64,000 bases of DNA, taken from the IMG/VR virus record IMGVR_UViG_2648501449_000003. One strand, written 5' to 3'. Position numbers and translations under genes: made by a program. Positions 1-64,000 of the stretch are shown in pieces. Every line of letters begins with the position of its first letter. Position 1 is the stretch's first letter. The notes below the pieces were generated by a model. That model had not been told where the DNA came from and did not search any database. It was given only the letters and a program-made list of their open reading frames with translations. Source of the stretch: an uncultured virus (IMG/VR IMGVR_UViG_2648501449_000003). Lineage: Duplodnaviria > Heunggongvirae > Uroviricota > Caudoviricetes.

Positions 1-636
1 TCAGCCTGCTAATTCTGGGTGGACCGTGCCGCTATCGCGGATATCCCATATTTTTCCGGTGTCAACGCCGTTGAAGTTTATTCGATCGAGAGTGACTTTT
101 TCGTATCCCACATTCAAGACGATGGTGTCCTGATTGCTGTTTCCGTATGCATCCTTGGTCGGAAAGGTTCCTTGTATGAAGACCTTTGTGGCGTTGGGGT
201 ATTCGGAGTGTGCGTACTTGAGCGCTTCGATGGTCTTGTTTTGGGCTCCACGGCGCGTAAGCCCCATAAAGACTGCGTCAGAGATTCTGAAGCTTCCGAA
301 GACGACCTCTCCACTCGATCCCGACTCTGTCCGAAAGGAGACACCTTCGGGCGGTTTTGGCTTCTGAGGTTCTACCGGTCGCGCAGGTTCGACCAGCGCG
401 GGCGCTGATGCTTTCGTTGCCGTGCCAGTGTGGGTGGATGGCTGAGTATCCTTACGGTCTTGTCCCCCGATCAATCCGATCAGGAAGAGGACGGCAACTG
501 CCCCCACGATCCACGGCCACTTGGGCGTTTCCTTCTTATTGGGCGACCGCATCAGCTGGTCCGTCCATCTAGCCCCATCGAAGTATCGCAGCCCCGGAGC
601 GCCTGACGGATCTGGATACCAACCCGGCATTGACAT
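1..636 (-). CDS. DUF2510-domain membrane protein
   Basis: PGWYPDPSGAPGLRYFDGARWT motif followed by a TM helix; start taken at MSMPGW. Confidence 0.75.
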   Translation of the reverse strand: MSMPGWYPDPSGAPGLRYFDGARWTDQLMRSPNKKETPKWPWIVGAVAVLFLIGLIGGQDRKDTQPSTHTGTATKASAPALVEPARPVEPQKPKPPEGVSFRTESGSSGEVVFGSFRISDAVFMGLTRRGAQNKTIEALKYAHSEYPNATKVFIQGTFPTKDAYGNSNQDTIVLNVGYEKVTLDRINFNGVDTGKIWDIRDSGTVHPELAG

Positions 637-670
637 TGCGGCCCCCTTATTCATTGTTGACCTGCAAATC

Positions 671-805
671 CTACGACTTTGATAGGAGTCTGCGTGCCCA
701 TCTGAGAAGTCGAATTTGGTCCCGGCGTTCACGCTCGGGGTCATGCTCACGGCTTAGGTATTCATCGAGGGCGCGCTGCATGTCGGGGTCTCTCAGCGCT
801 CCCAT
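671..805 (-). CDS. small hypothetical protein
   Basis: Short ORF (MGALRDPD...) in a tightly packed leftward run. Confidence 0.4.
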   Translation of the reverse strand: MGALRDPDMQRALDEYLSREHDPERERRDQIRLLRWARRLLSKS

Positions 806-948
806 GGTGCGCCGTTCTGCTGGTACCACTGCTCGCGTCTTTCCTGTGACCACCATGGCGCAGGTGGGCCGAAAGGGTGTGTGAAGCCCCAGCGGAATGC
901 CGGGTTATTGAACGCGAACCACGGATGCAGAAGCCGCAGGAGCCTCAT
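793..948 (-). CDS. small hypothetical protein
   Basis: MRLLRLLHPW...; TGATG coupling with the upstream ORF and a GGAGG RBS. Confidence 0.45.
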   Translation of the reverse strand: MRLLRLLHPWFAFNNPAFRWGFTHPFGPPAPWWSQERREQWYQQNGAPWER

Positions 949-1130
949 CACGACCTCCAGTCCTGAGGAACCGGCCGCCCCTCGGATACGTCCCGAGCGC
1001 ATGCCCGCATGCCGTATTCGATCGCTCCCGAGTAGAACCTCGAGTATCGGCCGGCGAAGGTCCGCAAGATCCAATTGGCCAACCGTATCGCCCCGCGCTC
1101 AACAACGGTAGCGCCGCCAAGTTCGCTCAT
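948..1130 (-). CDS. small hypothetical protein started by 44-bp module copy 1
   Basis: ATG is the last 3 nt of the repeat module. Confidence 0.55.
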   Translation of the reverse strand: MSELGGATVVERGAIRLANWILRTFAGRYSRFYSGAIEYGMRACARDVSEGRPVPQDWRS

Positions 1131-1171
1131 ACCCCAATTGTCCCGCGTTTCAGGCGAAGTCGCGGTGTCTA
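1128..1171 (-). repeat. 44-bp stop/promoter/start module, copy 1
   Basis: TAGACACCGCGACTTCGCCTGAAACGCGGGACAATTGGGGTATG on the minus strand. Confidence 0.9.
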
Positions 1172-1390
1172 CCGCGTCCGGATTCTCAGTAGCCGGTTTA
1201 CGGTCACCGGATCAGACTTTAGGGCGTCTTCACTTTCCAGGATCTGGTTGAGCTTCTGGTAGTACCTCACGGGGGAGAGCCCAAACCGGTCCTGGATGGC
1301 CTTCTCTTTGTCTCCGATCTGGCTCCACCAAATGTTCTCGAATGCAAGCACTTCCGCAGTATTCGGGCCGATCACGGTATCCACATCCAT
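1169..1390 (-). CDS. DUF3263-domain protein
   Basis: LAFENIWW...KEKAIQDRFGLSPVRYYQKLN...DPVTVNRLLR pattern. Confidence 0.8.
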   Translation of the reverse strand: MDVDTVIGPNTAEVLAFENIWWSQIGDKEKAIQDRFGLSPVRYYQKLNQILESEDALKSDPVTVNRLLRIRTR

Positions 1391-1815
1391 TCGTCACCGA
1401 GGACGTGTTCAAGTTCAGCGGTTTCCATCGGGTCGAGCGTGGACATTCGCGTTCGCAGCGTTGGGCCATCCACCCACAGTCCTTCGGCCAGCTCGTCGCA
1501 ATCTTGCGTCCATCGCAAGCCGTCCACCAAATCGCCGAAGGTGATGAGTCGTCGCGCAGCGAGCTCGTCAACGATGCGTTCTTCGCGTGCGGCTGCCCTT
1601 GGGTCGGTGGGCAGCGGTCCGCGTTCCCAGTGGATCAGTTCGTGGGTCAGGGTGCATCGCCGATGGACCTGCTGCAATCGTTTGCACAGCCAAATCTTTT
1701 GGCGCGTGAAGCTGGTCAGCCCCCACACTTGTTCGGGTAGTTCCCGGCGACAATTGATGACCACATGGGGGTAGTGATCAGCGGCGTAGCGCCAGGGATG
1801 CCAACGTTGGCTCAT
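1372..1815 (-). CDS. ImmA/IrrE-family Zn metallopeptidase (putative anti-repressor)
   Basis: RRCTLTHELIH (HExxH) and EE...A motif; lies near the XRE repressor. Confidence 0.85.
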   Translation of the reverse strand: MSQRWHPWRYAADHYPHVVINCRRELPEQVWGLTSFTRQKIWLCKRLQQVHRRCTLTHELIHWERGPLPTDPRAAAREERIVDELAARRLITFGDLVDGLRWTQDCDELAEGLWVDGPTLRTRMSTLDPMETAELEHVLGDEWMWIP

Positions 1816-1822
1816 GGTGGTG

Positions 1823-1845
1823 AAGCTAGCGTCACCCACTGACAA
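1823..1845 (-). promoter_or_regulatory. RecA-NDp/PafBC-type DNA-damage promoter, leaderless, for the ImmA-like gene
   Basis: TTGTCAG-TGGGTGACGC-TAGCTT, then 7 nt to ATG; fits TGTCRG-N10-TANNNT. Confidence 0.75.
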
Positions 1846-1944
1846 AAATGGCTCTGACCAGGAACTACATGGATGTAACTTCTCCACGGCAAGGGCCTGC
1901 CAAATCACATCAGAGAAACCTCAGATGTGCGTTATCGTTGAGTC

Positions 1945-2214
1945 ATGACCGCCGCGATCAGCTACGAAAGCGTCTCGTCCATCGTGGAGACGGACGCTCA
2001 TGCCGAGTTGCGCGTGTCTGGCAAGCCGAACGCGAAGTATGTGCAGGTCACCGAGTCGGATGGGACTATCCGGCTTATCCCGCTATCCCTGCTGCATGAG
2101 TCGGAGCGGGCGATCCTGGAAAACCCCGGTCTGTACAACCAGCTCCGAAGGGGTTTGACGGAGTTCGCCGAGGGGCAGAGCGTGTCTAGTGACTGGTTGT
2201 TCGCTGACGAGTGA
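1945..2214 (+). CDS. putative antitoxin (AbrB/MazE-like N-terminus)
   Basis: DGTIRLIP beta motif and ENPGLYNQLRRGLTEFAEG C-terminal pattern. Confidence 0.5.
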   Translation: MTAAISYESVSSIVETDAHAELRVSGKPNAKYVQVTESDGTIRLIPLSLLHESERAILENPGLYNQLRRGLTEFAEGQSVSSDWLFADE

Positions 2215-2333
2215 GCGCCGAGGAAGTTCGGTTTAGTCCATCCGTTGACCGATGGTTACGGGTCTTTTTACCAAGGTTAGGGTCTATAGACCCTAACCTT
2301 GCTCCCTTTTGGATCGGCCCTGACTACCGTTGA
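2211..2333 (+). pseudogene. possible truncated RelE/ParE-like toxin
   Basis: GTGA-coupled ORF VSAEEVRFSPSVDRWLR... that degenerates at the palindrome. Confidence 0.3.
2272..2301. repeat. perfect 30-bp palindrome
   Basis: CAAGGTTAGGGTCTA|TAGACCCTAACCTTG. Confidence 0.9.
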
Positions 2334-2853
2334 ACACTGCCGCCAAACCGATCACGTCAAACACCGCAATACCGCCCCCGATCCACTCGTGGCCGAGGTA
2401 AGCGAACCATGCGGACACGGCAAACCCAGCGAGAACGGCTGCTAGCCCAAATCGTTGGCCTTGACTGCGCCCCTTATCGGGTATGCGGTAAGGGGCTTCG
2501 CGCATATAGATATCCGAGTCGACCGTCTTGCGTAATGACGAAACATATGTGTCGTACAGCTCTGGGGTGTTGTGCTTCATCCGCTCCATTTCCGCTGGAT
2601 CCGGTGTCAGCAGAGGCAGATGCAGGTGATTCTCGGTGAGATACGCGGTGAGCTGTGTTAGCGAGAGACTTGGCGAAGGTTCCGATTCGCCCGCAGCAGG
2701 CTCGCGTTGAGGTTGTACGGCTCCGGGGCTGGCATCATCTCCCTCAGTGCTTCGTACGTCGCCTCGCCCTTGATGTCGAACAGGCTTCCCAGGCCGATCA
2801 GGAACGCACGCGTCCGCGTCCCCGTGTTCGTCTCCCGAGTGCTCATGGCTCAA
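2293..2853 (-). CDS. DUF2335-like membrane protein (start uncertain)
   Basis: PLLTPDPAEMER...GQRFG plus two C-terminal TM helices. Confidence 0.55.
   Translation of the reverse strand: MSHEHSGDEHGDADACVPDRPGKPVRHQGRGDVRSTEGDDASPGAVQPQREPAAGESEPSPSLSLTQLTAYLTENHLHLPLLTPDPAEMERMKHNTPELYDTYVSSLRKTVDSDIYMREAPYRIPDKGRSQGQRFGLAAVLAGFAVSAWFAYLGHEWIGGGIAVFDVIGLAAVFNGSQGRSKREQG
2658..2846 (-). CDS. small hypothetical protein overlapping the DUF2335-like ORF
   Basis: ATG ORF containing FLIGLGSLFDI. Confidence 0.4.
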   Translation of the reverse strand: MSTRETNTGTRTRAFLIGLGSLFDIKGEATYEALREMMPAPEPYNLNASLLRANRNLRQVSR

Positions 2854-2930
2854 CGATAGCTCCTTGTCATGCGGTATGTGAATGTGTTGTGCATGACGCT
2901 ATCGGTCGGCATGCGGTTCAAGTGGGTAGA

Positions 2931-3725
2931 TCACGAGTCCATGGGTCGCTGCGGCTTATCCTCGTCCGTCACCCTGCGTGCGGCTAGGCCGTAGTCGCCT
3001 GGGTTGAAGTCGACCTCCAAGTCGGATCTGTTGGGGTACATCACCTCCTCGTTTTCGTTGCCTTCCGGCGATGCTGACGGTTGCGGGGACGGGGTGGGGT
3101 CGGATGATGCGGCATGGAGGCCCTCCTTTTGTCGTTGGTCCCAGTAGCTCGTGTTATTGAATCCGTTGAGTTCTAGTTCTTGCTTGTCAAGAAACAGCCG
3201 TTGTAAAGCCGGTCGGGCAGCTGGCCCTACGCCTGCGGTCAGGAGTTGATCTGCCCAAAGGTTGGCCAGGGCGACGGCGACGCGGGCATTCTGCGCCATC
3301 GCGGCTCCAGGATCTGGGGACTCGTCGGCAACCTGACGCATTGCTGCAAGGGCTGCTTCCCATGCGGTTAAGTACCGCGGTGCGGTTTCCATCGCATGGA
3401 GATCGTCGACGGTTACGCCAGCGTGTTCTGGTCTTGGTGGGGCCGGTTCCGAAGGGGCCGGGTCGACATCAAGGGGCTCAGGCTCGGCTCCCTCGAAAAT
3501 CTTCCTGACCGAGTGCTTGGCCCAGCCGAGACTCTTCTCTAGGCGTCTATACGAAAGCTCGCTGACCTCCTGGCCATTCTCAATGGCACTCATTGTGGTG
3601 CTCGAAGGGCCGTTCGGCATGTTGTCTTGCCGGTACCCCAGCCACTTGCGCCGACTCTCAACGATCTGTCCAAGTCGAAGTCGGGCTTGTTGCGGGGATT
3701 CGAGCCGCTCCTGACGTTCGGTCAT
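2931..3725 (-). CDS. immunity repressor, XRE HTH
   Basis: RRKWLGYRQ...PSSTTMSAIENG HTH; divergent from cro. Confidence 0.8.
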   Translation of the reverse strand: MTERQERLESPQQARLRLGQIVESRRKWLGYRQDNMPNGPSSTTMSAIENGQEVSELSYRRLEKSLGWAKHSVRKIFEGAEPEPLDVDPAPSEPAPPRPEHAGVTVDDLHAMETAPRYLTAWEAALAAMRQVADESPDPGAAMAQNARVAVALANLWADQLLTAGVGPAARPALQRLFLDKQELELNGFNNTSYWDQRQKEGLHAASSDPTPSPQPSASPEGNENEEVMYPNRSDLEVDFNPGDYGLAARRVTDEDKPQRPMDS

Positions 3726-3727
3726 AC

Positions 3728-3909
3728 GGCAAGACTGCCAAAAATTTTTGGCAAACCATAGTCCCATTCGGCTAACGACATGGGTGTGAGCAGCCGGAGC
3801 GCCGAATCTCACCAGTAGCATTCTGCACGCCAGGGCAAAATTGCCACAGAATTGCTTGCGCTTGCGACGGTTAGCCGTTACAGTCGTCCGCATGGGAAGC
3901 AAAATTGCC
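3728..3909. promoter_or_regulatory. divergent immunity control region with operator-like repeats and the cro promoter
   Basis: GGCA-N4-TGCC at 3728-3739 and 3834-3845, AGCAAAATTGCC at 3898-3909; palindrome TGCCAAAAATTTTTGGCA 3736-3753; TTGCGC-17-TACAGT (3856-3884) 7 nt before cro ATG. Confidence 0.65.
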
Positions 3910-4218
3910 GCAAAACGGCGATATGACCGTCAGCGGGAGCGTAGAACCCCGCCTCATGTCAGCCTCCAGACCTTCCGCTTGGCGTTGAAGCGAATCGACC
4001 CTGATGGGCACTGGGACCTAGACGACGTATGCGAACGCATCGAAGCGATCCACGGCGACCGTCCAGCGCGCGGCACGTTGAGTGCTATCGAGAACGGGGC
4101 GCGGGGAGCGTCGGCGCAACTGCTGGCCGCCCTCGAAGAGGCGTACAACCTTCCGGCTGGCTCGATCACCACGGATTACGCTCCGCGCGCAACCCCTGCG
4201 ACATCCGAGGTGGCCTGA
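3892..4218 (+). CDS. Cro-like HTH regulator
   Basis: RGTLSAIENGARGAS HTH; first gene of the rightward operon. Confidence 0.75.
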   Translation: MGSKIAAKRRYDRQRERRTPPHVSLQTFRLALKRIDPDGHWDLDDVCERIEAIHGDRPARGTLSAIENGARGASAQLLAALEEAYNLPAGSITTDYAPRATPATSEVA

Positions 4219-5177
4219 TGGCCGTCGATATGTCGAACGTCGTATCAATCACGCGATCGGACACTCCGCACTACTGCGAGCTTCCGATATCAGAGATCGT
4301 CGTGCAAGGGCGCCATCGCGCAGACCTCGGTGACATCAAAGCACTTGCCGAGAGTATTGAATCGATTGGGCTGATCCATGCCCCAGCAGTTACGCCCGAT
4401 CATCACCTGCTAGCAGGGGAACGGCGACTAGCCGCCCTTCGGATGCTCGGCAGGACTGTCGTCCCCGTTGTGGTCATTCACAAGTTAACTGATGCGACCG
4501 ATCGACTTCGGGCTGAGCGCGACGAGAACACCTGCCGCAAGGATTTCACGGCATCCGAGTTGGTCTCGATCGGTTGCCAGATCGAAGAGTTGGAGCGGCC
4601 TCGTCAGGACCAAGCTCGAATTGAGGGTAATCGGAGAGGCTCCCAGGTTACGAACCTCGGTCAAAGTTCTATAGAACCTCGACCGGATAAGTCGAGCACC
4701 AACAAGGTAGTCGGAGAAGCGCTTGGGGTATCCGAGTCCACGTACAAGCGTGCCAAGACGGTCGTAAAGGCGACCGAGGATGCCGACCCCGTCGTGGCAG
4801 AGATCGCTCGCGATCAGCTCGCCAAGCTTGATGCGGGGGAGGTCTCGTACACCGCTGCAGATCAAGCGGTACGTGATGTCCGTAACCGTAAGAAGGAACC
4901 GATCGACTTCACCGACCCTGGGGTTGACGCGGAAGCGTCCGAACCTGAGGTGATTCCAGGACTACCAACCAAGGTTAAGGGGCCACGGCCGAACCACCTA
5001 AAGATGCTCACTCGAATCGTCGTCGGCCTGTCGGGAACGGTGATGGCCCTCGACGGAATCGAGGAGGTGAACGACACCGTAAACGCAGAAGAGGCCAGAC
5101 GACTCATGTCTGACCTCTCCCCATCAATTCGGTCCCTAAACCGAATCAACAAGCTACTCAAGGAGCGTATCAGATGA
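4218..5177 (+). CDS. ParB/Srx N-terminal domain + HTH protein
   Basis: LAESIESIGLIHAP...LLAGERRLAA...ENTCRKDF. Confidence 0.85.
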   Translation: MAVDMSNVVSITRSDTPHYCELPISEIVVQGRHRADLGDIKALAESIESIGLIHAPAVTPDHHLLAGERRLAALRMLGRTVVPVVVIHKLTDATDRLRAERDENTCRKDFTASELVSIGCQIEELERPRQDQARIEGNRRGSQVTNLGQSSIEPRPDKSSTNKVVGEALGVSESTYKRAKTVVKATEDADPVVAEIARDQLAKLDAGEVSYTAADQAVRDVRNRKKEPIDFTDPGVDAEASEPEVIPGLPTKVKGPRPNHLKMLTRIVVGLSGTVMALDGIEEVNDTVNAEEARRLMSDLSPSIRSLNRINKLLKERIR

Positions 5178-5965
5178 GCGAACCGATCTTTGTCCGAATC
5201 CATATCAGCCTGCTCCATGTCGACCCGATCGTGCAGCGCGCGCTGGACCCACATAGGGCAGCTGTGATGGCCGAGAAGTTCAATCCCAGTGCGGTTGGCG
5301 CGCTTATCGTCAACCAGCGCGATGATGGCAAGTACTTCATCATCGACGGTCAGCACCGGCATGCAGCGGCGGTGATCGCGAAGTATGACGGCAAGTTGAA
5401 CTGTATTGTGCACCCAGGACTTCCGATTGCCGAAGAAGCGGCCCTTTTCCTGGCGCTGAACGATTCCAAACTCGTTCAAGCTATAGATAAGTTCCGCATG
5501 CGCGTACTAGCTAACGAGCCGGACGCGGTGGCTATCAATGAAATAATCGAGAAGTACGGCTGGCGGACTGCAACTTCCATCGCAAACGGAAGTTTCGCCG
5601 CTGTAGCCGCGATCGAGAAGGTCTACAACGGAGCGGGAGTTCTCAGCGCTGGCAAGTACCCCGTGCTCGTTAAGTATGTGATGTGGACCATCAACAACGC
5701 CTGGGGTCGCGACGCAGCTGGCGCGCACGCTGCCATCGTTGGTGGGATCGGTCAGTTGTTCGCTCGATACGGACAGAGGGTGGATGGCAAGAAGTTAGCC
5801 GCTGAAATGGCGAAGCTCCGTCCAGTTGATCTGGTGGCTAAAGCTAAGCAGCTCAAAGACGCTCAGGGAGGGACGATCCCGCCAGCGATGGCAGCGGTAC
5901 TTGTTGGCATCCATAACAAGGGTCGTCGCACGAATCGCCTCCCCGATTGGCGGTGGACCCGATGA
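5174..5965 (+). CDS. ParB-like DGQHR-motif protein
   Basis: VQR...YFIIDGQHR...EEAALFLALN. Confidence 0.7.
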   Translation: MSEPIFVRIHISLLHVDPIVQRALDPHRAAVMAEKFNPSAVGALIVNQRDDGKYFIIDGQHRHAAAVIAKYDGKLNCIVHPGLPIAEEAALFLALNDSKLVQAIDKFRMRVLANEPDAVAINEIIEKYGWRTATSIANGSFAAVAAIEKVYNGAGVLSAGKYPVLVKYVMWTINNAWGRDAAGAHAAIVGGIGQLFARYGQRVDGKKLAAEMAKLRPVDLVAKAKQLKDAQGGTIPPAMAAVLVGIHNKGRRTNRLPDWRWTR

Positions 5966-6357
5966 CCTATGAACTGATCACCCTCGCGCGACGGAAGTAC
6001 CTGGCGGCGAATCCACCTCGAATATCGGACGTTCAGGGGTATACACGTTCGGGTGAGCCAGCTGGAACGATGAAGATCCCCAACATTGGGGACATTCAGA
6101 TCATCGGATGCAAGCTAGGCATGGAATACCTGGCCATCTGCGATGACGAAGAGGCTGTGGAGGAATGGATCCACACAGCGCTTGGAATCGTGAAAGACCC
6201 CGAGCTGGCGAGCATTTTGTTCGCCAATGTATTCCGGGGCGTCAACCTGGTCATCGCGGGAATTATTGAGCAGACTCCGGGCCTTCGGGAGCAGATGCAC
6301 CGCCTCGCACTGCAGGCGTGGGATAAGGACTTTGCAGAGTTCGGCGGTGGGGCATGA
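5962..6357 (+). CDS. hypothetical protein
   Basis: ATGA-coupled ORF in the early operon. Confidence 0.6.
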   Translation: MTYELITLARRKYLAANPPRISDVQGYTRSGEPAGTMKIPNIGDIQIIGCKLGMEYLAICDDEEAVEEWIHTALGIVKDPELASILFANVFRGVNLVIAGIIEQTPGLREQMHRLALQAWDKDFAEFGGGA

Positions 6358-6449
6358 GCATCTCTGAATCCCGAGTACGGGAGATAGTGCAGGAAGAACT
6401 GCATCGTCCTGCCCGCCACCTGGTTATCAAGGTCAAGAAGGGGCCAATA

Positions 6450-6698
6450 TCACCGGTCGACGATGTCTGGGACAGGGAAGGACGGACCGGACAGGAGGGC
6501 GGGGATACCGGGCCCGATCAGGAACCGGTGCATCTCATTGCCGCGACCATCCGCGATCAGGTAGTTGATGTCACACAAGACGGTGTCCCCACCGGAGGCG
6601 AGCTCGATCGCCTTGGCTACCCGTTGGGCGTGCTCAAGGGTAAGTGGAATCTTCTCTCCCGCGTAGCGAAGCGTGTACGCGAACTCTTCATCACTCAT
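6450..6698 (-). CDS. hypothetical protein (antisense to the early operon)
   Basis: 82-aa ORF with globular composition; overlaps + ORF 6354..6731. Confidence 0.4.
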   Translation of the reverse strand: MSDEEFAYTLRYAGEKIPLTLEHAQRVAKAIELASGGDTVLCDINYLIADGRGNEMHRFLIGPGIPALLSGPSFPVPDIVDR

Positions 6699-6727
6699 CC
6701 CAAGACGGTAGATGGAAAGGAGTGGTC

Positions 6728-6913
6728 ATGAGCAAGCTTTCCTATAACCGCAAAGAAGCCTCCGAGTACCTCGGTATCAGCCTCTACAAGCTGGACGAAC
6801 ACAAGCGCCTGGGCCATATCTGCCCGCGGTACGACGGCTCGGTTCCGCTGTACCCCAAGGAAGAACTCGACTCATTCTTCGCGTCCCTGCCGTCAGAACC
6901 TAAGTCGGCGTAG
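6728..6913 (+). CDS. excisionase-like HTH protein
   Basis: YNRKEASEYLGIS...LYPKEELD; AAGGAG RBS. Confidence 0.75.
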   Translation: MSKLSYNRKEASEYLGISLYKLDEHKRLGHICPRYDGSVPLYPKEELDSFFASLPSEPKSA

Positions 6914-7011
6914 ATCGTTCACAACTGAATAAGCCCCCGGAACGCAGGGGTGGGCAATCTTGGCGGACGACCACCCCTGCGCCACTGCAACCAACACCTT
7001 GGAGGTGTGGC

Positions 7012-7320
7012 GTGTTCAAGCATAGATCCATCGCGGCTGTAGCCGTAGTACTCCTGTCTGTTTCATGTGCTCCACCAGCTGCCGCAGACCCAGCAGGGGA
7101 CTACGCAACCCGGAACGCCGGCAGGGTATGTAAAACCCTGGACGCTCACCCAACCTTTGATGGGGTTACCGGAACTATCGCGGCGATCATCGAAGACGGG
7201 AACTTCACCGTCATGCAAGCCGCGAAGATCATCGTCTACTCCGTTGAAACACAGTGTGATCGACACCTTCCTTTACTGCGTAGGTATGCAAACCAAGGTG
7301 ATGGAGGGCGAGAAGCATGA
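7012..7320 (+). CDS. secreted DUF732-like protein
   Basis: Signal peptide, VC...C pair. Confidence 0.55.
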   Translation: MFKHRSIAAVAVVLLSVSCAPPAAADPAGDYATRNAGRVCKTLDAHPTFDGVTGTIAAIIEDGNFTVMQAAKIIVYSVETQCDRHLPLLRRYANQGDGGREA

Positions 7321-7778
7321 GTGAGAACTGGAGCGCGGTAGACCAATACACGCTAATTCGTGCATGGGTGCCCGGCGACGGACTACGTTGTACTCAATCT
7401 AAATCAAACACCTCACGACCATGTGGCGAGCCAGTAGCTGTCACTAAGACGGTAACCCAGTGCTATGGACGGGTAGGAAAGCCTGATCCAGTCATGGTCG
7501 CCTATCGAGGTGGCGAACAATCTCGCGGTGACATAACGATCACCCGCGTTCTATGCCTTCGACATGTGGCCAAACTCTTCGATAGCGAGCTAGGGGCGGC
7601 GGGGGATAGTAGCGTTGAGAAGAAGGCGCTAGAAGAACTCGCGCAGCGCTACTGGGACCAGTATCAAGAGATACAACAGCGTCTCGCTGACGAACTAGTC
7701 GAGGCAAGATTCTCCGTACTGCCAAGTGGACTGCGCGGCAAGGTTATAGCCCTTGTGCAGGCGGGTGAGTCAGCATGA
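7317..7778 (+). CDS. hypothetical protein
   Basis: Coupled ORF. Confidence 0.6.
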   Translation: MSENWSAVDQYTLIRAWVPGDGLRCTQSKSNTSRPCGEPVAVTKTVTQCYGRVGKPDPVMVAYRGGEQSRGDITITRVLCLRHVAKLFDSELGAAGDSSVEKKALEELAQRYWDQYQEIQQRLADELVEARFSVLPSGLRGKVIALVQAGESA

Positions 7779-8032
7779 CCGACCAGAAGTTTCGGGATTG
7801 GTTCCGCCGTGAGTTTGAGGCGGAACGGGATCTATTGAAGATCACACTCATGTTGGCGCCCTTCCGGGCCCAACTCCCTCACCCAGAGTCAGAGCTGTGG
7901 CGGCTGGAGCCGTGTGATTTCGAGATCTACCGCGAGATCCAAGCGAAGACGAAGATCAACCCCCGCGCAATCACTTGGCCTGGTTTGGCTTTCGTATGGG
8001 ACACACCAGAAGACGAAGAGGCCGCAGCATGA
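7775..8032 (+). CDS. hypothetical protein
   Basis: Coupled ORF. Confidence 0.6.
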   Translation: MTDQKFRDWFRREFEAERDLLKITLMLAPFRAQLPHPESELWRLEPCDFEIYREIQAKTKINPRAITWPGLAFVWDTPEDEEAAA

Positions 8033-8353
8033 ACTCTCCAATCGCAGTGATTGTTGTGGCACTACTTGCCGGTGTCGCGTTACCTAGTCTGGTCTTGGCG
8101 GGGTACGCGTTCCGGGAGTGCTGGAAAACTGATCACGTACCCGACTATCAGTCCCCGCTAGTACATGGTTGGGAGGACTGATGCGGCACCTATTGACCCT
8201 ACCGATATGCCACGCGCATCAGGCGCTTCATCCGTGCCGTCCGTGTGCGAAAGAGGAAGCACGCAACCAGGTTAGAAACTGGACCGCTATCGGGTGGCTA
8301 CTCATATTCTCGGTGTTCTTCATGGTTGTTCTGTGGTACTCGGCAGGTGGGCG

Positions 8354-8674
8354 ATGAGCAGGTGGGACGACGACTTCATCCAAATGGCCAAAGCGGCACG
8401 AGAGGCGAAGGGCTGGGATCAGTCCCGGCTCTCAGATGAGCTATCGGAGAGTGGAGTGGACCTCAGTCAGTCGGCCCTGTCGCGACTAGAGGGCGGGCAT
8501 AGGCGCCTGGGATTTGGTGAAGCGGTTGCCATTTCAATGGTTCTAGGACTGGACCTCGACGAGTTCCTTGGTAACCCCTCGCATTGGCACGTCAATGTGA
8601 GAGATATCTGGGCGGTTGCCAAAGTTGAAGAAGCGCAGAAGATTCTCCATGAACTCCTGGGGGCTATCCGATGA
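8354..8674 (+). CDS. XRE-family HTH protein
   Basis: AREAKGWDQSRLS...SQSALSRLEGGHRRL. Confidence 0.8.
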   Translation: MSRWDDDFIQMAKAAREAKGWDQSRLSDELSESGVDLSQSALSRLEGGHRRLGFGEAVAISMVLGLDLDEFLGNPSHWHVNVRDIWAVAKVEEAQKILHELLGAIR

Positions 8675-9318
8675 GCATACAAATCGCTTCCATTGTGCTA
8701 CTCAACCTACTGGTGCTGTGGCTGCTGATCGAGAAGCGGGACCTGCGATCAGAAAACACCGAACTGCGCCGTGAAATCGCCAGGCTCTCAAAGCATCCCT
8801 CTACCTATGAGCCTGAACGACTCCCGTATATGCGGAGGTACGCAGACGATGAAGACTGAGCGTAGTAACGGCGCGATTCTTCTAGATCTAGCAGTGCATA
8901 TCGCCGCGGAGCCAGATCTTTCTGAACGTCTGAGATTGGTTAATGCTCGCGATCTTTTGTTGCGTGCCATGGGTATAGAGCCCGAGATTTCAATATTAGG
9001 GGAGGCGTCATGACAAAGCTGGAGCCCAATGATCAGGGGACATGCAAATGAGTGGGTTAAGTGATGTGCAGCGCGGGGCGCTCAAGAGTTGCTTGGAAGA
9101 GATCTATTTCGGGTACGGCGAGAAAGATTGGGAACGCCTCGCTGGCGTGGCTACTGAACGGATCGCGTCTGCGGTGAGGAAGGCGTCATGAGCGACTACA
9201 TCAAGGATGTTCTTAAAGACGCTATCGAGGAAGAGCTTTCGTTGGGTGGTGATGCGGGGACTGTGATGGCCCGTATCGGTGAGGTGTTGTCAGAAGAGGG
9301 CTACAGGGTGGTGGCGTT

Positions 9319-10314
9319 GTGAAGCTGGAACCGACTGAAGCGCAGCGGAAAGCGATGGGTGAGGCCGCTGATGAGTGGCATGGCCGGGTGGACACCACCG
9401 ATGAGTACATAGACCGGATCATCGCTGCCGCTAACAGCATCCCCGAGGGTGCACCTGTTGGCACCATCGCACGACGACCAGACGGGGCGTTCGTAGCTGT
9501 CCGGGTCTTAGCGGAAGATCTTGAGCAGTACTGGACCTACACCTGTGTTGATCACAGCGGACCTGACGATGATTGGCCCGACCGGCACGACGCCGACTCT
9601 TGGCCTGTCATCTACGACCCGAGGGAGTACGAGGGAACCGAGTATGACCCGGAAACGGGTCTGCACTGGTTCAAGCGTGGCGAAGAACCGCTTGTGCCTC
9701 GGCCCGACCCGCACGGCACGGTGAACCTAGACGGGACACTGCCTACGTTCACGCCAGACCCAACAGCACAACAGGAACCGCCGAAGGGGCTCTACGGGAA
9801 ATACCGGGTCGAGCGGGTGGATGGTAAACCAATACGGGCCTGCTTCGTCCTGGAATACCTGGACGACCTCCACGCCAATAAGGCGCTCTTAGAGTATGCA
9901 TTCTCTGTCGAACGGGTAAATCCCGAGTTAGCCAAGGATCTTCGCACTGAGTGGGGTAAATGGCCCGGAAGGTCACAACGGGAACCGGCGCTACGCGAAC
10001 GGTTTCCCGAGCAGGCATCGGCTTACGTGGCCGACCCCGAGTTGGCTGAGGTTGACGATGAACCACTCCCATCCGGGTCACTGATCACCCCAAAGCCCCG
10101 TGAACTTCCGAGCCTGGATTGTGAAGAGGCTCGAGACGGCACGGAGTGGAAGTTCCGGCTGAATGGGGAGCCCCGAAGTCTCGTGTATCGAAACAACGGC
10201 TGGCGATACGGGGAAGTCGGCGATCGCATCGGAGGTCGATGCGGAGTGTCCGATGGGCACGCATTCATTCGGGAGTTCGCGCCCTATATCGAAGTTGTCG
10301 GTGATCCCTCATGA
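9319..10314 (+). CDS. mosaic multi-domain hypothetical protein
   Basis: 331-aa ORF containing a domain also encoded by 20008..20208. Confidence 0.65.
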   Translation: MKLEPTEAQRKAMGEAADEWHGRVDTTDEYIDRIIAAANSIPEGAPVGTIARRPDGAFVAVRVLAEDLEQYWTYTCVDHSGPDDDWPDRHDADSWPVIYDPREYEGTEYDPETGLHWFKRGEEPLVPRPDPHGTVNLDGTLPTFTPDPTAQQEPPKGLYGKYRVERVDGKPIRACFVLEYLDDLHANKALLEYAFSVERVNPELAKDLRTEWGKWPGRSQREPALRERFPEQASAYVADPELAEVDDEPLPSGSLITPKPRELPSLDCEEARDGTEWKFRLNGEPRSLVYRNNGWRYGEVGDRIGGRCGVSDGHAFIREFAPYIEVVGDPS

Positions 10315-10435
10315 GTCGTGGTGTCCGTATGTCCGATTGGCTCGCAACCGATTACCGGCGTCTGTCTGATCCTGGTCCTGCTGTTCCTGACTGGTTTTGG
10401 GTTGATGACGAGTACGACGAGAAGGGGAACCCGCG

Positions 10436-10915
10436 GTGAGTGATAGCCGTGACGCTGTGGCGCATGTAGCGATGTATGCACTCTTGGGTAAGGCGCTTAA
10501 AGATCAAGAGAACCGGGGCCGCTCCTACCTTGTGGATTCCATGGAGGTTGGGGACGCGGTAGTTGGGCGGGCTAACGGATTGCCTGTGGGTAGGGCAGTG
10601 AAGTCGGTGCGCACTGACGCGAAAGTTGTTGACGACAAAGCCCTACTGAAGTGGGTGAAAGCCAATCACCCGGACGAGGTGGAGACCGTCGAGCAGGTTA
10701 GGCCAGCGTTCCTAGCTCAACTCAAGAAGGCCGGCGAGCTCTCCGACGGCGATACCCCGCTCATCGTCCTGGTCGAGGGCAACCCGTACGTGACAGTCAA
10801 ACCCACCGAGCACACAGAGCAGGTGATCCGGGAGTTATTGGCCCGCGGGAAGTTCTCACTCGAAGGCCCCGCCGCGTTGGATGCTGCCGTGATTGACGTG
10901 GAGGTTGAACAGTGA
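10436..10915 (+). CDS. phage recombination-associated protein
   Basis: VVDDKALLKWVKANHPDEVE...VRPAF; precedes the AAA ATPase. Confidence 0.55.
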   Translation: MSDSRDAVAHVAMYALLGKALKDQENRGRSYLVDSMEVGDAVVGRANGLPVGRAVKSVRTDAKVVDDKALLKWVKANHPDEVETVEQVRPAFLAQLKKAGELSDGDTPLIVLVEGNPYVTVKPTEHTEQVIRELLARGKFSLEGPAALDAAVIDVEVEQ

Positions 10916-11802
10916 CGCTCACGTTCAAGCCAGCGACCCGGGAAGCCTCCCATGCCCGGATCGCTCTGTCGGGGCCTAGTGGCAGCGGCAAGACCTACAC
11001 GGCGCTGGCCCTTGGAACCGCCTTGTCGGATCGGGTTGCGTTCGTAGACACCGAGCGGGGGAGCGCATCGAAGTACGTCGGGCTGAACGGCTGGCAGTTC
11101 GACACGGTGCAGCCCGACAGCTTCGCGCCCCTCTCGCTTGTCGAGCTGTTAGGGACCGCGGCCGGCGCCGAGTACGGCTGCGTGGTGGTGGATTCCCTCT
11201 CGCACTACTGGATGGGCGTGGACGGGATGCTCGAGCAGGCAGACCGAAGGTCTAGGAACGGCAACAGTTTTTCGGGCTGGAAGGAAGTGCGCCCCGAAGA
11301 GCGCCGCATGATTGACGCCCTGGTCGCATTCCCTGGGCATGTGGTTGTGACCATGCGCTCCAAAACGGAGTATGTGATTGAGGAGAACGAGCGCGGTAAG
11401 AAGGTTCCCCGCAAGGTCGGTATGAAACCTGAGCAGCGCGACGGAATCGAGTACGAGTTCGACCTAGTGGGGGACCTGGACCACGACAACACCTTGACAG
11501 TGGTCAAGTCCAGAATCCACACCCTCTCCAAAGCGGTGATCCCTTTCCCGGGTGAGGAGTTGGCGCAGCAGATCAGCGAATGGCTTTCTGACGGGGAGAA
11601 GGTTCCCACGGTCGCTGAGTACCGCAAGAAGGCGCTAGCCCTCAACTCCATGGATGGCCTCAAGGCGCTGTTTGAAGAGGTTGCCGGCCACCGGATGGCG
11701 ACCGCGCCGACTGTGGATGCTGATGGATACCCGACCGTATTGGGTGATCTGATCAAGTCTCATGCCATTGAGGTGAAGCGGCAGGAGGCCGCTAGTGCCT
11801 AG
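10912..11802 (+). CDS. AAA ATPase (Sak4/AAA_24-like recombinase)
   Basis: GPSGSGKT Walker A, DTERGS, VVVDSLSH, EYEFD. Confidence 0.85.
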   Translation: MTLTFKPATREASHARIALSGPSGSGKTYTALALGTALSDRVAFVDTERGSASKYVGLNGWQFDTVQPDSFAPLSLVELLGTAAGAEYGCVVVDSLSHYWMGVDGMLEQADRRSRNGNSFSGWKEVRPEERRMIDALVAFPGHVVVTMRSKTEYVIEENERGKKVPRKVGMKPEQRDGIEYEFDLVGDLDHDNTLTVVKSRIHTLSKAVIPFPGEELAQQISEWLSDGEKVPTVAEYRKKALALNSMDGLKALFEEVAGHRMATAPTVDADGYPTVLGDLIKSHAIEVKRQEAASA

Positions 11803-12154
11803 GGCCGGCGAGTTCACCGCGGAAGCCAAAGAGCTGATGCTCGAGAGGTCTTTGGGTGAGTGTGAGGTGCAGTGGCCGAACGTGTGCGTGCAGACGGTGG
11901 AGTCGTATCACCATCGTCGCCCGCGGGGCAGGGGTGGTAGCCGACAGGAGTCGACGAGCCGGGTTTCCAATGGGCTGGCGATATGCCGTGGCTGCCACTC
12001 CTTCATTGAGACACGCGAGCGCGGGAAGGCTATCGAGTTGGGGTTCATCGTGTCCCAGTGGCAGGAGCCTGCTTTTGAGCGTGTGTTTTACCGGCATGAG
12101 CGTTGGGTGTGGCTTGCCGACGATGGGTCGATTCGTGAGGAGCGTGCGGCGTGA
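11795..12154 (+). CDS. HNH-like endonuclease
   Basis: CE...HHRRPR...SNGLAICRGCH. Confidence 0.75.
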   Translation: MPRAGEFTAEAKELMLERSLGECEVQWPNVCVQTVESYHHRRPRGRGGSRQESTSRVSNGLAICRGCHSFIETRERGKAIELGFIVSQWQEPAFERVFYRHERWVWLADDGSIREERAA

Positions 12155-12567
12155 GGGCAACGTTTGATCCGCTGAATGTGGATGCTGCGCTTCAGGGTTA
12201 TCCGGTGTCGTTGTCGAAACCGGATCGTGTGGTGGCGGCGAAAGCCCTGACCGCTCAGGGGTTGTCCGGGACAGAGGTAGCGCGTCGGCTGAATGTGACT
12301 GACCGCCAGATCGAGCGGTATAAGGCTGAGCCGATGCCTGAACCTGAAGGGCCTCCAGAGGTGGATTACGAGTTCTGCGGCAACGAAAACGTTTTGGTTC
12401 GTAAAGCCACCGAGTTGATCCGGTCTCTGCGAACCAAGGATCACTTGGAGGTGTTGGGGGATTGTGTGGACTTCTGTGCCTGGCATCCGGGTGTAGCGGC
12501 ACAGGTTATGTGTGCGTTGGCGTTGTGGGCTGATTCGGGGGAGTGGGCGTTGGGGAGGTCGGCGTGA
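12151..12567 (+). CDS. HTH DNA-binding protein
   Basis: GLSGTEVARRLNVTDRQIERY. Confidence 0.7.
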   Translation: MRATFDPLNVDAALQGYPVSLSKPDRVVAAKALTAQGLSGTEVARRLNVTDRQIERYKAEPMPEPEGPPEVDYEFCGNENVLVRKATELIRSLRTKDHLEVLGDCVDFCAWHPGVAAQVMCALALWADSGEWALGRSA

Positions 12568-12969
12568 CTGTTTGGCCTACCTACCACTTCTGCCGTTGTG
12601 GTCATCAGAGATACCAGCATAACGGTCAATCAGCTGAGTGTTACGGGGCTTTGGATGACGGTGTGACCCTTTGTGATTGCGGAGGGTTTGTTGAAGACAA
12701 GAAGGAATGCGCATGAGCGAGCCTAAGAACGCCAATGAGATCATCACGCAAGCCGCGATCAGATGGTACGGCCCCGCCTTCACCCTTGGCAGCGCCGGAT
12801 TTGGTGGCTTCATCCTTGAAGAACTGAAGGCCAACGGATACGCAGTAGTAGAACTACCGAGATCCCTGCCGGTAACACCGGAGGTGCAATCCGGGTGTGA
12901 GCACACATGCCTTATTGGGTCTGATCTTCTCGCCGCTGCTGCTGCGGCTGCACGTGATTCGGAGGAGCG

Positions 12970-14073
12970 ATGAGCGACCTGCGGGAAGGGCTACTTTTTC
13001 CCAACCTCCTAACCCGTTCTGAACGTCGTGAATTGGATCGCGAACCAGAGCCCAGATTCCTGTATCAGAGCATGGGCGCGGGGTGGCAGTCGACGGCTAT
13101 AGCGCTCTTAGCGGCGCAGGGGGTCATTGAGAAGCCCCGGTTTGCGGTATTCGCCGATACCGGCTGGGAGCCACCGGAGGTATACGCGCATCTCGCTCGT
13201 CTAGATGAGGAGGTGTTGGCGCCGGCTGGGATAGCCCTGGTGCGCGTTCGGGCAGGGAGTATCTACGACGAGGCTTTGGACCCCCACTTTCCAAGATCCC
13301 TGCCGTTGTACACGAGGGACCCAAAGACTGGCGAGCCAGGCGGTATTACCAGCCGGGCCTGCACAACCAACTTCAAGATGATCGCCATCTATCGGTGGTT
13401 GCGTGAGCAGTTGGGAGCCAAGGTAAGCGAGGGGTCCTGCACTTTCTGTAGCGGCGAGGGGCAGCGCAATGCCCCCTGGTTGGTGAAGTATGGACACGAA
13501 AAACCCTGGGGTATCTGCTCGGTCTGCCGGGGGACTGGCACTGTCCGGAAGGTTGGCGCGCCACCACAAGGGGTGTGGGCGCGCAGCTACGTGGGCTTCT
13601 CTGCTGATGAGATGGGCCGGATATCGCCGTCGCGCGTGTCCTACGCCTTCGACACTTTCCCTTTGGTTGGCAGGGATCAAAACGGCGAGGTTGTGCCGCC
13701 TGATCTTTCAATGTCTCGGCACGACTGCGGTGAGTACAACACGCGTCACGGATTCCCTGAGGTGATGAAGTCGGCGTGTATCGGCTGTCCGTGGCATTCG
13801 GACGCTGAGTGGATCCGCATCAAACAAGATGAGCGGCAGTGGCAGCAGGTTGTTGATCTGGACCGCAGTATCCGAAACACCCCCGGTTTAGACAACGAAG
13901 CCTTTCTCCATAAGAGCCGCATTCCTATTGAGGATGTGACTTTCGAGTCGGCGGATGACGTTGAGCGTCCCAGCTGCTCTCCGTACGGATGCCGTAGCGG
14001 GCTGGATACCGATTCCGTGGCACCGCCCTCGCTTTTCGATGACGACTGGATCGATCTAGAGGAGACCGCATGA
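12970..14073 (+). CDS. PAPS-reductase/PP-loop family protein with Zn-finger insert
   Basis: SMGAGWQS, FADTGWE, GFSADE, KSACIGCPWH; internal CTFCSGEG and CSVCRGTG. Confidence 0.7.
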   Translation: MSDLREGLLFPNLLTRSERRELDREPEPRFLYQSMGAGWQSTAIALLAAQGVIEKPRFAVFADTGWEPPEVYAHLARLDEEVLAPAGIALVRVRAGSIYDEALDPHFPRSLPLYTRDPKTGEPGGITSRACTTNFKMIAIYRWLREQLGAKVSEGSCTFCSGEGQRNAPWLVKYGHEKPWGICSVCRGTGTVRKVGAPPQGVWARSYVGFSADEMGRISPSRVSYAFDTFPLVGRDQNGEVVPPDLSMSRHDCGEYNTRHGFPEVMKSACIGCPWHSDAEWIRIKQDERQWQQVVDLDRSIRNTPGLDNEAFLHKSRIPIEDVTFESADDVERPSCSPYGCRSGLDTDSVAPPSLFDDDWIDLEETA

Positions 14074-14358
14074 CCGACCTTTGTTCCTGCGGCCACGATC
14101 TCGATGAGCATCAACGTCACTACGGCACTTGTAAAGCCACTATCCCTGGTTCTTTTGAGCCTCTTTACCGGTACTGCCCTTGTGGGGGATTTGATAGGAG
14201 TGACGATGAGTGACGAGCGTCTGGATTCCTTGGCGAAAGAACTCTGCGAGAAGCGTTCTGTGTCCGCGCCGCTGCGATGGGATTCGCTCACATCTGACCA
14301 GAAAGACACATGGCGGCGGATGGCTGCGCAGCGCCTCAACGACCAGGAGGCGGTGTAG

Positions 14359-15294
14359 ATGGGCTGGATACGCGTCTCTGATGACTTCTACGACAACGAC
14401 AAGTTCAGTGAAGTCGGACCACTGGGGGTGGCGCTGCACTTCGCGGCGATGGGTTTCTGTAACCGGAACCTAACGGACGGATTCTTCAAAAAGAACAAGG
14501 CTCGACTTTTCCTTGACTTCGACGGCATCGGTATCACCACTAGTCAATCGGATTGCTTCGGTGTTGGCGTCGACGGTGATGACGCGGTGAAGTTGGTCAT
14601 CGAATGGATGATGGCATCAGAGCTTTGGCACGAGTGTGGCCATGGGTGCGAGGAATGTCATTCCCGCGAAGACGGCGGCGAACCTGGCGGCGATGAGTAC
14701 CTGATCCACGACTACCTGAAGTTCCAGTTTTCGCGTCAGGAAATCGAGGAGAAGGCCGAGAAAGCTAGGGCGCGCAAGGAGGCCTGGAAGGCTAGGCAGG
14801 CGGTAGAACGTAGTTCGGAACAGCGTTCGGAACGGGGGAAGAACGGCGTTCGGAACGCTGCAGGAACGCTGGCGGAACACGACAACCCAACCCCAACCCC
14901 AACCCCAACCCCAACCCCAACGAAAGATTCATTCTTCGTTCCTCAGAATGAATCTTTAGGGGGGTCACCAAAACCGGGAACCTCACCAGAGCCCGAGTCG
15001 GCGTCAGCCCCGCGCTGCGCGCGCCACCCCTACGGAAATCCCGAAGACGAAAACTGCCGGGGCTGCAAGCGAGTCAAAGACGCCGAGAAGGCACAGGAAC
15101 TCCAGGCCGAAATCGCAGAGAAGGCGGCACGCACAGCAGCAGCCGAGCGGCGACGCAACTGCAAGCTCTGCGGCGGCAGCGGATGGATCGACCTCCCTGA
15201 CGATTCCGGCGTCATCGACTGCGAATGCAAGACGCCCATCCCAAATCTCCAGCTTGTCCATGACGCCACAAACCAAAGGAGGTCGGCATCGTGA
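14359..15294 (+). CDS. putative replication initiator protein
   Basis: MGWIRVSDDFYDNDKF...YLIHDYLKFQ N-terminus, PT linker, C-terminal Cys motifs. Confidence 0.65.
   Translation: MGWIRVSDDFYDNDKFSEVGPLGVALHFAAMGFCNRNLTDGFFKKNKARLFLDFDGIGITTSQSDCFGVGVDGDDAVKLVIEWMMASELWHECGHGCEECHSREDGGEPGGDEYLIHDYLKFQFSRQEIEEKAEKARARKEAWKARQAVERSSEQRSERGKNGVRNAAGTLAEHDNPTPTPTPTPTPTKDSFFVPQNESLGGSPKPGTSPEPESASAPRCARHPYGNPEDENCRGCKRVKDAEKAQELQAEIAEKAARTAAAERRRNCKLCGGSGWIDLPDDSGVIDCECKTPIPNLQLVHDATNQRRSAS
14813..14957. repeat. putative phage origin: iteron-like repeats, hexamer tract, inverted repeat
   Basis: GTTCGGAAC x3 (14813, 14825, 14848); (CCAACC)n about 14887-14920; AAAGATTCATTCT/AGAATGAATCTTT 14923-14957. 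Confidence 0.55.
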
Positions 15295-15578
15295 CTACCC
15301 AAGCCATAACAGACATCAAAGAACTCGTAGGAGAAATGCCAGCGAGGGGATGTGAGTGGCCCAGCCACGCGTGTGATTCGCAGGCGCACTGGATCGCTCG
15401 CTGTCATTGCATGCGCGGATGGGTCTGCGTGTCGCTCGTGCTGGAGTTATGCGACCGCCACAAAGATGAAGCCCTGTCTATTGCGACGGAGGCCGTCACC
15501 GAACGTCGTTTCTGCTACAGCTGCGGCGTCGCGGCATTGAGCTCGTCTGACGTGGTCGGTCCGGTGATGCCGCTATGA
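15291..15578 (+). CDS. Cys-rich hypothetical protein
   Basis: Multiple CxxC/CxxH motifs. Confidence 0.6.
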   Translation: MTTQAITDIKELVGEMPARGCEWPSHACDSQAHWIARCHCMRGWVCVSLVLELCDRHKDEALSIATEAVTERRFCYSCGVAALSSSDVVGPVMPL

Positions 15579-15919
15579 CCGCCTGGTTTAAACGCACACA
15601 GCCCAAACCCCAACCAGTGGTGTCACTACAACCCCGAACCGGTGAAGAGACCCCTACGGCGTTCCTAGCCCGATTAAAGATCGAATGCACACCCCCATGC
15701 GAAGACTGCTACAGGCCCGCGGACTTCATGGTCACCATCCACCTCGTAGACCACTGCGACAGACCAGCCGTTGAAGTGTTCATCTGTGCTGCGCATGTAT
15801 CCACGATCGGGAACTGGGTACAAGCCTCGATAGAGACAAGACGCAGAGGACGCTGCACCTGCTGCGGGCATGAAGTAACAGCACCACACGACCTCATAGA
15901 AGACGTGGTGAAGCTATGA
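15575..15919 (+). CDS. Cys-rich hypothetical protein
   Basis: Multiple CxxC/CxxH motifs. Confidence 0.6.
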   Translation: MTAWFKRTQPKPQPVVSLQPRTGEETPTAFLARLKIECTPPCEDCYRPADFMVTIHLVDHCDRPAVEVFICAAHVSTIGNWVQASIETRRRGRCTCCGHEVTAPHDLIEDVVKL

Positions 15920-16230
15920 GCGATCACGTCGGGCGCGGTGGTGGCGGCCGGAACAAGTGGTGGAAGATTCGGAAGCTGGGAACCGGGTGGGAAATATGGC
16001 AATTCGAGACTGGAACATCCCGAATTCTCATGATATGCCAAGGGATCTACCCCTCTGGTGCTGAGGCTATAGCAGCATTCGCGGCAGGTGGAAGATGAGC
16101 GACCCATCCGAATCCGCAGTGATAAAGCTCATGGGGTACGCCCACGGCTTCATGAACCCCGAGTACATCCACCTGACGAGGGAAGAGGCGCAGGTGATTT
16201 TGCAGGCGCTGGAAAGGTTGGCTGATCTAA

Positions 16231-16536
16231 GTGTCTGATCCTGCAATCGAAGCCGCACGCAAGGTATTCACCGAGTACTGGCCGGATCAAGGCGACTTTG
16301 AGTTCAACTACAGCAACGAGGGCCGCTTCGGTATCGAGGTCGCCCGTGAGATGGCTAAGTCGGTACAGGAACAACTGGCCGTCATCCGTGAACGCTACGA
16401 ATTGGTACGTACGTGGATGCTCGCAGCTGAGACATCAGCGGAACTATCCCGGCACTCAAGCGAAATGGCTGGTCTCAAGTACGCATACGACCTGATAGCA
16501 CCCACGGTTTACCCAAGTGAGGAACTAGAGCGATGA
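16231..16536 (+). CDS. hypothetical protein
   Basis: ORF in a coupled run. Confidence 0.6.
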   Translation: MSDPAIEAARKVFTEYWPDQGDFEFNYSNEGRFGIEVAREMAKSVQEQLAVIRERYELVRTWMLAAETSAELSRHSSEMAGLKYAYDLIAPTVYPSEELER

Positions 16537-16829
16537 GTGAGCTTGTAGACCGCGCTAAAGCATCCCTAGAAGGCGTAACCGGAGGACCGTGGGAGACCCG
16601 TCCTGGTGCTACCGGTGATCCGACGACGACAAGTGCATCGGTACATTCCGGCCACCGTTCAATTCTCGTGTCTAGTGACGGCTACCACTACGGATATGCC
16701 GACAAGGCGGATGCCCGATTCATCGCCGCTGCAAGGCAGTTGGTTCCTGAACTCATCGCGGAAGTAGAGCGGCTGGAGGAACGTATCGCTGAGCAGGACC
16801 AAGAGCTTAGGTACTGGAGTAACCGATGA
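16533..16829 (+). CDS. Ead/Ea22-like hypothetical protein
   Basis: T.GPW...ADARFIAAARQLVPELIAEVERL. Confidence 0.6.
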   Translation: MSELVDRAKASLEGVTGGPWETRPGATGDPTTTSASVHSGHRSILVSSDGYHYGYADKADARFIAAARQLVPELIAEVERLEERIAEQDQELRYWSNR

Positions 16830-17143
16830 GTGACGAACCTTCGGACGCACAGAAGCTCATAGCGGAAGTGATAGCCACGCACCGCGCTTTATTCGATGGA
16901 GAGGCTTGCGACGCCTGCGACTGGAAGTTCACCAATGAGTATTACGGGCACGACGAACACGTTGCCGTAGAGGTGGATAAAGCCCTTGGAGGACTCACGC
17001 GGAAGCGGCGGATTGACTATCAATGGCGCGAGACGGGCGAGGTGCATCACGACCGATTCTTTGAAGGGAAGCCCGTCCCCAAGACGCGGCTGCACTATGT
17101 GCAGCAGTCCCGTTGGGCGTCTGGCTGGACGGTGACCGAATGA
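16826..17143 (+). CDS. hypothetical protein
   Basis: Coupled ORF. Confidence 0.6.
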   Translation: MSDEPSDAQKLIAEVIATHRALFDGEACDACDWKFTNEYYGHDEHVAVEVDKALGGLTRKRRIDYQWRETGEVHHDRFFEGKPVPKTRLHYVQQSRWASGWTVTE

Positions 17144-17447
17144 GCTACATCGACATGTTCGGAATCGAGTATGGCGGCTGCGGTGACTGTGATTGTGATC
17201 ATGGTTGTCAGGGCGTTGGCTCCGACGATGAGGCCAAGTTCTACCCCGAGGCTTCCGATGACTGACTACCAAGACACCGGTAGCCGACGGAAACCTACGG
17301 CATACACCGAAACGGGGGCCGCTGAGCGGGTGTGCCCGGACTGTAGTGCCCCAGAAGGACATCCCTGTAGATGGATAGCCATGGATGGGCAGGGGGATTT
17401 AGGGAAACCAAGGCATTGGCCGCATGAGACACGTTGGAGGAAATGAA

Positions 17448-17765
17448 ATGCGTGACGATATTCACCCTGGACCGCGCATCATCTCCGGTAAAGCGGAACT
17501 ACCCTGCCTGAAACCGGAGCCCTGGATGATCCAGGCGTCCTGCGCCACCGCAGACCCGGACGCGTTTTTCCCCCATAAGCGTGGCGACGGTGATAGCGAG
17601 TCGATCACCGTGCAGTACCAATACGCCAAGAAGATATGCCGCTCATGCCCAGTCAGGGTTGAGTGTTTGACCTACGCGATCGTCAACGACGAACGCGACG
17701 GGATCTACGGCGGCTTAGGCCCTCGTGAGCGCGCGAAGATCATGCGTAACAGGGAGGCAAGCTGA
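17448..17765 (+). CDS. whiB: WhiB-family transcription factor
   Basis: C...DPDAFFP...AKKICRSCPVRVECL...GIYGG. Confidence 0.9.
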   Translation: MRDDIHPGPRIISGKAELPCLKPEPWMIQASCATADPDAFFPHKRGDGDSESITVQYQYAKKICRSCPVRVECLTYAIVNDERDGIYGGLGPRERAKIMRNREAS

Positions 17766-18079
17766 TGCCGCACTCAAGCCCTACCGACTGGATAGCCGGT
17801 GGAAGTGTCGCCGCAGACATCGTTGGATGCCTCACCGGTCTGGTCGCGGACCTGTCCTGGCAGGATAAAGCGGCGTGCCGTGGACTCCCTACGGAGTGGT
17901 GGTTCCCGGACCAAGGCGGCAGCCGGGAATGTAAGCGGGCCAAGGAAATCTGCCACGGCTGCCCAGTCAAACTCCAATGCCTCCAATTCGCGATAGAGGT
18001 ACACGACCAGCACGGAATTTACGGGGAGCTGTCATTGAAGGACAGGCGCAGGTGGAACCAGGAAAGGAAAGCGGGCTAG
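17765..18079 (+). CDS. whiB: WhiB-family transcription factor (second copy)
   Basis: WQDKAAC...WWFP...AKEICHGCPVKLQCL...HGIYGE. Confidence 0.9.
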   Translation: MPHSSPTDWIAGGSVAADIVGCLTGLVADLSWQDKAACRGLPTEWWFPDQGGSRECKRAKEICHGCPVKLQCLQFAIEVHDQHGIYGELSLKDRRRWNQERKAG

Positions 18080-18120
18080 ACACCGCGAATGTCAGTGTAT
18101 CGGAGGATAATTGAGGTATG
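18077..18120 (+). repeat. 44-bp module, copy 2
   Basis: TAGACACCGCGAATGTCAGTGTATCGGAGGATAATTGAGGTATG. Confidence 0.9.
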
Positions 18121-18549
18121 GGAATGACTGATTTACAGAACGTCCACGAGCGCATTGCGGGCAAGCGTATAGCCTCCGTCGAGGCCGACGGTACGAGGCT
18201 GGTGCTAAACGATGGCACTGTGCTGCATCTCTACATGTCAGACAGTGACTGTTGTGCTTCCGCCGATGGGAAGTGGGTAATCCAGCCGGACGCGCTGGAG
18301 GCGATTATTACCGGCGTTCAGGTTACACCAGACGCGGATCGGAGCGGTTATGACGGTGACGGAAATACCAACTACGCCACCATCTCAATTCTGCACAACC
18401 AGAACCCCATTGCCCTTGCAGACTGCTATGCCAATGACGGTAATGGGGGCTACTACTTCTCCGTGCTATCCCTCCGTGTTGTCATGCCCGGTGACGAAGA
18501 TGACGTCAAGGTGGAAGTCCTGAACTCTGACTCCTCGTCCAGCGATTGA
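18118..18549 (+). CDS. acidic hypothetical protein
   Basis: DCCA...GNGGYYFSVL; started by module copy 2. Confidence 0.75.
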   Translation: MGMTDLQNVHERIAGKRIASVEADGTRLVLNDGTVLHLYMSDSDCCASADGKWVIQPDALEAIITGVQVTPDADRSGYDGDGNTNYATISILHNQNPIALADCYANDGNGGYYFSVLSLRVVMPGDEDDVKVEVLNSDSSSSD

Positions 18550-18819
18550 GGAGGTAGTGAGAGTTGAGTGCTGAACCGCTGCAATGGGACCACAACCCAG
18601 ATATTCGCGTCCCAAAGAATGGGTGCCGCGCCGAAGTTGACGGCGGTGCTTACATTCTGTTCAAGTACGGCGCTAGTTCGTGGCAGGTGCTTTTCAGCAC
18701 TGGGTGGCATATACCCGATGAGGTCTATCTCGGCGACAGCGAATCAGACGCACTAGCCGCAGCAGAAGCTCACCATATCGCCATTAGGCAGAGAACGATC
18801 TACCGTCGAACGGGCAGGA

Positions 18820-19194
18820 GTGACGATGCCGCAGCGGATTCAGCGGAAGCGCACTAGGGGTTGGCGAATGCCCGAGGGTGCTATCTACGTCGGGCGACCG
18901 AGCCAATGGGGCAACCCGTTTCGACCTGTTCTCGTCGGTGGCGAGTGGCTCATAGAGGATGACAACGGCGTCCAGTACGACGGGTTCGGGAGCAAGGTAA
19001 GCGCTATCGGTCGGTGCGTTGCGCTCTACCGGTCGCTCGATATGACGTTCATGACAGACGCAGACCTAGACGAGTTCGTCGCGCCGCTACGGGGCCACGA
19101 TCTCGCCTGCTGGTGCTCTCTCGATTCCCCTTGTCATGCAGACGTGCTGCTTGAACTCGCTAACGATCCACCGTCGAACGGAGAAGCTTTGTGA
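18820..19194 (+). CDS. DUF4326-domain protein
   Basis: IYVGRPSQWGNPF...LRGHDLACWC...CHADVL. Confidence 0.85.
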   Translation: MTMPQRIQRKRTRGWRMPEGAIYVGRPSQWGNPFRPVLVGGEWLIEDDNGVQYDGFGSKVSAIGRCVALYRSLDMTFMTDADLDEFVAPLRGHDLACWCSLDSPCHADVLLELANDPPSNGEAL

Positions 19195-19333
19195 GCGAAC
19201 TACGTAGAGCACTGTTGGTAGCCAAAGCGGAAGCGGCACTTATCCCCACCGGCCGACGGGCTGAGCTCGACCGCAGATTCACTGCGGCCCAGAAGGCGGC
19301 ACAGGCTCACGCCACGTACAGGAGGTCCGCTTA

Positions 19334-20011
19334 GTGTCCGTCTCCGACAGCTTCTTTCTCGATAAAGGCTCCCAACACAAGCTCCGTGAAGAGTTGGCCA
19401 GCATCCCCCGCATGATCGGGGAGCTGTCCGTCACCCTCACCCGCCAGGCTCGCATCCAGAGGCCAGGGTTGAGTATGTCCCGAAGGCCCAAGCCTGAGTC
19501 TCAGGTCCCCATCCATATCGGGGCACACAACGCCGCTGACGTACTGCACAACTGCCTAGGTACGTGGGTGAGGCTGGTATGCGAACAACGAGCGATCGTG
19601 TGGGATAAGGGCAACGACATCATCACGCTGGCCAAGTGGCTGCGAGTCAACATGATCGCCCTAGCCCTCACTGAAGGTTCAGAAGAAGCGTACGAGGACA
19701 TCAAAGCCGCTATCGATGACTGCTGGCGACAGATAGACATCCCCGCCGACGATGACATTGTGATCGACCGAGGACGAGTACATGAAGCGAACAAACACAT
19801 CGTCACCGCCGACACCATCGAACCTATCGCCCGCCGGATAGGGGAGATGGGAAAGAAGCTGAATGCGCAGCGGGTGCACTCGCTTACCCGTGGTGGGCAT
19901 CTGCGTCCAGTCTCTAGCGACCCGGACACGGGTAAGAAGTTCTACCGACTGGGGGATGTGCTGCACGCGCACAACAACTGCGAGAAACGAGACCGAAAGA
20001 AGGGCGCATGA
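19334..20011 (+). CDS. phage hypothetical protein with possible C-terminal HTH
   Basis: 225-aa ORF ending in ...FYRLGDVL. Confidence 0.65.
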   Translation: MSVSDSFFLDKGSQHKLREELASIPRMIGELSVTLTRQARIQRPGLSMSRRPKPESQVPIHIGAHNAADVLHNCLGTWVRLVCEQRAIVWDKGNDIITLAKWLRVNMIALALTEGSEEAYEDIKAAIDDCWRQIDIPADDDIVIDRGRVHEANKHIVTADTIEPIARRIGEMGKKLNAQRVHSLTRGGHLRPVSSDPDTGKKFYRLGDVLHAHNNCEKRDRKKGA

Positions 20012-20208
20012 GCGACGGACGCGGCATGTACATGAAGTACCGAGTTGAGCGGATGGACGGCAAGGATATGGGGCCATGTTTCATCCTTGAATACAAGAAG
20101 GATCGCCACGCGCGGGTGGCACTTGCGGCGTATGCCGACGCGTGCGCCGAGGACAATCCTGGACTAGCCCAAGACCTGCGGTGGACGCTAGAGGAGCTGG
20201 AGCGGTGA
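20008..20208 (+). CDS. hypothetical protein
   Basis: Coupled ORF; homologous to an internal domain of 9319..10314. Confidence 0.7.
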   Translation: MSDGRGMYMKYRVERMDGKDMGPCFILEYKKDRHARVALAAYADACAEDNPGLAQDLRWTLEELER

Positions 20209-20504
20209 GGGTCGGGACCTGTCCGAAGTGTAAGCACTTGGAAGGTCGACACATCCAGTCCACGTACTTCGATGAAGAGACGTGGACTGGCCGATTCGTG
20301 TACGCCAGGTGCGATTGTGGCTGCACCCACTACGTCGTAGTGGAGCCGGTCTAGTGTCGGCCCTCGACTGTGAGGGGAGTGACCTAGATCCTGGTTGGTG
20401 CTGCACCCATAGATGCGATTTCAGGGACCCTAGGCATCCGCACTGCTGGCAGAACTGTGACGAAGAAGATTGCGCCGCCCCTGAGTGTGATTGGGTTGAG
20501 TAGT

Positions 20505-20693
20505 TCACGCTGGTCGCACATACTGCGCAGGCCAAGGTATCTCACGCATCTTCCACGCCTGCGTAGGGTTGGCCGCAGTGACCCAAACGATAGGCATATC
20601 GCGTCCGGGAACTACCCGAGTGGTAGTTAGACACTCAACTTCACCACCGGTTGCGGTGGTTACGTAGACACGCATTCTAGCTTCAATACCCAT
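20505..20693 (-). CDS. small hypothetical protein
   Basis: Leftward ORF with AT-rich upstream region. Confidence 0.45.
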   Translation of the reverse strand: MGIEARMRVYVTTATGGEVECLTTTRVVPGRDMPIVWVTAANPTQAWKMREIPWPAQYVRPA

Positions 20694-20784
20694 ACGTCTA
20701 GCGTCGGTCTTGCCAAAAGATCTGTAAAGAAAAATCTATGCGACACCGCGTTATGGCAGTGCCTTATGGCAAGCCGCAAAGGGA

Positions 20785-21045
20785 GTGAAACTGATGAACG
20801 TATGGATAGTCTCTGCGCATCGGTCCTGGGGCGACAGGATTGAATACCACGGACACAGGGGGGATACCCACCGCTGGATGGGCTGGACGCGACCCATACC
20901 CAAGGTGGGGGAAGTTATTGAAACTGAATTGAAGTCCGGACGGGCGGCCCGCTTTCGGATAGTTGAGGTTGAGCGCGGGTACGGCACGGATGATATGTGG
21001 TGGGCCACAACCTCGGACGCGCCCATTTATGGAGCGACGACGTAA
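20785..21045 (+). CDS. hypothetical protein
   Basis: 86-aa ORF. Confidence 0.55.
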   Translation: MKLMNVWIVSAHRSWGDRIEYHGHRGDTHRWMGWTRPIPKVGEVIETELKSGRAARFRIVEVERGYGTDDMWWATTSDAPIYGATT

Positions 21046-21056
21046 CTGCCTCCACC

Positions 21057-21085
21057 TTGCATAAGTATATCGGTTCTGATATATT
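21057..21085 (+). promoter_or_regulatory. SigA-type leaderless promoter and operator of the TA operon
   Basis: TTGCAT-17-TATATT, 6 nt before GTG; imperfect palindrome ATATCGGTTCTGATAT in the spacer. Confidence 0.7.
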
Positions 21086-21091
21086 AATGAG

Positions 21092-21424
21092 GTGACCGAC
21101 GAAAAGCCTCTCCGCTGGATAGGTACCTCACTTGAGGACCTACGGGACTTCCCCGAAGCGGCACGGCAGGACGCCGGTTACCAACTGGATAGGGTTCAGC
21201 ACGGCCTAGAGCCCCACGACTGGAAGCCAATGCCAACAGTCGGCAAGGGCTGCCGCGAGATACGCGTACGCACCGAAGACGGCGCGTACCGTGTGTTCTA
21301 CGTAGCCACCCTTGGGGATGTGGTGTTCGTACTGCACAGCTTCGTCAAGAAGTCACAGAAGACTTCCCAGCAAGACATCAACACCGGTAAGGCTCGATAC
21401 AAGAAAGCGCAGGAGGAACTATGA
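21092..21424 (+). CDS. RelE/HigB-like (Gp49/DUF891) toxin
   Basis: SLEDLRDFP...GYQLDRVQ.G...EIRV...YRVFYVA...VLHSFVKKSQKT. Confidence 0.9.
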   Translation: MTDEKPLRWIGTSLEDLRDFPEAARQDAGYQLDRVQHGLEPHDWKPMPTVGKGCREIRVRTEDGAYRVFYVATLGDVVFVLHSFVKKSQKTSQQDINTGKARYKKAQEEL

Positions 21425-21672
21425 GCGTATGGGACGACATCGCCGACACCCCGCGCGAAGCGGAGAACCTTCGCGTGCGGTCTGAGCTGATGATGGCAAT
21501 CGAAAAGAAGATCAACGAGCGCGAATGGACCCAGGTCCAGGCCGCCGAAGCACTCGGACTGACCCAGCCTCGGGTGTCGGATCTGCTGCGCGGCAAGATC
21601 TCCAAGTTCTCCTTGGATGCTCTCGTGGACATCGCTTCCGGGTTGGATGTGCACGTGAAGGTGTGCGTCTGA
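21421..21672 (+). CDS. HigA-like XRE antitoxin
   Basis: TQVQAAEALGLTQPRVSDLLRGKISKFSLD. Confidence 0.9.
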   Translation: MSVWDDIADTPREAENLRVRSELMMAIEKKINEREWTQVQAAEALGLTQPRVSDLLRGKISKFSLDALVDIASGLDVHVKVCV

Positions 21673-21757
21673 TTGCGACACGCCGACCAGGGGATATACC
21701 CCTTAACCGCTGTCAAGTAGTAAACTGCGCATAGGCGCGACTTACACCCATTCTTTT

Positions 21758-21792
21758 AAACCCCCATCGACATTTGTTCGGTGGGGGTTTTT
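21758..21792 (+). terminator. intrinsic terminator
   Basis: AAACCCCCATCGA...TCGGTGGGGGTTTTTT. Confidence 0.7.
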
Positions 21793-22384
21793 CTATGCCC
21801 AAACGGAGGTTCCCTTATGCCTCTGTCTCGTGTCCGCTGCTGCATCCCCTGTGGCCGTATCCGCTACGCCCCCTGCTCTGCAGGGTGTCGAGTAGATCCC
21901 GAGAACGACCCAACAAGCTGGACAGAACAGGTGCCGCCGAGCGATGAAGCTGAGTAAGGAAGCGCGCAATACCGTCGCCGACTGCATCAGTAAGGGCATC
22001 CACCTGACGCTGGACGTTCAGTGCGATGGCGAGCCGATGGGCGGCTGGTGCGATAAGTGCGAGAAACCGTCGATGGTCGAAGTGCAACTGCGTGGCATCT
22101 CCACTGACGCCGTGTACGACCTCGGACCCGCCGTCGTATGTGCAAACCATGAGGCTGGCGATGATTGAATGTCTTGGTTGCGGCTCGACGGTGGGGCAAG
22201 ACGGCGATTGCCCGCGCCCCGAACACTGCGGAAACTGCCCACCTTGGGACTGTGACGAATGCGGCCAGCAGTGCTCGATCAACACCCCTTGCGGGTGCTG
22301 GATTTTCCTTGAAGGCATGAACCTCGCCGACATCAAGGCGGTACTCGCCGCAGCCGATCTGAGTGTCAATGTGGAGGTGCCGCC

Positions 22385-22681
22385 ATGCTCGACAGATTCT
22401 TCGCGGCACTAGCCGGCGCCATGGCCCCTCCACTCGTGGCCATGTGTGAGCGCATCGCGGATAAGAAGATCCCTGACGACACCGTGCCGAAGTTCATGGA
22501 CGGCCTGCTGGATATCGCCCGCGACGGCGTTGACCGCGCCGTGAGTGTGGTGCAGACGTCCGCTGACGGTATTGCCGGTAGCGCGGAAGCTGAACTAGGT
22601 CAGCTCGGCTCGGAGATTAGGGGAGTGGTCAAAGCGGCCAACCCCATAGATATTCTCGGCAGCCTGTTCGGGCGACGCTAG
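22385..22681 (+). CDS. hypothetical protein
   Basis: GGAGG RBS; stop TAG is the first 3 nt of module copy 3. Confidence 0.65.
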   Translation: MLDRFFAALAGAMAPPLVAMCERIADKKIPDDTVPKFMDGLLDIARDGVDRAVSVVQTSADGIAGSAEAELGQLGSEIRGVVKAANPIDILGSLFGRR

Positions 22682-22722
22682 ACACCGCTGATGTCGCTGC
22701 ACCGCAGTAAAATTGAGGTATG
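22679..22722 (+). repeat. 44-bp module, copy 3
   Basis: TAGACACCGCTGATGTCGCTGCACCGCAGTAAAATTGAGGTATG. Confidence 0.9.
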
Positions 22723-22896
22723 AGCATTGAGACCGAGCGGCAGTTGAATCGCCGCTGCATTGAGCTGCAAGACGAGATAATCCGCTGGGGCGAGAAGGCG
22801 CAGTGGGCGCTTGAGCAAGATGACACCGGATGGTGGGGCGATGTCCTCGGTGGCATCGTCAAGCGCGGCAAGCTGATGGCAGAGAAGGGCACCTAA
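22720..22896 (+). CDS. 58-aa hypothetical protein (not in ORF track)
   Basis: MSIETERQLNRRCIELQDEIIRW...; started by module copy 3. Confidence 0.65.
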   Translation: MSIETERQLNRRCIELQDEIIRWGEKAQWALEQDDTGWWGDVLGGIVKRGKLMAEKGT

Positions 22897-23007
22897 CGAT
22901 GTGCCCTCCACGCTGTCAGAACTGCATCCATCCGCAGCATGACCACGAAGGCTGGTTTGGTCGCTGCACCCGCGACGACTGCGAATGTAAGGCAATGCAG
23001 GACTGAC

Positions 23008-23051
23008 TTGCCCCTACAGCCTCTCCGTTCTACTATCGAACACATGTTCGA
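23008..23051 (+). promoter_or_regulatory. leaderless promoter overlapped by a LexA (SOS) box
   Basis: TTGCCC-17-TACTAT; TCGAACACATGTTCGA 23036-23051 matches TCGAAC-N4-GTTCGA. Confidence 0.85.
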
Positions 23052-23289
23052 CAAGGTGTCATACCGTATCGAAGGTGATGGACCCGTCACAGCGGTACTC
23101 ACTTACCAAAACCGGGAGTACCGGCACACCTCCCGAACCATGTGGCTCGGACACGAAGACGGCATGCCCCAAGGCTCCATCCAACTCGACGAGCATGTGT
23201 GGGCGCGGCTACAGCGCATCAACGGAACCATAGAAGCCACCATCACCGACTCTAAGACTGGTGAAAGCTACACCCTCACACCTGAATAG
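23044..23289 (+). CDS. putative SOS-regulated hypothetical protein
   Basis: ATG lies inside the SOS box; MFDKVSYRIEG... Confidence 0.7.
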   Translation: MFDKVSYRIEGDGPVTAVLTYQNREYRHTSRTMWLGHEDGMPQGSIQLDEHVWARLQRINGTIEATITDSKTGESYTLTPE

Positions 23290-23330
23290 ACACCGCGACT
23301 TACGCTGTAGCTCGGTAAAATTGAGGTATG
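23287..23330 (+). repeat. 44-bp module, copy 4
   Basis: TAGACACCGCGACTTACGCTGTAGCTCGGTAAAATTGAGGTATG. Confidence 0.9.
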
Positions 23331-23564
23331 GATGATCCCGAGATTGAAGTCGCTGAGGCGGTGTGTAAACGGCACAACTGGGACGGCATGATGTTTTGCG
23401 CTTGCACTGCCGCTGCTCGTGAAGCTTTGAAGCGAGTGGGCGCCGATCTGCAATCCGTCGATGGCGTCTTAGGTCTGCTTCATCATCGAGGGCTTGTTGA
23501 CTCCGAGCGCAATAGAGCTGATGTGAAAGCTGCCCTCGAAATCGTACAGAGGTACACCCGATGA
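23328..23564 (+). CDS. hypothetical protein
   Basis: Started by module copy 4. Confidence 0.65.
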   Translation: MDDPEIEVAEAVCKRHNWDGMMFCACTAAAREALKRVGADLQSVDGVLGLLHHRGLVDSERNRADVKAALEIVQRYTR

Positions 23565-23836
23565 CTGAACCATCTCAAGCCCATATAGACCGGGCACGTG
23601 AACTCGGCCTCTCTTTCGATCCTTCTGATACATCGGATGAAGAGTTAAGCCGTGCTATCGCAACGTATGAGCGGGTTTACATCGAGGCGATGACCGAGAA
23701 TGCTGGTAGGGACACTGATACTCCTACTGAGCGCCGCAAGATGCTGGGCGTATGGACTCAGCGCGATGAAGAAGAGGCCAAGGAAGCCGCTGAACGGCGG
23801 CGGATGTTCGGCTCCCGACGAATCCCACCCGCCTAG
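23561..23836 (+). CDS. hypothetical protein
   Basis: ATGA-coupled; stop is the TAG of copy 5. Confidence 0.65.
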   Translation: MTEPSQAHIDRARELGLSFDPSDTSDEELSRAIATYERVYIEAMTENAGRDTDTPTERRKMLGVWTQRDEEEAKEAAERRRMFGSRRIPPA

Positions 23837-23878
23837 ACACCGCTGATTCCTCTGAAACGTCGGATAATTGAAGGTATG
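23834..23878 (+). repeat. 45-bp module, copy 5
   Basis: TAGACACCGCTGATTCCTCTGAAACGTCGGATAATTGAAGGTATG. Confidence 0.9.
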
Positions 23879-24148
23879 GACATCACCGAGAAGCCATTGA
23901 CCAACCTGGCTGACACAATACATACAGCCCTGATCGGACACAGGCCGGACGACTACGCCTGCTACTACAAGCAGCTTTTCAATGTGTTTGGAGCGCCCGG
24001 CATCCCGAACACCTACGAGGCGGTACTCAAGCGTTACGGCAGGGTAATCCATCGAGAGACATTCTGGCGGCGCAAGAGCGCAGAGAAGCAATGCATCGCA
24101 TGGAAGCGCTTGTATGACGCCGTCGTACTACCACCTCCACAGTCCTAG
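23876..24148 (+). CDS. hypothetical protein flanked by copies 5 and 6
   Basis: ATG from copy 5, TAG from copy 6. Confidence 0.65.
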   Translation: MDITEKPLTNLADTIHTALIGHRPDDYACYYKQLFNVFGAPGIPNTYEAVLKRYGRVIHRETFWRRKSAEKQCIAWKRLYDAVVLPPPQS

Positions 24149-24189
24149 ACACCGCTGATCCCGTTGAAACGCGGGATAATTGAGGTATG
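24146..24189 (+). repeat. 44-bp module, copy 6
   Basis: TAGACACCGCTGATCCCGTTGAAACGCGGGATAATTGAGGTATG. Confidence 0.9.
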
Positions 24190-24354
24190 AACGACGAATT
24201 GAGCTTCCTGCTTGAGGCGTCGCCGGAAGAGTGGGATACCTTCATTGGATGCCCACATACAGGCAAGTCCTACACGGAAGTGGGACGGCTAACCGGCGAG
24301 GTGTTCACGCGCTGCTGCGACTGTCACACGGCTTTGCCTAATCTCCCGTCCTAG
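24187..24354 (+). CDS. 55-aa Cys-containing hypothetical protein (not in ORF track)
   Basis: MNDELSFLLEASPEEWDTFIGCPH...RCCDCH; started by copy 6. Confidence 0.6.
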   Translation: MNDELSFLLEASPEEWDTFIGCPHTGKSYTEVGRLTGEVFTRCCDCHTALPNLPS

Positions 24355-24628
24355 CTGAATCCCTTTGGGAGGTAATCATGCTTGATGGTCAACCGTTGGG
24401 CGAGTACCCGGAACTGGGGCCGACGCACACCGCCGAGTATTTCGAGCTCCTAACACTGGCCTACTTAGCCAGGCTCATGGGTTACCACATCTAGTGCCAT
24501 GCCCCTCACTGCTAACCAGCTCCGCATCCTAGAGGCGTTGCAGCGGTTACGTATAGCCCGTACTGAGGGCGATGTTGACGCCGAGCTCGTGGCCTACAGC
24601 CGCATGGATGAGCTACTGGATCGTGAAC

Positions 24629-24910
24629 CTAGGGGCATAGGTTCCGTTTCGCCGATCGCGCCATAGCCAACAGATTGGCTGGTGTCGCGTTCGGATAGTT
24701 GGAGTGCGAGGCGACCTGCTCGGGGGTTTCCCCGTTGCGCAAGTCATTGCACATGCCGTTCCCGGCGGCCAGTAGGAACGGCCGGGACTGCCACATCACT
24801 TGAAAACCCTGCCCGGACAGTTCGTCCAGGTAGGCGTCATCGTCCGCGTACGCCGCGGGCGCGAAAACAATGCTGGCCGCTACGGCGGCTGCAGCTGCGA
24901 TCTTGATCAT
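24629..24910 (-). CDS. DUF732-domain secreted protein
   Basis: Signal peptide, DDDAYLDEL...GNGMCNDLRNG...LCP; TACGAT -10 six nt before ATG. Confidence 0.8.
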   Translation of the reverse strand: MIKIAAAAAVAASIVFAPAAYADDDAYLDELSGQGFQVMWQSRPFLLAAGNGMCNDLRNGETPEQVASHSNYPNATPANLLAMARSAKRNLCP

Positions 24911-25115
24911 TGGCGGATCGTAGACCTCCACCCCGACGGGTACAGGCGAAACGGGAGATCAGATGGCCGTGCAGCACTGCGAGGGTTGCCCCTCGTGAGG
25001 CGATCCAAGGATTGGGAGACCCCCCGAATTCGTAAGCGAGACTTGGGACGGGCGGTCGACCCAACTACCTGTTCTTGCGGGGACGCCGAATGCCCAGAAT
25101 GCATGGACTGGCTAG

Positions 25116-25712
25116 ATGACTAGCCTAATCGACACATGCGCGGTATTTGGGTGTGGCATAAAGCGTCGGACGCGCGGTCTATGTCCATCGCATTACCAGC
25201 GATGGCGCCGACACGGGGATCCACTAGCTGGAGGCCTGCCAGCCGGCGCACCATTTGAGGATAGGTATTGGTCCAAGGTGGATAAGTCGGGCCGCTGCTG
25301 GCTATGGACCGGGGCGAAGAATGATGCCGGATACGGTCAGATCAGCGTGGGCGGGAAGATGGTTTACGCCCACCGCCTCTCCCTGGAGATGTCCACGGGG
25401 AGCACAATCCCACCCGGGATGGACGTTGACCACATGTGCCATACCCGGCACTGCGTAAACCCTAATCACCTCAGGCTGGCGACGCGTAAGCAGAACTTGG
25501 AAAATAGGCGGACCGCCAACTCATCATCTAAGTCGGGCATCCGTGGCGTCTCATACTCAATCAGCTCACGTCGTTACCTAAAGCCCTGGCTAGCGCAGGT
25601 CAGGTCAAAGGGGCAGCCGACCTACTCGGGCTATTTCAGCACTAAAGAGGAAGCTGCCGCAGCGGTCGTTTCAGCTCGACTTCGCATGATGACACACAGT
25701 CAAGAGGATTAG
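25116..25712 (+). CDS. HNH homing endonuclease with AP2-like domain
   Basis: CWLWTGA...AHRLS...DHMCHTRHCVNPNHL...SGIRGVS...GYFSTKEEAAAA. Confidence 0.9.
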   Translation: MTSLIDTCAVFGCGIKRRTRGLCPSHYQRWRRHGDPLAGGLPAGAPFEDRYWSKVDKSGRCWLWTGAKNDAGYGQISVGGKMVYAHRLSLEMSTGSTIPPGMDVDHMCHTRHCVNPNHLRLATRKQNLENRRTANSSSKSGIRGVSYSISSRRYLKPWLAQVRSKGQPTYSGYFSTKEEAAAAVVSARLRMMTHSQED

Positions 25713-25714
25713 CG

Positions 25715-26989
25715 ATGACCGGGCGTCGTCTCGGGGTAGCGATCACCACCCACAACCGCAGGGATGTTCTCCTCAACGCGTTAACGCATTGGATCGAGCA
25801 CACCTCGGCTGATGTTCCGATTGTTGTTGTGGACGACGGCAGCGACGAGCCGCTGTGCCTTGAGGGCTGGCGGGGTATCCCGGTGCATCGAGTGCCGAGT
25901 GTGAGTGTTGTTCGCCATCCATTACCTATGGGGATAGCGGTGGCGAAGAACCGATGCATCGCCGAGCTCATGGACTTGGGGTGCGACCACCTGTTTCTGG
26001 CTGACGACGATGTGTGGCCCACCGTAGACGAGTGGTGGCAGCCTTACGTTGAGTCGCCGGAACCGCATCTGTCGTTCCAGTGGCCCAGCGGGGGCCGGCA
26101 CAGCGTCACTCACCAGGACGAGCAGCATTTCGCTATCGGATTCCCCCGCGGGGTTCTCCTATACGCCGAACGCCGAGTGATCGACACGGTGGGCGGCATG
26201 GACACCGGATATGGGGCGCACGGCGGCGAACACGTCGACTGGTCACAGAGAATCCACGACGCAGGGTTGACGCGATGGCCGTTCGCCGATGTCCGAGGAT
26301 CACACAACTTGATCTACTCCCGCGACAAAGCCGAAGGAAACCGAACAGGTTCTTCCCGGTTTGAGCTTCCCGAGCGTGCCCGGATGTGTGAGGCCAATGG
26401 AAACCGTTGGGGCCACAAGCACCCAACATGGCCGTACTTTCCATTCCGGGGAGGCGAGGGCGTCCAGGACTACCAGTTAGGCCCGTACTTCCCGCCCGCG
26501 GAGCATTATTCGCTGCTGCGGCATGTGGTCGGTTTGAGACCTTCCGGTGTGGCTTTGGAGTTTGGGGTGGGTAAAGGCGAATCGACCCGCATCATTGCCG
26601 AGCACATGCCGGTGATCGGATTCGACAGCTTCACCGGACTGCCTGAGGATTGGCGCGACGGATTCCCTAAGGGGTCGTTCGCGCATAAACCACCAGCCAT
26701 CAACAACACTCGCCTAGTGATAGGTCGGTATGCCGACACCCTGCCAGGGTTCACGTTCCCTGAGTGTGGTTTGGTGCATATCGACTGCGACCTGTACTCG
26801 TCCACGGCAACAGCTCTGGAATATCTACAGCTCAAGCCTGGAACTTATGTCGTTTTTGATGAGTGGCACAGCTACGACGGCTGCGAAGACCACGAGATGA
26901 AAGCCTGGCGCGAATATGCCGACCGCACCGGCATCAACTGGTGTGTGGTTGGGCATTCGCATGAGGCTTGGGCGATTCGGATCACCTAG
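25715..26989 (+). CDS. GT2 glycosyltransferase fused to TylF/MycF-like O-methyltransferase
   Basis: ITTHNR, VVDDGS, LADDD; then LEFGVGKG, GFDSFTGLPE, HIDCDLYSS, VFDE. Confidence 0.85.
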   Translation: MTGRRLGVAITTHNRRDVLLNALTHWIEHTSADVPIVVVDDGSDEPLCLEGWRGIPVHRVPSVSVVRHPLPMGIAVAKNRCIAELMDLGCDHLFLADDDVWPTVDEWWQPYVESPEPHLSFQWPSGGRHSVTHQDEQHFAIGFPRGVLLYAERRVIDTVGGMDTGYGAHGGEHVDWSQRIHDAGLTRWPFADVRGSHNLIYSRDKAEGNRTGSSRFELPERARMCEANGNRWGHKHPTWPYFPFRGGEGVQDYQLGPYFPPAEHYSLLRHVVGLRPSGVALEFGVGKGESTRIIAEHMPVIGFDSFTGLPEDWRDGFPKGSFAHKPPAINNTRLVIGRYADTLPGFTFPECGLVHIDCDLYSSTATALEYLQLKPGTYVVFDEWHSYDGCEDHEMKAWREYADRTGINWCVVGHSHEAWAIRIT

Positions 26990-26995
26990 GGAGTT

Positions 26996-27817
26996 GTGTT
27001 GCGAGTCATCCTCTTTGTGTTCGCGGGCCGTAAAGCCAATATGCAACTCCAGGTACCGTACATCAAACGCATCCTGGCTGAGCATCCGAATGTTGAATAC
27101 GACATCTGGAACCTCGCCCGCGACCCCAAGGACGCGGAGTATCTGCAAACCATCACGGGCGAGCGGATCACCGTCCGTAACGACTTCCATGGCGGATGCC
27201 ATTGGACCGGTTTCAACAAGGTGTGGTGGTACTACGCCCAACCCGAGTATCGGGACTGTTTGTTCGTCAAGGTCGATGACGATGACGTGTTCTTCGAGAC
27301 CGCACGCTTCGGTGAATACCTTGAGGCGATAGACAACAACCGCGGCAGCGTTGTCTCCGCGCTGACCGTGAACAACGGCGCCTCAACATGGTTGGAGCCG
27401 CTGATTTGGCGCGGCTTCGAGAACCTGAACATCCCTTTGTTGGATGTGCACATGTCCGGCGACTACGCCCACATGTCACACGAGCATTTCCTGACCAATT
27501 GGCGGGATGTGACTGGTCAACCCAACCAGGTCATCCCGACGACGGACTGGTTGTCGATCAACTGCATCGGACTCGACCACCCCACCCTGAAACGCATCGC
27601 AGACCTACTGGACACCCCTTCGCCTGCCCATATCGCAGGCAGGGATTGGCCGCACGGCTTCAAGATCGGTGACGAAGGTGCAGCCAATATGCAGCCCCGA
27701 GTCATCCATAGAGGGTTTGTGGTGTCGCACCTATCGTTTGGACCTCAAGAACTCCCCGATGAGACGTGGGACCAGCTGCGCGCTGGTTATGCGAAGGTCG
27801 CAGGGGAGTACCTGTGA
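26996..27817 (+). CDS. putative glycosyltransferase
   Basis: FAGRK, FVKVDDDDVF (DxD), SINCI, VSHLSFGPQ. Confidence 0.7.
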   Translation: MLRVILFVFAGRKANMQLQVPYIKRILAEHPNVEYDIWNLARDPKDAEYLQTITGERITVRNDFHGGCHWTGFNKVWWYYAQPEYRDCLFVKVDDDDVFFETARFGEYLEAIDNNRGSVVSALTVNNGASTWLEPLIWRGFENLNIPLLDVHMSGDYAHMSHEHFLTNWRDVTGQPNQVIPTTDWLSINCIGLDHPTLKRIADLLDTPSPAHIAGRDWPHGFKIGDEGAANMQPRVIHRGFVVSHLSFGPQELPDETWDQLRAGYAKVAGEYL

Positions 27818-28509
27818 ACGTCGCCGTGATCATCCCGTTCCGGGACCGCGGTAAGGACCCTCTAAGGCCCGCGAATCTGCGACGCGTCCTGATGGGCATG
27901 GAGGGGCTGTACCGCATCCATGTTGTTGATGACGGCCGCTCAGGCTATGAGTCGTTCAATCGATCCGCCGCATATAACCGCGGTGCCGACATGGTTGACG
28001 CCGATGTACTTATCTACTGCGAATCAGATCTGCTGGTCGACCCTATCCAGATTCGGGAAGCGGTCGCGCTGGCTTCGTTGACACCAGGTTTAGTCGTTCC
28101 GTTCTCACGCTTCATGGCCATTGCCCCCGAGGACTCGGTTCGCGTCCGAGACCTTGAGTTAGAGCCCGAAGAAGCTGTATCGCATCAGGTCCGAGGCGAC
28201 CGTCAGTCGATCGGTGCCGTCAATGTCGTCTCCCGGGAATCACTCTCACTGATCGGTCAATACGACGAGTCGTTTGAGGGTGCTTGGTATGACGATGACG
28301 CGATGTGCCGAGCGTTTGAGGTGTGCTGCGGCCCAACCCGCTTCATAGACGGCCCCGGATATCACCTGTACCACCTACCCGGCGCCAGCGGCGATCATTT
28401 GACCGACGCTGATCGTGCCGCCACTGAACGCAACAAGGCCCGCTACCAGCTGTACCGGCAGGCAACAACACCGGAACGTATCCGCGAACTCACCGCAGGG
28501 GGTGTGTGA
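27814..28509 (+). CDS. GT2/GT7-like glycosyltransferase
   Basis: VIIPFRDR, FNRSAAYNRG, GQYDESFEGAWYDDD, HLYH. Confidence 0.8.
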   Translation: MNVAVIIPFRDRGKDPLRPANLRRVLMGMEGLYRIHVVDDGRSGYESFNRSAAYNRGADMVDADVLIYCESDLLVDPIQIREAVALASLTPGLVVPFSRFMAIAPEDSVRVRDLELEPEEAVSHQVRGDRQSIGAVNVVSRESLSLIGQYDESFEGAWYDDDAMCRAFEVCCGPTRFIDGPGYHLYHLPGASGDHLTDADRAATERNKARYQLYRQATTPERIRELTAGGV

Positions 28510-28753
28510 TGGCCGACCATCTCATCACCGGCCCTGACGGCATCCAGTACACCTTGGCGGAGTGGGTGAACTCCCACATCGTTGGAACTTTCGAGCAGAT
28601 GCTCCCCGGCGGGAAGACCCGCAAGGGCGGTGCCTGCTCGTGTGGGTGGCGCACCCCGCCTTTCGATCCTGTCGGTGATCGCGCTAAAGCGATGGCCGAT
28701 GAACATAAGCGTCTAGAAGACCTCGCTGATGAGATGCGAAGGGAGAATGGTTA

Positions 28754-29170
28754 ATGGCAGCCTTCGTGTACTTCACTGTGGCCGACACCTATCAGGCCAT
28801 CGTCTCTGATGGGTCTGATGAGGGTAGCGAGCCGGATCTGAAGATGATTTCCGGCACGGTCACTTTCACTCCGTCGGTGAAGGAAGTGCTGGCCACCATC
28901 TCCGATATCCCCACCACGGTGCGTTTGGAGCCGATCATTGGCCGCATCGAGGAAGACGGTGTGCTGAAGACTCTCGATTCCACACCAGGTGTGAAGCTGC
29001 TCGCCAACACCGAAGCAATCGGGCCACTGCCTGAGCTGACGTATCGGGTGGACTTCACGAACGTGGTCTACAACCGCAAGACCAACCAGCGCATCGAACC
29101 GTTCCGGTTCGCCGCTGCCACAAGCGCCACCACGCTGCGCTTGTCTTCGGTTGAGCGCCTGCCGCTTTAG
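28754..29170 (+). CDS. beta-rich virion-associated-like protein
   Basis: SGTVTFTP...G.I...G.L...GVKLLAN...YRVDF, resembling actinophage minor tail N-terminal modules. Confidence 0.5.
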   Translation: MAAFVYFTVADTYQAIVSDGSDEGSEPDLKMISGTVTFTPSVKEVLATISDIPTTVRLEPIIGRIEEDGVLKTLDSTPGVKLLANTEAIGPLPELTYRVDFTNVVYNRKTNQRIEPFRFAAATSATTLRLSSVERLPL

Positions 29171-29244
29171 GCACACGTACTAGGCGCCCCTACCCGTCCA
29201 AAGGTAGGACCAGTTAAGTCAAGTCGAGAATTGAGGGAACAACT

Positions 29245-29613
29245 ATGTCTGTCGACGTGATCCATGTGCCAGGCGGTATCGGTGGCCGCTACGAGGATTA
29301 CTACTTTCCTGTCCAAGCGGCGCAGGTCCGAAACCTGCTAGGCAAGATCCTGACCCATATCGAGGCCATGAACCTTCCACCGCGCGTTGAGAAGGCCAAC
29401 AAAGACCTGGTCCGCCAATCCATCTGGGACTGGTGGTCCGACGCCATGGAGAACTCCACCACCTCAGCGGGCGGATGCATTGGGCCGATCGAGAACATTC
29501 GGGAAGCCCGCACATCTGACGACAAGCCAAACCGATATGTGTGGCACACGACGGTTGGAGAGCTGGCGCCCAAGGCGCCGAAGATGTTCGTCACATACAG
29601 AGACAAGCGCTGA
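29245..29613 (+). CDS. hypothetical protein
   Basis: ORF with GAGGG RBS. Confidence 0.6.
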   Translation: MSVDVIHVPGGIGGRYEDYYFPVQAAQVRNLLGKILTHIEAMNLPPRVEKANKDLVRQSIWDWWSDAMENSTTSAGGCIGPIENIREARTSDDKPNRYVWHTTVGELAPKAPKMFVTYRDKR

Positions 29614-30018
29614 TGAGCGACGAGCAGTACTTCGGCCCCTTCTGGGTCGGCATCAAGACTCGAGATTTCTGCGGTAAGCGCCTACCGAAGCGAGATCATA
29701 AGCCGTGGATCGACGACGGCGTCTATGGGGAGATCTACTGGGGCGATAGCGCGGGGGCCCGCGAGCTCGCGCAACATCTACTCGACGCAGCGGACGCCTA
29801 TGACGCACTCGCTTCGGAGTTCAACTCATGAGACCCGACGAACGCATGAACCAGCTCCAGCGAAGAGTGGTTAACCATGCCCTGGCGGATCGGATGCTGA
29901 AAGTATCGCGGGGCGAGCCGATATCCGTTATGCGGGGATGGGCCAAGGATGGAAAGACCTTTCACTTCCTTGAGCCAGACCTATCTGGCGTGGATTGGCA
30001 CCATGAGATGCAGAGGCT

Positions 30019-30660
30019 TTGGTGGGCTTGACCTACCGCATCGGCATAGTTGGCCATAACAAGCGGGCCGCCGCGGCCCATAACCTGATGGAAGCTACTG
30101 GTGCAGCGTTCCTGTCGTTAGACAACGGATCTAAGGGCTGCAACGGCAACCACCGCCATGTACTCGAGTGGCTATCCACCAGCCCTACTGAGTGGGTAGT
30201 TGTCCTTGAGGATGACGCCCAACCCATAGACGACTTCCGCACACAGCTCGATAAAGCGCTCACCGCGGCCCCTTGTGACATTGTGTCCCTGTATTTGGGG
30301 ACCAACTATCCGCGTCTATGGCAGCGCGGCATACAACGCGCCACAACCCAAGCCGACCAAACTGATTCGCCCTGGCTGGTATCCGAGCATCTACTACACG
30401 CAGTGGGGTATTGCATCCGCACCACCCTGGTACCTGATCTTCTCGACGCCCTACCTGAGATGCCCATTGACGACGCCATCACCACATGGGCCAGAGACCA
30501 AGAGCACCGCATCGCCTACACATGGCCAAGCCTCGTAGACCACGAGGATGCGGACACCTTGATCTCCAAGCGCCCCACACGTAACGCCCCACGCAAGGCC
30601 CACCGCACAGGCACACGCACCCAATGGGCTGGCCCCACCGTAGAACTGGAGTACTGCTGA
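30019..30660 (+). CDS. GT25-like glycosyltransferase
   Basis: GCNGNH, VVLEDDA, SLYLG, PIDDAI, PSLVDH. Confidence 0.75.
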   Translation: MVGLTYRIGIVGHNKRAAAAHNLMEATGAAFLSLDNGSKGCNGNHRHVLEWLSTSPTEWVVVLEDDAQPIDDFRTQLDKALTAAPCDIVSLYLGTNYPRLWQRGIQRATTQADQTDSPWLVSEHLLHAVGYCIRTTLVPDLLDALPEMPIDDAITTWARDQEHRIAYTWPSLVDHEDADTLISKRPTRNAPRKAHRTGTRTQWAGPTVELEYC

Positions 30661-31069
30661 TGCCCGAAGAGATGACTACGGCCGCCTTTCATGTCGATGC
30701 GGGCACGTCCCGTACGGAGCGCACCACAGTAAGTGCAACGTTCGAAGTCGTGGGTTGCGAAGCCGTGATTGATCTAGGTACCTCCTAAGGGGGATTCACT
30801 AATGCCCGTCCTAGTCTGCTCACGAGGCAAGGAATACGTACACCCATCAGGCACGCACTACCTGTCCAGTCCCACCAATGTGCTGCACATCTTCAATGGT
30901 GAAACCAACGTCGCGTCCTACCGCGAATGGGACTATGCCTGGATACCCAACGGAGAACCCGGCACAGGCCAACACGTCGACAACTCGATCAACTTCAACA
31001 GGCCAGTCGGTGTCACCACCGTGGAGGAGCAGCAGAAGCGCGCGCGTCTGCAGTTGTCCCGAGATGGCC

Positions 31070-31417
31070 ATGCCCCGCGCACCTAGAGTCTGCGCACACC
31101 CTGACTGCACAGAGCTGGTGCATGGCGCTAGGCGCTGCCCCCAGCATCAGGTAAGCGGCTGGTCCTCTAGTCCACGCACCGCATCCGCAGGACGCACAGG
31201 AACCAGCGCATGGAGACGCACCAGAGCCTACGTCCTACACCGCGACAACCACACATGCCAGATACGCGGACCACGATGCACCACCCACGCCACCGAAGTC
31301 GACCACATCAAACCAGTCAGCCTCGGCGGCACAGACTTCGCAATCAACTGCCAAGCAACCTGCCACACCTGCCACGCCTGGAAAACCGCACAGGAAGCCA
31401 ACACGGCCCGGCAATGA
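31070..31417 (+). CDS. terminase-associated HNH endonuclease
   Basis: RDNHTCQ...EVDHIKP..GG...CHTCHAWKT, just before the small terminase. Confidence 0.9.
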   Translation: MPRAPRVCAHPDCTELVHGARRCPQHQVSGWSSSPRTASAGRTGTSAWRRTRAYVLHRDNHTCQIRGPRCTTHATEVDHIKPVSLGGTDFAINCQATCHTCHAWKTAQEANTARQ

Positions 31418-31549
31418 CCCCCTGGGGACCACCCCCACCCCACCCCACGCCCCGACATCGGCCAGACGCCGTCTTTTCGGCCTGTACGGGTTCCCCAGCT
31501 TTTCCGGCCCCGAAACGGGGCGTCCAAGTCCCGAAACGGGAGGTTGATG

Positions 31550-32005
31550 ATGCCTGGACCCACCAAGAAAGATCCGAGTCTGGTTGCTCGGCGCAATAAG
31601 ACGACGACCAGGGCTGTTTTGTCTGCCGATCACGACATTGAAGCGCCCGAGCTCCCTGCGGAGATCGCGTGGCATTCGATGACGAAGCGTTGGTGGGCTG
31701 ATATTTGGTCGTCTCCGATGGCTCCCGAGTATGCGGAGTCGGACATCAACGGTTTGTTGCGTGTGGCGATGTTGTACAACGACTTTTGGTTGGCGGAGAC
31801 AGCGAAAGAGCGGGCTGAGATTCAGGTTCGGCTCGAGAAGGCCGATGTCGACTACGGAACTAACCCGATGGCTCGGCGCCGGCTGGAATGGCAGATCGAG
31901 CAGTCGGAGGATTCGAAGGCAAAGGGACAGAAGCGCCGCGGCGTCCCCAACCCCGCCCCGATGCCAGAACCCGACTCCGATCCGCGGCTCAAGCTAGTCC
32001 AATAG
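31550..32005 (+). CDS. terminase small subunit
   Basis: MPGP.KK...WW..IWSSPMA...GTNPMARRRL; position. Confidence 0.8.
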   Translation: MPGPTKKDPSLVARRNKTTTRAVLSADHDIEAPELPAEIAWHSMTKRWWADIWSSPMAPEYAESDINGLLRVAMLYNDFWLAETAKERAEIQVRLEKADVDYGTNPMARRRLEWQIEQSEDSKAKGQKRRGVPNPAPMPEPDSDPRLKLVQ

Positions 32006-32012
32006 TCCCGCC

Positions 32013-33665
32013 ATGGCGGTTCTGATTGTTCCGCCGCTCGACCTGTCCTACCCGACATTGGGGCCGCAGGTCTGCCAGTTCATCGAAGAGCGGATGGTGT
32101 TCGGCCCCGGATCCCTATCGGGGCAGCCGGCACGCCTCGATGACGAGAAGCGCGGCATCATCTACCGCCTCTACGAGATCTACCCGCAAGGGCACCGGCT
32201 TGCGGGGCGGCGCAGGTTTCAGCGTGGAGCCATTGAGGTCCGTAAGGGGCTGGCGAAAACCGAGCTCGCCGCTTGGATATCGGGTTGCGAGCTGCACCCC
32301 GAGGCTCCGGTTCGGTGCGACGGGTTCGACGCCAGCGGCAATCCGGTCGGCCGGCCCGTGGAGTCGCCCGTCATTCCGATGATGGCGGTCACCGAGGAGC
32401 AGGTGGAAGAGCTCGCGTACGGCGTGCTCAAGTATGTGCTCGAAAATGGGCCTGACGCGGAACTGTTCGTGATCACTAAAGAGAAGATCATCCGAAAGGG
32501 CTGGAACGGAACCGAAGACGGCTTTGTCGTCGCGGTATCCAACGCCCCCGGATCCCGAGACGGTGCACGAACCACCTTCCAGCACTTCGATGAACCACAC
32601 CGATTGTTCATGCAGCGGATGCGGGACGCGCACGAAACGATGCTCCAGAACATGCCGAAGCGGCCCCTCGAGGATCCGTGGACGCTGTACACCTCCACCG
32701 CGGGCCAGCCGGGGCAGAACAGCATCGAAGAGGATGTTCTCGCCGAAGCGGAAGCTATCGACAAAGGTGAGGTTGACGACCCCAGCCTGTTCTTCTTCCG
32801 CCGATGGGCCGGCGACGAGCACCGCGACCTATCCACTGTGGAGAACCGGATCGCAGCCGTCGCAGACGCCACCGGCCCCGTAGGGGAGTGGGGCGTCGGC
32901 CAGTTTGAGCGGATCGCAAAGGACTACGACCGCAAGGGCATCGACAAAGCCTACTGGGAACGGGTGTGGCTGAATCGGTGGCGCAAATCTGGCTACCAAG
33001 CGTTCGACATGCTCAAAGTCGAATCCCTGCGCTTCGAGGACGAAGACAAACCGTGGGGTCCGATACCGGACGCCGCGTTCGTCACCGCAGGGTTTGACGG
33101 CGCGAGGTTCCGTGACGCCACTGCACTCACCATCACGGATATCGAGACCGGACGGCAGATGCTTTTGGGCTGCTGGGAGCGCCCTGAAAACGCTGAGGAC
33201 TGGGAAATCCCAGAGGATGAGGTCACGGACCTAGTCACGGACATGATGTCCCGGTATGAGGTGTGGCGCATGTACTGCGACCCGCCCCACTGGACAGAAA
33301 CCGTTGCTTCATGGGCGGCCCGATTCCCCGATCAAGTTGTCGAGTGGTTCACCCAACGCAAAACGCCTATGGCCGCCGCGGTTAGGGCGTATGTCGAGGC
33401 TATCGATTCCGGGATTGTCACTTATGGCGAAAACGCCTGGCAAGAGACGCTGATCAAGCATATGGGAAACGCTGGCAGACACGAGTTGAAGCTCCTTGAC
33501 GACCAGGGAGCGCCGCTGTGGATCCTCCAGAAGCAAGACGGGCGCCTCGAGGACAAGTTCGACGCAGCAATGTCCGCGGTCCTGTCCTGGACAGCCTGTG
33601 TCGATGCTCGACGATCCGGGGCTAAGCCGCGGCCGAAATCTTATGTGCCGAGGCGCATCTACTAA
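32013..33665 (+). CDS. terminase large subunit
   Basis: RKGLAKTE Walker A, FDEPH Walker B, GFDG, KFDAAM. Confidence 0.95.
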   Translation: MAVLIVPPLDLSYPTLGPQVCQFIEERMVFGPGSLSGQPARLDDEKRGIIYRLYEIYPQGHRLAGRRRFQRGAIEVRKGLAKTELAAWISGCELHPEAPVRCDGFDASGNPVGRPVESPVIPMMAVTEEQVEELAYGVLKYVLENGPDAELFVITKEKIIRKGWNGTEDGFVVAVSNAPGSRDGARTTFQHFDEPHRLFMQRMRDAHETMLQNMPKRPLEDPWTLYTSTAGQPGQNSIEEDVLAEAEAIDKGEVDDPSLFFFRRWAGDEHRDLSTVENRIAAVADATGPVGEWGVGQFERIAKDYDRKGIDKAYWERVWLNRWRKSGYQAFDMLKVESLRFEDEDKPWGPIPDAAFVTAGFDGARFRDATALTITDIETGRQMLLGCWERPENAEDWEIPEDEVTDLVTDMMSRYEVWRMYCDPPHWTETVASWAARFPDQVVEWFTQRKTPMAAAVRAYVEAIDSGIVTYGENAWQETLIKHMGNAGRHELKLLDDQGAPLWILQKQDGRLEDKFDAAMSAVLSWTACVDARRSGAKPRPKSYVPRRIY

Positions 33666-33683
33666 ATGACAGAAGGGAGTCCC

Positions 33684-35048
33684 ATGGCGTCTACACCAGA
33701 AGAATGGCTCCCCATCCTGACCAAGCGCATCGACGACAACATGCCGCGAGTCCGGCTCCTGGACCGGTATGTGTCCGGCGACGCACCGCTACCGGAGCAG
33801 TCGAAGAACACGAAAGCATCCTGGAAAGCGTTCCAGAAGATGTCCCGCACCAACTGGGGCATGCTGATACGAGACTCAGTTTCTGATCGCATCGTGCCGA
33901 ACGGAATCACAGTCGACGGGTCCGCGGACTCGGAGACTGCTAAGCAGGCGCAACGCATCTACCGCGACAACCGCATGGATGCCGTTGTGCGGCAGTGGCT
34001 CGACTACGGGCTGACCTTCCGCGATTCATACCTGACTTGCTGGCAGGGAAATGACGGCCAGGCAATAATCACCGCCGATTCCCCCGAAACCATGTACGCC
34101 GCAGTAGATCCCCTGCAGCCTTGGCGAGTGCGTGCCGCGATCCGCTACTGGCGCGACATAGACGAAGAGAAAGACTTTGCGTTCGTTTGGGTGAACGGTG
34201 CGCGCCAGAAGTTCTCACGCCCCTGCTACGTGCAGAACATCAACTCCAAGCGCCTCATGACCAGAATCTCGGGCGGTTGGGAGCCTGAAACCGACCTGAT
34301 CGAGACTGACGGCGCCCCACCTGTGGTTGTGTACACCAACCCGGGCGGTGCTGGGGTTTTCGAGACCCATATAGATCTCATCAACCGCATCAACTCCGGC
34401 GTTCTGCAGCGCTTGTCGACGATGGCGATGCAAGCGTTCCGTCAGCGCGCTCTAAAGAAGGAGGGAGACAAGCCCCTACCGGCGGTCGATGACAAAGGCA
34501 ACGCCATCGACTATGCGGCCATCTTTGAACCAGCCCCCGGAGCGCTGTGGGATCTCCCACCAGGTGTTGACATTTGGGAATCTGCCACAACCGATGCAAG
34601 CCCCATGCTCGCCGCGTCGAAAGAAGACATCCGGCATCTCTCGGCGGCCACGAAAACGCCCCTTCCCATGCTGATGCCCGATGGCGCAAATCAGACGGCG
34701 GAAGGCGCGATGAACACCGAGAAGGGCTTCATTTTCAAGTGTGAAGCATGCCTAGCGGTAGTGAAACTCGGCCTCGAAGCCATCATCGTTAAGGCGCTAG
34801 AGACCGAAGGTGTCGCAGACGTAGGCAATGTTGAGGTGTCATTCGAGGCGCCAGCCCGTGTGACACTCTCTGAGAAGTACTCTGCCGCAGCACAAGCGGC
34901 GGCAGCAGGGGAGCCGTGGGGCTCAATTGCGCGGAACATCCTCAAGTACTCACCCGACCAGATTGCACAAGTCGAAAAGGATCGGGCCAAGGAAGAGGCG
35001 ATGGCGCCACAAGTAGCGCCACCTGCTCCACAAGACTTCCCCCAGTAG
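33684..35048 (+). CDS. portal protein
   Basis: Position, size and SPP1 gp6-like character. Confidence 0.9.
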   Translation: MASTPEEWLPILTKRIDDNMPRVRLLDRYVSGDAPLPEQSKNTKASWKAFQKMSRTNWGMLIRDSVSDRIVPNGITVDGSADSETAKQAQRIYRDNRMDAVVRQWLDYGLTFRDSYLTCWQGNDGQAIITADSPETMYAAVDPLQPWRVRAAIRYWRDIDEEKDFAFVWVNGARQKFSRPCYVQNINSKRLMTRISGGWEPETDLIETDGAPPVVVYTNPGGAGVFETHIDLINRINSGVLQRLSTMAMQAFRQRALKKEGDKPLPAVDDKGNAIDYAAIFEPAPGALWDLPPGVDIWESATTDASPMLAASKEDIRHLSAATKTPLPMLMPDGANQTAEGAMNTEKGFIFKCEACLAVVKLGLEAIIVKALETEGVADVGNVEVSFEAPARVTLSEKYSAAAQAAAAGEPWGSIARNILKYSPDQIAQVEKDRAKEEAMAPQVAPPAPQDFPQ

Positions 35049-35098
35049 GGGGTTCGCCCGTACGGGCGCCACCAATGCGAAACGCAAAGGAATTTCAC

Positions 35099-35713
35099 AT
35101 GTCTGATGTGACCCCGAATGACATGCCGGGAGCCGTAACGGAACCGGGCGAACCAGAAGGAACCGTAGACGCCATCAAGGCGCCGAAATCCGAAGCCAAA
35201 ACCGATGGTTTGACCGCTGAGGAACGGCAAGAGCTGGACAGACTTCGCGCCACCCGCGTTGAGGAACGACGCTGGGAAAAGCGCGCGAAGGAAAACTACG
35301 ACGACGCCACCAAGTGGCGTGAGCTCATCGAGAAGAGCGGCGGAGACAAGAAAGAGTTCGACCCAAGGGCCGAAATCGACAAGATCCGAGCCGAACTGAC
35401 CACCGAACGCACCGAACGGTTGCGATCAGAGGTCGCCAGAACCACCGGAGTTGACCCTGAGGACATCAAGGGCGGCACCGAAGAAGAGATGCGCGAATCC
35501 GCCGAACGGTGGAAGGTGCGTTTCAACGCTCGACTCGAAGAAGCGATCAAGTCGAAGTCCGCACCGGCCGCAGCGCCGGCAGCCGAGGTTACTTCAGACA
35601 AGAAAGTCACCGGTCCCAAGCAGTTGACCCGTGATGACCTCAAAAACATGTCCCCCAAGGCGATTCGAGAAGCCCGCGAGAGCGGGCAGCTCGACGAGCT
35701 GATGGGGAAGTAA
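35099..35713 (+). CDS. capsid scaffolding protein
   Basis: Charged coiled coil, RRWEKRAKEN; precedes the capsid gene. Confidence 0.85.
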   Translation: MSDVTPNDMPGAVTEPGEPEGTVDAIKAPKSEAKTDGLTAEERQELDRLRATRVEERRWEKRAKENYDDATKWRELIEKSGGDKKEFDPRAEIDKIRAELTTERTERLRSEVARTTGVDPEDIKGGTEEEMRESAERWKVRFNARLEEAIKSKSAPAAAPAAEVTSDKKVTGPKQLTRDDLKNMSPKAIREARESGQLDELMGK

Positions 35714-35734
35714 GCATAGGAAGGAGCCAGTCAG

Positions 35735-36565
35735 ATGGCTGTTACCCATTTCATCCCCGAAATCTGGTCGTCCTACATTCTTGAGCGCTACATGGCCAAG
35801 AATGTGTTCGCCTCCCTCGTTGACCGCAAGTACGAAGGTGAAGCCCGCAAGGGCAACACCATCCACATCCCCGGTGTGGTCGCCCCGGCGGTCAAGGACT
35901 ACAAGGCGGCTAGCCGCACCACGTCGGCAGACGCCATCAGCGACACCGGAATCGACATCCTGATCGATCAGGAGAAGAACTTCGACTTCTACGTCGACGA
36001 CATCGACAACGCGCAGTCGAACGAAAACCTGCTGCCGCTGTACACCGACGCCGCCGGTGACTCGCTGGCCACCGACGCCGACCAGTTCATCGCCAACCTG
36101 CTTGTCGCCAACGCCACCGGCATGCCATGGTCGTCCAACCCCACCACGGGAGATGGCGCGTTCAACGTCGTCAAGGACGCCCGCAAGCTGATGAACAAGG
36201 CCAACGTTCCTGACGACGATCTGCGTGTCGCGGTTGTGAACGCCGAGTTCGAAGCCTTGCTGGTCGGTGCTGATTCGAAGCTCACCAGCTTCGATTCGTC
36301 CGGCGACACCGCTGGTCTGCGCAACGCCACTGTTGGAAAGCTGCTCGGATTCCGTGTGGTTACCTCGAACAACCTGCCTGAGTCTGACTCGCCGCAGGCC
36401 GTGTTCTTCCACCAGCGTGCCGCAGCGTTCGTGTCTCAGATTGACGAGGTCGAAGGCATGCGCGCACAGGACAAGTTCGCCGACCGCATCCGCGGCCTGC
36501 ATGTGTACGGCGGCAAGGTCGTTCAGGCCCCCGGCGTGCTCGTCTTCAACCGGGCCGGCAGCTAG
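35735..36565 (+). CDS. major capsid protein
   Basis: FIPEIWS...GNTIHIP...IDQEK...GKLLGF...RGLHVYG. Confidence 0.9.
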   Translation: MAVTHFIPEIWSSYILERYMAKNVFASLVDRKYEGEARKGNTIHIPGVVAPAVKDYKAASRTTSADAISDTGIDILIDQEKNFDFYVDDIDNAQSNENLLPLYTDAAGDSLATDADQFIANLLVANATGMPWSSNPTTGDGAFNVVKDARKLMNKANVPDDDLRVAVVNAEFEALLVGADSKLTSFDSSGDTAGLRNATVGKLLGFRVVTSNNLPESDSPQAVFFHQRAAAFVSQIDEVEGMRAQDKFADRIRGLHVYGGKVVQAPGVLVFNRAGS

Positions 36566-37137
36566 TGCTGGCATCTCCCGCTGACGTCGCCCACGCCCTA
36601 GGGCTGGAAGACGAGAACGAGCTCACCGCCTCCCAGCAGGCCCGTGTCGAGGGCCTGCTGGAGAGGGTGTCTCGAAGGTTTCAGCGGGAGGCCGGACGAA
36701 CCCTGACCGCAGGGGCGGTGACCGTGCGTGCACTCACGGTGGAGGGCCGGGTACATCTACCGGACCCCCCGTCTGGAGACACTGTTACGGTCACCGACCT
36801 CTGTGGTAACACGCTCGAAGGTGTCATCGAGGGCGACTACGTTGATGTCACCCGCAACGGGTGCCCTGTCGCCACGGGTGAAATCCTTGTCGTCGAATAC
36901 ACCCGAGATGAGCCGCCCCAGGCCGCAATAGATGCGGTAGCGGCGATGGTCGCGCGCCACCTCACGGTGGAACCCGGTTCACCCGAATCGAAGTCCACCG
37001 ACCTCACCGCGGGCGCGGATTTTCGGCAGCGTCTTGCCGACTGGGTGTCTGACACATCCTTGTTCACCGACGAGGAACTAGCGGAGGCGAGAAGCTACCG
37101 CTACCCCGTCCCTAATGTGATCATCCACCGCCTGTGA
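36565..37137 (+). CDS. head-to-tail adaptor
   Basis: LASPADV; position after the capsid gene. Confidence 0.75.
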   Translation: MLASPADVAHALGLEDENELTASQQARVEGLLERVSRRFQREAGRTLTAGAVTVRALTVEGRVHLPDPPSGDTVTVTDLCGNTLEGVIEGDYVDVTRNGCPVATGEILVVEYTRDEPPQAAIDAVAAMVARHLTVEPGSPESKSTDLTAGADFRQRLADWVSDTSLFTDEELAEARSYRYPVPNVIIHRL

Positions 37138-37469
37138 CCTTCGAATCACTGGCCAGGATCCCGGTCACGTACACCCCATACACGGGTGTCACTCAGGATT
37201 CCCTAGGGAACGATGTTCCCTCATTCGGCCCCACAGTGGACCTGAAGGCGTACTCGTATGCCCCGCACCGGACTGAAGACACGGACGGGCACACCTCACG
37301 CGATATCGCAGAAGTCGATCTAGCCATGCCCCCCATGACCGTTGATCTGATGTCCCGATTCGGGATCAATGGGAAAACCTACGAGGTGGTGGGTGAACGC
37401 GACGAAACAGGCGGATTCCACGGCTGGAAGCCAGGAATCATCGTCGAGCTGAAAAGGGTGACCGGATAG
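37134..37469 (+). CDS. head-to-tail stopper
   Basis: DSLGN...YEVVG...ELKRVTG. Confidence 0.75.
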   Translation: MTFESLARIPVTYTPYTGVTQDSLGNDVPSFGPTVDLKAYSYAPHRTEDTDGHTSRDIAEVDLAMPPMTVDLMSRFGINGKTYEVVGERDETGGFHGWKPGIIVELKRVTG

Positions 37470-37735
37470 TGGCCAAGTTCAGGCTGAATCGTAAGGCGCA
37501 GAGCGAATTGACGAAGGAAATCGTCGAGAAGGTCTGCGTTCCCATGATGCAGCGGGTCGCTGACGCCTGCAACCAAGAAGCGGGACTGGAAGACGGTTTC
37601 CGCGTCTCGGTAGAAGGCGATGATCCTTTGGATAAGCGCGACTACCGGGCAACAGCTATCGCCGCAACGGCAGAGGCCATCCGGTACGACCACAAGCACG
37701 ACGCACTGCTACACAACTTTGGCGAGGCTGGCTGA
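37469..37735 (+). CDS. neck/tail completion protein
   Basis: Position and size. Confidence 0.6.
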   Translation: MAKFRLNRKAQSELTKEIVEKVCVPMMQRVADACNQEAGLEDGFRVSVEGDDPLDKRDYRATAIAATAEAIRYDHKHDALLHNFGEAG

Positions 37736-38112
37736 TGTTCGCCTACCACGCCCAAGTGGTCAGGGACTGGCTGGACGAAAACATGCCGGTTCGGGTGTCC
37801 ACTGACGTGCCGAAAACGCGCCCAGCGCAGCTGATCACAATCGATTCAGCGCCAATCTCTAGCGGATACTCGGGAACCAAAGCCCGCGTACTCGCACGGC
37901 GCCGACTGATCATCTACTCATGGGGCGCCAACGAACTGGACGCATACAACCTGATCGAGCAGACGCGTGAATGGCTCCTCAAACTCCCCGGCAAGGGCCG
38001 CGGAGTGCACGCTGTAGACATCGCAGGGGAACCTGCCCGCCGCGATGACATCGAAAGCGAAACGCGACGGTTCGTGATGACCGTCGATGTATTAATGCGT
38101 TCAAATCCCTGA
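37735..38112 (+). CDS. tail terminator
   Basis: VSTDVPKTRP; position. Confidence 0.7.
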   Translation: MFAYHAQVVRDWLDENMPVRVSTDVPKTRPAQLITIDSAPISSGYSGTKARVLARRRLIIYSWGANELDAYNLIEQTREWLLKLPGKGRGVHAVDIAGEPARRDDIESETRRFVMTVDVLMRSNP

Positions 38113-38178
38113 ATTTACAACTAAATACACCCTTTCAAAGGCTCGGCTGCACCGATCTGCTTCTGAAAGGGGCACATC

Positions 38179-38766
38179 ATGGCTGAAGAAGTCGGCAACG
38201 TTTTCGCCGCAGAGCCGTCCGCCGCTGGGGCCGCGTTCGTCGCCCCGCTCGGAACTACCCTCCCAACCAGTGTCGACGGAGTGCTCGATGCCGCGTTCGT
38301 CGGTCTTGGGTATGTCGGCGAGGACGGTATCACTGAAACATCGGAGCGGTCCACCGATGAGAAGAAAGACATGGGTGGCCGCATCGTCAAGGTGCTGCAG
38401 ACCGAGTACAACCACTCGTTCAAATTCGTCCTCCTGGAATCGCTGAATGCCGATGTCCTCAAGGCGATCTACGGTGCTTCAAACGTCACCGTCACCCCCG
38501 CTGACGGTACTCACGGCACCCAGGTGAAGGTCCGCAAGACCAGCAAGAAGCTGCCCCACCAGACGTGGGTGTTCGACACCATCGACTCGGAGCTGTCCGC
38601 GAAGTACCGCAACTGCGTCGCAGACGGGCAGGTCATCTCTGTTGGTGATGTGACCTTGGCTAGCAAGGACACCATCGAATACGAGGTGGAACTGAAGGTC
38701 TTCGAGTCGTCCACCGGTGAATACGTGACCACGTACACCGACGACGGGCGGATCGCGGGCTCCTAA
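38179..38766 (+). CDS. major tail protein
   Basis: APLGTTLPT...LGYVGEDG. Confidence 0.9.
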   Translation: MAEEVGNVFAAEPSAAGAAFVAPLGTTLPTSVDGVLDAAFVGLGYVGEDGITETSERSTDEKKDMGGRIVKVLQTEYNHSFKFVLLESLNADVLKAIYGASNVTVTPADGTHGTQVKVRKTSKKLPHQTWVFDTIDSELSAKYRNCVADGQVISVGDVTLASKDTIEYEVELKVFESSTGEYVTTYTDDGRIAGS

Positions 38767-38860
38767 TAGACGCGGCGGGGCCGAATTCCCCTGCAGCCGA
38801 GCGCGGCCCCGCCGCTCTCCAAGCGCTACGGCTGCACACAAACCCCTTGAAAGGGCGCTC

Positions 38861-39127
38861 ATGGCTGCAAAAAACGCAACACCCTACGTCCACATCGTGG
38901 AAATCGAAGGCGTCGAAAAGAAGATCAACCTCAAACCCTTCGGGTCCGTTCCATCCGGTGTCATTCGGCGAAACCGCAAGAACCCCGAAGAGGGTATGTG
39001 GGAAATCTTTGAGTGGGGCGCGGTCTCGGAAGCCGATCTTGCTGTGTTCGACGAGCTGCCCCTAACTGAGGTGGAAGACCTTTTCACCGCCTGGCAGGAG
39101 GCCGGACAGGTCACCGTGGGGGAATAG
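38861..39127 (+). CDS. tail assembly chaperone (short form)
   Basis: Position; GGGGGAA slippery site before the stop. Confidence 0.85.
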   Translation: MAAKNATPYVHIVEIEGVEKKINLKPFGSVPSGVIRRNRKNPEEGMWEIFEWGAVSEADLAVFDELPLTEVEDLFTAWQEAGQVTVGE

Positions 39128-39555
39128 TCGCGCTTCTCGACCTCATCGAGAAGCATGGCACCGCACTAGAATACGACCTGATCAAAGACGGGCTACGCCT
39201 ACGTGACTGCCCGTCTGACGAATTCAACTGGCGCGATCTGTGGGTGTATGTCAATCACCCGGAAGAGACAAGCGCGCTATGGAAGTCCAGGAACCCGAAG
39301 TATGCGGGCTGGACTCTGACTACCCGCCTTCTGGCGATTATCGCCAATGCGCTGCGCTGGCTGGTGTGGGCGAAAACCAAGGACGGACACCGTAACCGGA
39401 ACCGTCCGGTGCCAATCGGCCCTGATATGGGCGATCAGCAGTCACGCCCCGGCCTGAAAGTCAAAGCCGCGCCCCTCTCGAAGGTCAAAGAGCTACTCGG
39501 CCTTTCAGGCGAAGAGCGGCGCGAGAAGAAACTGCGAAACCTGTTCGGAAATTAG
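39118..39555 (+). CDS. tail assembly chaperone -1 frameshift extension
   Basis: GGGGGAA at 39118-39124; the -1 frame is open from 39121 to 39555. Confidence 0.85.
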   Translation, partial: GGIVALLDLIEKHGTALEYDLIKDGLRLRDCPSDEFNWRDLWVYVNHPEETSALWKSRNPKYAGWTLTTRLLAIIANALRWLVWAKTKDGHRNRNRPVPIGPDMGDQQSRPGLKVKAAPLSKVKELLGLSGEERREKKLRNLFGN

Positions 39556-39565
39556 GAGGTGACAC

Positions 39566-42500
39566 ATGGCTGTTGAACTTTCATCGGGATATGTGTCGGC
39601 CACCGTCAGGTTCGATGGGGTCAACAGGGGCATCAGCAAGCTCTTTGACAACGTCCAGAAGCAGGCAGTCAGCGCGGGAAAGAGGACCGGCTCCGCATAC
39701 GCTAAAGCCCTTGCCGACGAGGCGAAAACCGCTGCGGATCAAGTTAAAAAGATCTCCGAAACGGTCGCTAAGTCTCGCGACAAGGAAGCCGACGCCGCAG
39801 GCAAGCTCAAGGTGGCCCTTGAGAAGCTGAATGAGGCGCGCGAGGCGGGAACCAAGGGTTCAAAGCTCACCGCCTTATCGGAAGCCCACGCGTCCGCCCT
39901 CCGCAAGCAGCAGTCTGCAGCGAGTGATCTCGCGAAAGAGCTAGACGGGCTCTCGCGCGCCCAGAAGCGCTCCGAGACGGCCCAACTCTCGATCAACAAG
40001 GCGCCGAGGCCCATACGTAGCCGTGTAACTCAACTACTTTCCGGCTCTTCGGATGCCGCGGGGCGTGAAGGCGGCTTAGCGGGGCGTAGGTTCGGCGACT
40101 CGTTCTCCAACTCCTTGCGTACCACGGGAATCGTCGCAGCTGGCACAGCGGTGGGCAATTTGGCTGCCAACGCGATGACGAAAGCTGCGAGCCTGGCCAC
40201 AAGCGGTGTTTCGGCGATTGTCACCAAGGGCCTGGACTTCGAGAAGACCATGAACACCCTTTCGGGTGTTACCGGGGCCTCCACGGATGTCATGCAGCGA
40301 TTCCGCGACACGGCCAAGGCCCTCGGCAACGACATGACCCTGTCGAACACCTCCGCAGCTGATGCCGCACAGGCCATGACAGAGCTGGCAAAAGCTGGCT
40401 TCTCAGTGGATGAGTCGATCGCCGCCGCCAAGGGCACCCTGCAGTTGGCTGCCGCCGCCCAAGTTACCGCCGGACAGGCCGCGGAAATCCAAGCCAACGC
40501 GCTTCAAGCGTTCGGGCTCAAGGCCGATTACGCCTCCAAGGCGGCAGATGTGCTGTCAAACGCCGCAAATGCATCCTCGGCAGAGATCACCGATGTTGCT
40601 TTCGCTCTTCAGGCCGGCGGTTCTGTCGCACGCCAGACGGGAGTGTCCTTGGAGGACACTGCGGCGAGCATCGCACTGCTTGCCAATAACGGAATTAAGG
40701 GTAGCGACGCCGGAACTCTGTTGAAATCAGCGCTTTTGAAGCTATCGGCGCCGAGTGACCAAGCCGCAGGAGCGCTGCAAGAGCTGGGCGTGAGCGCCTT
40801 CGACGCGCAGGGCAATTTCGTCGGCATGGAAGCCCTATTCGGGCAGCTACAGGCCGCATCCAAGCGTATGACGCCCGAAATGTACGCGATGAACACCTCT
40901 ATCGCGTTCGGATCGGACGCCGCACGCCTGGCAGGTGTGGCCGCAAAGGATGGCGCTGCCGGCTTCGACAAAATGCGCGACGCCATGAACCAGGAGGGTT
41001 CAGCGGCCAAGCTTGCCGCCGCCCAAAACCAGGGTCTTCCGGGCGTCATCGAACGACTGAAGAACGCTGCGGAAACGCTGGCAATCACCCTGTTTGAGAA
41101 GATTCAAGGCCCTCTGTCGAGCATCGGTGATGGCCTGACGGGGTTCACAAACAAGATGCAAGACGCATTTGAGAACCCCGCAGTGAGCCAAGCCGCGGGC
41201 AATATCGGGGCTGCCCTGTCGAGCATCGGCACAGCCTTCGGGAACGTCCTATCCGCAGTAGGGCCCTCACTTGTGAGTGGGCTATCCGATGCGGTCAACC
41301 TGATTGTCCGGTTCAAGGATTTCCTCATCCCGCTGGTGGCGGGATTGGCTGCTTACAAGACGGTAATGCTGGCCATCACGATCGCAACCAAGGCGTGGGC
41401 AGCTGTCCAAGCCCTGCTGAACATTGCACTCACCGCCAACCCGATCGGCCTGATTATCGCTGCCATCGCCGGTTTGGTGGCAGGAATCGTCCTGCTATAC
41501 AACCGGAATGAGACGTTCCGCAAGATAGTTCAGGTCACCTGGGCTGCCATCAAAAACGTCATCGGCGCCGTGTGGGGATGGTTGTCGACCACCGTATTCC
41601 CAGGCCTCAAGGCTGCGTTCACGGTCATAGGGGCTGCGGCAACGTGGTTGTGGAACAACGCAATCACCCCTGCCTGGAACGGCATCAAGGAAGTTATCGG
41701 CCTTGCCTGGGAGGTCGCTTCCGATCTGTTCGACAACTGGAAGCGCGCAATGAACCTGCTTGGCCAGGGCGCCCTATGGCTATGGAACAACGCGATTTCG
41801 CCCGCCTGGGAGGGCATCAAGACCGCAATCAGCGCGGCATGGAACTTCGTATCACCCATCTTGGACAAATTCTCCTCGGGATGGGACGCCCTCAAGTCTG
41901 GCATCACGGGTGCCTCAAGTGCCATCAAAGATGCCGTCACATCAGCCTTCTCTGGACTGGCCGCGGTCATAAAGGCACCCCTCAAGGTTCTGGGAACATT
42001 CCTGGCGGCCATCCCATCTGAGGTGTTCGGGTTCCAGATCCCCGGCGCCGACAAGCTGAATTCATGGGGCAAGACCCTGCAGGGCTTCGCGTCCGGCGGC
42101 CTCGTCCGCGGACCAGGTTCCGGCACCTCAGATTCCATCCTGGCGTGGCTGTCCAATGGCGAAGGCGTCGTTACCGCCAAGGGTATGCAGAACGGTGGCG
42201 CGGGCATAGTCGCGGCCCTTAACTCGGGCTGGGTGCCGTCCGCCGCTTATCTACACGACATGATGCGCGCCCCTGGATATGCGCAGGGACTCAACCCTGG
42301 GGCCGACTATCTGCGATCGATGGTCATGAAGATGTGGCCGCAGATCAAGAACATTTATGGCCGGCGTGCGGAAGACGGATATGGCGAGCACTCCTCCGGC
42401 AACGCCATCGACATCATGATCCCGGACTACAACTCGCCGCAAGGTATGGCACTTGGCAACACCATTGCGGCGATGTTGGCGAAGAACGCCAGCGCCCTGG

Positions 42501-43564
42501 ATCTCAACGGATTCATCTGGCGACAGCAGAGTTACGGATACGGTGGCTCGTTCTCGTCAGGCAAGCAGATGCCCGATCGCGGCAGCCCGACTCAAAACCA
42601 CATGGACCACGTGCATGTGATGTTGGGCTCCGGGCGTGGTTCAAATGCCGCGGCAGTAGGACTACCCACAAGCAGCATTTCGCTACCTTCCGGCGGATCA
42701 GTTGCGGCCCAGGCGCTAGGTAACACCTCCGGCTCATCTGGTGGTGGAGCATCGCCCAAGCAGATCCGTGAGGCTGATGACCGCATCACTGACCTGTCCA
42801 ACCGTCTAGACGTCACCGAGAAAGAGCTCGCAGACCTCGAATCCAACCCCAAGACAAAAGAGACGACCAAGGAGCGCAAACGCGACCAGGTTGACAAGCT
42901 CAAACGGGATCTACAGCAGGCGAAGGACGATCGCGGCGCACTGGATTCGAAGGGTTCCGGCGGTTTCGGCGGCGGCAACAACCCGTACGCCAAGATCATG
43001 GAGGGAATCTCCGAGATCTTGCCGGACTTCGGCGGCCTCGCTGACATCGGAATCGGCGGGCTCAAGGAATCTCTTTTGCCCCCCGGATTCTCTGACCCAA
43101 CCCAGTGGGGATTAGTCCAGGCCGGCTCCACGCTCCTGAAGTTCTTTGGCGGCCTGCGCAACAACTCCGACGGCTCACCCCTCCTCGGCGAGGGTGGAGC
43201 GCTGTTCGCGAACATCGCCGGATCTGCCATGTCTGGATCTGGTGGCGGGATTGTCGACGCGATAAAGACCGTCATCCCAGCGCCGTTCGGCAGCATGGAG
43301 GCTAAGCAGCTTCAGGGCGCCCCAGGCGATATCAACCCCGTCAATCCCGGCGCACAACTCCCCGGAACCGGATACGGCGACATGGGAGCGGCCTTCTCTC
43401 AAGGCAGCCCAGGCCCGAACCCGAGCGGAAACGCGCCGACGGTTGATCAATCAGTCACGGTCAACGCAACTAACACGGATGCCGCTATTGCCAAAAACAA
43501 TGCAGCCCAACTGCAACAGTACCGCCGGAGCAATAGCACGGGCACAATGCCAGGACCACGCTGA
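39566..43564 (+). CDS. tape measure protein
   Basis: 1332 aa, Ala/Gly-rich, Trp-spaced repeats, C-terminal H...D...HxDHVH domain. Confidence 0.95.
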   Translation: MAVELSSGYVSATVRFDGVNRGISKLFDNVQKQAVSAGKRTGSAYAKALADEAKTAADQVKKISETVAKSRDKEADAAGKLKVALEKLNEAREAGTKGSKLTALSEAHASALRKQQSAASDLAKELDGLSRAQKRSETAQLSINKAPRPIRSRVTQLLSGSSDAAGREGGLAGRRFGDSFSNSLRTTGIVAAGTAVGNLAANAMTKAASLATSGVSAIVTKGLDFEKTMNTLSGVTGASTDVMQRFRDTAKALGNDMTLSNTSAADAAQAMTELAKAGFSVDESIAAAKGTLQLAAAAQVTAGQAAEIQANALQAFGLKADYASKAADVLSNAANASSAEITDVAFALQAGGSVARQTGVSLEDTAASIALLANNGIKGSDAGTLLKSALLKLSAPSDQAAGALQELGVSAFDAQGNFVGMEALFGQLQAASKRMTPEMYAMNTSIAFGSDAARLAGVAAKDGAAGFDKMRDAMNQEGSAAKLAAAQNQGLPGVIERLKNAAETLAITLFEKIQGPLSSIGDGLTGFTNKMQDAFENPAVSQAAGNIGAALSSIGTAFGNVLSAVGPSLVSGLSDAVNLIVRFKDFLIPLVAGLAAYKTVMLAITIATKAWAAVQALLNIALTANPIGLIIAAIAGLVAGIVLLYNRNETFRKIVQVTWAAIKNVIGAVWGWLSTTVFPGLKAAFTVIGAAATWLWNNAITPAWNGIKEVIGLAWEVASDLFDNWKRAMNLLGQGALWLWNNAISPAWEGIKTAISAAWNFVSPILDKFSSGWDALKSGITGASSAIKDAVTSAFSGLAAVIKAPLKVLGTFLAAIPSEVFGFQIPGADKLNSWGKTLQGFASGGLVRGPGSGTSDSILAWLSNGEGVVTAKGMQNGGAGIVAALNSGWVPSAAYLHDMMRAPGYAQGLNPGADYLRSMVMKMWPQIKNIYGRRAEDGYGEHSSGNAIDIMIPDYNSPQGMALGNTIAAMLAKNASALDLNGFIWRQQSYGYGGSFSSGKQMPDRGSPTQNHMDHVHVMLGSGRGSNAAAVGLPTSSISLPSGGSVAAQALGNTSGSSGGGASPKQIREADDRITDLSNRLDVTEKELADLESNPKTKETTKERKRDQVDKLKRDLQQAKDDRGALDSKGSGGFGGGNNPYAKIMEGISEILPDFGGLADIGIGGLKESLLPPGFSDPTQWGLVQAGSTLLKFFGGLRNNSDGSPLLGEGGALFANIAGSAMSGSGGGIVDAIKTVIPAPFGSMEAKQLQGAPGDINPVNPGAQLPGTGYGDMGAAFSQGSPGPNPSGNAPTVDQSVTVNATNTDAAIAKNNAAQLQQYRRSNSTGTMPGPR

Positions 43565-44667
43565 TGGCACTTTCTAACCCGTGGATCCACGGTCCCGAAA
43601 CCGGCGAGGACTTTAACAATCTGCCACCACACCTGCAGGGTGTGGAGACGAAGATCGTCTACGTCGGCGTGGTCCACCCGATTCACAAGAAGCGATTCAC
43701 CTGGAATCTGCTGGGATCTCATCACGGCAAAGAGGGCGTCGTAATGGCGCCGACAGCGGTGGGGCTCTTCCACACACCATTCGAAACCCTAATGTCCGAA
43801 GGGCCTTACCAGATCGGCGCCGAACCAGAACGCACCGACTGGAAAAAACGCATGATCTCCCTGGCTGTCCATGTGAATCCGGACATTGCCCCCTGGGATA
43901 ACAACGGCAAGCTCATCGACACCCCATTCCGGTATCGGATGATCGAAGAGCGCTGGTGGGGTTCATGGTCGGCCACCGAAGACGGATACCTGGGAGTCTT
44001 CACCCGCACCCATGGATGGCGGTGGCTTCGAGTCCGCCTAGCCGAAGAGCCCAAAGACGCATGGGAACTCGATCCCGTGGCATTTGGCAACAACTTCATG
44101 ACATGGAACATGAGCATCGTTGCCACACAGCCCTACTTCGCCAAGCGAACCGAGTTCAAGACGTGGCAGAACGATATCGACACCTCCACCCTGTGGGACA
44201 AGATCGAGGACCTGCTCAACGAATTCATCCCCGGGCTGGATGTGGGCGAAGGGGCCATTCGGGTCCCTAACCGGGGGGATATCGCTGTCTATCCGAAATT
44301 CCTCGTGTCCTCACCTGGCAAGTGCTGGATCCAGGAAGGGGACCGGTGGGTTGAACTCCCACTCCTGAGCCCCAAAGACGGATACATCATGGTCGACACC
44401 GATCCGAACGCCCAAACACTCACCGCAACAACCGATCCAGTTGACCCGCTATTCATGCGGATTCTACGGAACTCGCAACTCCTCGACGTCCTCCTGCATG
44501 ACCTGCTTTCCATCACCTTGCCGGTGTGGAGGCGTATGGAAGACCGATTCACCGAAGCATCAAAGATACCGCCCCGCACGCTCGCGGCAGTGAAGGTGCG
44601 CCACTCCAACGCTGATGGGCGGGTCACCATGTTTGTTCCCCAACGCTATTCAAAGGGCTTCGCGTAG
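43564..44667 (+). CDS. minor tail protein (distal tail-like)
   Basis: First gene after the tape measure. Confidence 0.8.
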   Translation: MALSNPWIHGPETGEDFNNLPPHLQGVETKIVYVGVVHPIHKKRFTWNLLGSHHGKEGVVMAPTAVGLFHTPFETLMSEGPYQIGAEPERTDWKKRMISLAVHVNPDIAPWDNNGKLIDTPFRYRMIEERWWGSWSATEDGYLGVFTRTHGWRWLRVRLAEEPKDAWELDPVAFGNNFMTWNMSIVATQPYFAKRTEFKTWQNDIDTSTLWDKIEDLLNEFIPGLDVGEGAIRVPNRGDIAVYPKFLVSSPGKCWIQEGDRWVELPLLSPKDGYIMVDTDPNAQTLTATTDPVDPLFMRILRNSQLLDVLLHDLLSITLPVWRRMEDRFTEASKIPPRTLAAVKVRHSNADGRVTMFVPQRYSKGFA

Positions 44668-44669
44668 CA

Positions 44670-46466
44670 GTGTCAGGTGATTGGTCGATTGATCTGACCG
44701 ACTTCACAAGCCTGCAAGGAATCCTGGACCGGCTGCTCCGCGAGACGCAGACCACCCCAGACCTCGGCGACCCGATGGTGGCATACCGCTACCTCAACGC
44801 GCGCCGGCAGGCAATGAAGGACGCCTACAAACAGCGCCCCCTGCTTCGGATCTGGGACAAGCACCATCGCTACATCGCCGACTTGGCTGGCGAAAAGTCA
44901 GTCGTTGTCGAGGAAGTCATGGCGGACTCCGGTACCGCCACCGTCGTCATCAAGCACTCCAACTGGCTGTCCAAATTCCTGCTCTACGACCGCCGCGCTG
45001 AAGAAGATATCCAATTCACGCTAGATCCAAACCCCACCAACCGTTCCTGGCAGAACCGTTGGGGCGGAAAGATCGTGAACGTCAACGCCGTCCGCGACAA
45101 AGACGGCCTACACACCGTCGAACTCGAAATGGTGCACAACCGGGAACACGCCAAACACATCCTCGGTGGCGCCAATCCTCTACTCCCGCCGGAAATCCAA
45201 TTTCCGAAGATGTTCTTCCTTCCCTGGAACATGCGCACCGCCGGCTCCATCATCATGTTCCTGAACCTCGCTCGGCAGTTCTTCCCGCTACTGAGTATCC
45301 CCACGAACATCTTCAACCCTGGCGCCTGGCTGGGGGTTCGGGACGTCATCGGCGGCCTGAACCCGTTGGCGTGGCCTATCCAGGTCCAATTCGTCAACCC
45401 ACTGTTCGATCAGTCCCGTACCACGATCCTGTCGTCCCGGTGGCAAGACCTGCACACCGTTTTGGCTGCGCCGATGCAGGACGCCGGCTGCATGCTGCGC
45501 GCCTACACCTGGCTGACCGAAGATGACACCTCGCCGCACCCAGAACTGGAGGCACTCGGGGATGCGCTGGCACGCCCAACACGAAACTGCGTTGTCTTCG
45601 CATTCGAAGACAAGTCCGGGGTTACTGGACCCACGGGGACCTTGATTGACGGCCCGCTGCGGCTCATCGCGGAGACCGCAGACGACCTGATCACCAACGC
45701 CATCGTCCCGCCCGACATGTACGACGAAGACGGCGACGGCAAAACCGATCCACTGATCAGGAAATGGCTGGGGTTCGCCCCCGCTAAGCCCAAGGTAGTT
45801 TTCCGCGAAGGGGAATACACCGGGATCATCGACGCGAAACGGTCCATGAAGGGATCGACAGCAAAGACCGTGATGACCGGCTCCCGGTCACCGGCATGGC
45901 TGAATCAACTCCAAACATTCGGCATCAAGTACGGACTTTCCCAGCTGTCCGCGGTCGTCAGCTATGTGATCGGCGCCTACCAGCAGCCCGGAACCCCCGG
46001 TTTGGAGGAGCTATACCAAGGGCAGCTGGATAACACGCTGTTCGCATGGCAACGATTCACCGATCCGCGCCGCGTCCTGCTCATGGGCGACCTGGGGTTT
46101 CTGGAGCATTTCGAGCAAGGCCAAGGGACCGCCTACACGTCAGCGGGAATCCTGGATCTGCGCAACGGGCATTGGAAGACAAGGGCGTTCGTCAGCTTCA
46201 AGACAAGTATCCGCAACGGCATGCCTTGGATAGCCGATGAGCATTTCACGCTCGGTGACAGGGTCGCGTTCCAGTTGGGAAGCGTCCTGCACGTCGACCA
46301 AGTGTCGGCGATCCGCCGCTCATACGACGCTGACTCGCCACTACTGGTTGAACTATCGCTCGGCCAGGACTTGGACGAAGAAGACCCGGTAGCCAAGTCG
46401 ATGCGAACACTCGCGGGCTTCTGGAACCTCGCCGGAACCTTCTTCGGTTCCGACTCAATGTTCTGA
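44670..46466 (+). CDS. minor tail protein (baseplate hub-like)
   Basis: PLLRIWDK, ANPLLPPEIQFPK, TLGDRVAF. Confidence 0.8.
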   Translation: MSGDWSIDLTDFTSLQGILDRLLRETQTTPDLGDPMVAYRYLNARRQAMKDAYKQRPLLRIWDKHHRYIADLAGEKSVVVEEVMADSGTATVVIKHSNWLSKFLLYDRRAEEDIQFTLDPNPTNRSWQNRWGGKIVNVNAVRDKDGLHTVELEMVHNREHAKHILGGANPLLPPEIQFPKMFFLPWNMRTAGSIIMFLNLARQFFPLLSIPTNIFNPGAWLGVRDVIGGLNPLAWPIQVQFVNPLFDQSRTTILSSRWQDLHTVLAAPMQDAGCMLRAYTWLTEDDTSPHPELEALGDALARPTRNCVVFAFEDKSGVTGPTGTLIDGPLRLIAETADDLITNAIVPPDMYDEDGDGKTDPLIRKWLGFAPAKPKVVFREGEYTGIIDAKRSMKGSTAKTVMTGSRSPAWLNQLQTFGIKYGLSQLSAVVSYVIGAYQQPGTPGLEELYQGQLDNTLFAWQRFTDPRRVLLMGDLGFLEHFEQGQGTAYTSAGILDLRNGHWKTRAFVSFKTSIRNGMPWIADEHFTLGDRVAFQLGSVLHVDQVSAIRRSYDADSPLLVELSLGQDLDEEDPVAKSMRTLAGFWNLAGTFFGSDSMF

Positions 46467-46480
46467 GCAAAGGAACGAAA

Positions 46481-46999
46481 TTGGCTGCAGATAAGTACGT
46501 TCCGCGTGCCCTACAAGCCTATGCGGAGAAGCAGAAGGCCCAGGACGCGCAGAAAGCGGAGATGGAAAGCGCCTATCAGGACTTTCTGACGGACTGCCAC
46601 TACCCGCAGGACAAAGACGGAAACCGCATGGACTCGGCGCATTTCGTGTGGCTTGTGGGTTACCACATGATCAGGTGCGGGTGGCGGCGCTCGGCGCAAC
46701 CCCTCATCAAACCACGGGCCGTCGAGGCACCCGGAGTAGTCGAAGGCGCCATCGAATGGGTCCCTATCGACGCACCCGACGACCCCCTAGAGGGCGTCGA
46801 GAACATGACGTTCGCACAGATCAACGCCCTACCAGAGTGGCTGAAACGCAAAGCGATACAGCGACTCAACGGCAACCAAGACGCAGATGACGACCTACCC
46901 GAAATGGCCGAACCGGCATGGCGGGTGACTCCGAACATCGCCATCAAAGATGAGCGACCCATCGGGGATGACTTCGTGAAGGGAATCGAGAATGGCTGA
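46481..46999 (+). CDS. minor tail protein (DUF2744-like)
   Basis: Position; IEWVPIDAPD. Confidence 0.6.
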   Translation: MAADKYVPRALQAYAEKQKAQDAQKAEMESAYQDFLTDCHYPQDKDGNRMDSAHFVWLVGYHMIRCGWRRSAQPLIKPRAVEAPGVVEGAIEWVPIDAPDDPLEGVENMTFAQINALPEWLKRKAIQRLNGNQDADDDLPEMAEPAWRVTPNIAIKDERPIGDDFVKGIENG

Positions 47000-48077
47000 A
47001 CCGGGCGATACCCCCTACCTTGGGTCGATCCTTGCGCGCCTGCACTTCTGGGGTGTCGTCTCCGACATGGACGTGCCCGGTGGCGTCACGGGCACATTTG
47101 AGCTTGCCGACCAAGACGGCGCAGTCACCATGGACGCCCTCGTCGGCCCTCCTGGTCCTGCTGGTGAGAATGCCCCCATCGTCAAGATGCAGTATCAGTC
47201 CAGCATCGACGACCCCGCCGATCTTCCCCAAAACCTCACCGACGATCCGATTGATATCGGAAAAGCCTGGTGGGTAGGCAACATCGTCTACCTGTGGGAC
47301 GGCGAACACTACGTCCAGAAGCAGATGGGCACACAAGGCCCCCCGGGACCGCTGCCGAACATCACGCCCACGGTCCAACTACTGGACCCAGACAACCCCA
47401 GTTTGACCTCGGAGATCATCGTTTCGGGCACCTCCGCCAACCCGACATGGCTCCTGAAGCTCAAAGCACCGCGTGGTCCGCAAGGCGATAACGCCACCAT
47501 CCGAGACGCAACCGACTATGACGACTCGGTCGCGCCCGCCGCAGGACAGGTCATTGCTTGGAACGGCGTCGACTACGCGCCAGCCGACTTCAACCCCTTG
47601 GCGACACGTTTCTACACCGTCCCCGAGTCTGCGTTCACCGACTTCACGGGTCTAGCCACACGGCAGACGATCGGCTCATTCATCATCCCACCGATGCCGT
47701 TCGACTACGTCCCCGTAGTGCACGGGCATTTCAAGGCCAACGGCATCGAACTCGACGCCGACCCATTCATTATCGGCTCCGAGGTCCGCATCGGTAACGC
47801 CACAAGCGGCCAGCTGATCGCCAAGGGCGCCGGCAACATGTCCTCCTGGTCCGCCCTGTTCCCGCATGCCTCATCCACGGGCTCCCCGAACACCGCTATC
47901 ACCCCAGACAACGGGATCGGCATGATCCCGGCCTACAGCACCGGTACAACGTCAACTTTGTACGTGAACCTCGTCAACGAGGGCATGGCGGGCTTCTACT
48001 CCTTCAACAAAGCGGGCGCACAGCTCTCAATCCTCATCGTCCCAGTCTCTCCGTTGAAGCCTGAGGACGGCTCCTAG
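46992..48077 (+). CDS. minor tail protein
   Basis: Short collagen-like GPPGPAG motifs. Confidence 0.75.
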   Translation: MAEPGDTPYLGSILARLHFWGVVSDMDVPGGVTGTFELADQDGAVTMDALVGPPGPAGENAPIVKMQYQSSIDDPADLPQNLTDDPIDIGKAWWVGNIVYLWDGEHYVQKQMGTQGPPGPLPNITPTVQLLDPDNPSLTSEIIVSGTSANPTWLLKLKAPRGPQGDNATIRDATDYDDSVAPAAGQVIAWNGVDYAPADFNPLATRFYTVPESAFTDFTGLATRQTIGSFIIPPMPFDYVPVVHGHFKANGIELDADPFIIGSEVRIGNATSGQLIAKGAGNMSSWSALFPHASSTGSPNTAITPDNGIGMIPAYSTGTTSTLYVNLVNEGMAGFYSFNKAGAQLSILIVPVSPLKPEDGS

Positions 48078-50521
48078 TGCCACGGTCTTTCGACCGCACC
48101 CCAGCGCCGTTCAACGACCCCAACCAGGGCATTGAGTTCCATATCGGCACCGCTTTTCAGCAAGGGCTGGACATGTGGAAGGCGATCATCGACGCCCTTG
48201 GGGAGTTCGCCGAAAACCTTGTCAAGGAACTCATTCAGAAGCTCCTAGGCTTGGACGTTGACCCGGAACAGGCGCTCGAGGATCTATGGAACCTGCTCAC
48301 CGGCTGGACTGACGATATCCCGATCCTCGGCGACATCATCCAGATCGTCAAGGACTTCCTCAACGGGAATTCATTCCCAGGTGTGCTGTCAATATCCCGC
48401 ATTGCCAACATCATCCAGGATCTGATCTACGGTGCGGGTGAGTTCCTGACCGCTGAGAGCGTCACCGATAATCCGTACTTCGACTGGGATTCGGTGACGC
48501 CCGGTTTCATCTCGGGCGGCTCGATCCGGGCGACCGCCAACGGCACGCAGCAGGTGTTGCGCACAGAGCCGTTCGAGGTGTTCCCGGGTCAAACGTTGGA
48601 GTTGCGCGCCGCTTCGCAGTGGACCGGTGCGAGCGCGACCGCCGGCTCAAACCCCGTCAAGGTCGGGTTCACACCATTCGACGCGGACGGCAACCCGCTG
48701 GCCGATGTCATTCGCGGTTCGCTGCAACCTTCTGGTGATCATGGTTGGCAATGGATTCCGGTCGCCGATAAATGGCCCGTGCCCGCCGGTGTGAAATACG
48801 TATCGCAGCTGCTCATCCTCGATGCCGGAGCCACGGCCGGAACCTTCCGTTTCTCGAACGCTTCGGCGTGGGCGTCGAACCTGCTGGACCTCGGGCTGGT
48901 CAAGGATCTGCGTGAGATGGTCGATGCCATCGGCGGTGTTGTGAATTCCGAGGCAGCCAACATCGAGGACCGCCTGCAGGCGATTACCGCTGACGGCAAG
49001 ATCACCGCCTCGGAGATCGTCGGCTTGATCCAACAGGCGCAGGTCTCGGGCCTGGCCATCATGCAAACGGTCATCAACCAGATTCTCGACATTCTCAACG
49101 GCAACATCGTGACCCCGATCAACTCCCTGGTGCAGGGGGTCAAGGACTGGTTTGGGCTGAACCAGAACAAGACTCAGAAGTTGACCAGCGGCGGAAATCT
49201 GACGACGGCCGACGTTACCGGCACGTTCGACATGAGCCGGGTCGATGATCTTGTCGATAACCTCGGCAACATTCTGTCTGGGGTCAAGGACGGCGCCGAC
49301 GGCGTGGGCACCGGCACCACGGGCGCTATCGGGGACCGCATCAATCAGGCCAAGGACTCGCTACTGGCGCTACTGGGCTTGTCGCAGGATGCGCTCAAAA
49401 GCGCCATCGCCGCACAGACCACCCTGCAAGAGCAGGAGACCGAGCAGAACACCGGCGACGGCAATAGCTACAGTTTCGTGTTCTCCGGGGCCGACGGTGC
49501 CGCACTGAATTCGACCGATTGGACCACCGGCCCCACGCCCGGCGATATCACCATTCGGGGCGACTCGGGGTATGCGGGTGTCAAGAACGGCAACCCTGAC
49601 GGGTACTACTTCGCCAGCCCCAACTACACCTATGCCACGGACGGGCAGTCCGCCTCATTCGTGCTCGGCAACACCCAAAACGGAAACTACTACTCCGGGG
49701 TGTTCATTCGCTGCAACGCCGATCGCACCACGGGCGCCTACTGCCTGGCCAAAGAGGGCGAGATCCGTATCGGCAAGTTCACCCGCTCGGGTTCTAGCTG
49801 GTCGTTCAGCACGCCGCTGACCCTGCAAACGGGCCTGTCGGCGGTTAAGCAGGGCGCGCGTATCGAGATCCGCTGCTCGGGAAGTAACTACTTCGTGCGC
49901 GTTAACGGACGCCAGATCCTGTCAGCCACCGACGCAGGAAACACCATCAGCATCGGTGCGGCGTACCGGTATTCGATGTTCAGCGTTCAGCGGGCCAGCC
50001 CGTTTTTCACCTACGACTCCTACCGGGTCGCGGCGTTCGCGATGTCCGACTACACCTCTGCGGGAGCGGGATTCTCGATGTCAAATTCGTGGAGCATCAG
50101 ACGCGACAGCACCGCCGACGTCACCTATGGCCCCTACTCGTCCGGCGCATTCCCTTCCGGGTTCTTCACATTCAACGACTACACCACCGACGTCACTCTC
50201 GACGACTTGGGCACGGCCCGCATCGAGATCGCCACCACCGGCCTGTACCGGATCAGCACCACCTACCGATCGGTCACCGCCAAAGGCACGTCCGTGCCCT
50301 ATTGGGTGGTGTACAAGAACGGCACCCGCATCACCGGCGCCATCCCATCGGGCTGCCCGTTTGAGATCCCTCTCGTGGCAGGAGATTTCGTGCAGCCGGG
50401 ATTTATCGCCGTCGACTACGACGTACGTTCCAACGGCTCGACAGGATCGGAAACCGTTGTCGCACGCAGCATCACAGCACTATCCGGCATCGCCACATTC
50501 GATGGCCGCCGAATCGCATAA
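48077..50521 (+). CDS. minor tail protein / putative receptor-binding protein
   Basis: 814 aa with beta-rich carbohydrate-binding-like segments. Confidence 0.75.
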   Translation: MPRSFDRTPAPFNDPNQGIEFHIGTAFQQGLDMWKAIIDALGEFAENLVKELIQKLLGLDVDPEQALEDLWNLLTGWTDDIPILGDIIQIVKDFLNGNSFPGVLSISRIANIIQDLIYGAGEFLTAESVTDNPYFDWDSVTPGFISGGSIRATANGTQQVLRTEPFEVFPGQTLELRAASQWTGASATAGSNPVKVGFTPFDADGNPLADVIRGSLQPSGDHGWQWIPVADKWPVPAGVKYVSQLLILDAGATAGTFRFSNASAWASNLLDLGLVKDLREMVDAIGGVVNSEAANIEDRLQAITADGKITASEIVGLIQQAQVSGLAIMQTVINQILDILNGNIVTPINSLVQGVKDWFGLNQNKTQKLTSGGNLTTADVTGTFDMSRVDDLVDNLGNILSGVKDGADGVGTGTTGAIGDRINQAKDSLLALLGLSQDALKSAIAAQTTLQEQETEQNTGDGNSYSFVFSGADGAALNSTDWTTGPTPGDITIRGDSGYAGVKNGNPDGYYFASPNYTYATDGQSASFVLGNTQNGNYYSGVFIRCNADRTTGAYCLAKEGEIRIGKFTRSGSSWSFSTPLTLQTGLSAVKQGARIEIRCSGSNYFVRVNGRQILSATDAGNTISIGAAYRYSMFSVQRASPFFTYDSYRVAAFAMSDYTSAGAGFSMSNSWSIRRDSTADVTYGPYSSGAFPSGFFTFNDYTTDVTLDDLGTARIEIATTGLYRISTTYRSVTAKGTSVPYWVVYKNGTRITGAIPSGCPFEIPLVAGDFVQPGFIAVDYDVRSNGSTGSETVVARSITALSGIATFDGRRIA

Positions 50522-50541
50522 CCCAGAGAGAGGCCCAAGAG

Positions 50542-50718
50542 ATGGCGACAACGTTCACCATGCCCGAACTGCCCGGTATCACCTTCACGGTAGAGCGCGG
50601 AGGACTCGACCCGGACGGGAAGCCCAACCCGTCCTGGATGCAAATTACCGGCACCCGCGATGCCGAGAATGACGAAGAGGCGCAGGTGGTCTCGCGCATA
50701 GGATTCGCTGGCCCGTAA
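50542..50718 (+). CDS. 58-aa tail-region protein (not in ORF track)
   Basis: MATTFTMPELPGITFTVERG...; fills the gap exactly. Confidence 0.65.
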   Translation: MATTFTMPELPGITFTVERGGLDPDGKPNPSWMQITGTRDAENDEEAQVVSRIGFAGP

Positions 50719-51873
50719 ATGCCCTGGTCTCCAAACCCGACCGTTCCCGCTGCGCGGTCGGGCGGTAAGTGGTCGCCCAATCCAGTCGCGCCAGCAAGCG
50801 CACCGGGAGGCCGGTGGCACGCCGTAATAGGCATCGACGCATCTCTGGCGATCATGTGCGTCGGCGAGGTCGAACTCATCGCCATGCAGGCGCTCGGGGT
50901 TGTGCAGTCGATTCACCTATCCCGAGACCTGGCGCTACAGGCGGTCTACCAACTGGCCGCGCAGCGATCGATCCTGGTCACCCGGAACCTGCAACTACAG
51001 GCCACATTCCAACAGGATCTCGCACTGGCCGTCACCATGGAACGCGCGCTATTCCTGGCCAAGGTCATCGGATGCGACCTCGCGCAGGCCGTGAGTATGA
51101 CCGGCACCATCTCATTGGCCCGGGTCGCGCCGATCGATTTGACGTGCAACATGACGGCGCCGCGATCGATCAGCTTCGACAAGCTACTGCCCGTCAACCT
51201 GACGCGCACCGTCTCGATGTCCTCGGCCCTGGTGATCGAACGGGTCGCCAAGATCGACGCCGCACTCACGGTGACCATGGCACGCGCCTGCACCCTCGGC
51301 TATCCGCCGGGCGGTTTGCCTGTCCTGGCCAGCTACACCACCGCCGGTGCGTTCACTCACAACATCGTGCGCAACTGCGACTTCATGGACTGCGTTGGGT
51401 GCGGTGCCGGAGGCGGCGGGGGTGGCGGTGACGGCGGCCTGGGCAGCACCGGACAGGGCGGCCGTAAAGGCGCATGGAACGCGCGCACCGTCGCCCGCAA
51501 CATCGACATCCCCGGCTCCGCATTGACCCTGACCGGCATGGTGGGCGCGCCCGGAGCCGCGGGAGCCAAGGAGAAAGACGGCGGCGCCGGCGGTGACACC
51601 ACATTCCTGATCAACGGAATCACCACCACGTGTGCCGGTGGCGCCGGCGGTAAAGGCGCCTACGCCGGCAACGGACTCAACCAGCCCGGCGAGGCTGCGG
51701 GCAACACCACCCTCAACGGCCAGACCTACACCGGCGGCGCGCAGGCAGGCACCAACACCAACGGCAACTCACCCGGAGGTGGCGGCGGCCCCGGCTCAGG
51801 CGGCGTATTCGGCATCGCCAACCCCGGACGCCTCGGCGGAACGGGCATAGCACATATCCGGTCGTATCAATAG
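50719..51873 (+). CDS. glycine-rich minor tail protein
   Basis: GAGGGGGGG...GGAGG repeats. Confidence 0.8.
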   Translation: MPWSPNPTVPAARSGGKWSPNPVAPASAPGGRWHAVIGIDASLAIMCVGEVELIAMQALGVVQSIHLSRDLALQAVYQLAAQRSILVTRNLQLQATFQQDLALAVTMERALFLAKVIGCDLAQAVSMTGTISLARVAPIDLTCNMTAPRSISFDKLLPVNLTRTVSMSSALVIERVAKIDAALTVTMARACTLGYPPGGLPVLASYTTAGAFTHNIVRNCDFMDCVGCGAGGGGGGGDGGLGSTGQGGRKGAWNARTVARNIDIPGSALTLTGMVGAPGAAGAKEKDGGAGGDTTFLINGITTTCAGGAGGKGAYAGNGLNQPGEAAGNTTLNGQTYTGGAQAGTNTNGNSPGGGGGPGSGGVFGIANPGRLGGTGIAHIRSYQ

Positions 51874-51888
51874 AAAGGGAAATCCACT

Positions 51889-52272
51889 ATGGCATGGGGA
51901 ATTTCGGCCTACCTGGCGAACAAGATTCTCGATCACATCTGCCGCAACGTGGCCTACACACCACCGGCAACCGTGTACGCCAAGATGCACACCGGCGATC
52001 CCGGCGCGAACGGAACAGCCAACGCATCCTCGGTGGCCACCCGCTACCCGTGTGCGTTCAACGCTGCTGCGGCCGGTTCGATCAGCCAATCCAACACCCC
52101 TGAACACACCCTCGGTGCCACGGAAACGATTGCCGGGGTGTCGTTCTGGGATCACCCCACGGCCGGGAACTTCTTGTGGTCATCGCAGGCCGCCGCCACC
52201 AAGTCCGGTGCCAGCGGCGACATCATCCGCATCAACACCGACACCCTGACTCTCTCGCCGTTAGCTGCATGA
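51889..52272 (+). CDS. minor tail protein
   Basis: YLANKILD...HTGDPGANGT...WDHPTAGNFL. Confidence 0.75.
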   Translation: MAWGISAYLANKILDHICRNVAYTPPATVYAKMHTGDPGANGTANASSVATRYPCAFNAAAAGSISQSNTPEHTLGATETIAGVSFWDHPTAGNFLWSSQAAATKSGASGDIIRINTDTLTLSPLAA

Positions 52273-52406
52273 TGTTCTCTCAACTGCTGCGGTACCCCGC
52301 CTTCTACGCCGTTATCGGGTTGGCGGGGTTCGGGTTCGGAGTGTGGTTCCGGCGCTCCCACTGGGCGGGTAGGCCTGGGCTTGATCCGCGGATCGGAGGT
52401 ATCTGA
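52269..52406 (+). CDS. 45-aa membrane peptide
   Basis: ATGA-coupled; single TM helix. Confidence 0.55.
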   Translation: MMFSQLLRYPAFYAVIGLAGFGFGVWFRRSHWAGRPGLDPRIGGI

Positions 52407-52456
52407 TGCTGCGCAAGATCAATGAGTGGCTGGCCGCGATCTGGTGGTCGTACTGA
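52406..52456 (+). CDS. 16-aa micropeptide MLRKINEWLAAIWWSY
   Basis: TGATG coupling at both ends; GGAGGT RBS. Confidence 0.45.
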   Translation: MLRKINEWLAAIWWSY

Positions 52457-53829
52457 TGGCCGTGCTACGTACGAACGTCGAGTTCGCAAAGCGGATCTTC
52501 CAAGACCGTGTCGGCAACGACTACGTCTACGGCGGGAACTGGAATCCGTTCAACCTTAAGGTCGGCACCGACTGCTCCGGTCTCGTCATCGATATCTGTG
52601 ATGCGGTGCGCAACGGGACCGCGATGGCCTGGACTCGGCATGGGATGTCCACCGAGAGCTGGCGTCCGATTGAAGTAGGGCAGACCGGAACCATCTTCAA
52701 CACCATATGCGTTGCGTCGCCGAACGACTTTCCGGCTGATGCTGCGGTGAAGATCGCCATCCACCACGGCCCTGGCGGTGGAGCGAATAGCCACATGTGG
52801 TGTGAGGTTGAGGGAATCCGCATGGAGTCCAACGGCTCCGATGGGTGTGTGACCGGGAACCAGGCGCGGTCCGTGTACGACACGAGCTATGCGAACGACT
52901 GGCACTACCTGCCCGGACCCATCACAGGCCAGGTAGGTGTCGATCCCGCAGGAGTGCTGGCACGTGCCACCGGGCTAAGTGTCGCGAGGGCTTCGCAGAT
53001 CCTACCCGCGGTGTCGGACGGGCTCAAGGCTAGTCAGTGCACGAACGTCAATCGGATCGCGATGTGGCTGGCGCAGGTCGGCCACGAGTCAGCCGGCTTC
53101 AATGCCACCGAAGAGTATGCCTCCGGTGCCGCCTATGAAGGGCGTGCAGATCTGGGTAACACCCAACCCGGGGATGGGGTGCGGTTCAAGGGCCGCAGCT
53201 GGATTCAGATCACCGGCCGCAACAACTACGCAGCGTTCTCGCGGTGGTGTTCGGGTAAAGGACTCGTTCTGTCGCCAACGGAATTCGTTGATAACCCGAA
53301 CCGACTGGCCGAACTGCGGTGGGCCGGTATAGGTGCGGCTTGGTACTGGACGGTCGCCCGCCCGGACATCAACGCCCTGTCGGATCGGCAGGACTTAGAG
53401 ACCGTCACGCGCCGAATCAACGGCGGCACCAACGGCTTGGCTGATCGTCGCGACCGATACAACCGCGCCCTACTCCAGGGCGATGCGCTTCTGCAACTAC
53501 TCACTGAACCGCTGGACCCGATTGAGGAGCTACTGATGTCAGACCTTCAGGTCGAATCCCTATCCATCTACGCCACCCCAGGTGAGCCGTTGATCCCGAT
53601 TGTTCGCATGGTGCAGGCCATCGACGCCGCGGAGCACCGCAAGCTCGTCGAGGACTGGGCGCGCACCGGGGATGCAGACGCACTATCCCGTATCGCCCGC
53701 ACCGCGGCGGGGCAAGGGAAGTTCCGTGACGCCGCCACCATCGCACACGCCAAAGCCGTGCTCGCTGACATTGAAGCCACTAACCCTGCAGTCCTGCAGG
53801 AGTTCATCTCTCAGAAGGGACAATCATGA
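52456..53829 (+). CDS. lysA: lysin A (NlpC/P60-like peptidase + GH19 glycosidase)
   Basis: YVYGG...DCSG...H; AQVGHES...DLGNTQPGDG..FKGR..IQITGR.NY...INGG. Confidence 0.92.
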   Translation: MAVLRTNVEFAKRIFQDRVGNDYVYGGNWNPFNLKVGTDCSGLVIDICDAVRNGTAMAWTRHGMSTESWRPIEVGQTGTIFNTICVASPNDFPADAAVKIAIHHGPGGGANSHMWCEVEGIRMESNGSDGCVTGNQARSVYDTSYANDWHYLPGPITGQVGVDPAGVLARATGLSVARASQILPAVSDGLKASQCTNVNRIAMWLAQVGHESAGFNATEEYASGAAYEGRADLGNTQPGDGVRFKGRSWIQITGRNNYAAFSRWCSGKGLVLSPTEFVDNPNRLAELRWAGIGAAWYWTVARPDINALSDRQDLETVTRRINGGTNGLADRRDRYNRALLQGDALLQLLTEPLDPIEELLMSDLQVESLSIYATPGEPLIPIVRMVQAIDAAEHRKLVEDWARTGDADALSRIARTAAGQGKFRDAATIAHAKAVLADIEATNPAVLQEFISQKGQS

Positions 53830-54242
53830 CCGCCCAGATTCGCAAGTGGTACTACCTCATCGGCGCACTGGTGACAGCGCTCGTGCCGATTCTGGTGACC
53901 TCCGGTGTCGTCAGTGACACCCAGGGCAATGCGTGGATCAACGCCGTTGTAGCTATCGGTGGCGTTCTGGGTGCTGCGGGTCTCGGCACTGCCGGTGTGG
54001 TCTTGGGCAAGCAGATCAAGGGAGCCCCCGGTGCCGCAGCGGACAAGGCCGTCACAAGCCTGCAGGACATCCAGGCTCAGCTGAACTCCACCGCGCAGGC
54101 CGCGCAGGACCAGCTTGCCGCCGCCACCCAGGTTGCCGTGGACAGCATCACCAAGATTCAGGCCACCGTAGGCAATGTCGTCGGCCCGCAGGTTTCCCTC
54201 GGCCCGCTGGCTGCCGAGGTCATCAAGAGCGTGACTGAGTGA
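53826..54242 (+). CDS. holin
   Basis: Two N-terminal TM helices; between lysA and lysB. Confidence 0.8.
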   Translation: MTAQIRKWYYLIGALVTALVPILVTSGVVSDTQGNAWINAVVAIGGVLGAAGLGTAGVVLGKQIKGAPGAAADKAVTSLQDIQAQLNSTAQAAQDQLAAATQVAVDSITKIQATVGNVVGPQVSLGPLAAEVIKSVTE

Positions 54243-55207
54243 TCCTCACCCTCGGTTCTCACGGGGAGGTAGTAGCGAGGTGGCAGCGGGTCATGTTGGC
54301 CCGCTTCGCCTCCTACGCCAAAGCCGCCGATGGGGGACCACTGAAGGTCGACTCGTATTTCGGGTACGACGACCAAGCCGTCCAGAAGGAATATCAGCGC
54401 CGCACGAACCAACCTCAGACGGGTGAGGTCTCGCAAGCGGATCTGGTGAAGCTGGGTTTGACGCCGCTGTTCTTCACGGTCGAGGGACACCTGTCCGACA
54501 TGTACCAGGGGCCTTGTGCTTTCGTGGCCTCTACTTTGGAGCGTGAAGGGCGGGCGGTGTGGCGGCCCACCGGCTATGACAACGTGCGGTTGCCGTTCAA
54601 CAACCAGTCCGGTGTGGACGAACTCGTCAACCGTCTGGATACCAAGCTGTTCGACGACGGCACACCCTTCCCTGAAGGAACACCCTGGAATCTGGCGATC
54701 TTCAGCCAGGGCGCGATGGTCGGCTGCGAGGTCATGGAAAAGCACGTCCTACCGACTAATGGCAGGTTGCATTACCGGCTCAAGGACTTCCGCAAGGGTA
54801 TTGCATTTGGGAACCCCTACCGCCTGATCAACCAGTGCGCCCCTTGGGTTCCCGACCCGCCCCAGCCCAACACGCAGGGAATCATGGACTGGCACTTTGA
54901 CTTCCTGAAATACCCCGAGCTGGCGGGGAAGTGGCAAGAGCATGCCCGCACCCGCGACTGGTACGCCGAGAACCGGTTGGACGAGGCAGGTCAGAACATG
55001 ACCGCGATCGCAAAGATCATCACCCAATCCTCCTGGACCGGTGGGGCTTCCTCGATAGTTGCCCGAATCATGGACCTATTCATCAACCCATTCGACGGGT
55101 TGATCGACATCGTGTGGGCGATCGTCCGAACCTTCCAGGGCATCGCCCACTTGGAGGCCCACGGCACGTACGACCTGAATCCAGTCCTTGACTGGTTCCG
55201 TGCTTAA
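54239..55207 (+). CDS. lysB: lysin B (cutinase-like esterase with PG-binding N-terminus)
   Basis: FSQGA nucleophile motif, FGNP, HGTY. Confidence 0.85.
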   Translation: MILTLGSHGEVVARWQRVMLARFASYAKAADGGPLKVDSYFGYDDQAVQKEYQRRTNQPQTGEVSQADLVKLGLTPLFFTVEGHLSDMYQGPCAFVASTLEREGRAVWRPTGYDNVRLPFNNQSGVDELVNRLDTKLFDDGTPFPEGTPWNLAIFSQGAMVGCEVMEKHVLPTNGRLHYRLKDFRKGIAFGNPYRLINQCAPWVPDPPQPNTQGIMDWHFDFLKYPELAGKWQEHARTRDWYAENRLDEAGQNMTAIAKIITQSSWTGGASSIVARIMDLFINPFDGLIDIVWAIVRTFQGIAHLEAHGTYDLNPVLDWFRA

Positions 55208-55255
55208 CAACTGAATAGAGCCCTCGAAGCGCCCCATGAAAGGCGGTTCAAACAA

Positions 55256-55477
55256 ATGTCCATCCGGGAACAACTGGCCGAGGCCGCCAAGCCGAAGCAG
55301 CGCTGCACATGCTGTGCATGGGTCGCTACGCAGAGTGCAGATGACCGTAAGGCTATTGAGGAATGGGTAGCCGAAGGGAAGTCGATTGAGGCGCTTGTCC
55401 GCGTGCTGCGGAATGAGGGTCTTCCGGTGGGGCCGGTGCAGTTCCGGCGTCACGTGCGAGAGTGTGTGCGCTCTTGA
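55256..55477 (+). CDS. small Zn-binding/HTH protein
   Basis: CTCC...RRHVREC. Confidence 0.65.
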   Translation: MSIREQLAEAAKPKQRCTCCAWVATQSADDRKAIEEWVAEGKSIEALVRVLRNEGLPVGPVQFRRHVRECVRS

Positions 55478-56670
55478 GTATCCGTGACAGCCTCAATAGT
55501 CGCCGCCCCGTGCCGGAAGAGTCGGCACCAGAGCAGGCGAAAATGCGCGCGGAGTGGGACGGCACCGCAGGTTTTATTCAGACGGGCAAGGTCTCAGATG
55601 ACTTCGATGAGCAGGACTTCGAGGGCATCCTTCGCGAGTTCGCCGACGAACTGCACTACGACCCAGCCAAGGTTGAGATTGCCGGTAACCCACAGGTCGT
55701 GGTGTGGGAGACGGGCTTCCGCAACAAGGAGGGGGAGTGGGAGAAGCATAAGCACCACTCCTGGCGGTATCACCTCGCCGTCCGGCGTTGGGCTATAGAC
55801 CTACCCGCCTTGTATGCGGAGGTCCGCAAGACGAGGCCGGTGCAGCCGAAGAAACCCACAGGGGAGTCGACGGTTGTGGTGTGCTGGGCAGACATTCAAA
55901 CCGGGAAGGTCGACCACCTCGGCGGCGTCAAAGAGTTATTACTGCGCCTTCAGGAAAAGCGGGAAAACCTGAACGCCTACCTGAAACGTTCAAGGTTTGA
56001 TCGCATCATCATCGCGGACGTGGGCGACATTGTGGAGGGCTTCGACAACGTCACAGCCCAAACCCGCACCAACGGCCTATCTCTCATGGATCAGGTCGAG
56101 GTTGCCGCCACGGAGTTCTGGAAGACCATCACCCTGTGCGCCAAGCACGCCCCGGTGGATGTGCTGTCCATCCCGTCCAATCACGGCCAGTGGCGCCGCG
56201 GGAAGGATCTAATCGGGAAGCCCACCGACGACTGGGGATTGGCTATCTCGAAACGTCTTGAATGGCACAACAACCCCGACAACCAAGGCCCGAACCTGCC
56301 GGTAGATTTCCACCGGCCGCCCGAGTGGTGCGAGACACTGCAGTTCGATGTACGCGGCACCAGGTTGGGGTTGGCGCATGGCCACCAAGCCTCCGGCGCT
56401 GACCGGGTTAAGACGTGGTGGGAGAAGATGACCCACGGCGGCGTCATGGACTGCCACGTCCTCTTGACTGGACATTTCCACTACGCCAGCCTGCGCCCCC
56501 ATGGGCGGGATCAAGTAACGGGTAAGGCGCGCTGGCACATCCAAGCCTCAACCCTGGACAACGGCTCCGCATGGGTGATGAACAAGATGGGCGAAGAACG
56601 GACACCGGCACTGACGGTGTTCCAGATCAACAACGACGGCTTCGACGTACAGAGCTTCGCCCTCCTATGA
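55474..56670 (+). CDS. Mre11-like metallophosphoesterase
   Basis: ADIQ, GDIVEG, SNHG, AHGH, GHFH. Confidence 0.85.
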   Translation: MSIRDSLNSRRPVPEESAPEQAKMRAEWDGTAGFIQTGKVSDDFDEQDFEGILREFADELHYDPAKVEIAGNPQVVVWETGFRNKEGEWEKHKHHSWRYHLAVRRWAIDLPALYAEVRKTRPVQPKKPTGESTVVVCWADIQTGKVDHLGGVKELLLRLQEKRENLNAYLKRSRFDRIIIADVGDIVEGFDNVTAQTRTNGLSLMDQVEVAATEFWKTITLCAKHAPVDVLSIPSNHGQWRRGKDLIGKPTDDWGLAISKRLEWHNNPDNQGPNLPVDFHRPPEWCETLQFDVRGTRLGLAHGHQASGADRVKTWWEKMTHGGVMDCHVLLTGHFHYASLRPHGRDQVTGKARWHIQASTLDNGSAWVMNKMGEERTPALTVFQINNDGFDVQSFALL

Positions 56671-57314
56671 AACGTCACGATACGATTCAAGTAGGCGCCA
56701 ACGCTGAAAAGCGCTGCCCGAGATGCGAAACCGTCAAGCCCGTCACGGCATTCTCGGTTGACCGTAACCGAAAAAGCGGCCGAAACTGTTACTGCCTCGA
56801 ATGTACGCGTAGGACCAACCGGGCGTCGTATAGCCGGAACTTCGAGGGTGGGAAAGCCCGGAAGGCGGCAGCCTACAAGCGTGACCGTGAGAAGTTTTTG
56901 GCGCGAAACAGGCGCTGGCGGGCTGATAATTACGAACGCGAGCTGGAAACGAACCGTAAGTACTACCACGATAACAAGGCTCAAGTTCGGGCCTGGCACA
57001 AGCGCTACTACGAAGCTAATAAGGATGCAGCTTTCGCGGCAAGTCAGCGGCGGCGAGCTCGCATGCGGTCCGCTGCTACCGCCCCGTTCTCCATGGACGA
57101 TCTGCGGATGAAGTGGCGCTACTGGGGTAATAGGTGCTGGATCTGCGGCGGGAATCCCACTGCGACTGATCACGTCAAGCCACTGAGCAAAGGCGGTGCC
57201 CATATGCTGTGCAACCTCAGGCCGATCTGCAAACCTTGCAACTCGGCAAAGCATGACAAGTGGCCGTATCAGCGTCCGATACCCGCTGATACTTCCGAAG
57301 ATGTCGCGAGCTAG
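56667..57314 (+). CDS. HNH endonuclease
   Basis: CPRC...CLEC; CWICG...DHVKPLSKGG...NLRPICKPCNSAK. Confidence 0.9.
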   Translation: MKRHDTIQVGANAEKRCPRCETVKPVTAFSVDRNRKSGRNCYCLECTRRTNRASYSRNFEGGKARKAAAYKRDREKFLARNRRWRADNYERELETNRKYYHDNKAQVRAWHKRYYEANKDAAFAASQRRRARMRSAATAPFSMDDLRMKWRYWGNRCWICGGNPTATDHVKPLSKGGAHMLCNLRPICKPCNSAKHDKWPYQRPIPADTSEDVAS

Positions 57315-57316
57315 CT

Positions 57317-57541
57317 ATGAGTGAACACCCTGACGAACTCATACAGAAGTACGTCGAAGCAATGGATCAAGAACCGGGCTGGCGGGTATCAGATTTCGTG
57401 CTCATGGTCGGGTTCGAGAGAGTCCAAGCGGACGGCACCATAGAGCACACTTACGGCGTGCATGAAGGTGAGAACCAATCGCCCTGGGCTACACACGGTT
57501 TAGTCGCCAACGGTATAGAACACCTAGAACGAACTGAGTGA
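57317..57541 (+). CDS. hypothetical protein
   Basis: 74-aa ORF, QSPWATHGL. Confidence 0.6.
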   Translation: MSEHPDELIQKYVEAMDQEPGWRVSDFVLMVGFERVQADGTIEHTYGVHEGENQSPWATHGLVANGIEHLERTE

Positions 57542-57862
57542 CTACGGCTGGCTGTTCCAATGGGCTAGGTCTTCATCGTCGATCAGTGTGACGACTATCT
57601 GGGCGATCCGCTCATCACTCTCGTCAGTGCCGTAGTCCACGATCCACGCCCAGATGTCGTAGCCGCCGTCGCCGAATCCTGCCGAAAACTGCACCCCGGA
57701 CCCGTACTTACTGAATAGGTTGTGACCACTACCGATTCCTGGATACTTGGCTGGGGCAAAAGCGGGGTCGGTGATCGCGGCCATGGCCGAGTCGACCGAG
57801 ACGCCGCCGATGCGTTCCCATCGACCGTTGCGGCCTGGGGCTGGTGTTGGTGGTTCACCCAT
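57542..57862 (-). CDS. DUF4241-like protein
   Basis: VSVDSA...FSAGFGDGGYDIW; started by module copy 7. Confidence 0.55.
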   Translation of the reverse strand: MGEPPTPAPGRNGRWERIGGVSVDSAMAAITDPAFAPAKYPGIGSGHNLFSKYGSGVQFSAGFGDGGYDIWAWIVDYGTDESDERIAQIVVTLIDDEDLAHWNSQP

Positions 57863-57903
57863 CCCTCAATTTTACGCCGTTGCAGTCGAAGTCGCGGTGT
57901 CTA
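57860..57903 (-). repeat. 44-bp module, copy 7
   Basis: TAGACACCGCGACTTCGACTGCAACGGCGTAAAATTGAGGGATG on the minus strand. Confidence 0.9.
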
Positions 57904-58042
57904 GGCCCCGCGCGAGGAGAGCGCGCAGGGAACTAGCTCACCGTACCGCGCTCTTTTTTAGATGTATCTGGTGTTGCGTCGAAAAATAGCCCGCTGCCTG
58001 CATGTTTCTTTTTTATCCACAACCTAATCGGGGAGGGTTCCC

Positions 58043-58285
58043 ATGGCCTTACATCCATCTGATTGGGCGTGGATCACTATGGCTGCTGGGATCGTCGCCT
58101 ACGAGATAGCTTGCCCACCCGGGGAACTGCTATCGGACGCCACTGCACGGTACGGGCAGTCCCACATGTTCCTCAGCTCCGCCGTGATCGGGGTAGTGGC
58201 CGTTCATCTGCTGCGCACCACCGGACTGCTGCGGTTCATCCCCGAACAGCTCGACCTAATCCATTTGTTGGCTTCACTGAAATGA
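58043..58285 (+). CDS. membrane protein
   Basis: Two hydrophobic segments, GELLS; GGAGG RBS. Confidence 0.7.
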   Translation: MALHPSDWAWITMAAGIVAYEIACPPGELLSDATARYGQSHMFLSSAVIGVVAVHLLRTTGLLRFIPEQLDLIHLLASLK

Positions 58286-58347
58286 GAGGACACCGCTATG
58301 TGCAGAGTTGAGACCTGGAAGTGTGAGCCGACAGTGGAGACTTCGCG

Positions 58348-58695
58348 GTGAACATGGCCGACTGGCAGCTGCCGCCACTTGCTCAAGACGGCTGGGGCCT
58401 AGCGACCTGGGTAGTAATAGCATTCGTCGTCATGTGTTTCCTCGGCATCCTGTGGACGCTGCAACACTTCGACCTCAAAGCCATCCGGCACCAAACAGAG
58501 AACTCCCACGACACCAACCTGCGTGACGACATCGACGAGATACGCGAGATGGTCCGCGACGGAATGGCCGACATCCGCAGCGATATCTCCGGTATCCGAA
58601 AAGACATCGGAGGACTGCGCGGAGAGCTGCGCACCGAACGCGAAGAACGCATCGAATCCGACGCCCGCATATGGCGGGGACCCTGGAAGGCTTAG
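58348..58695 (+). CDS. DUF2746-like membrane/coiled-coil protein
   Basis: NSHDTNLRDDID...DIGGLRGELRTEREERI. Confidence 0.75.
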   Translation: MNMADWQLPPLAQDGWGLATWVVIAFVVMCFLGILWTLQHFDLKAIRHQTENSHDTNLRDDIDEIREMVRDGMADIRSDISGIRKDIGGLRGELRTEREERIESDARIWRGPWKA

Positions 58696-58736
58696 ACCCC
58701 GCCGTTAGCGCTTACCGCCAATAGAATTGGGGTATG
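58693..58736 (+). repeat. 44-bp module, copy 8 (divergent)
   Basis: TAGACCCCGCCGTTAGCGCTTACCGCCAATAGAATTGGGGTATG. Confidence 0.75.
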
Positions 58737-58988
58737 ACAGCGGGGCAATGGTTTGGAACCGTTCTTATGATCGTGTTCGGAGTGTGGTTCGTTGGATTCA
58801 ATATCCTCCTTTGGGTAGGCGACCGCATAGATAAACGGAACCGCGCCGAACTGGCAGACATCAGTCGGGACTTCGACGCGCTAGGCCCAAATCCGAGCCT
58901 TGAGGAGATGCAGCCAGCGCTAGATCGTCTCGCCGCCTACCGAATCAGGTTTGAGAACTGGCGCTCGCCCACCAGTAATCCGACCTGA
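58734..58988 (+). CDS. membrane protein
   Basis: N-terminal TM helix; started by copy 8. Confidence 0.65.
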   Translation: MTAGQWFGTVLMIVFGVWFVGFNILLWVGDRIDKRNRAELADISRDFDALGPNPSLEEMQPALDRLAAYRIRFENWRSPTSNPT

Positions 58989-59007
58989 GCCCCCTCGCTT
59001 CACAGCC

Positions 59008-59058
59008 GCCCCCGGCTCCCGTGCTTCCCCCCAGCATGGTTGAGCCGGGGGCTTTTTT
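59008..59058 (+). terminator. intrinsic terminator
   Basis: GCCCCCGGCTC...GAGCCGGGGGC-TTTTTT. Confidence 0.85.
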
Positions 59059-59151
59059 GCGTTGTGGACCTGCGGCGATGCTTCCCAGCAACGGGGTGCG
59101 GTGGCCCGTAAGGGCTCTCGGTATGCTCTCTAGGCTCGGAGCGAAAACCGT

Positions 59152-59174
59152 TAGGCTACAGTCTAGGCTACAGT
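59152..59174 (+). repeat. tandem direct repeats, putative integrase arm-type sites of attR
   Basis: TAGGCTACAGT x2, 41 nt upstream of the tRNA. Confidence 0.6.
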
Positions 59175-59215
59175 TGGCTTAGGATTTAGTCAGGAAATAC
59201 GCCCTGAGCAGCGAT

Positions 59216-59289
59216 GGGGCGGTAGCTCAGTTGGTTAGAGCCGTGGACTCATAATCCATTGGTCGCGGGTTCGAGCCCCGCCCGCCCCA
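59216..59289 (+). tRNA. tRNA with CAT anticodon (probably Ile2/lysidine type, often annotated Met)
   Basis: GGGGCGG/CCGCCCC acceptor stem, D arm GCTC/GAGC, GTGGA-CTCATAA-TCCAT, TTCGAGC T loop. Confidence 0.93.
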
Positions 59290-59332
59290 CTTCATCGGCT
59301 GTTTTTGGCGTTTGTAGGGTCCAATCCATCGT

Positions 59333-60502
59333 TTATTCATCGCTTATGGTGGCGTCTAGCAGGTCTGCGACCTCGTGATGCACCTTGCCCCTGGCCATGT
59401 AGCGGTCCTGCGTCATGCTGACTTTCGCGTGTCCGAGCTGATCGGCTCCGACCCGTGCAGACAACCCGTTGTCATCGATCAGGGTGGCCATCGTCTTGCG
59501 GAAAGAGTGGGTAGTGACCCCGGGGACGCCCAGGTCGTCGCGTACGGCACGCCACTGTTTCCCGAAGTTGTTCGGGTCGCGCCATGTGCCCGCCGTGGAC
59601 GGGAAGATCATCAGCTGCTGACCGACGTAATCGCGCCCTTGCCGATGACGAAGCGCAGTGACGGCAAACGAAGGCAGCGCCACCGTGCGCATGCCTGCTG
59701 CCGTCTTCGCCTCATCGATCCGCTGCAGACCCGCACCAGTTGCACGGACCAACTTGCCCGTCACTGTGAGGGTGCCTGCATTGGCGTCGAAGTCCGACCA
59801 CCTCAACGCCAATAACTCGGATCGGCGGAGCCCGGTCGCCATCAGAATGATGAGTGGGTCAGCGAGGTCGTTGCCTGCGCAGTATTCGGATGCTCGGATC
59901 TCAGCGAGTAGCGTTCGCAACTGATCAGCGCTCAGGGCTGTTGCGCCCTTTGGCCGTGTCTTGCTTCGCAGCGATTGCACGTCACGTACGGGATTGGCTG
60001 GGATCACGTTGGCCATGACCGCAAGCTGGAGGCCACCCTGCAGGATTGTTTTCGCTTGCCTGGCCATCGTTGTGCCGTGGGCGGTACGCATGGACCGTAG
60101 GGCCGCGTCCATCCTCGCGGCGTGAGCTTCGCTGACTCGTACGCCGCCGAGGAAGTTTCGGAGTTTGTCCGATGCGAACTTGTACGTAGCGACAGTGGCG
60201 GGGGACCGGCCGTCATCTGACAACCGTCCGATGTGTTGATCGACCAGCGCCATCACGAGCGTGTCGTAGCCGATGGTGTCAGTATCAGCTGGAAGCCGAC
60301 GGTCGGACAGTGCTTCGATGAGCGCATCCTCGGCTAGCTTGCCGTGCTTGTCGAAGTCATCGACCGGACCGCGTCGTTCAACGATTCGTGTGACCCCGTC
60401 ACTGTCTCGATAGCGGCATCGCGCTACCCAAACGCCGCCGCCGACATACTGTCGGCTGATCTTGCCGTGCTGCCCAATTCGCAGCGGAGGTCGTCCTGCC
60501 AC
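59333..60502 (-). CDS. tyrosine integrase
   Basis: TGLRRSELLAL, K, HSFRKT, LGHA, Y catalytic residues. Confidence 0.95.
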   Translation of the reverse strand: MAGRPPLRIGQHGKISRQYVGGGVWVARCRYRDSDGVTRIVERRGPVDDFDKHGKLAEDALIEALSDRRLPADTDTIGYDTLVMALVDQHIGRLSDDGRSPATVATYKFASDKLRNFLGGVRVSEAHAARMDAALRSMRTAHGTTMARQAKTILQGGLQLAVMANVIPANPVRDVQSLRSKTRPKGATALSADQLRTLLAEIRASEYCAGNDLADPLIILMATGLRRSELLALRWSDFDANAGTLTVTGKLVRATGAGLQRIDEAKTAAGMRTVALPSFAVTALRHRQGRDYVGQQLMIFPSTAGTWRDPNNFGKQWRAVRDDLGVPGVTTHSFRKTMATLIDDNGLSARVGADQLGHAKVSMTQDRYMARGKVHHEVADLLDATISDE

Positions 60503-60525
60503 AGGTGTTTCTTCCGTTCGTGGTG

Positions 60526-60738
60526 CTAGCGTGCGTCGAGCACGGCGTCAGCGTCCGACAACAGGGAATTTTCCCATGCCACAACGTCGGACAAGCGGTA
60601 GCGGACGTGCCTGCCGAACCGTGCGTAGCGCGGTCCAGTTCGCTTCGTCGCCCACTCCGCTGGAGTCTTCGCCGGTACATTGAGGCGCTCGGCAAGTTCT
60701 TTCCTGCTCAGCCAGATCGATTCGTTCGTTTCGCTCAT
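60526..60738 (-). CDS. excisionase/AlpA-like HTH protein
   Basis: LSRKELAERLNV...GPRYARFGRHVRYRLSDV. Confidence 0.85.
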   Translation of the reverse strand: MSETNESIWLSRKELAERLNVPAKTPAEWATKRTGPRYARFGRHVRYRLSDVVAWENSLLSDADAVLDAR

Positions 60739-60880
60739 GCAGCCATCGAAACTGGTCCCTGTAATCCCTGGTCGACCGATACTGGCTTCCCTGTAATCGA
60801 CTCCGGGACAGTGCTTTCCTGATCGTGAAGACACGATCAGGCGGCGATCATCGCCGGGAGAACGATAAGGACCGATCACG

Positions 60881-61259
60881 GATGGCATCAATGCCCTCAC
60901 CGCCGAAGCGGAGCATTAACTCATGGCGTAGGACGTACCAATCGGTCTGGGACGAGCACGCGTTGAACTACCGTGCTCATGACGCGTGGTTCCGCGTCTT
61001 TGCTTTCGCGGTGGCGAGGGCCGGGGCTAACGGGCATGCACCGTGCCCCCAAGGTGAGATCGCAAAGGTGCTCGGTCGCCCGCGTAACGAAGGTATGTGG
61101 ATTCCAGCATCTCCCAGTGGTGTTTCGCAGGCAATCTCGCTCGCGAAGGAAAAAGGGTTGTTGCACAACACCTCTCACGCACGGTGCTTGGTTCTCCCTT
61201 CGCATGCTTGGGCTGGAGGATTGGGGTCAGCGGTCAGGCAGTGCCCGGTACACGGATAA
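60881..61259 (+). CDS. hypothetical wHTH-like protein
   Basis: GEIAKVLG...SQAISLAKEKGLL. Confidence 0.5.
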
Positions 61260-61578
61260 CGCTCGCCACCACATGCGACGTGTGACAAGGCTAAATAGAT
61301 ATAGAACCGGTCGCTGTTTCCGCAGGTAGAAGAAAATTTCCTTTAGGCGGAGCCGCAAGCGGATTGCGGTGCGTCCTTCTGTTCCGCCCGGCGTGGTTTT
61401 CGATTGTCCGTCTTGGTCTGGTTGCTGTATCTGCAGGTCGCGGCGATCAGGAGTATTAGGCAATCAGGTACGAAATCTCCTCCCGTGCAATAGAAGACAA
61501 AGTCATTCACTGCGTCTACGCTGCGCAAGCAACATCTTTCACCGTCAGCGTGGAGAGGCATAGAGGAAACGAGCAGCC

Positions 61579-61965
61579 GTGTCTGAATCACGTATACAAG
61601 CGTTGGTTATCCGACCTGATCAGGCTTACGAAGTCCGCAAACTTGACGACAAGCCAAGCGCCTACAGAAAGCTGGTCGGCGACACCGATGGGACCTTCGA
61701 GGTCGCCAACATCACCATCTGGTGCAGCAACAGGCCGGGCCCGTTCAACTCGATGGCCAGCTTCCTCTGGTGGAAGCTGGAGCCCGCTATCGCCGAACTC
61801 GAGCGCCTGGACGGCACTGTCGTCATCACCGGTCTACCCGACGAGGCTGGCTACCCCACGCCCCTCCCTGACAACATCCTGGAGACGTACCGCAACCTGG
61901 AAGCCAGCCAACTGCCATGGCGCTTTCCTACCGACGAGGGCGGCGAATCAAGCGACGCTCGGTAG
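61579..61965 (+). CDS. DUF3846-like protein
   Basis: ALVIRPD...FNSMAS...LDGTVVITG. Confidence 0.55.
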   Translation: MSESRIQALVIRPDQAYEVRKLDDKPSAYRKLVGDTDGTFEVANITIWCSNRPGPFNSMASFLWWKLEPAIAELERLDGTVVITGLPDEAGYPTPLPDNILETYRNLEASQLPWRFPTDEGGESSDAR

Positions 61966-62275
61966 CAACGGATCGGCGACGTACGCGGGGCCGCGACATG
62001 CACATGTCAGGTGTGTAGCAGGTTTGCGGCAGGAGGCATGAGCCGAGCTGCGACCGGCTCTCATTGAGCATCGCTTTGCCCCCGAACTGGAAAGTAGGAG
62101 CAAAAGTCCTGCCCACCCCAATGACCTAAGGTGTTCCCGAAGCGGATTGAAAATGTAAGCGGTCCATCGAATTCCGCTGGGGAGAGGGGGCCGGATTTGC
62201 GTGAGTGTCTGGTGTAACAACGGCTTCAGGGTGCCCCCCCAGGCGACGAAGTAGAGACACTCTAGAGGCAGGAAG

Positions 62276-62938
62276 TCAATCGTCGAGGTGGTCGGAGCGC
62301 ATCAGCGTCTTCCTGAGCCCCTTACAGACAAGCCATTCGAGAGCTTCAGTACCGAGAGAATCAGGGCTCGACAGGAGGATGCGGTGCATGACGTCTCGGT
62401 CTTGCAGCGCAGGCGGCAGTCCTGGCGGTAGTTCATCGACTGTGTCGAGAAAGGCCGTGACCATCTCGGGCCAATCCGGGCCGCTCCACCAATGCGGCGC
62501 AACCAGGTTCGCGAAGGTCACGTACTTCACCAGTACTTCCCTCAGCCCGTCCTCGGAGATCTGGTTTGAAATCCATTCCGCCTTCTTCTGAACCGCGCCG
62601 CACCACTCTTCGTAGTACGGTCCTAGCAGGTCAGTGACATCGCGATGGCACAGCTCTGTGCCTTCCCAACGTCCAACGCGCAGCTGACCAGGTTCCGTCA
62701 ACCGTTGAACGACGCGTTCCAGGTCGAAACCTGATCTGAACTCTTCCAACATGATTCGTGTGACCTTGATGTTGGCCGCGAACATCTCTCCGTCGCTGAT
62801 TCGCCGTATTCTGTGCGGAGGTCTGTGGATGTGTGCCTCTTCGACGGTTGACCACTGGCCGCGCCAGAAATCGTGGGCTAGCCCGATCGCTATCAACCCG
62901 TCAACTTCGTCTGTCGACAATTCCGTCGGCCGGCTCAT
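62276..62938 (-). CDS. hypothetical protein
   Basis: 220-aa ORF coupled to the resolvase. Confidence 0.7.
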   Translation of the reverse strand: MSRPTELSTDEVDGLIAIGLAHDFWRGQWSTVEEAHIHRPPHRIRRISDGEMFAANIKVTRIMLEEFRSGFDLERVVQRLTEPGQLRVGRWEGTELCHRDVTDLLGPYYEEWCGAVQKKAEWISNQISEDGLREVLVKYVTFANLVAPHWWSGPDWPEMVTAFLDTVDELPPGLPPALQDRDVMHRILLSSPDSLGTEALEWLVCKGLRKTLMRSDHLDD

Positions 62939-63549
62939 TGGTCCTCCTTACCTGCGTGAAGATCCTCGGCCAGCACCCGATAGACCGTTGCCCGGCTCAC
63001 ACCGAGTGTGTTCGCGATTGTCAGTACGGGCTCGCCTGCTAGGTGCATACGTTGCGCCAATGCAGCCTTTGCGTTGTCAAGAGCTTTTGGTCGACCGATG
63101 TGCTGGCCCCGCGCCCGACGGGACTCTCGTGCCGCAGCTCGGCGCTCTCGACCAAGCTCGAGCTCGAGCTCAGCAAGGCTCGCTAGCACCCCAGCGATCA
63201 TGCGGCCGGTTGCATTTGAGCTGTCGATGCCTTCACGGAGAGAATGCAACACGATTTCCCGCTCGGCTAGGTCGCGGATGGTGGCCATCACCTCCGCTGC
63301 ATTCCTACCAAGGCGATCGATGCCAACGACGACGATGCCGTCGCCGGGGCGGGCGTAATCCAGTAGGGCGGCAAGACCTGGACGCTGCTCACGTGTGGAG
63401 GTCCCCGACAGTTTGTCTTTGTAGATGCGGTCGGGCCCGACTCCGGCTTCGGTCAGTGCGTCGAGTTGCTGGTCCAGGGACTGATGAGCGGTGGACACTC
63501 GCGCGTAGCCCAGCAGTACACCAGTGTCGGCCGTCGTCGATGTGTCCAT
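62935..63549 (-). CDS. serine recombinase (resolvase/invertase)
   Basis: LGYARVST, RPGL, DRLGR, C-terminal HTH GVSRATVYR. Confidence 0.95.
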   Translation of the reverse strand: MDTSTTADTGVLLGYARVSTAHQSLDQQLDALTEAGVGPDRIYKDKLSGTSTREQRPGLAALLDYARPGDGIVVVGIDRLGRNAAEVMATIRDLAEREIVLHSLREGIDSSNATGRMIAGVLASLAELELELGRERRAAARESRRARGQHIGRPKALDNAKAALAQRMHLAGEPVLTIANTLGVSRATVYRVLAEDLHAGKEDQ

Positions 63550-63558
63550 TTTCCAAGC

Positions 63559-63693
63559 CTGTCTCAAATCTATCGCACATGCAAGGTTTTGCGACCATTG
63601 TTTTGAGGCGAGTTTTGCGACAGCTTGACCTCGGTGTATTTGCGCTGCTGTGATACTCGCCGGTCGCTGTCCGAAACTAAAGATTTGAGACAG
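63559..63693. promoter_or_regulatory. putative res site upstream of the resolvase
   Basis: Inverted repeats CTGTCTCAAATCT (63559) and AGATTTGAGACAG (63681); TTTTG(C/A)G repeats. Confidence 0.6.
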
Positions 63694-64000
63694 AGAGGCA
63701 GAGCAGCCTACGAAGCCCGTAGTGCAGTCTGGCTGGTGCCGCCTCATCTGCACTATCCGGAGTTTGTCGAAGCAACCACAGATAGTCCGAGTGGCGATTT
63801 GGTGTGCCCAGTTCTCCTAAGGTGATGGTGCTAGATGGCACACGACTACCCCGACGATCACTGTCGAGCGCAGGCGGAAAGAGGTCAACACAGAGTGGAT
63901 CTGAAGATTGATCATTGGATACGTGGGCAGGACGAGGACGGTGCGGTGTCTTTGGCTCGAACCCTGTGCATGGCCGAGCGAGGGCGCCTCGGACTGCCAC

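Follow-up and report, generated by a model that had tools for sequence, protein, structure and literature searches.

A 44-bp unit that recurs eight times in a cluster MabA1 prophage of Mycobacterium abscessus is a promoter from which transcription starts at the ATG of the next gene, and it very probably constitutes a self-contained "stop, promoter, start" socket of the cluster MabA prophages of this species, with a presumed role in gene exchange. The window, i.e. the whole stretch of 64,000 nt that was analysed, is this prophage, and prophiGD22-1 was 100% identical to it in the 8 kb compared. The eight copies listed in the initial annotation were all recovered, seven exact and one divergent versus none by chance. 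On the plus strand, copy 2 (18077..18120) runs from the TAG stop of the second WhiB gene (gp49) through a -10 hexamer GATAAT to the ATG of gp50 (DUF7448), copy 3 (22679..22722) from the TAG stop of gp63 through TAAAAT to the ATG of gp64, copy 4 (23287..23330) from the TAG stop of gp65 (HTH) through TAAAAT to that of gp66 (HTH), copy 5 (23834..23878; 45 nt, E 6.9e-10), with 7 nt from the -10 to the ATG, from the stop of gp67 to gp68, copy 6 (24146..24189) from the stop of gp68 through GATAAT to gp69, and copy 8 (58693..58736), which carries the divergent box TAGACCCCGC, from the stop of gp117 through TAGAAT to gp118. On the minus strand, copy 1 (1128..1171; E 3.9e-13) links the TAG stop of gp6 (DUF3263 HTH) via GACAAT to the ATG of gp5, and copy 7 (57860..57903), located near attR and facing left, leads via TAAAAT to the ATG of gp115 without an upstream ORF. 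As had been claimed, the initial TAG is the stop codon of the preceding ORF in the other seven copies, the terminal ATG opens a small ORF in all eight (55-143 aa), and these ORFs are mutually unrelated, no pairwise BLASTP match at E<=1 being found among the eight proteins. Directly upstream of copy 2 are two WhiB-family genes (17448..18079, +; Pfam PF02467, E 1.6e-20 and 3.6e-18), the last of which is conserved in all five MabA prophages compared, with 62-98% identity in the four relatives and a module after each.

The 5′ box TAGACACCGC occurred exactly seven times in the window; at up to one mismatch, 13 matches were obtained versus 3.7 expected, a number reached in 0 of 100 shuffles. The full module pattern gave seven matches versus 0.00 expected; these include copy 8, because the pattern permits the C of its box, and skip copy 5, which has one extra base in the 3′ block. 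When the eight copies were aligned with their 30-nt flanks, all invariant columns lay within the module and the flanks did not align. An nhmmer profile that combined 37 unique relatives recovered seven copies in the window (E 7e-10 to 9e-15), copy 8 being matched weakly in its 3′ part (E 4.9), and it gave no match in 24190-57859; therefore, the head/tail operon contains no copy, as first noted. A region at 29168..29247 (+) has GAGAATTGAGGG, but with the wrong spacing and no 5′ box, and was not counted as a copy. It is possibly a decayed module slot; where other prophages carry the homologous end of the upstream gene (flank cluster U13), a true module comes next.

Start sites were taken from the published dRNA-seq table (PMC4974804, Additional file 1), and they come from the MabA1 prophage of the type strain, not from the window's own strain. 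In that prophage, a start site coincides with the A of the ATG behind all eight modules; seven were assigned to the gene directly downstream of the module with a 5′UTR of 0, and the eighth, 1756936, is listed under MAB_1724c as a secondary start site (PMC4974804). Seven of the type-strain copies are letter-identical to copies in the window. Six promoter strings, which the table gives for plus-strand genes and secondary start sites (PMC4974804), are identical to copies 2-6 and 8, with start sites at 1773427 (copy 2, 165.5 reads), 1778029 (copy 3, 1887.5 reads), 1778637 (copy 4, 1808 reads), 1779185 (copy 5, 508 reads), 1779496 (copy 6, 266 reads) and 1815646 (copy 8, 736 reads), each with a 5′UTR of 0. 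The counterpart of copy 7 was identified via a match to the copy in genome G001 (exact for the first 40 of the 44 bases) together with the start site 1814774 on the CDS end of MAB_1812c (733.5 reads). For copy 1, which is without an identical mapped counterpart, the start was taken from the homologous slot, where the type strain has its own variant and 1756936 lies at the ATG (497 reads). Read depth tracked the quality of the -10 hexamer, with 733.5-1887.5 reads for the four TANNNT copies versus 165.5-508 for the four GANNNT copies. In the five genes checked, ribosome-profiling RPKM was 2.3-28.5, and a peptide coverage of 4.0 is given for MAB_1768 (copy 4).

Raw stranded RNA-seq on the window (three runs from two studies) covered copies 2-6 and resolved starts only to +10..+23 of the ATG. 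Depth rose about 100-fold at copies 2 and 3, the flanking phage genes being silent (depth 0-17 in 17500-18033, 21772-22572 and 24976-25500). In run X24, sense depth went from 4.5 to 436 and then 790 at copy 2 and from 10 to 250 and then 2917 at copy 3, and depth increased from 1915 to 4111 at copy 4; run X22 had the same shape and X21 was weak. The 5′ ends piled up 10-23 nt downstream of the ATGs, 110 molecules having their 5′ end at 22743 behind copy 3. One transcription unit extends from copy 2 (gp50-gp56; 18118..20700, +), with an X24 sense depth of 436-790, then 65, then 4.9 in 20704-20970, and one or more extend from copies 3-6 (gp64-gp71; 22720..24950, +), with a depth of 250-4111 and then 1.5 after 24976. 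The module promoters fire in the lysogen, and the neighbouring lytic genes are silent. The leaderless promoter proposed in the initial annotation is borne out by the type-strain mapping and by the RNA-seq on the window; an absence of starts at the ATG had been named as evidence against it, and in the type-strain prophage the start sits at the ATG. The -10 hexamer is followed by 6 bases (7 in copy 5) and then by the A of the ATG, which is start of transcription and first base of the start codon at once; since the transcript begins at this A, the mRNA is leaderless and needs no ribosome-binding site. The promoters drive short runs of small genes without assigned functions.

Module positions 30-35, (T/G)ANAAT, are a SigA-type -10 hexamer. 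Among the 37 unique variants with the ATG in the module's register, T35 was present in all 37, having been fixed by the search pattern, and conservation was found at T14 (37/37), T20 (35), G21 (37), A23 (35), C25 (36), G29 (35) and A31 (37); the description of the middle of the module as variable had to be corrected accordingly. Only 3 of 175 instances lacked an ATG within 2 nt after the GRGG block. Stops occur in all three frames: the TAG at 1-3 and a TGA at 36-38 are joined, in roughly half of the variants, by a TGA at 20-22, so that any upstream gene ends inside the module. The TAG was in frame as a stop in 143 of 175 instances; outside the window, only 9 of 21 upstream-flank clusters use it as the upstream stop, and in 7 of the 21 the upstream ORF ended at the TGA of positions 36-38. 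No -35 hexamer was found in the module at the usual distance (TAGACA at 1-6 would give a 23-bp spacer), and basal promoter function therefore fails to explain the conserved positions 1-29. Our guess is that TAGACACCGC and the conserved middle positions form a regulator site.

Clustering the flanks of the 176 module instances gave 21 clusters upstream and 52 downstream, and the WhiB gene end, a single upstream flank, was joined to 13 downstream clusters. In 123 cluster pairs sharing the upstream flank and differing in the downstream flank, divergence set in at positions 45-48 (75 pairs), 41 (8), 11-15 (30) or 50-62 (10); where the downstream flank was shared and the upstream flank differed, it set in at -6..0 in 9 of 10 pairs. 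Syntenic BLAST matches to four relatives stopped at module position 44/45 or 1. Divergence starts immediately behind the ATG or immediately behind the 5′ box, the breakpoints lie at the module ends, and the proposal of a conserved junction is supported, within limits, by relatives that break at the ATG or the TAG/5′ box. Comparison of CCUG48898T-2 with locus L152 revealed a 406-bp two-gene insertion between two identical modules, and gene family D18 was found behind modules in two slots, the leftward attL-side slot and the rightward WhiB slot. Mosaicism is not special to the module and is also common at junctions without it, as 77 of 110 informative relative-by-junction cases without a module were broken versus 11 of 11 with one. 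Conserved function alone, without recombination in the module, could also leave identity between different genes confined to the module, and the middle part is not homogenised between copies, which makes frequent gene conversion over its full length less likely. Given that the unit extends precisely from a stop to a start and recurs, whole ORFs may be swapped, inserted or deleted by recombination between copies and would then be expressed at once; the simplest route would be homologous exchange in the conserved 5′ and 3′ blocks.

A site-specific recombination site of the integron attC type, at which a dedicated recombinase captures single-gene cassettes, would likewise account for cassettes bounded exactly by modules, for the precision of the insertion between two identical copies and for the occurrence of the same gene behind modules in different slots and orientations. 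However, breakpoints ranged from position -9 to 62 and favoured two zones rather than a single crossover point, the sole annotated recombinase is the prophage integrase adjoining the tRNA att site, no consistent hairpin was seen, and related prophages encode general recombination functions (ERF-family and Gam-like proteins in prophiGD102-1). Such a site is thus highly improbable, and the "integron-like" exchange suggested initially found no support, with neither one fixed breakpoint nor a dedicated recombinase seen. Integron attC/cassette arrays and lambdoid "boundary sequences" are, like the module, conserved short sequences bordering exchangeable genes. The module differs from the integron in having no integron integrase, attC-type hairpin or fixed crossover point, and one promoter serves the whole integron array whereas each socket has its own.

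Three other readings concern what the module binds or encodes. It is possible, though doubtful, that the module is chiefly an operator, its 5′ box and middle binding a phage regulator, e.g. the conserved WhiB-like protein with SigA, or another DNA-binding protein; it would then set the level of a prophage-wide lysogenic gene set, adding to the promoter function and not replacing it. Conservation of positions 1-29 beyond the needs of a mycobacterial -10-only promoter, absence of the exact pattern from the rest of the host chromosome, and the WhiB gene preceding a module in all five prophages compared favour this, as does an output relative to the TA module that varied about 100-fold between runs (ratio for the copy 3-6 region about 0.02 in X21, 0.3 in X22 and 2 in X24). 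In published data, genes behind copies 3, 5 and 6 were up in sputum medium (logFC 1.3-3.5), which agrees in part with the single co-regulated regulon first envisaged, but those behind copies 2, 4, 7 and 8 are missing from the list, so the response is not shared by all copies; moreover, no dyad or repeat symmetry was evident among the conserved positions, and the WhiB genes were barely transcribed (depth 4-17) where module genes were high. A stoperator-like site, at which the immunity repressor binds an asymmetric box at many intergenic sites and blocks elongation, would fit a box that is asymmetric, intergenic and always oriented with transcription, and such sites are described for MabJ prophages (PMC9934374). 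This is scarcely credible here, since identical boxes occur in five prophages with unrelated repressors (264, 128, 126, 150 and 145 aa; best pair 32% identity over 72 aa, the others without a meaningful match) and the sites act as promoters in the lysogen in the presence of the repressor; the box is also absent from the repressor-cro intergenic region. We regard as unlikely, too, an RNA element on read-through transcripts, be it a terminator/attenuator hairpin, a processing site or a nut-like boxA plus boxB, with the 5′ ends arising by cleavage. In the GATAAT-type variants, a stem of 6-7 bp closed by a TGAAAC loop is possible, z was below -1.7 in 10 of 37 variants, and PeSLs pair a promoter with a terminator stem-loop (PMC2839356). 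On the other side, z was -1.63 to +1.25 in the other variants, mean MFE was -8.7 versus -7.1 for shuffles, stem pairs were kept in only 11-28 of 37 variants save one invariant pair, depth did not drop at copies 4, 5 and 6, and Rfam on the window gave nothing but a tRNA. Depth upstream was about 100-fold lower, so a precursor transcript is unlikely, and dRNA-seq enriches primary 5′ ends and calls these sites start sites.

The closest known systems to the promoter socket are the promoter-early stem-loops (PeSLs) of T4-type phages and the ESAS/SAS of cluster K mycobacteriophages. According to Arbiol et al. 2010 (PMC2839356) and Comeau et al. 2014 (PMC4122927), PeSLs, like the module, are concentrated upstream of small ORFans in variable regions and largely missing from core virion modules, and they lie where close relatives differ by insertions, deletions and replacements; mini-circles have been shown for them. 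They differ in having full sigma-70 -35 and -10 boxes with an AT-rich upstream region instead of a -10 only and a GC-rich conserved box, a Shine-Dalgarno, which the module transcript lacks because it is leaderless, and a stem-loop shown to terminate, whereas the module lacks a consistent stem-loop and RNA depth does not fall at it. PeSLs are early elements of lytic myoviruses of Gram-negative hosts; the module belongs to a temperate siphovirus with an actinobacterial host and acts in the lysogen. ESAS/SAS, as presented in the relevant passages of Pope et al. 2011 (PMC3203893) and the 2024 Adephagia paper (PMC11373665), are motifs of 46-47 bp that, like the module, are repeated, oriented, conserved and intergenic, contain a putative SigA promoter and immediately precede the ATGs of non-structural genes from various families; both occur in a single phage cluster and not in the host, and some of the genes behind them are expressed in the lysogen. 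The sequences are unrelated, the SAS consensus giving no match in the window at up to two mismatches. According to the same passages, ESAS has -35/-10 boxes 17-18 bp apart and an imperfect inverted repeat of 15-17 bp, and next to it comes SAS, which resembles a ribosome-binding site and lies 3-9 bp ahead of the ATG, whereas the module transcript starts at the ATG; ESAS promoters are described there as putative, whereas the module start sites are mapped (type-strain prophage). Like the module box, cluster A/MabJ stoperators are short and asymmetric, occupy numerous small intergenic gaps and point in the direction of transcription, but they are 13-14 bp, bound by the immunity repressor and co-vary with it (PMC9934374), in contrast to a module box identical across unrelated repressors.

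The module is restricted to the prophage. Its pattern was present in 1 of 101 genomes of the genus, as six copies that all lie within 58 kb of a 5.1-Mb genome, and the reversed-pattern control gave no match. Among 50,697 phage records, 17 had the pattern, and all were MabA1, MabA2 or MabA3.

Over 17000–25000, several records of Mycobacterium abscessus prophages and phages matched the window at 100% identity. They include prophiGD22-1 (GenBank:MW584171.1), whose gene annotation applies to the window after a coordinate shift of 1318. The integrase gene just precedes the window start, and the prophage ends at about 59257, within a tRNA-Met gene (59216–59290). In Table 1 of the mBio 2021 survey (PMC8092301), prophiGD22-1 and the prophage of the type strain, M. 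abscessus ATCC 19977, both belong to subcluster MabA1, and MabA1 prophages, of which the type strain has one, count among the most frequent prophages of clinical M. abscessus. Such prophages have earlier been described as mostly silent except for a toxin-antitoxin pair.

The 44-bp module, which runs from a stop codon through a promoter to the ATG of the next small gene, was located at 1128–1171 (minus strand), 18077–18120, 22679–22722, 23287–23330, 23834–23878, 24146–24189, 57860–57903 (minus strand) and 58693–58736 (copies 1 to 8, respectively). The full pattern gave seven matches against 0.00 expected, and the sole copy missed was copy 5, one base longer than the others; all eight copies lie where the initial annotation had placed them. 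The string TAGACACCGC occurred exactly seven times in the window and, with one mismatch allowed, 13 times against 3.7 expected, a number reached in none of 100 shuffles. Searching with a profile of 37 unique relatives recovered seven window copies with E values of 7e-10 to 9e-15 and copy 8 weakly, and it found nothing over 24190–57859, in agreement with the earlier remark that the head/tail operon carries no module. The terminal ATG opened an ORF in all eight copies, TAG closed the preceding ORF in seven of the eight, and the eight downstream proteins showed no similarity to each other by BLASTP at E≤1, all as previously described. The conservation of the ends was likewise borne out, since in a flanked alignment of the copies the invariant columns were confined to the 44 bases; the middle, however, is not free as had been supposed, because T14, T20, G21, A23, C25, G29 and A31 were kept in 35–37 of the 37 variants. 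Most of the eight downstream proteins had no known family. Among 18 proteins that are module-driven or co-transcribed with such genes, two had a Pfam family, DUFs only, and PADLOC gave no match for any of the 18, so that neither search supported defence or another function for the cassette genes.

The −10 hexamer, (T/G)ANAAT at module positions 30–35, is separated from the ATG by 6 nt (7 nt in copy 5). In the 37 unique variants A31 and T35 were present throughout (T35 being fixed by the search pattern), and position 30 was T in 17 and G in 20. The SigA-type −10 consensus of mycobacteria in the start-site literature is ANNNT/TANNNT. According to the differential RNA-seq map of ATCC 19977 (PMC4974804, Additional file 1, sheet Primary+Secondary), transcription from all eight modules of the type-strain MabA1 prophage starts on the A of the terminal ATG. 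The start sites are 1756936 (filed as a secondary start site of MAB_1724c; 497 reads), 1773427 (MAB_1757; 165.5 reads), 1778029 (MAB_1766; 1887.5 reads), 1778637 (MAB_1768; 1808 reads), 1779185 (MAB_1770; 508 reads), 1779496 (MAB_1771; 266 reads), 1814774 (MAB_1812c; 733.5 reads) and 1815646 (MAB_1815; 736 reads). Seven of them are filed under the gene that directly follows, with a 5′UTR of 0. The strings printed in that sheet are identical, letter for letter, to window copies 2, 3, 4, 5, 6 and 8, and copy 7 agrees exactly over its first 40 bases with a copy in one host genome, at a position consistent with start site 1814774. With eight of eight start sites at the ATG in this table, and seven of these modules identical to window copies, the module is a leaderless promoter with a SigA-type −10 and an mRNA that starts at the ATG, as the initial annotation had proposed. 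The four copies with T as first hexamer base had more reads in the table (733.5–1887.5) than the four with G (165.5–508). For the five module genes looked up, the companion table gives ribosome-profiling RPKM of 2.3–28.5, and peptide coverage for MAB_1768 only. In the sheet of start sites, every row for a minus-strand gene with several of them shows an identical 52-nt "primary" promoter string. This looks like a spreadsheet artefact, so what is printed for MAB_1812c is not the sequence actually upstream of it.

Raw stranded RNA-seq (three runs of two studies, and one contig set) was mapped over 17500–25500. In run X24 the sense depth at copy 2 was 4.5 just before the module, 436 in its bin and 790 after; at copy 3 it was 10–14 before, 250 in the bin and 2917 after; at copy 4 it was 1915 in the bin and 4111 in the next, and past 24976 it came down to 1.5. 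Run X22 had the same profile at lower depth, and run X21 contained mainly the toxin-antitoxin pair. Pile-ups of 5′ ends were seen at 18128, 18137, 22738, 22743 (110 molecules) and 23338, 10–23 nt past the ATGs, so that the RNA-seq of the window agrees with starts at the ATG to within +10 to +23 nt. Libraries of this kind usually lose the extreme 5′ end, and we take the offset to be this usual loss. The module is not a strong terminator, since depth did not fall at copies 4, 5 and 6; the flanking phage genes stood at 0–17, which indicates expression in the lysogen rather than lytic induction. The prophage McProf was set aside as an expression source because it belongs to cluster MabR rather than MabA.

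The toxin-antitoxin pair (21092–21771) was the most strongly expressed feature in all three runs (depth 531–1768), with RNA 3′ ends at 21761–21771; the published table gives its type-strain counterpart a leaderless start site of its own at 1776401 (978 reads), the promoter there being AT-rich and different from the module. Minus-strand RNA was present at 20170–20703 (depth 119–150 in X24 and 80–89 in X22), in and beside a 439-bp unannotated gap (20355–20793) that separates the transcription unit of copy 2 from the toxin-antitoxin module; no start site for it appears in the published-table ranges searched.

The ratio of module output to that of the toxin-antitoxin pair spread about 100-fold over the three runs, and module output is thus condition-dependent. 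In a published sputum-medium list, MAB_1766, MAB_1767, MAB_1769, MAB_1770 and MAB_1771 are up with logFC of 1.2–3.5, as are the toxin-antitoxin genes, whereas MAB_1757, MAB_1768, MAB_1812c and MAB_1815 are absent from it. The proposal of a dispersed regulon therefore holds in part: the module genes MAB_1766, MAB_1770 and MAB_1771 respond to this medium, but the response is uneven, and the eight copies do not act as a single tight regulon.

Other readings of the conserved 5′ part of the module were weighed against these data. No −35-like hexamer lies 16–19 bp before the −10, positions 7–12 being CCGC(G/T)(A/G) in the 37 variants, and TAGACA was rejected as a normal −35 box because it would leave a 23-bp spacer. 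The SigF consensus is GTTT-N15-17-GGGTAT. A SigF-type promoter would start transcription about 8–11 nt past the ATG, which fitted two of the RNA-seq pile-ups, at +10, but it was rejected because its −35 part is not conserved and the start mapped by dRNA-seq is the ATG itself. A conserved hairpin as core feature was rejected as well: in folding, only 10 of the 37 variants did better than shuffles (z below −1.7), the stem pairs, one invariant pair aside, held in 11–28 of the 37, and the stem belongs to one variant class and shows no consistent covariation.

As to what might recognize the box, an operator of the immunity repressor was also rejected: on sequence comparison, identical boxes occur in five prophages whose repressors are unrelated (best pair 32% over 72 aa). 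A motif of a host regulon was rejected in view of the distribution. When one genome per species was searched, a single one of the 101 from this genus had the exact pattern (none for the reversed control); all six copies in it lay within one 58-kb span and none outside the prophage, and the 100 other genomes had no copy. In 596 Gb of species-representative contigs there were 11 matches, all single and in unrelated organisms, where about 70 would be expected by chance according to our own arithmetic. Among phage records 17 of 50,697 had the pattern, all of them M. abscessus phages of MabA1, MabA2 and MabA3, and IMG/VR contained at least 156 stretches with at least 175 copies on at least 56 contigs. 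A WhiB-like gene directly upstream of copy 2 was kept in all five prophages with 62–98% identity, and its product is a candidate partner of the module; the gene itself was hardly transcribed in the RNA-seq where module genes were high.

The module carries stop codons in all three frames: TAG at positions 1–3, TGA at 20–22 (A22 in 18 of 37 variants) and TGA at 36–38 (35 of 37). Together with the leaderless start, these make it an exact ORF-to-ORF socket. The 200-nt flanks of 176 listed instances fell into 21 upstream clusters versus 52 downstream clusters; across the 21, the upstream ORF ended at the TAG in nine, at the TGA of 36–38 in seven and in the third frame in one, and four had no long ORF. 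Among the instances listed, the end of the WhiB gene plus module was joined to 13 different downstream genes. Where two clusters shared the upstream flank but differed downstream (123 cluster pairs), divergence began at position 45–48 in 75, at 41 in eight, at 11–15 in 30 and at 50–62 in ten, and in nine of ten pairs with the same downstream and different upstream flanks it lay at −6 to 0. Syntenic BLAST against four annotated relatives, a comparison suggested in the initial annotation, likewise placed breakpoints at the ATG end, with matches stopping at 44/45 (in three relatives for copy 2 and in one each for copies 4 and 5), or at position 1, where a match started for copy 4 in the related prophage CCUG48898T-2; for copies 4 and 6 the module alone matched in some of the four. 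CCUG48898T-2 differed from another locus by a 406-bp two-gene insertion with an identical module at each side, and one gene family was found behind modules both in a leftward slot on the attL side and in the rightward WhiB slot. Junctions with a module were broken in 11 of 11 informative cases in the four relatives, versus 77 of 110 without.

Judged from these alignments, the proposal that the module marks gene-exchange junctions appears largely right, as a statement on where exchange falls and not on any rise in its rate caused by the module. The breakpoints at the module ends and the module-bounded insertion speak for it, but the spread of breakpoints over two zones instead of one nucleotide speaks against the integron-like crossover also considered, and homologous exchange within the conserved end blocks fits better than site-specific recombination. 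In the window, gp55 (20008–20208) has no module and overlaps gp54 by 4 bases of the ATGA type, and a relative of it (92% over 197 nt) stands directly behind a module in other prophages; the same gene can thus be wired in either way.

In the portions of PMC2839356 consulted, the PeSL repeat of T4-type phages resembles the module in combining an upstream stop codon, a promoter and a downstream start codon, and in standing before ORFans in plastic or variable regions. Recombination between PeSL copies gives indels, replacements and mini-circles; indels and replacements bounded by module copies were seen among the relatives. As described there, however, PeSL has −35 and −10 boxes, a Shine-Dalgarno sequence and a terminator stem-loop, whereas the module lacks a −35 and a transcribed Shine-Dalgarno (GAGG, 1–2 nt ahead of the ATG, lies upstream of the start site and is therefore absent from the transcript), and it folded above shuffles in only 10 of 37 variants with no drop in depth at copies 4–6. 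Among mycobacteriophages, the nearest analogue, as far as described in the sections consulted (PMC3203893, PMC11373665), is ESAS/SAS of cluster K. There, an intergenic repeat of 46–47 bp contains an inverted repeat together with a putative SigA promoter, and a start-associated sequence 13 bp long comes after it. This system differs in that SAS, GGGATAGGAGCCC, stands 3–9 bp before the start codon and had no window match at ≤2 mismatches, and in that ESAS has 15–17 bp imperfect inverted repeats and −35/−10 boxes 17–18 bp apart, where the module has no consistent inverted repeat and no −35. Stoperators (cluster A, MabJ) are bound by the immunity repressor and co-vary with it, whereas the module box is the same, by sequence, in prophages with unrelated repressors. 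Integron attC sites involve an integron-type integrase beside the array, a hairpin and a fixed crossover, whereas here the prophage tyrosine integrase at the att site is the only one annotated, no consistent hairpin was found and the breakpoints are spread.

The start sites were already public in the supplementary table, but the repeat itself is not pointed out in the literature searched. It is not named in the passages of PMC8092301 and PMC9934374 on intergenic regions, promoters, motifs and repeats, nor in the papers found on mycobacteriophage leaderless intergenic promoters (bioRxiv supplements and subscription journals being outside this scope); the main text of PMC4974804 does not contain the word "prophage" and so makes no comment on it, and the literature matches listed for TAGACACCGC were unrelated primer uses. 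The module is a real, functional and well-defined feature for which both earlier readings, promoter and junction, were largely right, and it is best filed as a leaderless, lysogen-active form of the promoter-bearing junction repeats known from other phages. It opens no new class of mechanism, but takes the idea of such recombination junctions beyond lytic T4-type phages to temperate phages of actinobacteria. Beyond the toxin-antitoxin pair, it gives the MabA1 prophage eight further lysogen-active promoters, each for small genes of unknown function, some of which respond to a medium resembling cystic fibrosis sputum; these make a concrete list of candidates that may influence host physiology or phage exclusion, and the modules a compact, defined and mapped leaderless promoter family for mycobacterial genetics.

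A more far-reaching reading, which we consider rather unlikely, is that the MabA module serves as a plug-and-play socket to acquire and test genes, with the 5′ box and middle as the site of a dedicated phage factor. With stops in three frames at one end and a start codon at the other, any bare ORF recombined between two sockets would be expressed, being transcribed and translated in the lysogen without a promoter or ribosome-binding site of its own. The factor, perhaps the WhiB-like protein whose gene stands beside the best-conserved socket, with SigA as its target, would tune all sockets to the condition of the host, and homologous exchange plus leaderless expression would amount to integron-like gene capture without an integrase.

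Some minor features were also noticed. The overlapping gp51 (18564–18857) and gp52 (18826–19194) match opposite ends of the 230-position PHROG profile phrog_32227, gp51 its first 78 positions and gp52 its last 122, and look like one gene, split or frameshifted. The repressor/cro intergenic region (3726–3891) contains several GGCAAAATTGCC-like palindromes, which are probably the true operators of the 264-aa repressor and bear no relation to the module box. The tRNA-Met gene spans attR, and in the published-table ranges searched the nearest plus-strand start site upstream of it is that of copy 8; between the two lies a hairpin that, with its T run, resembles a terminator (about 59005–59060), and TAGGCTACAGT-like repeats are found at 59150–59185.
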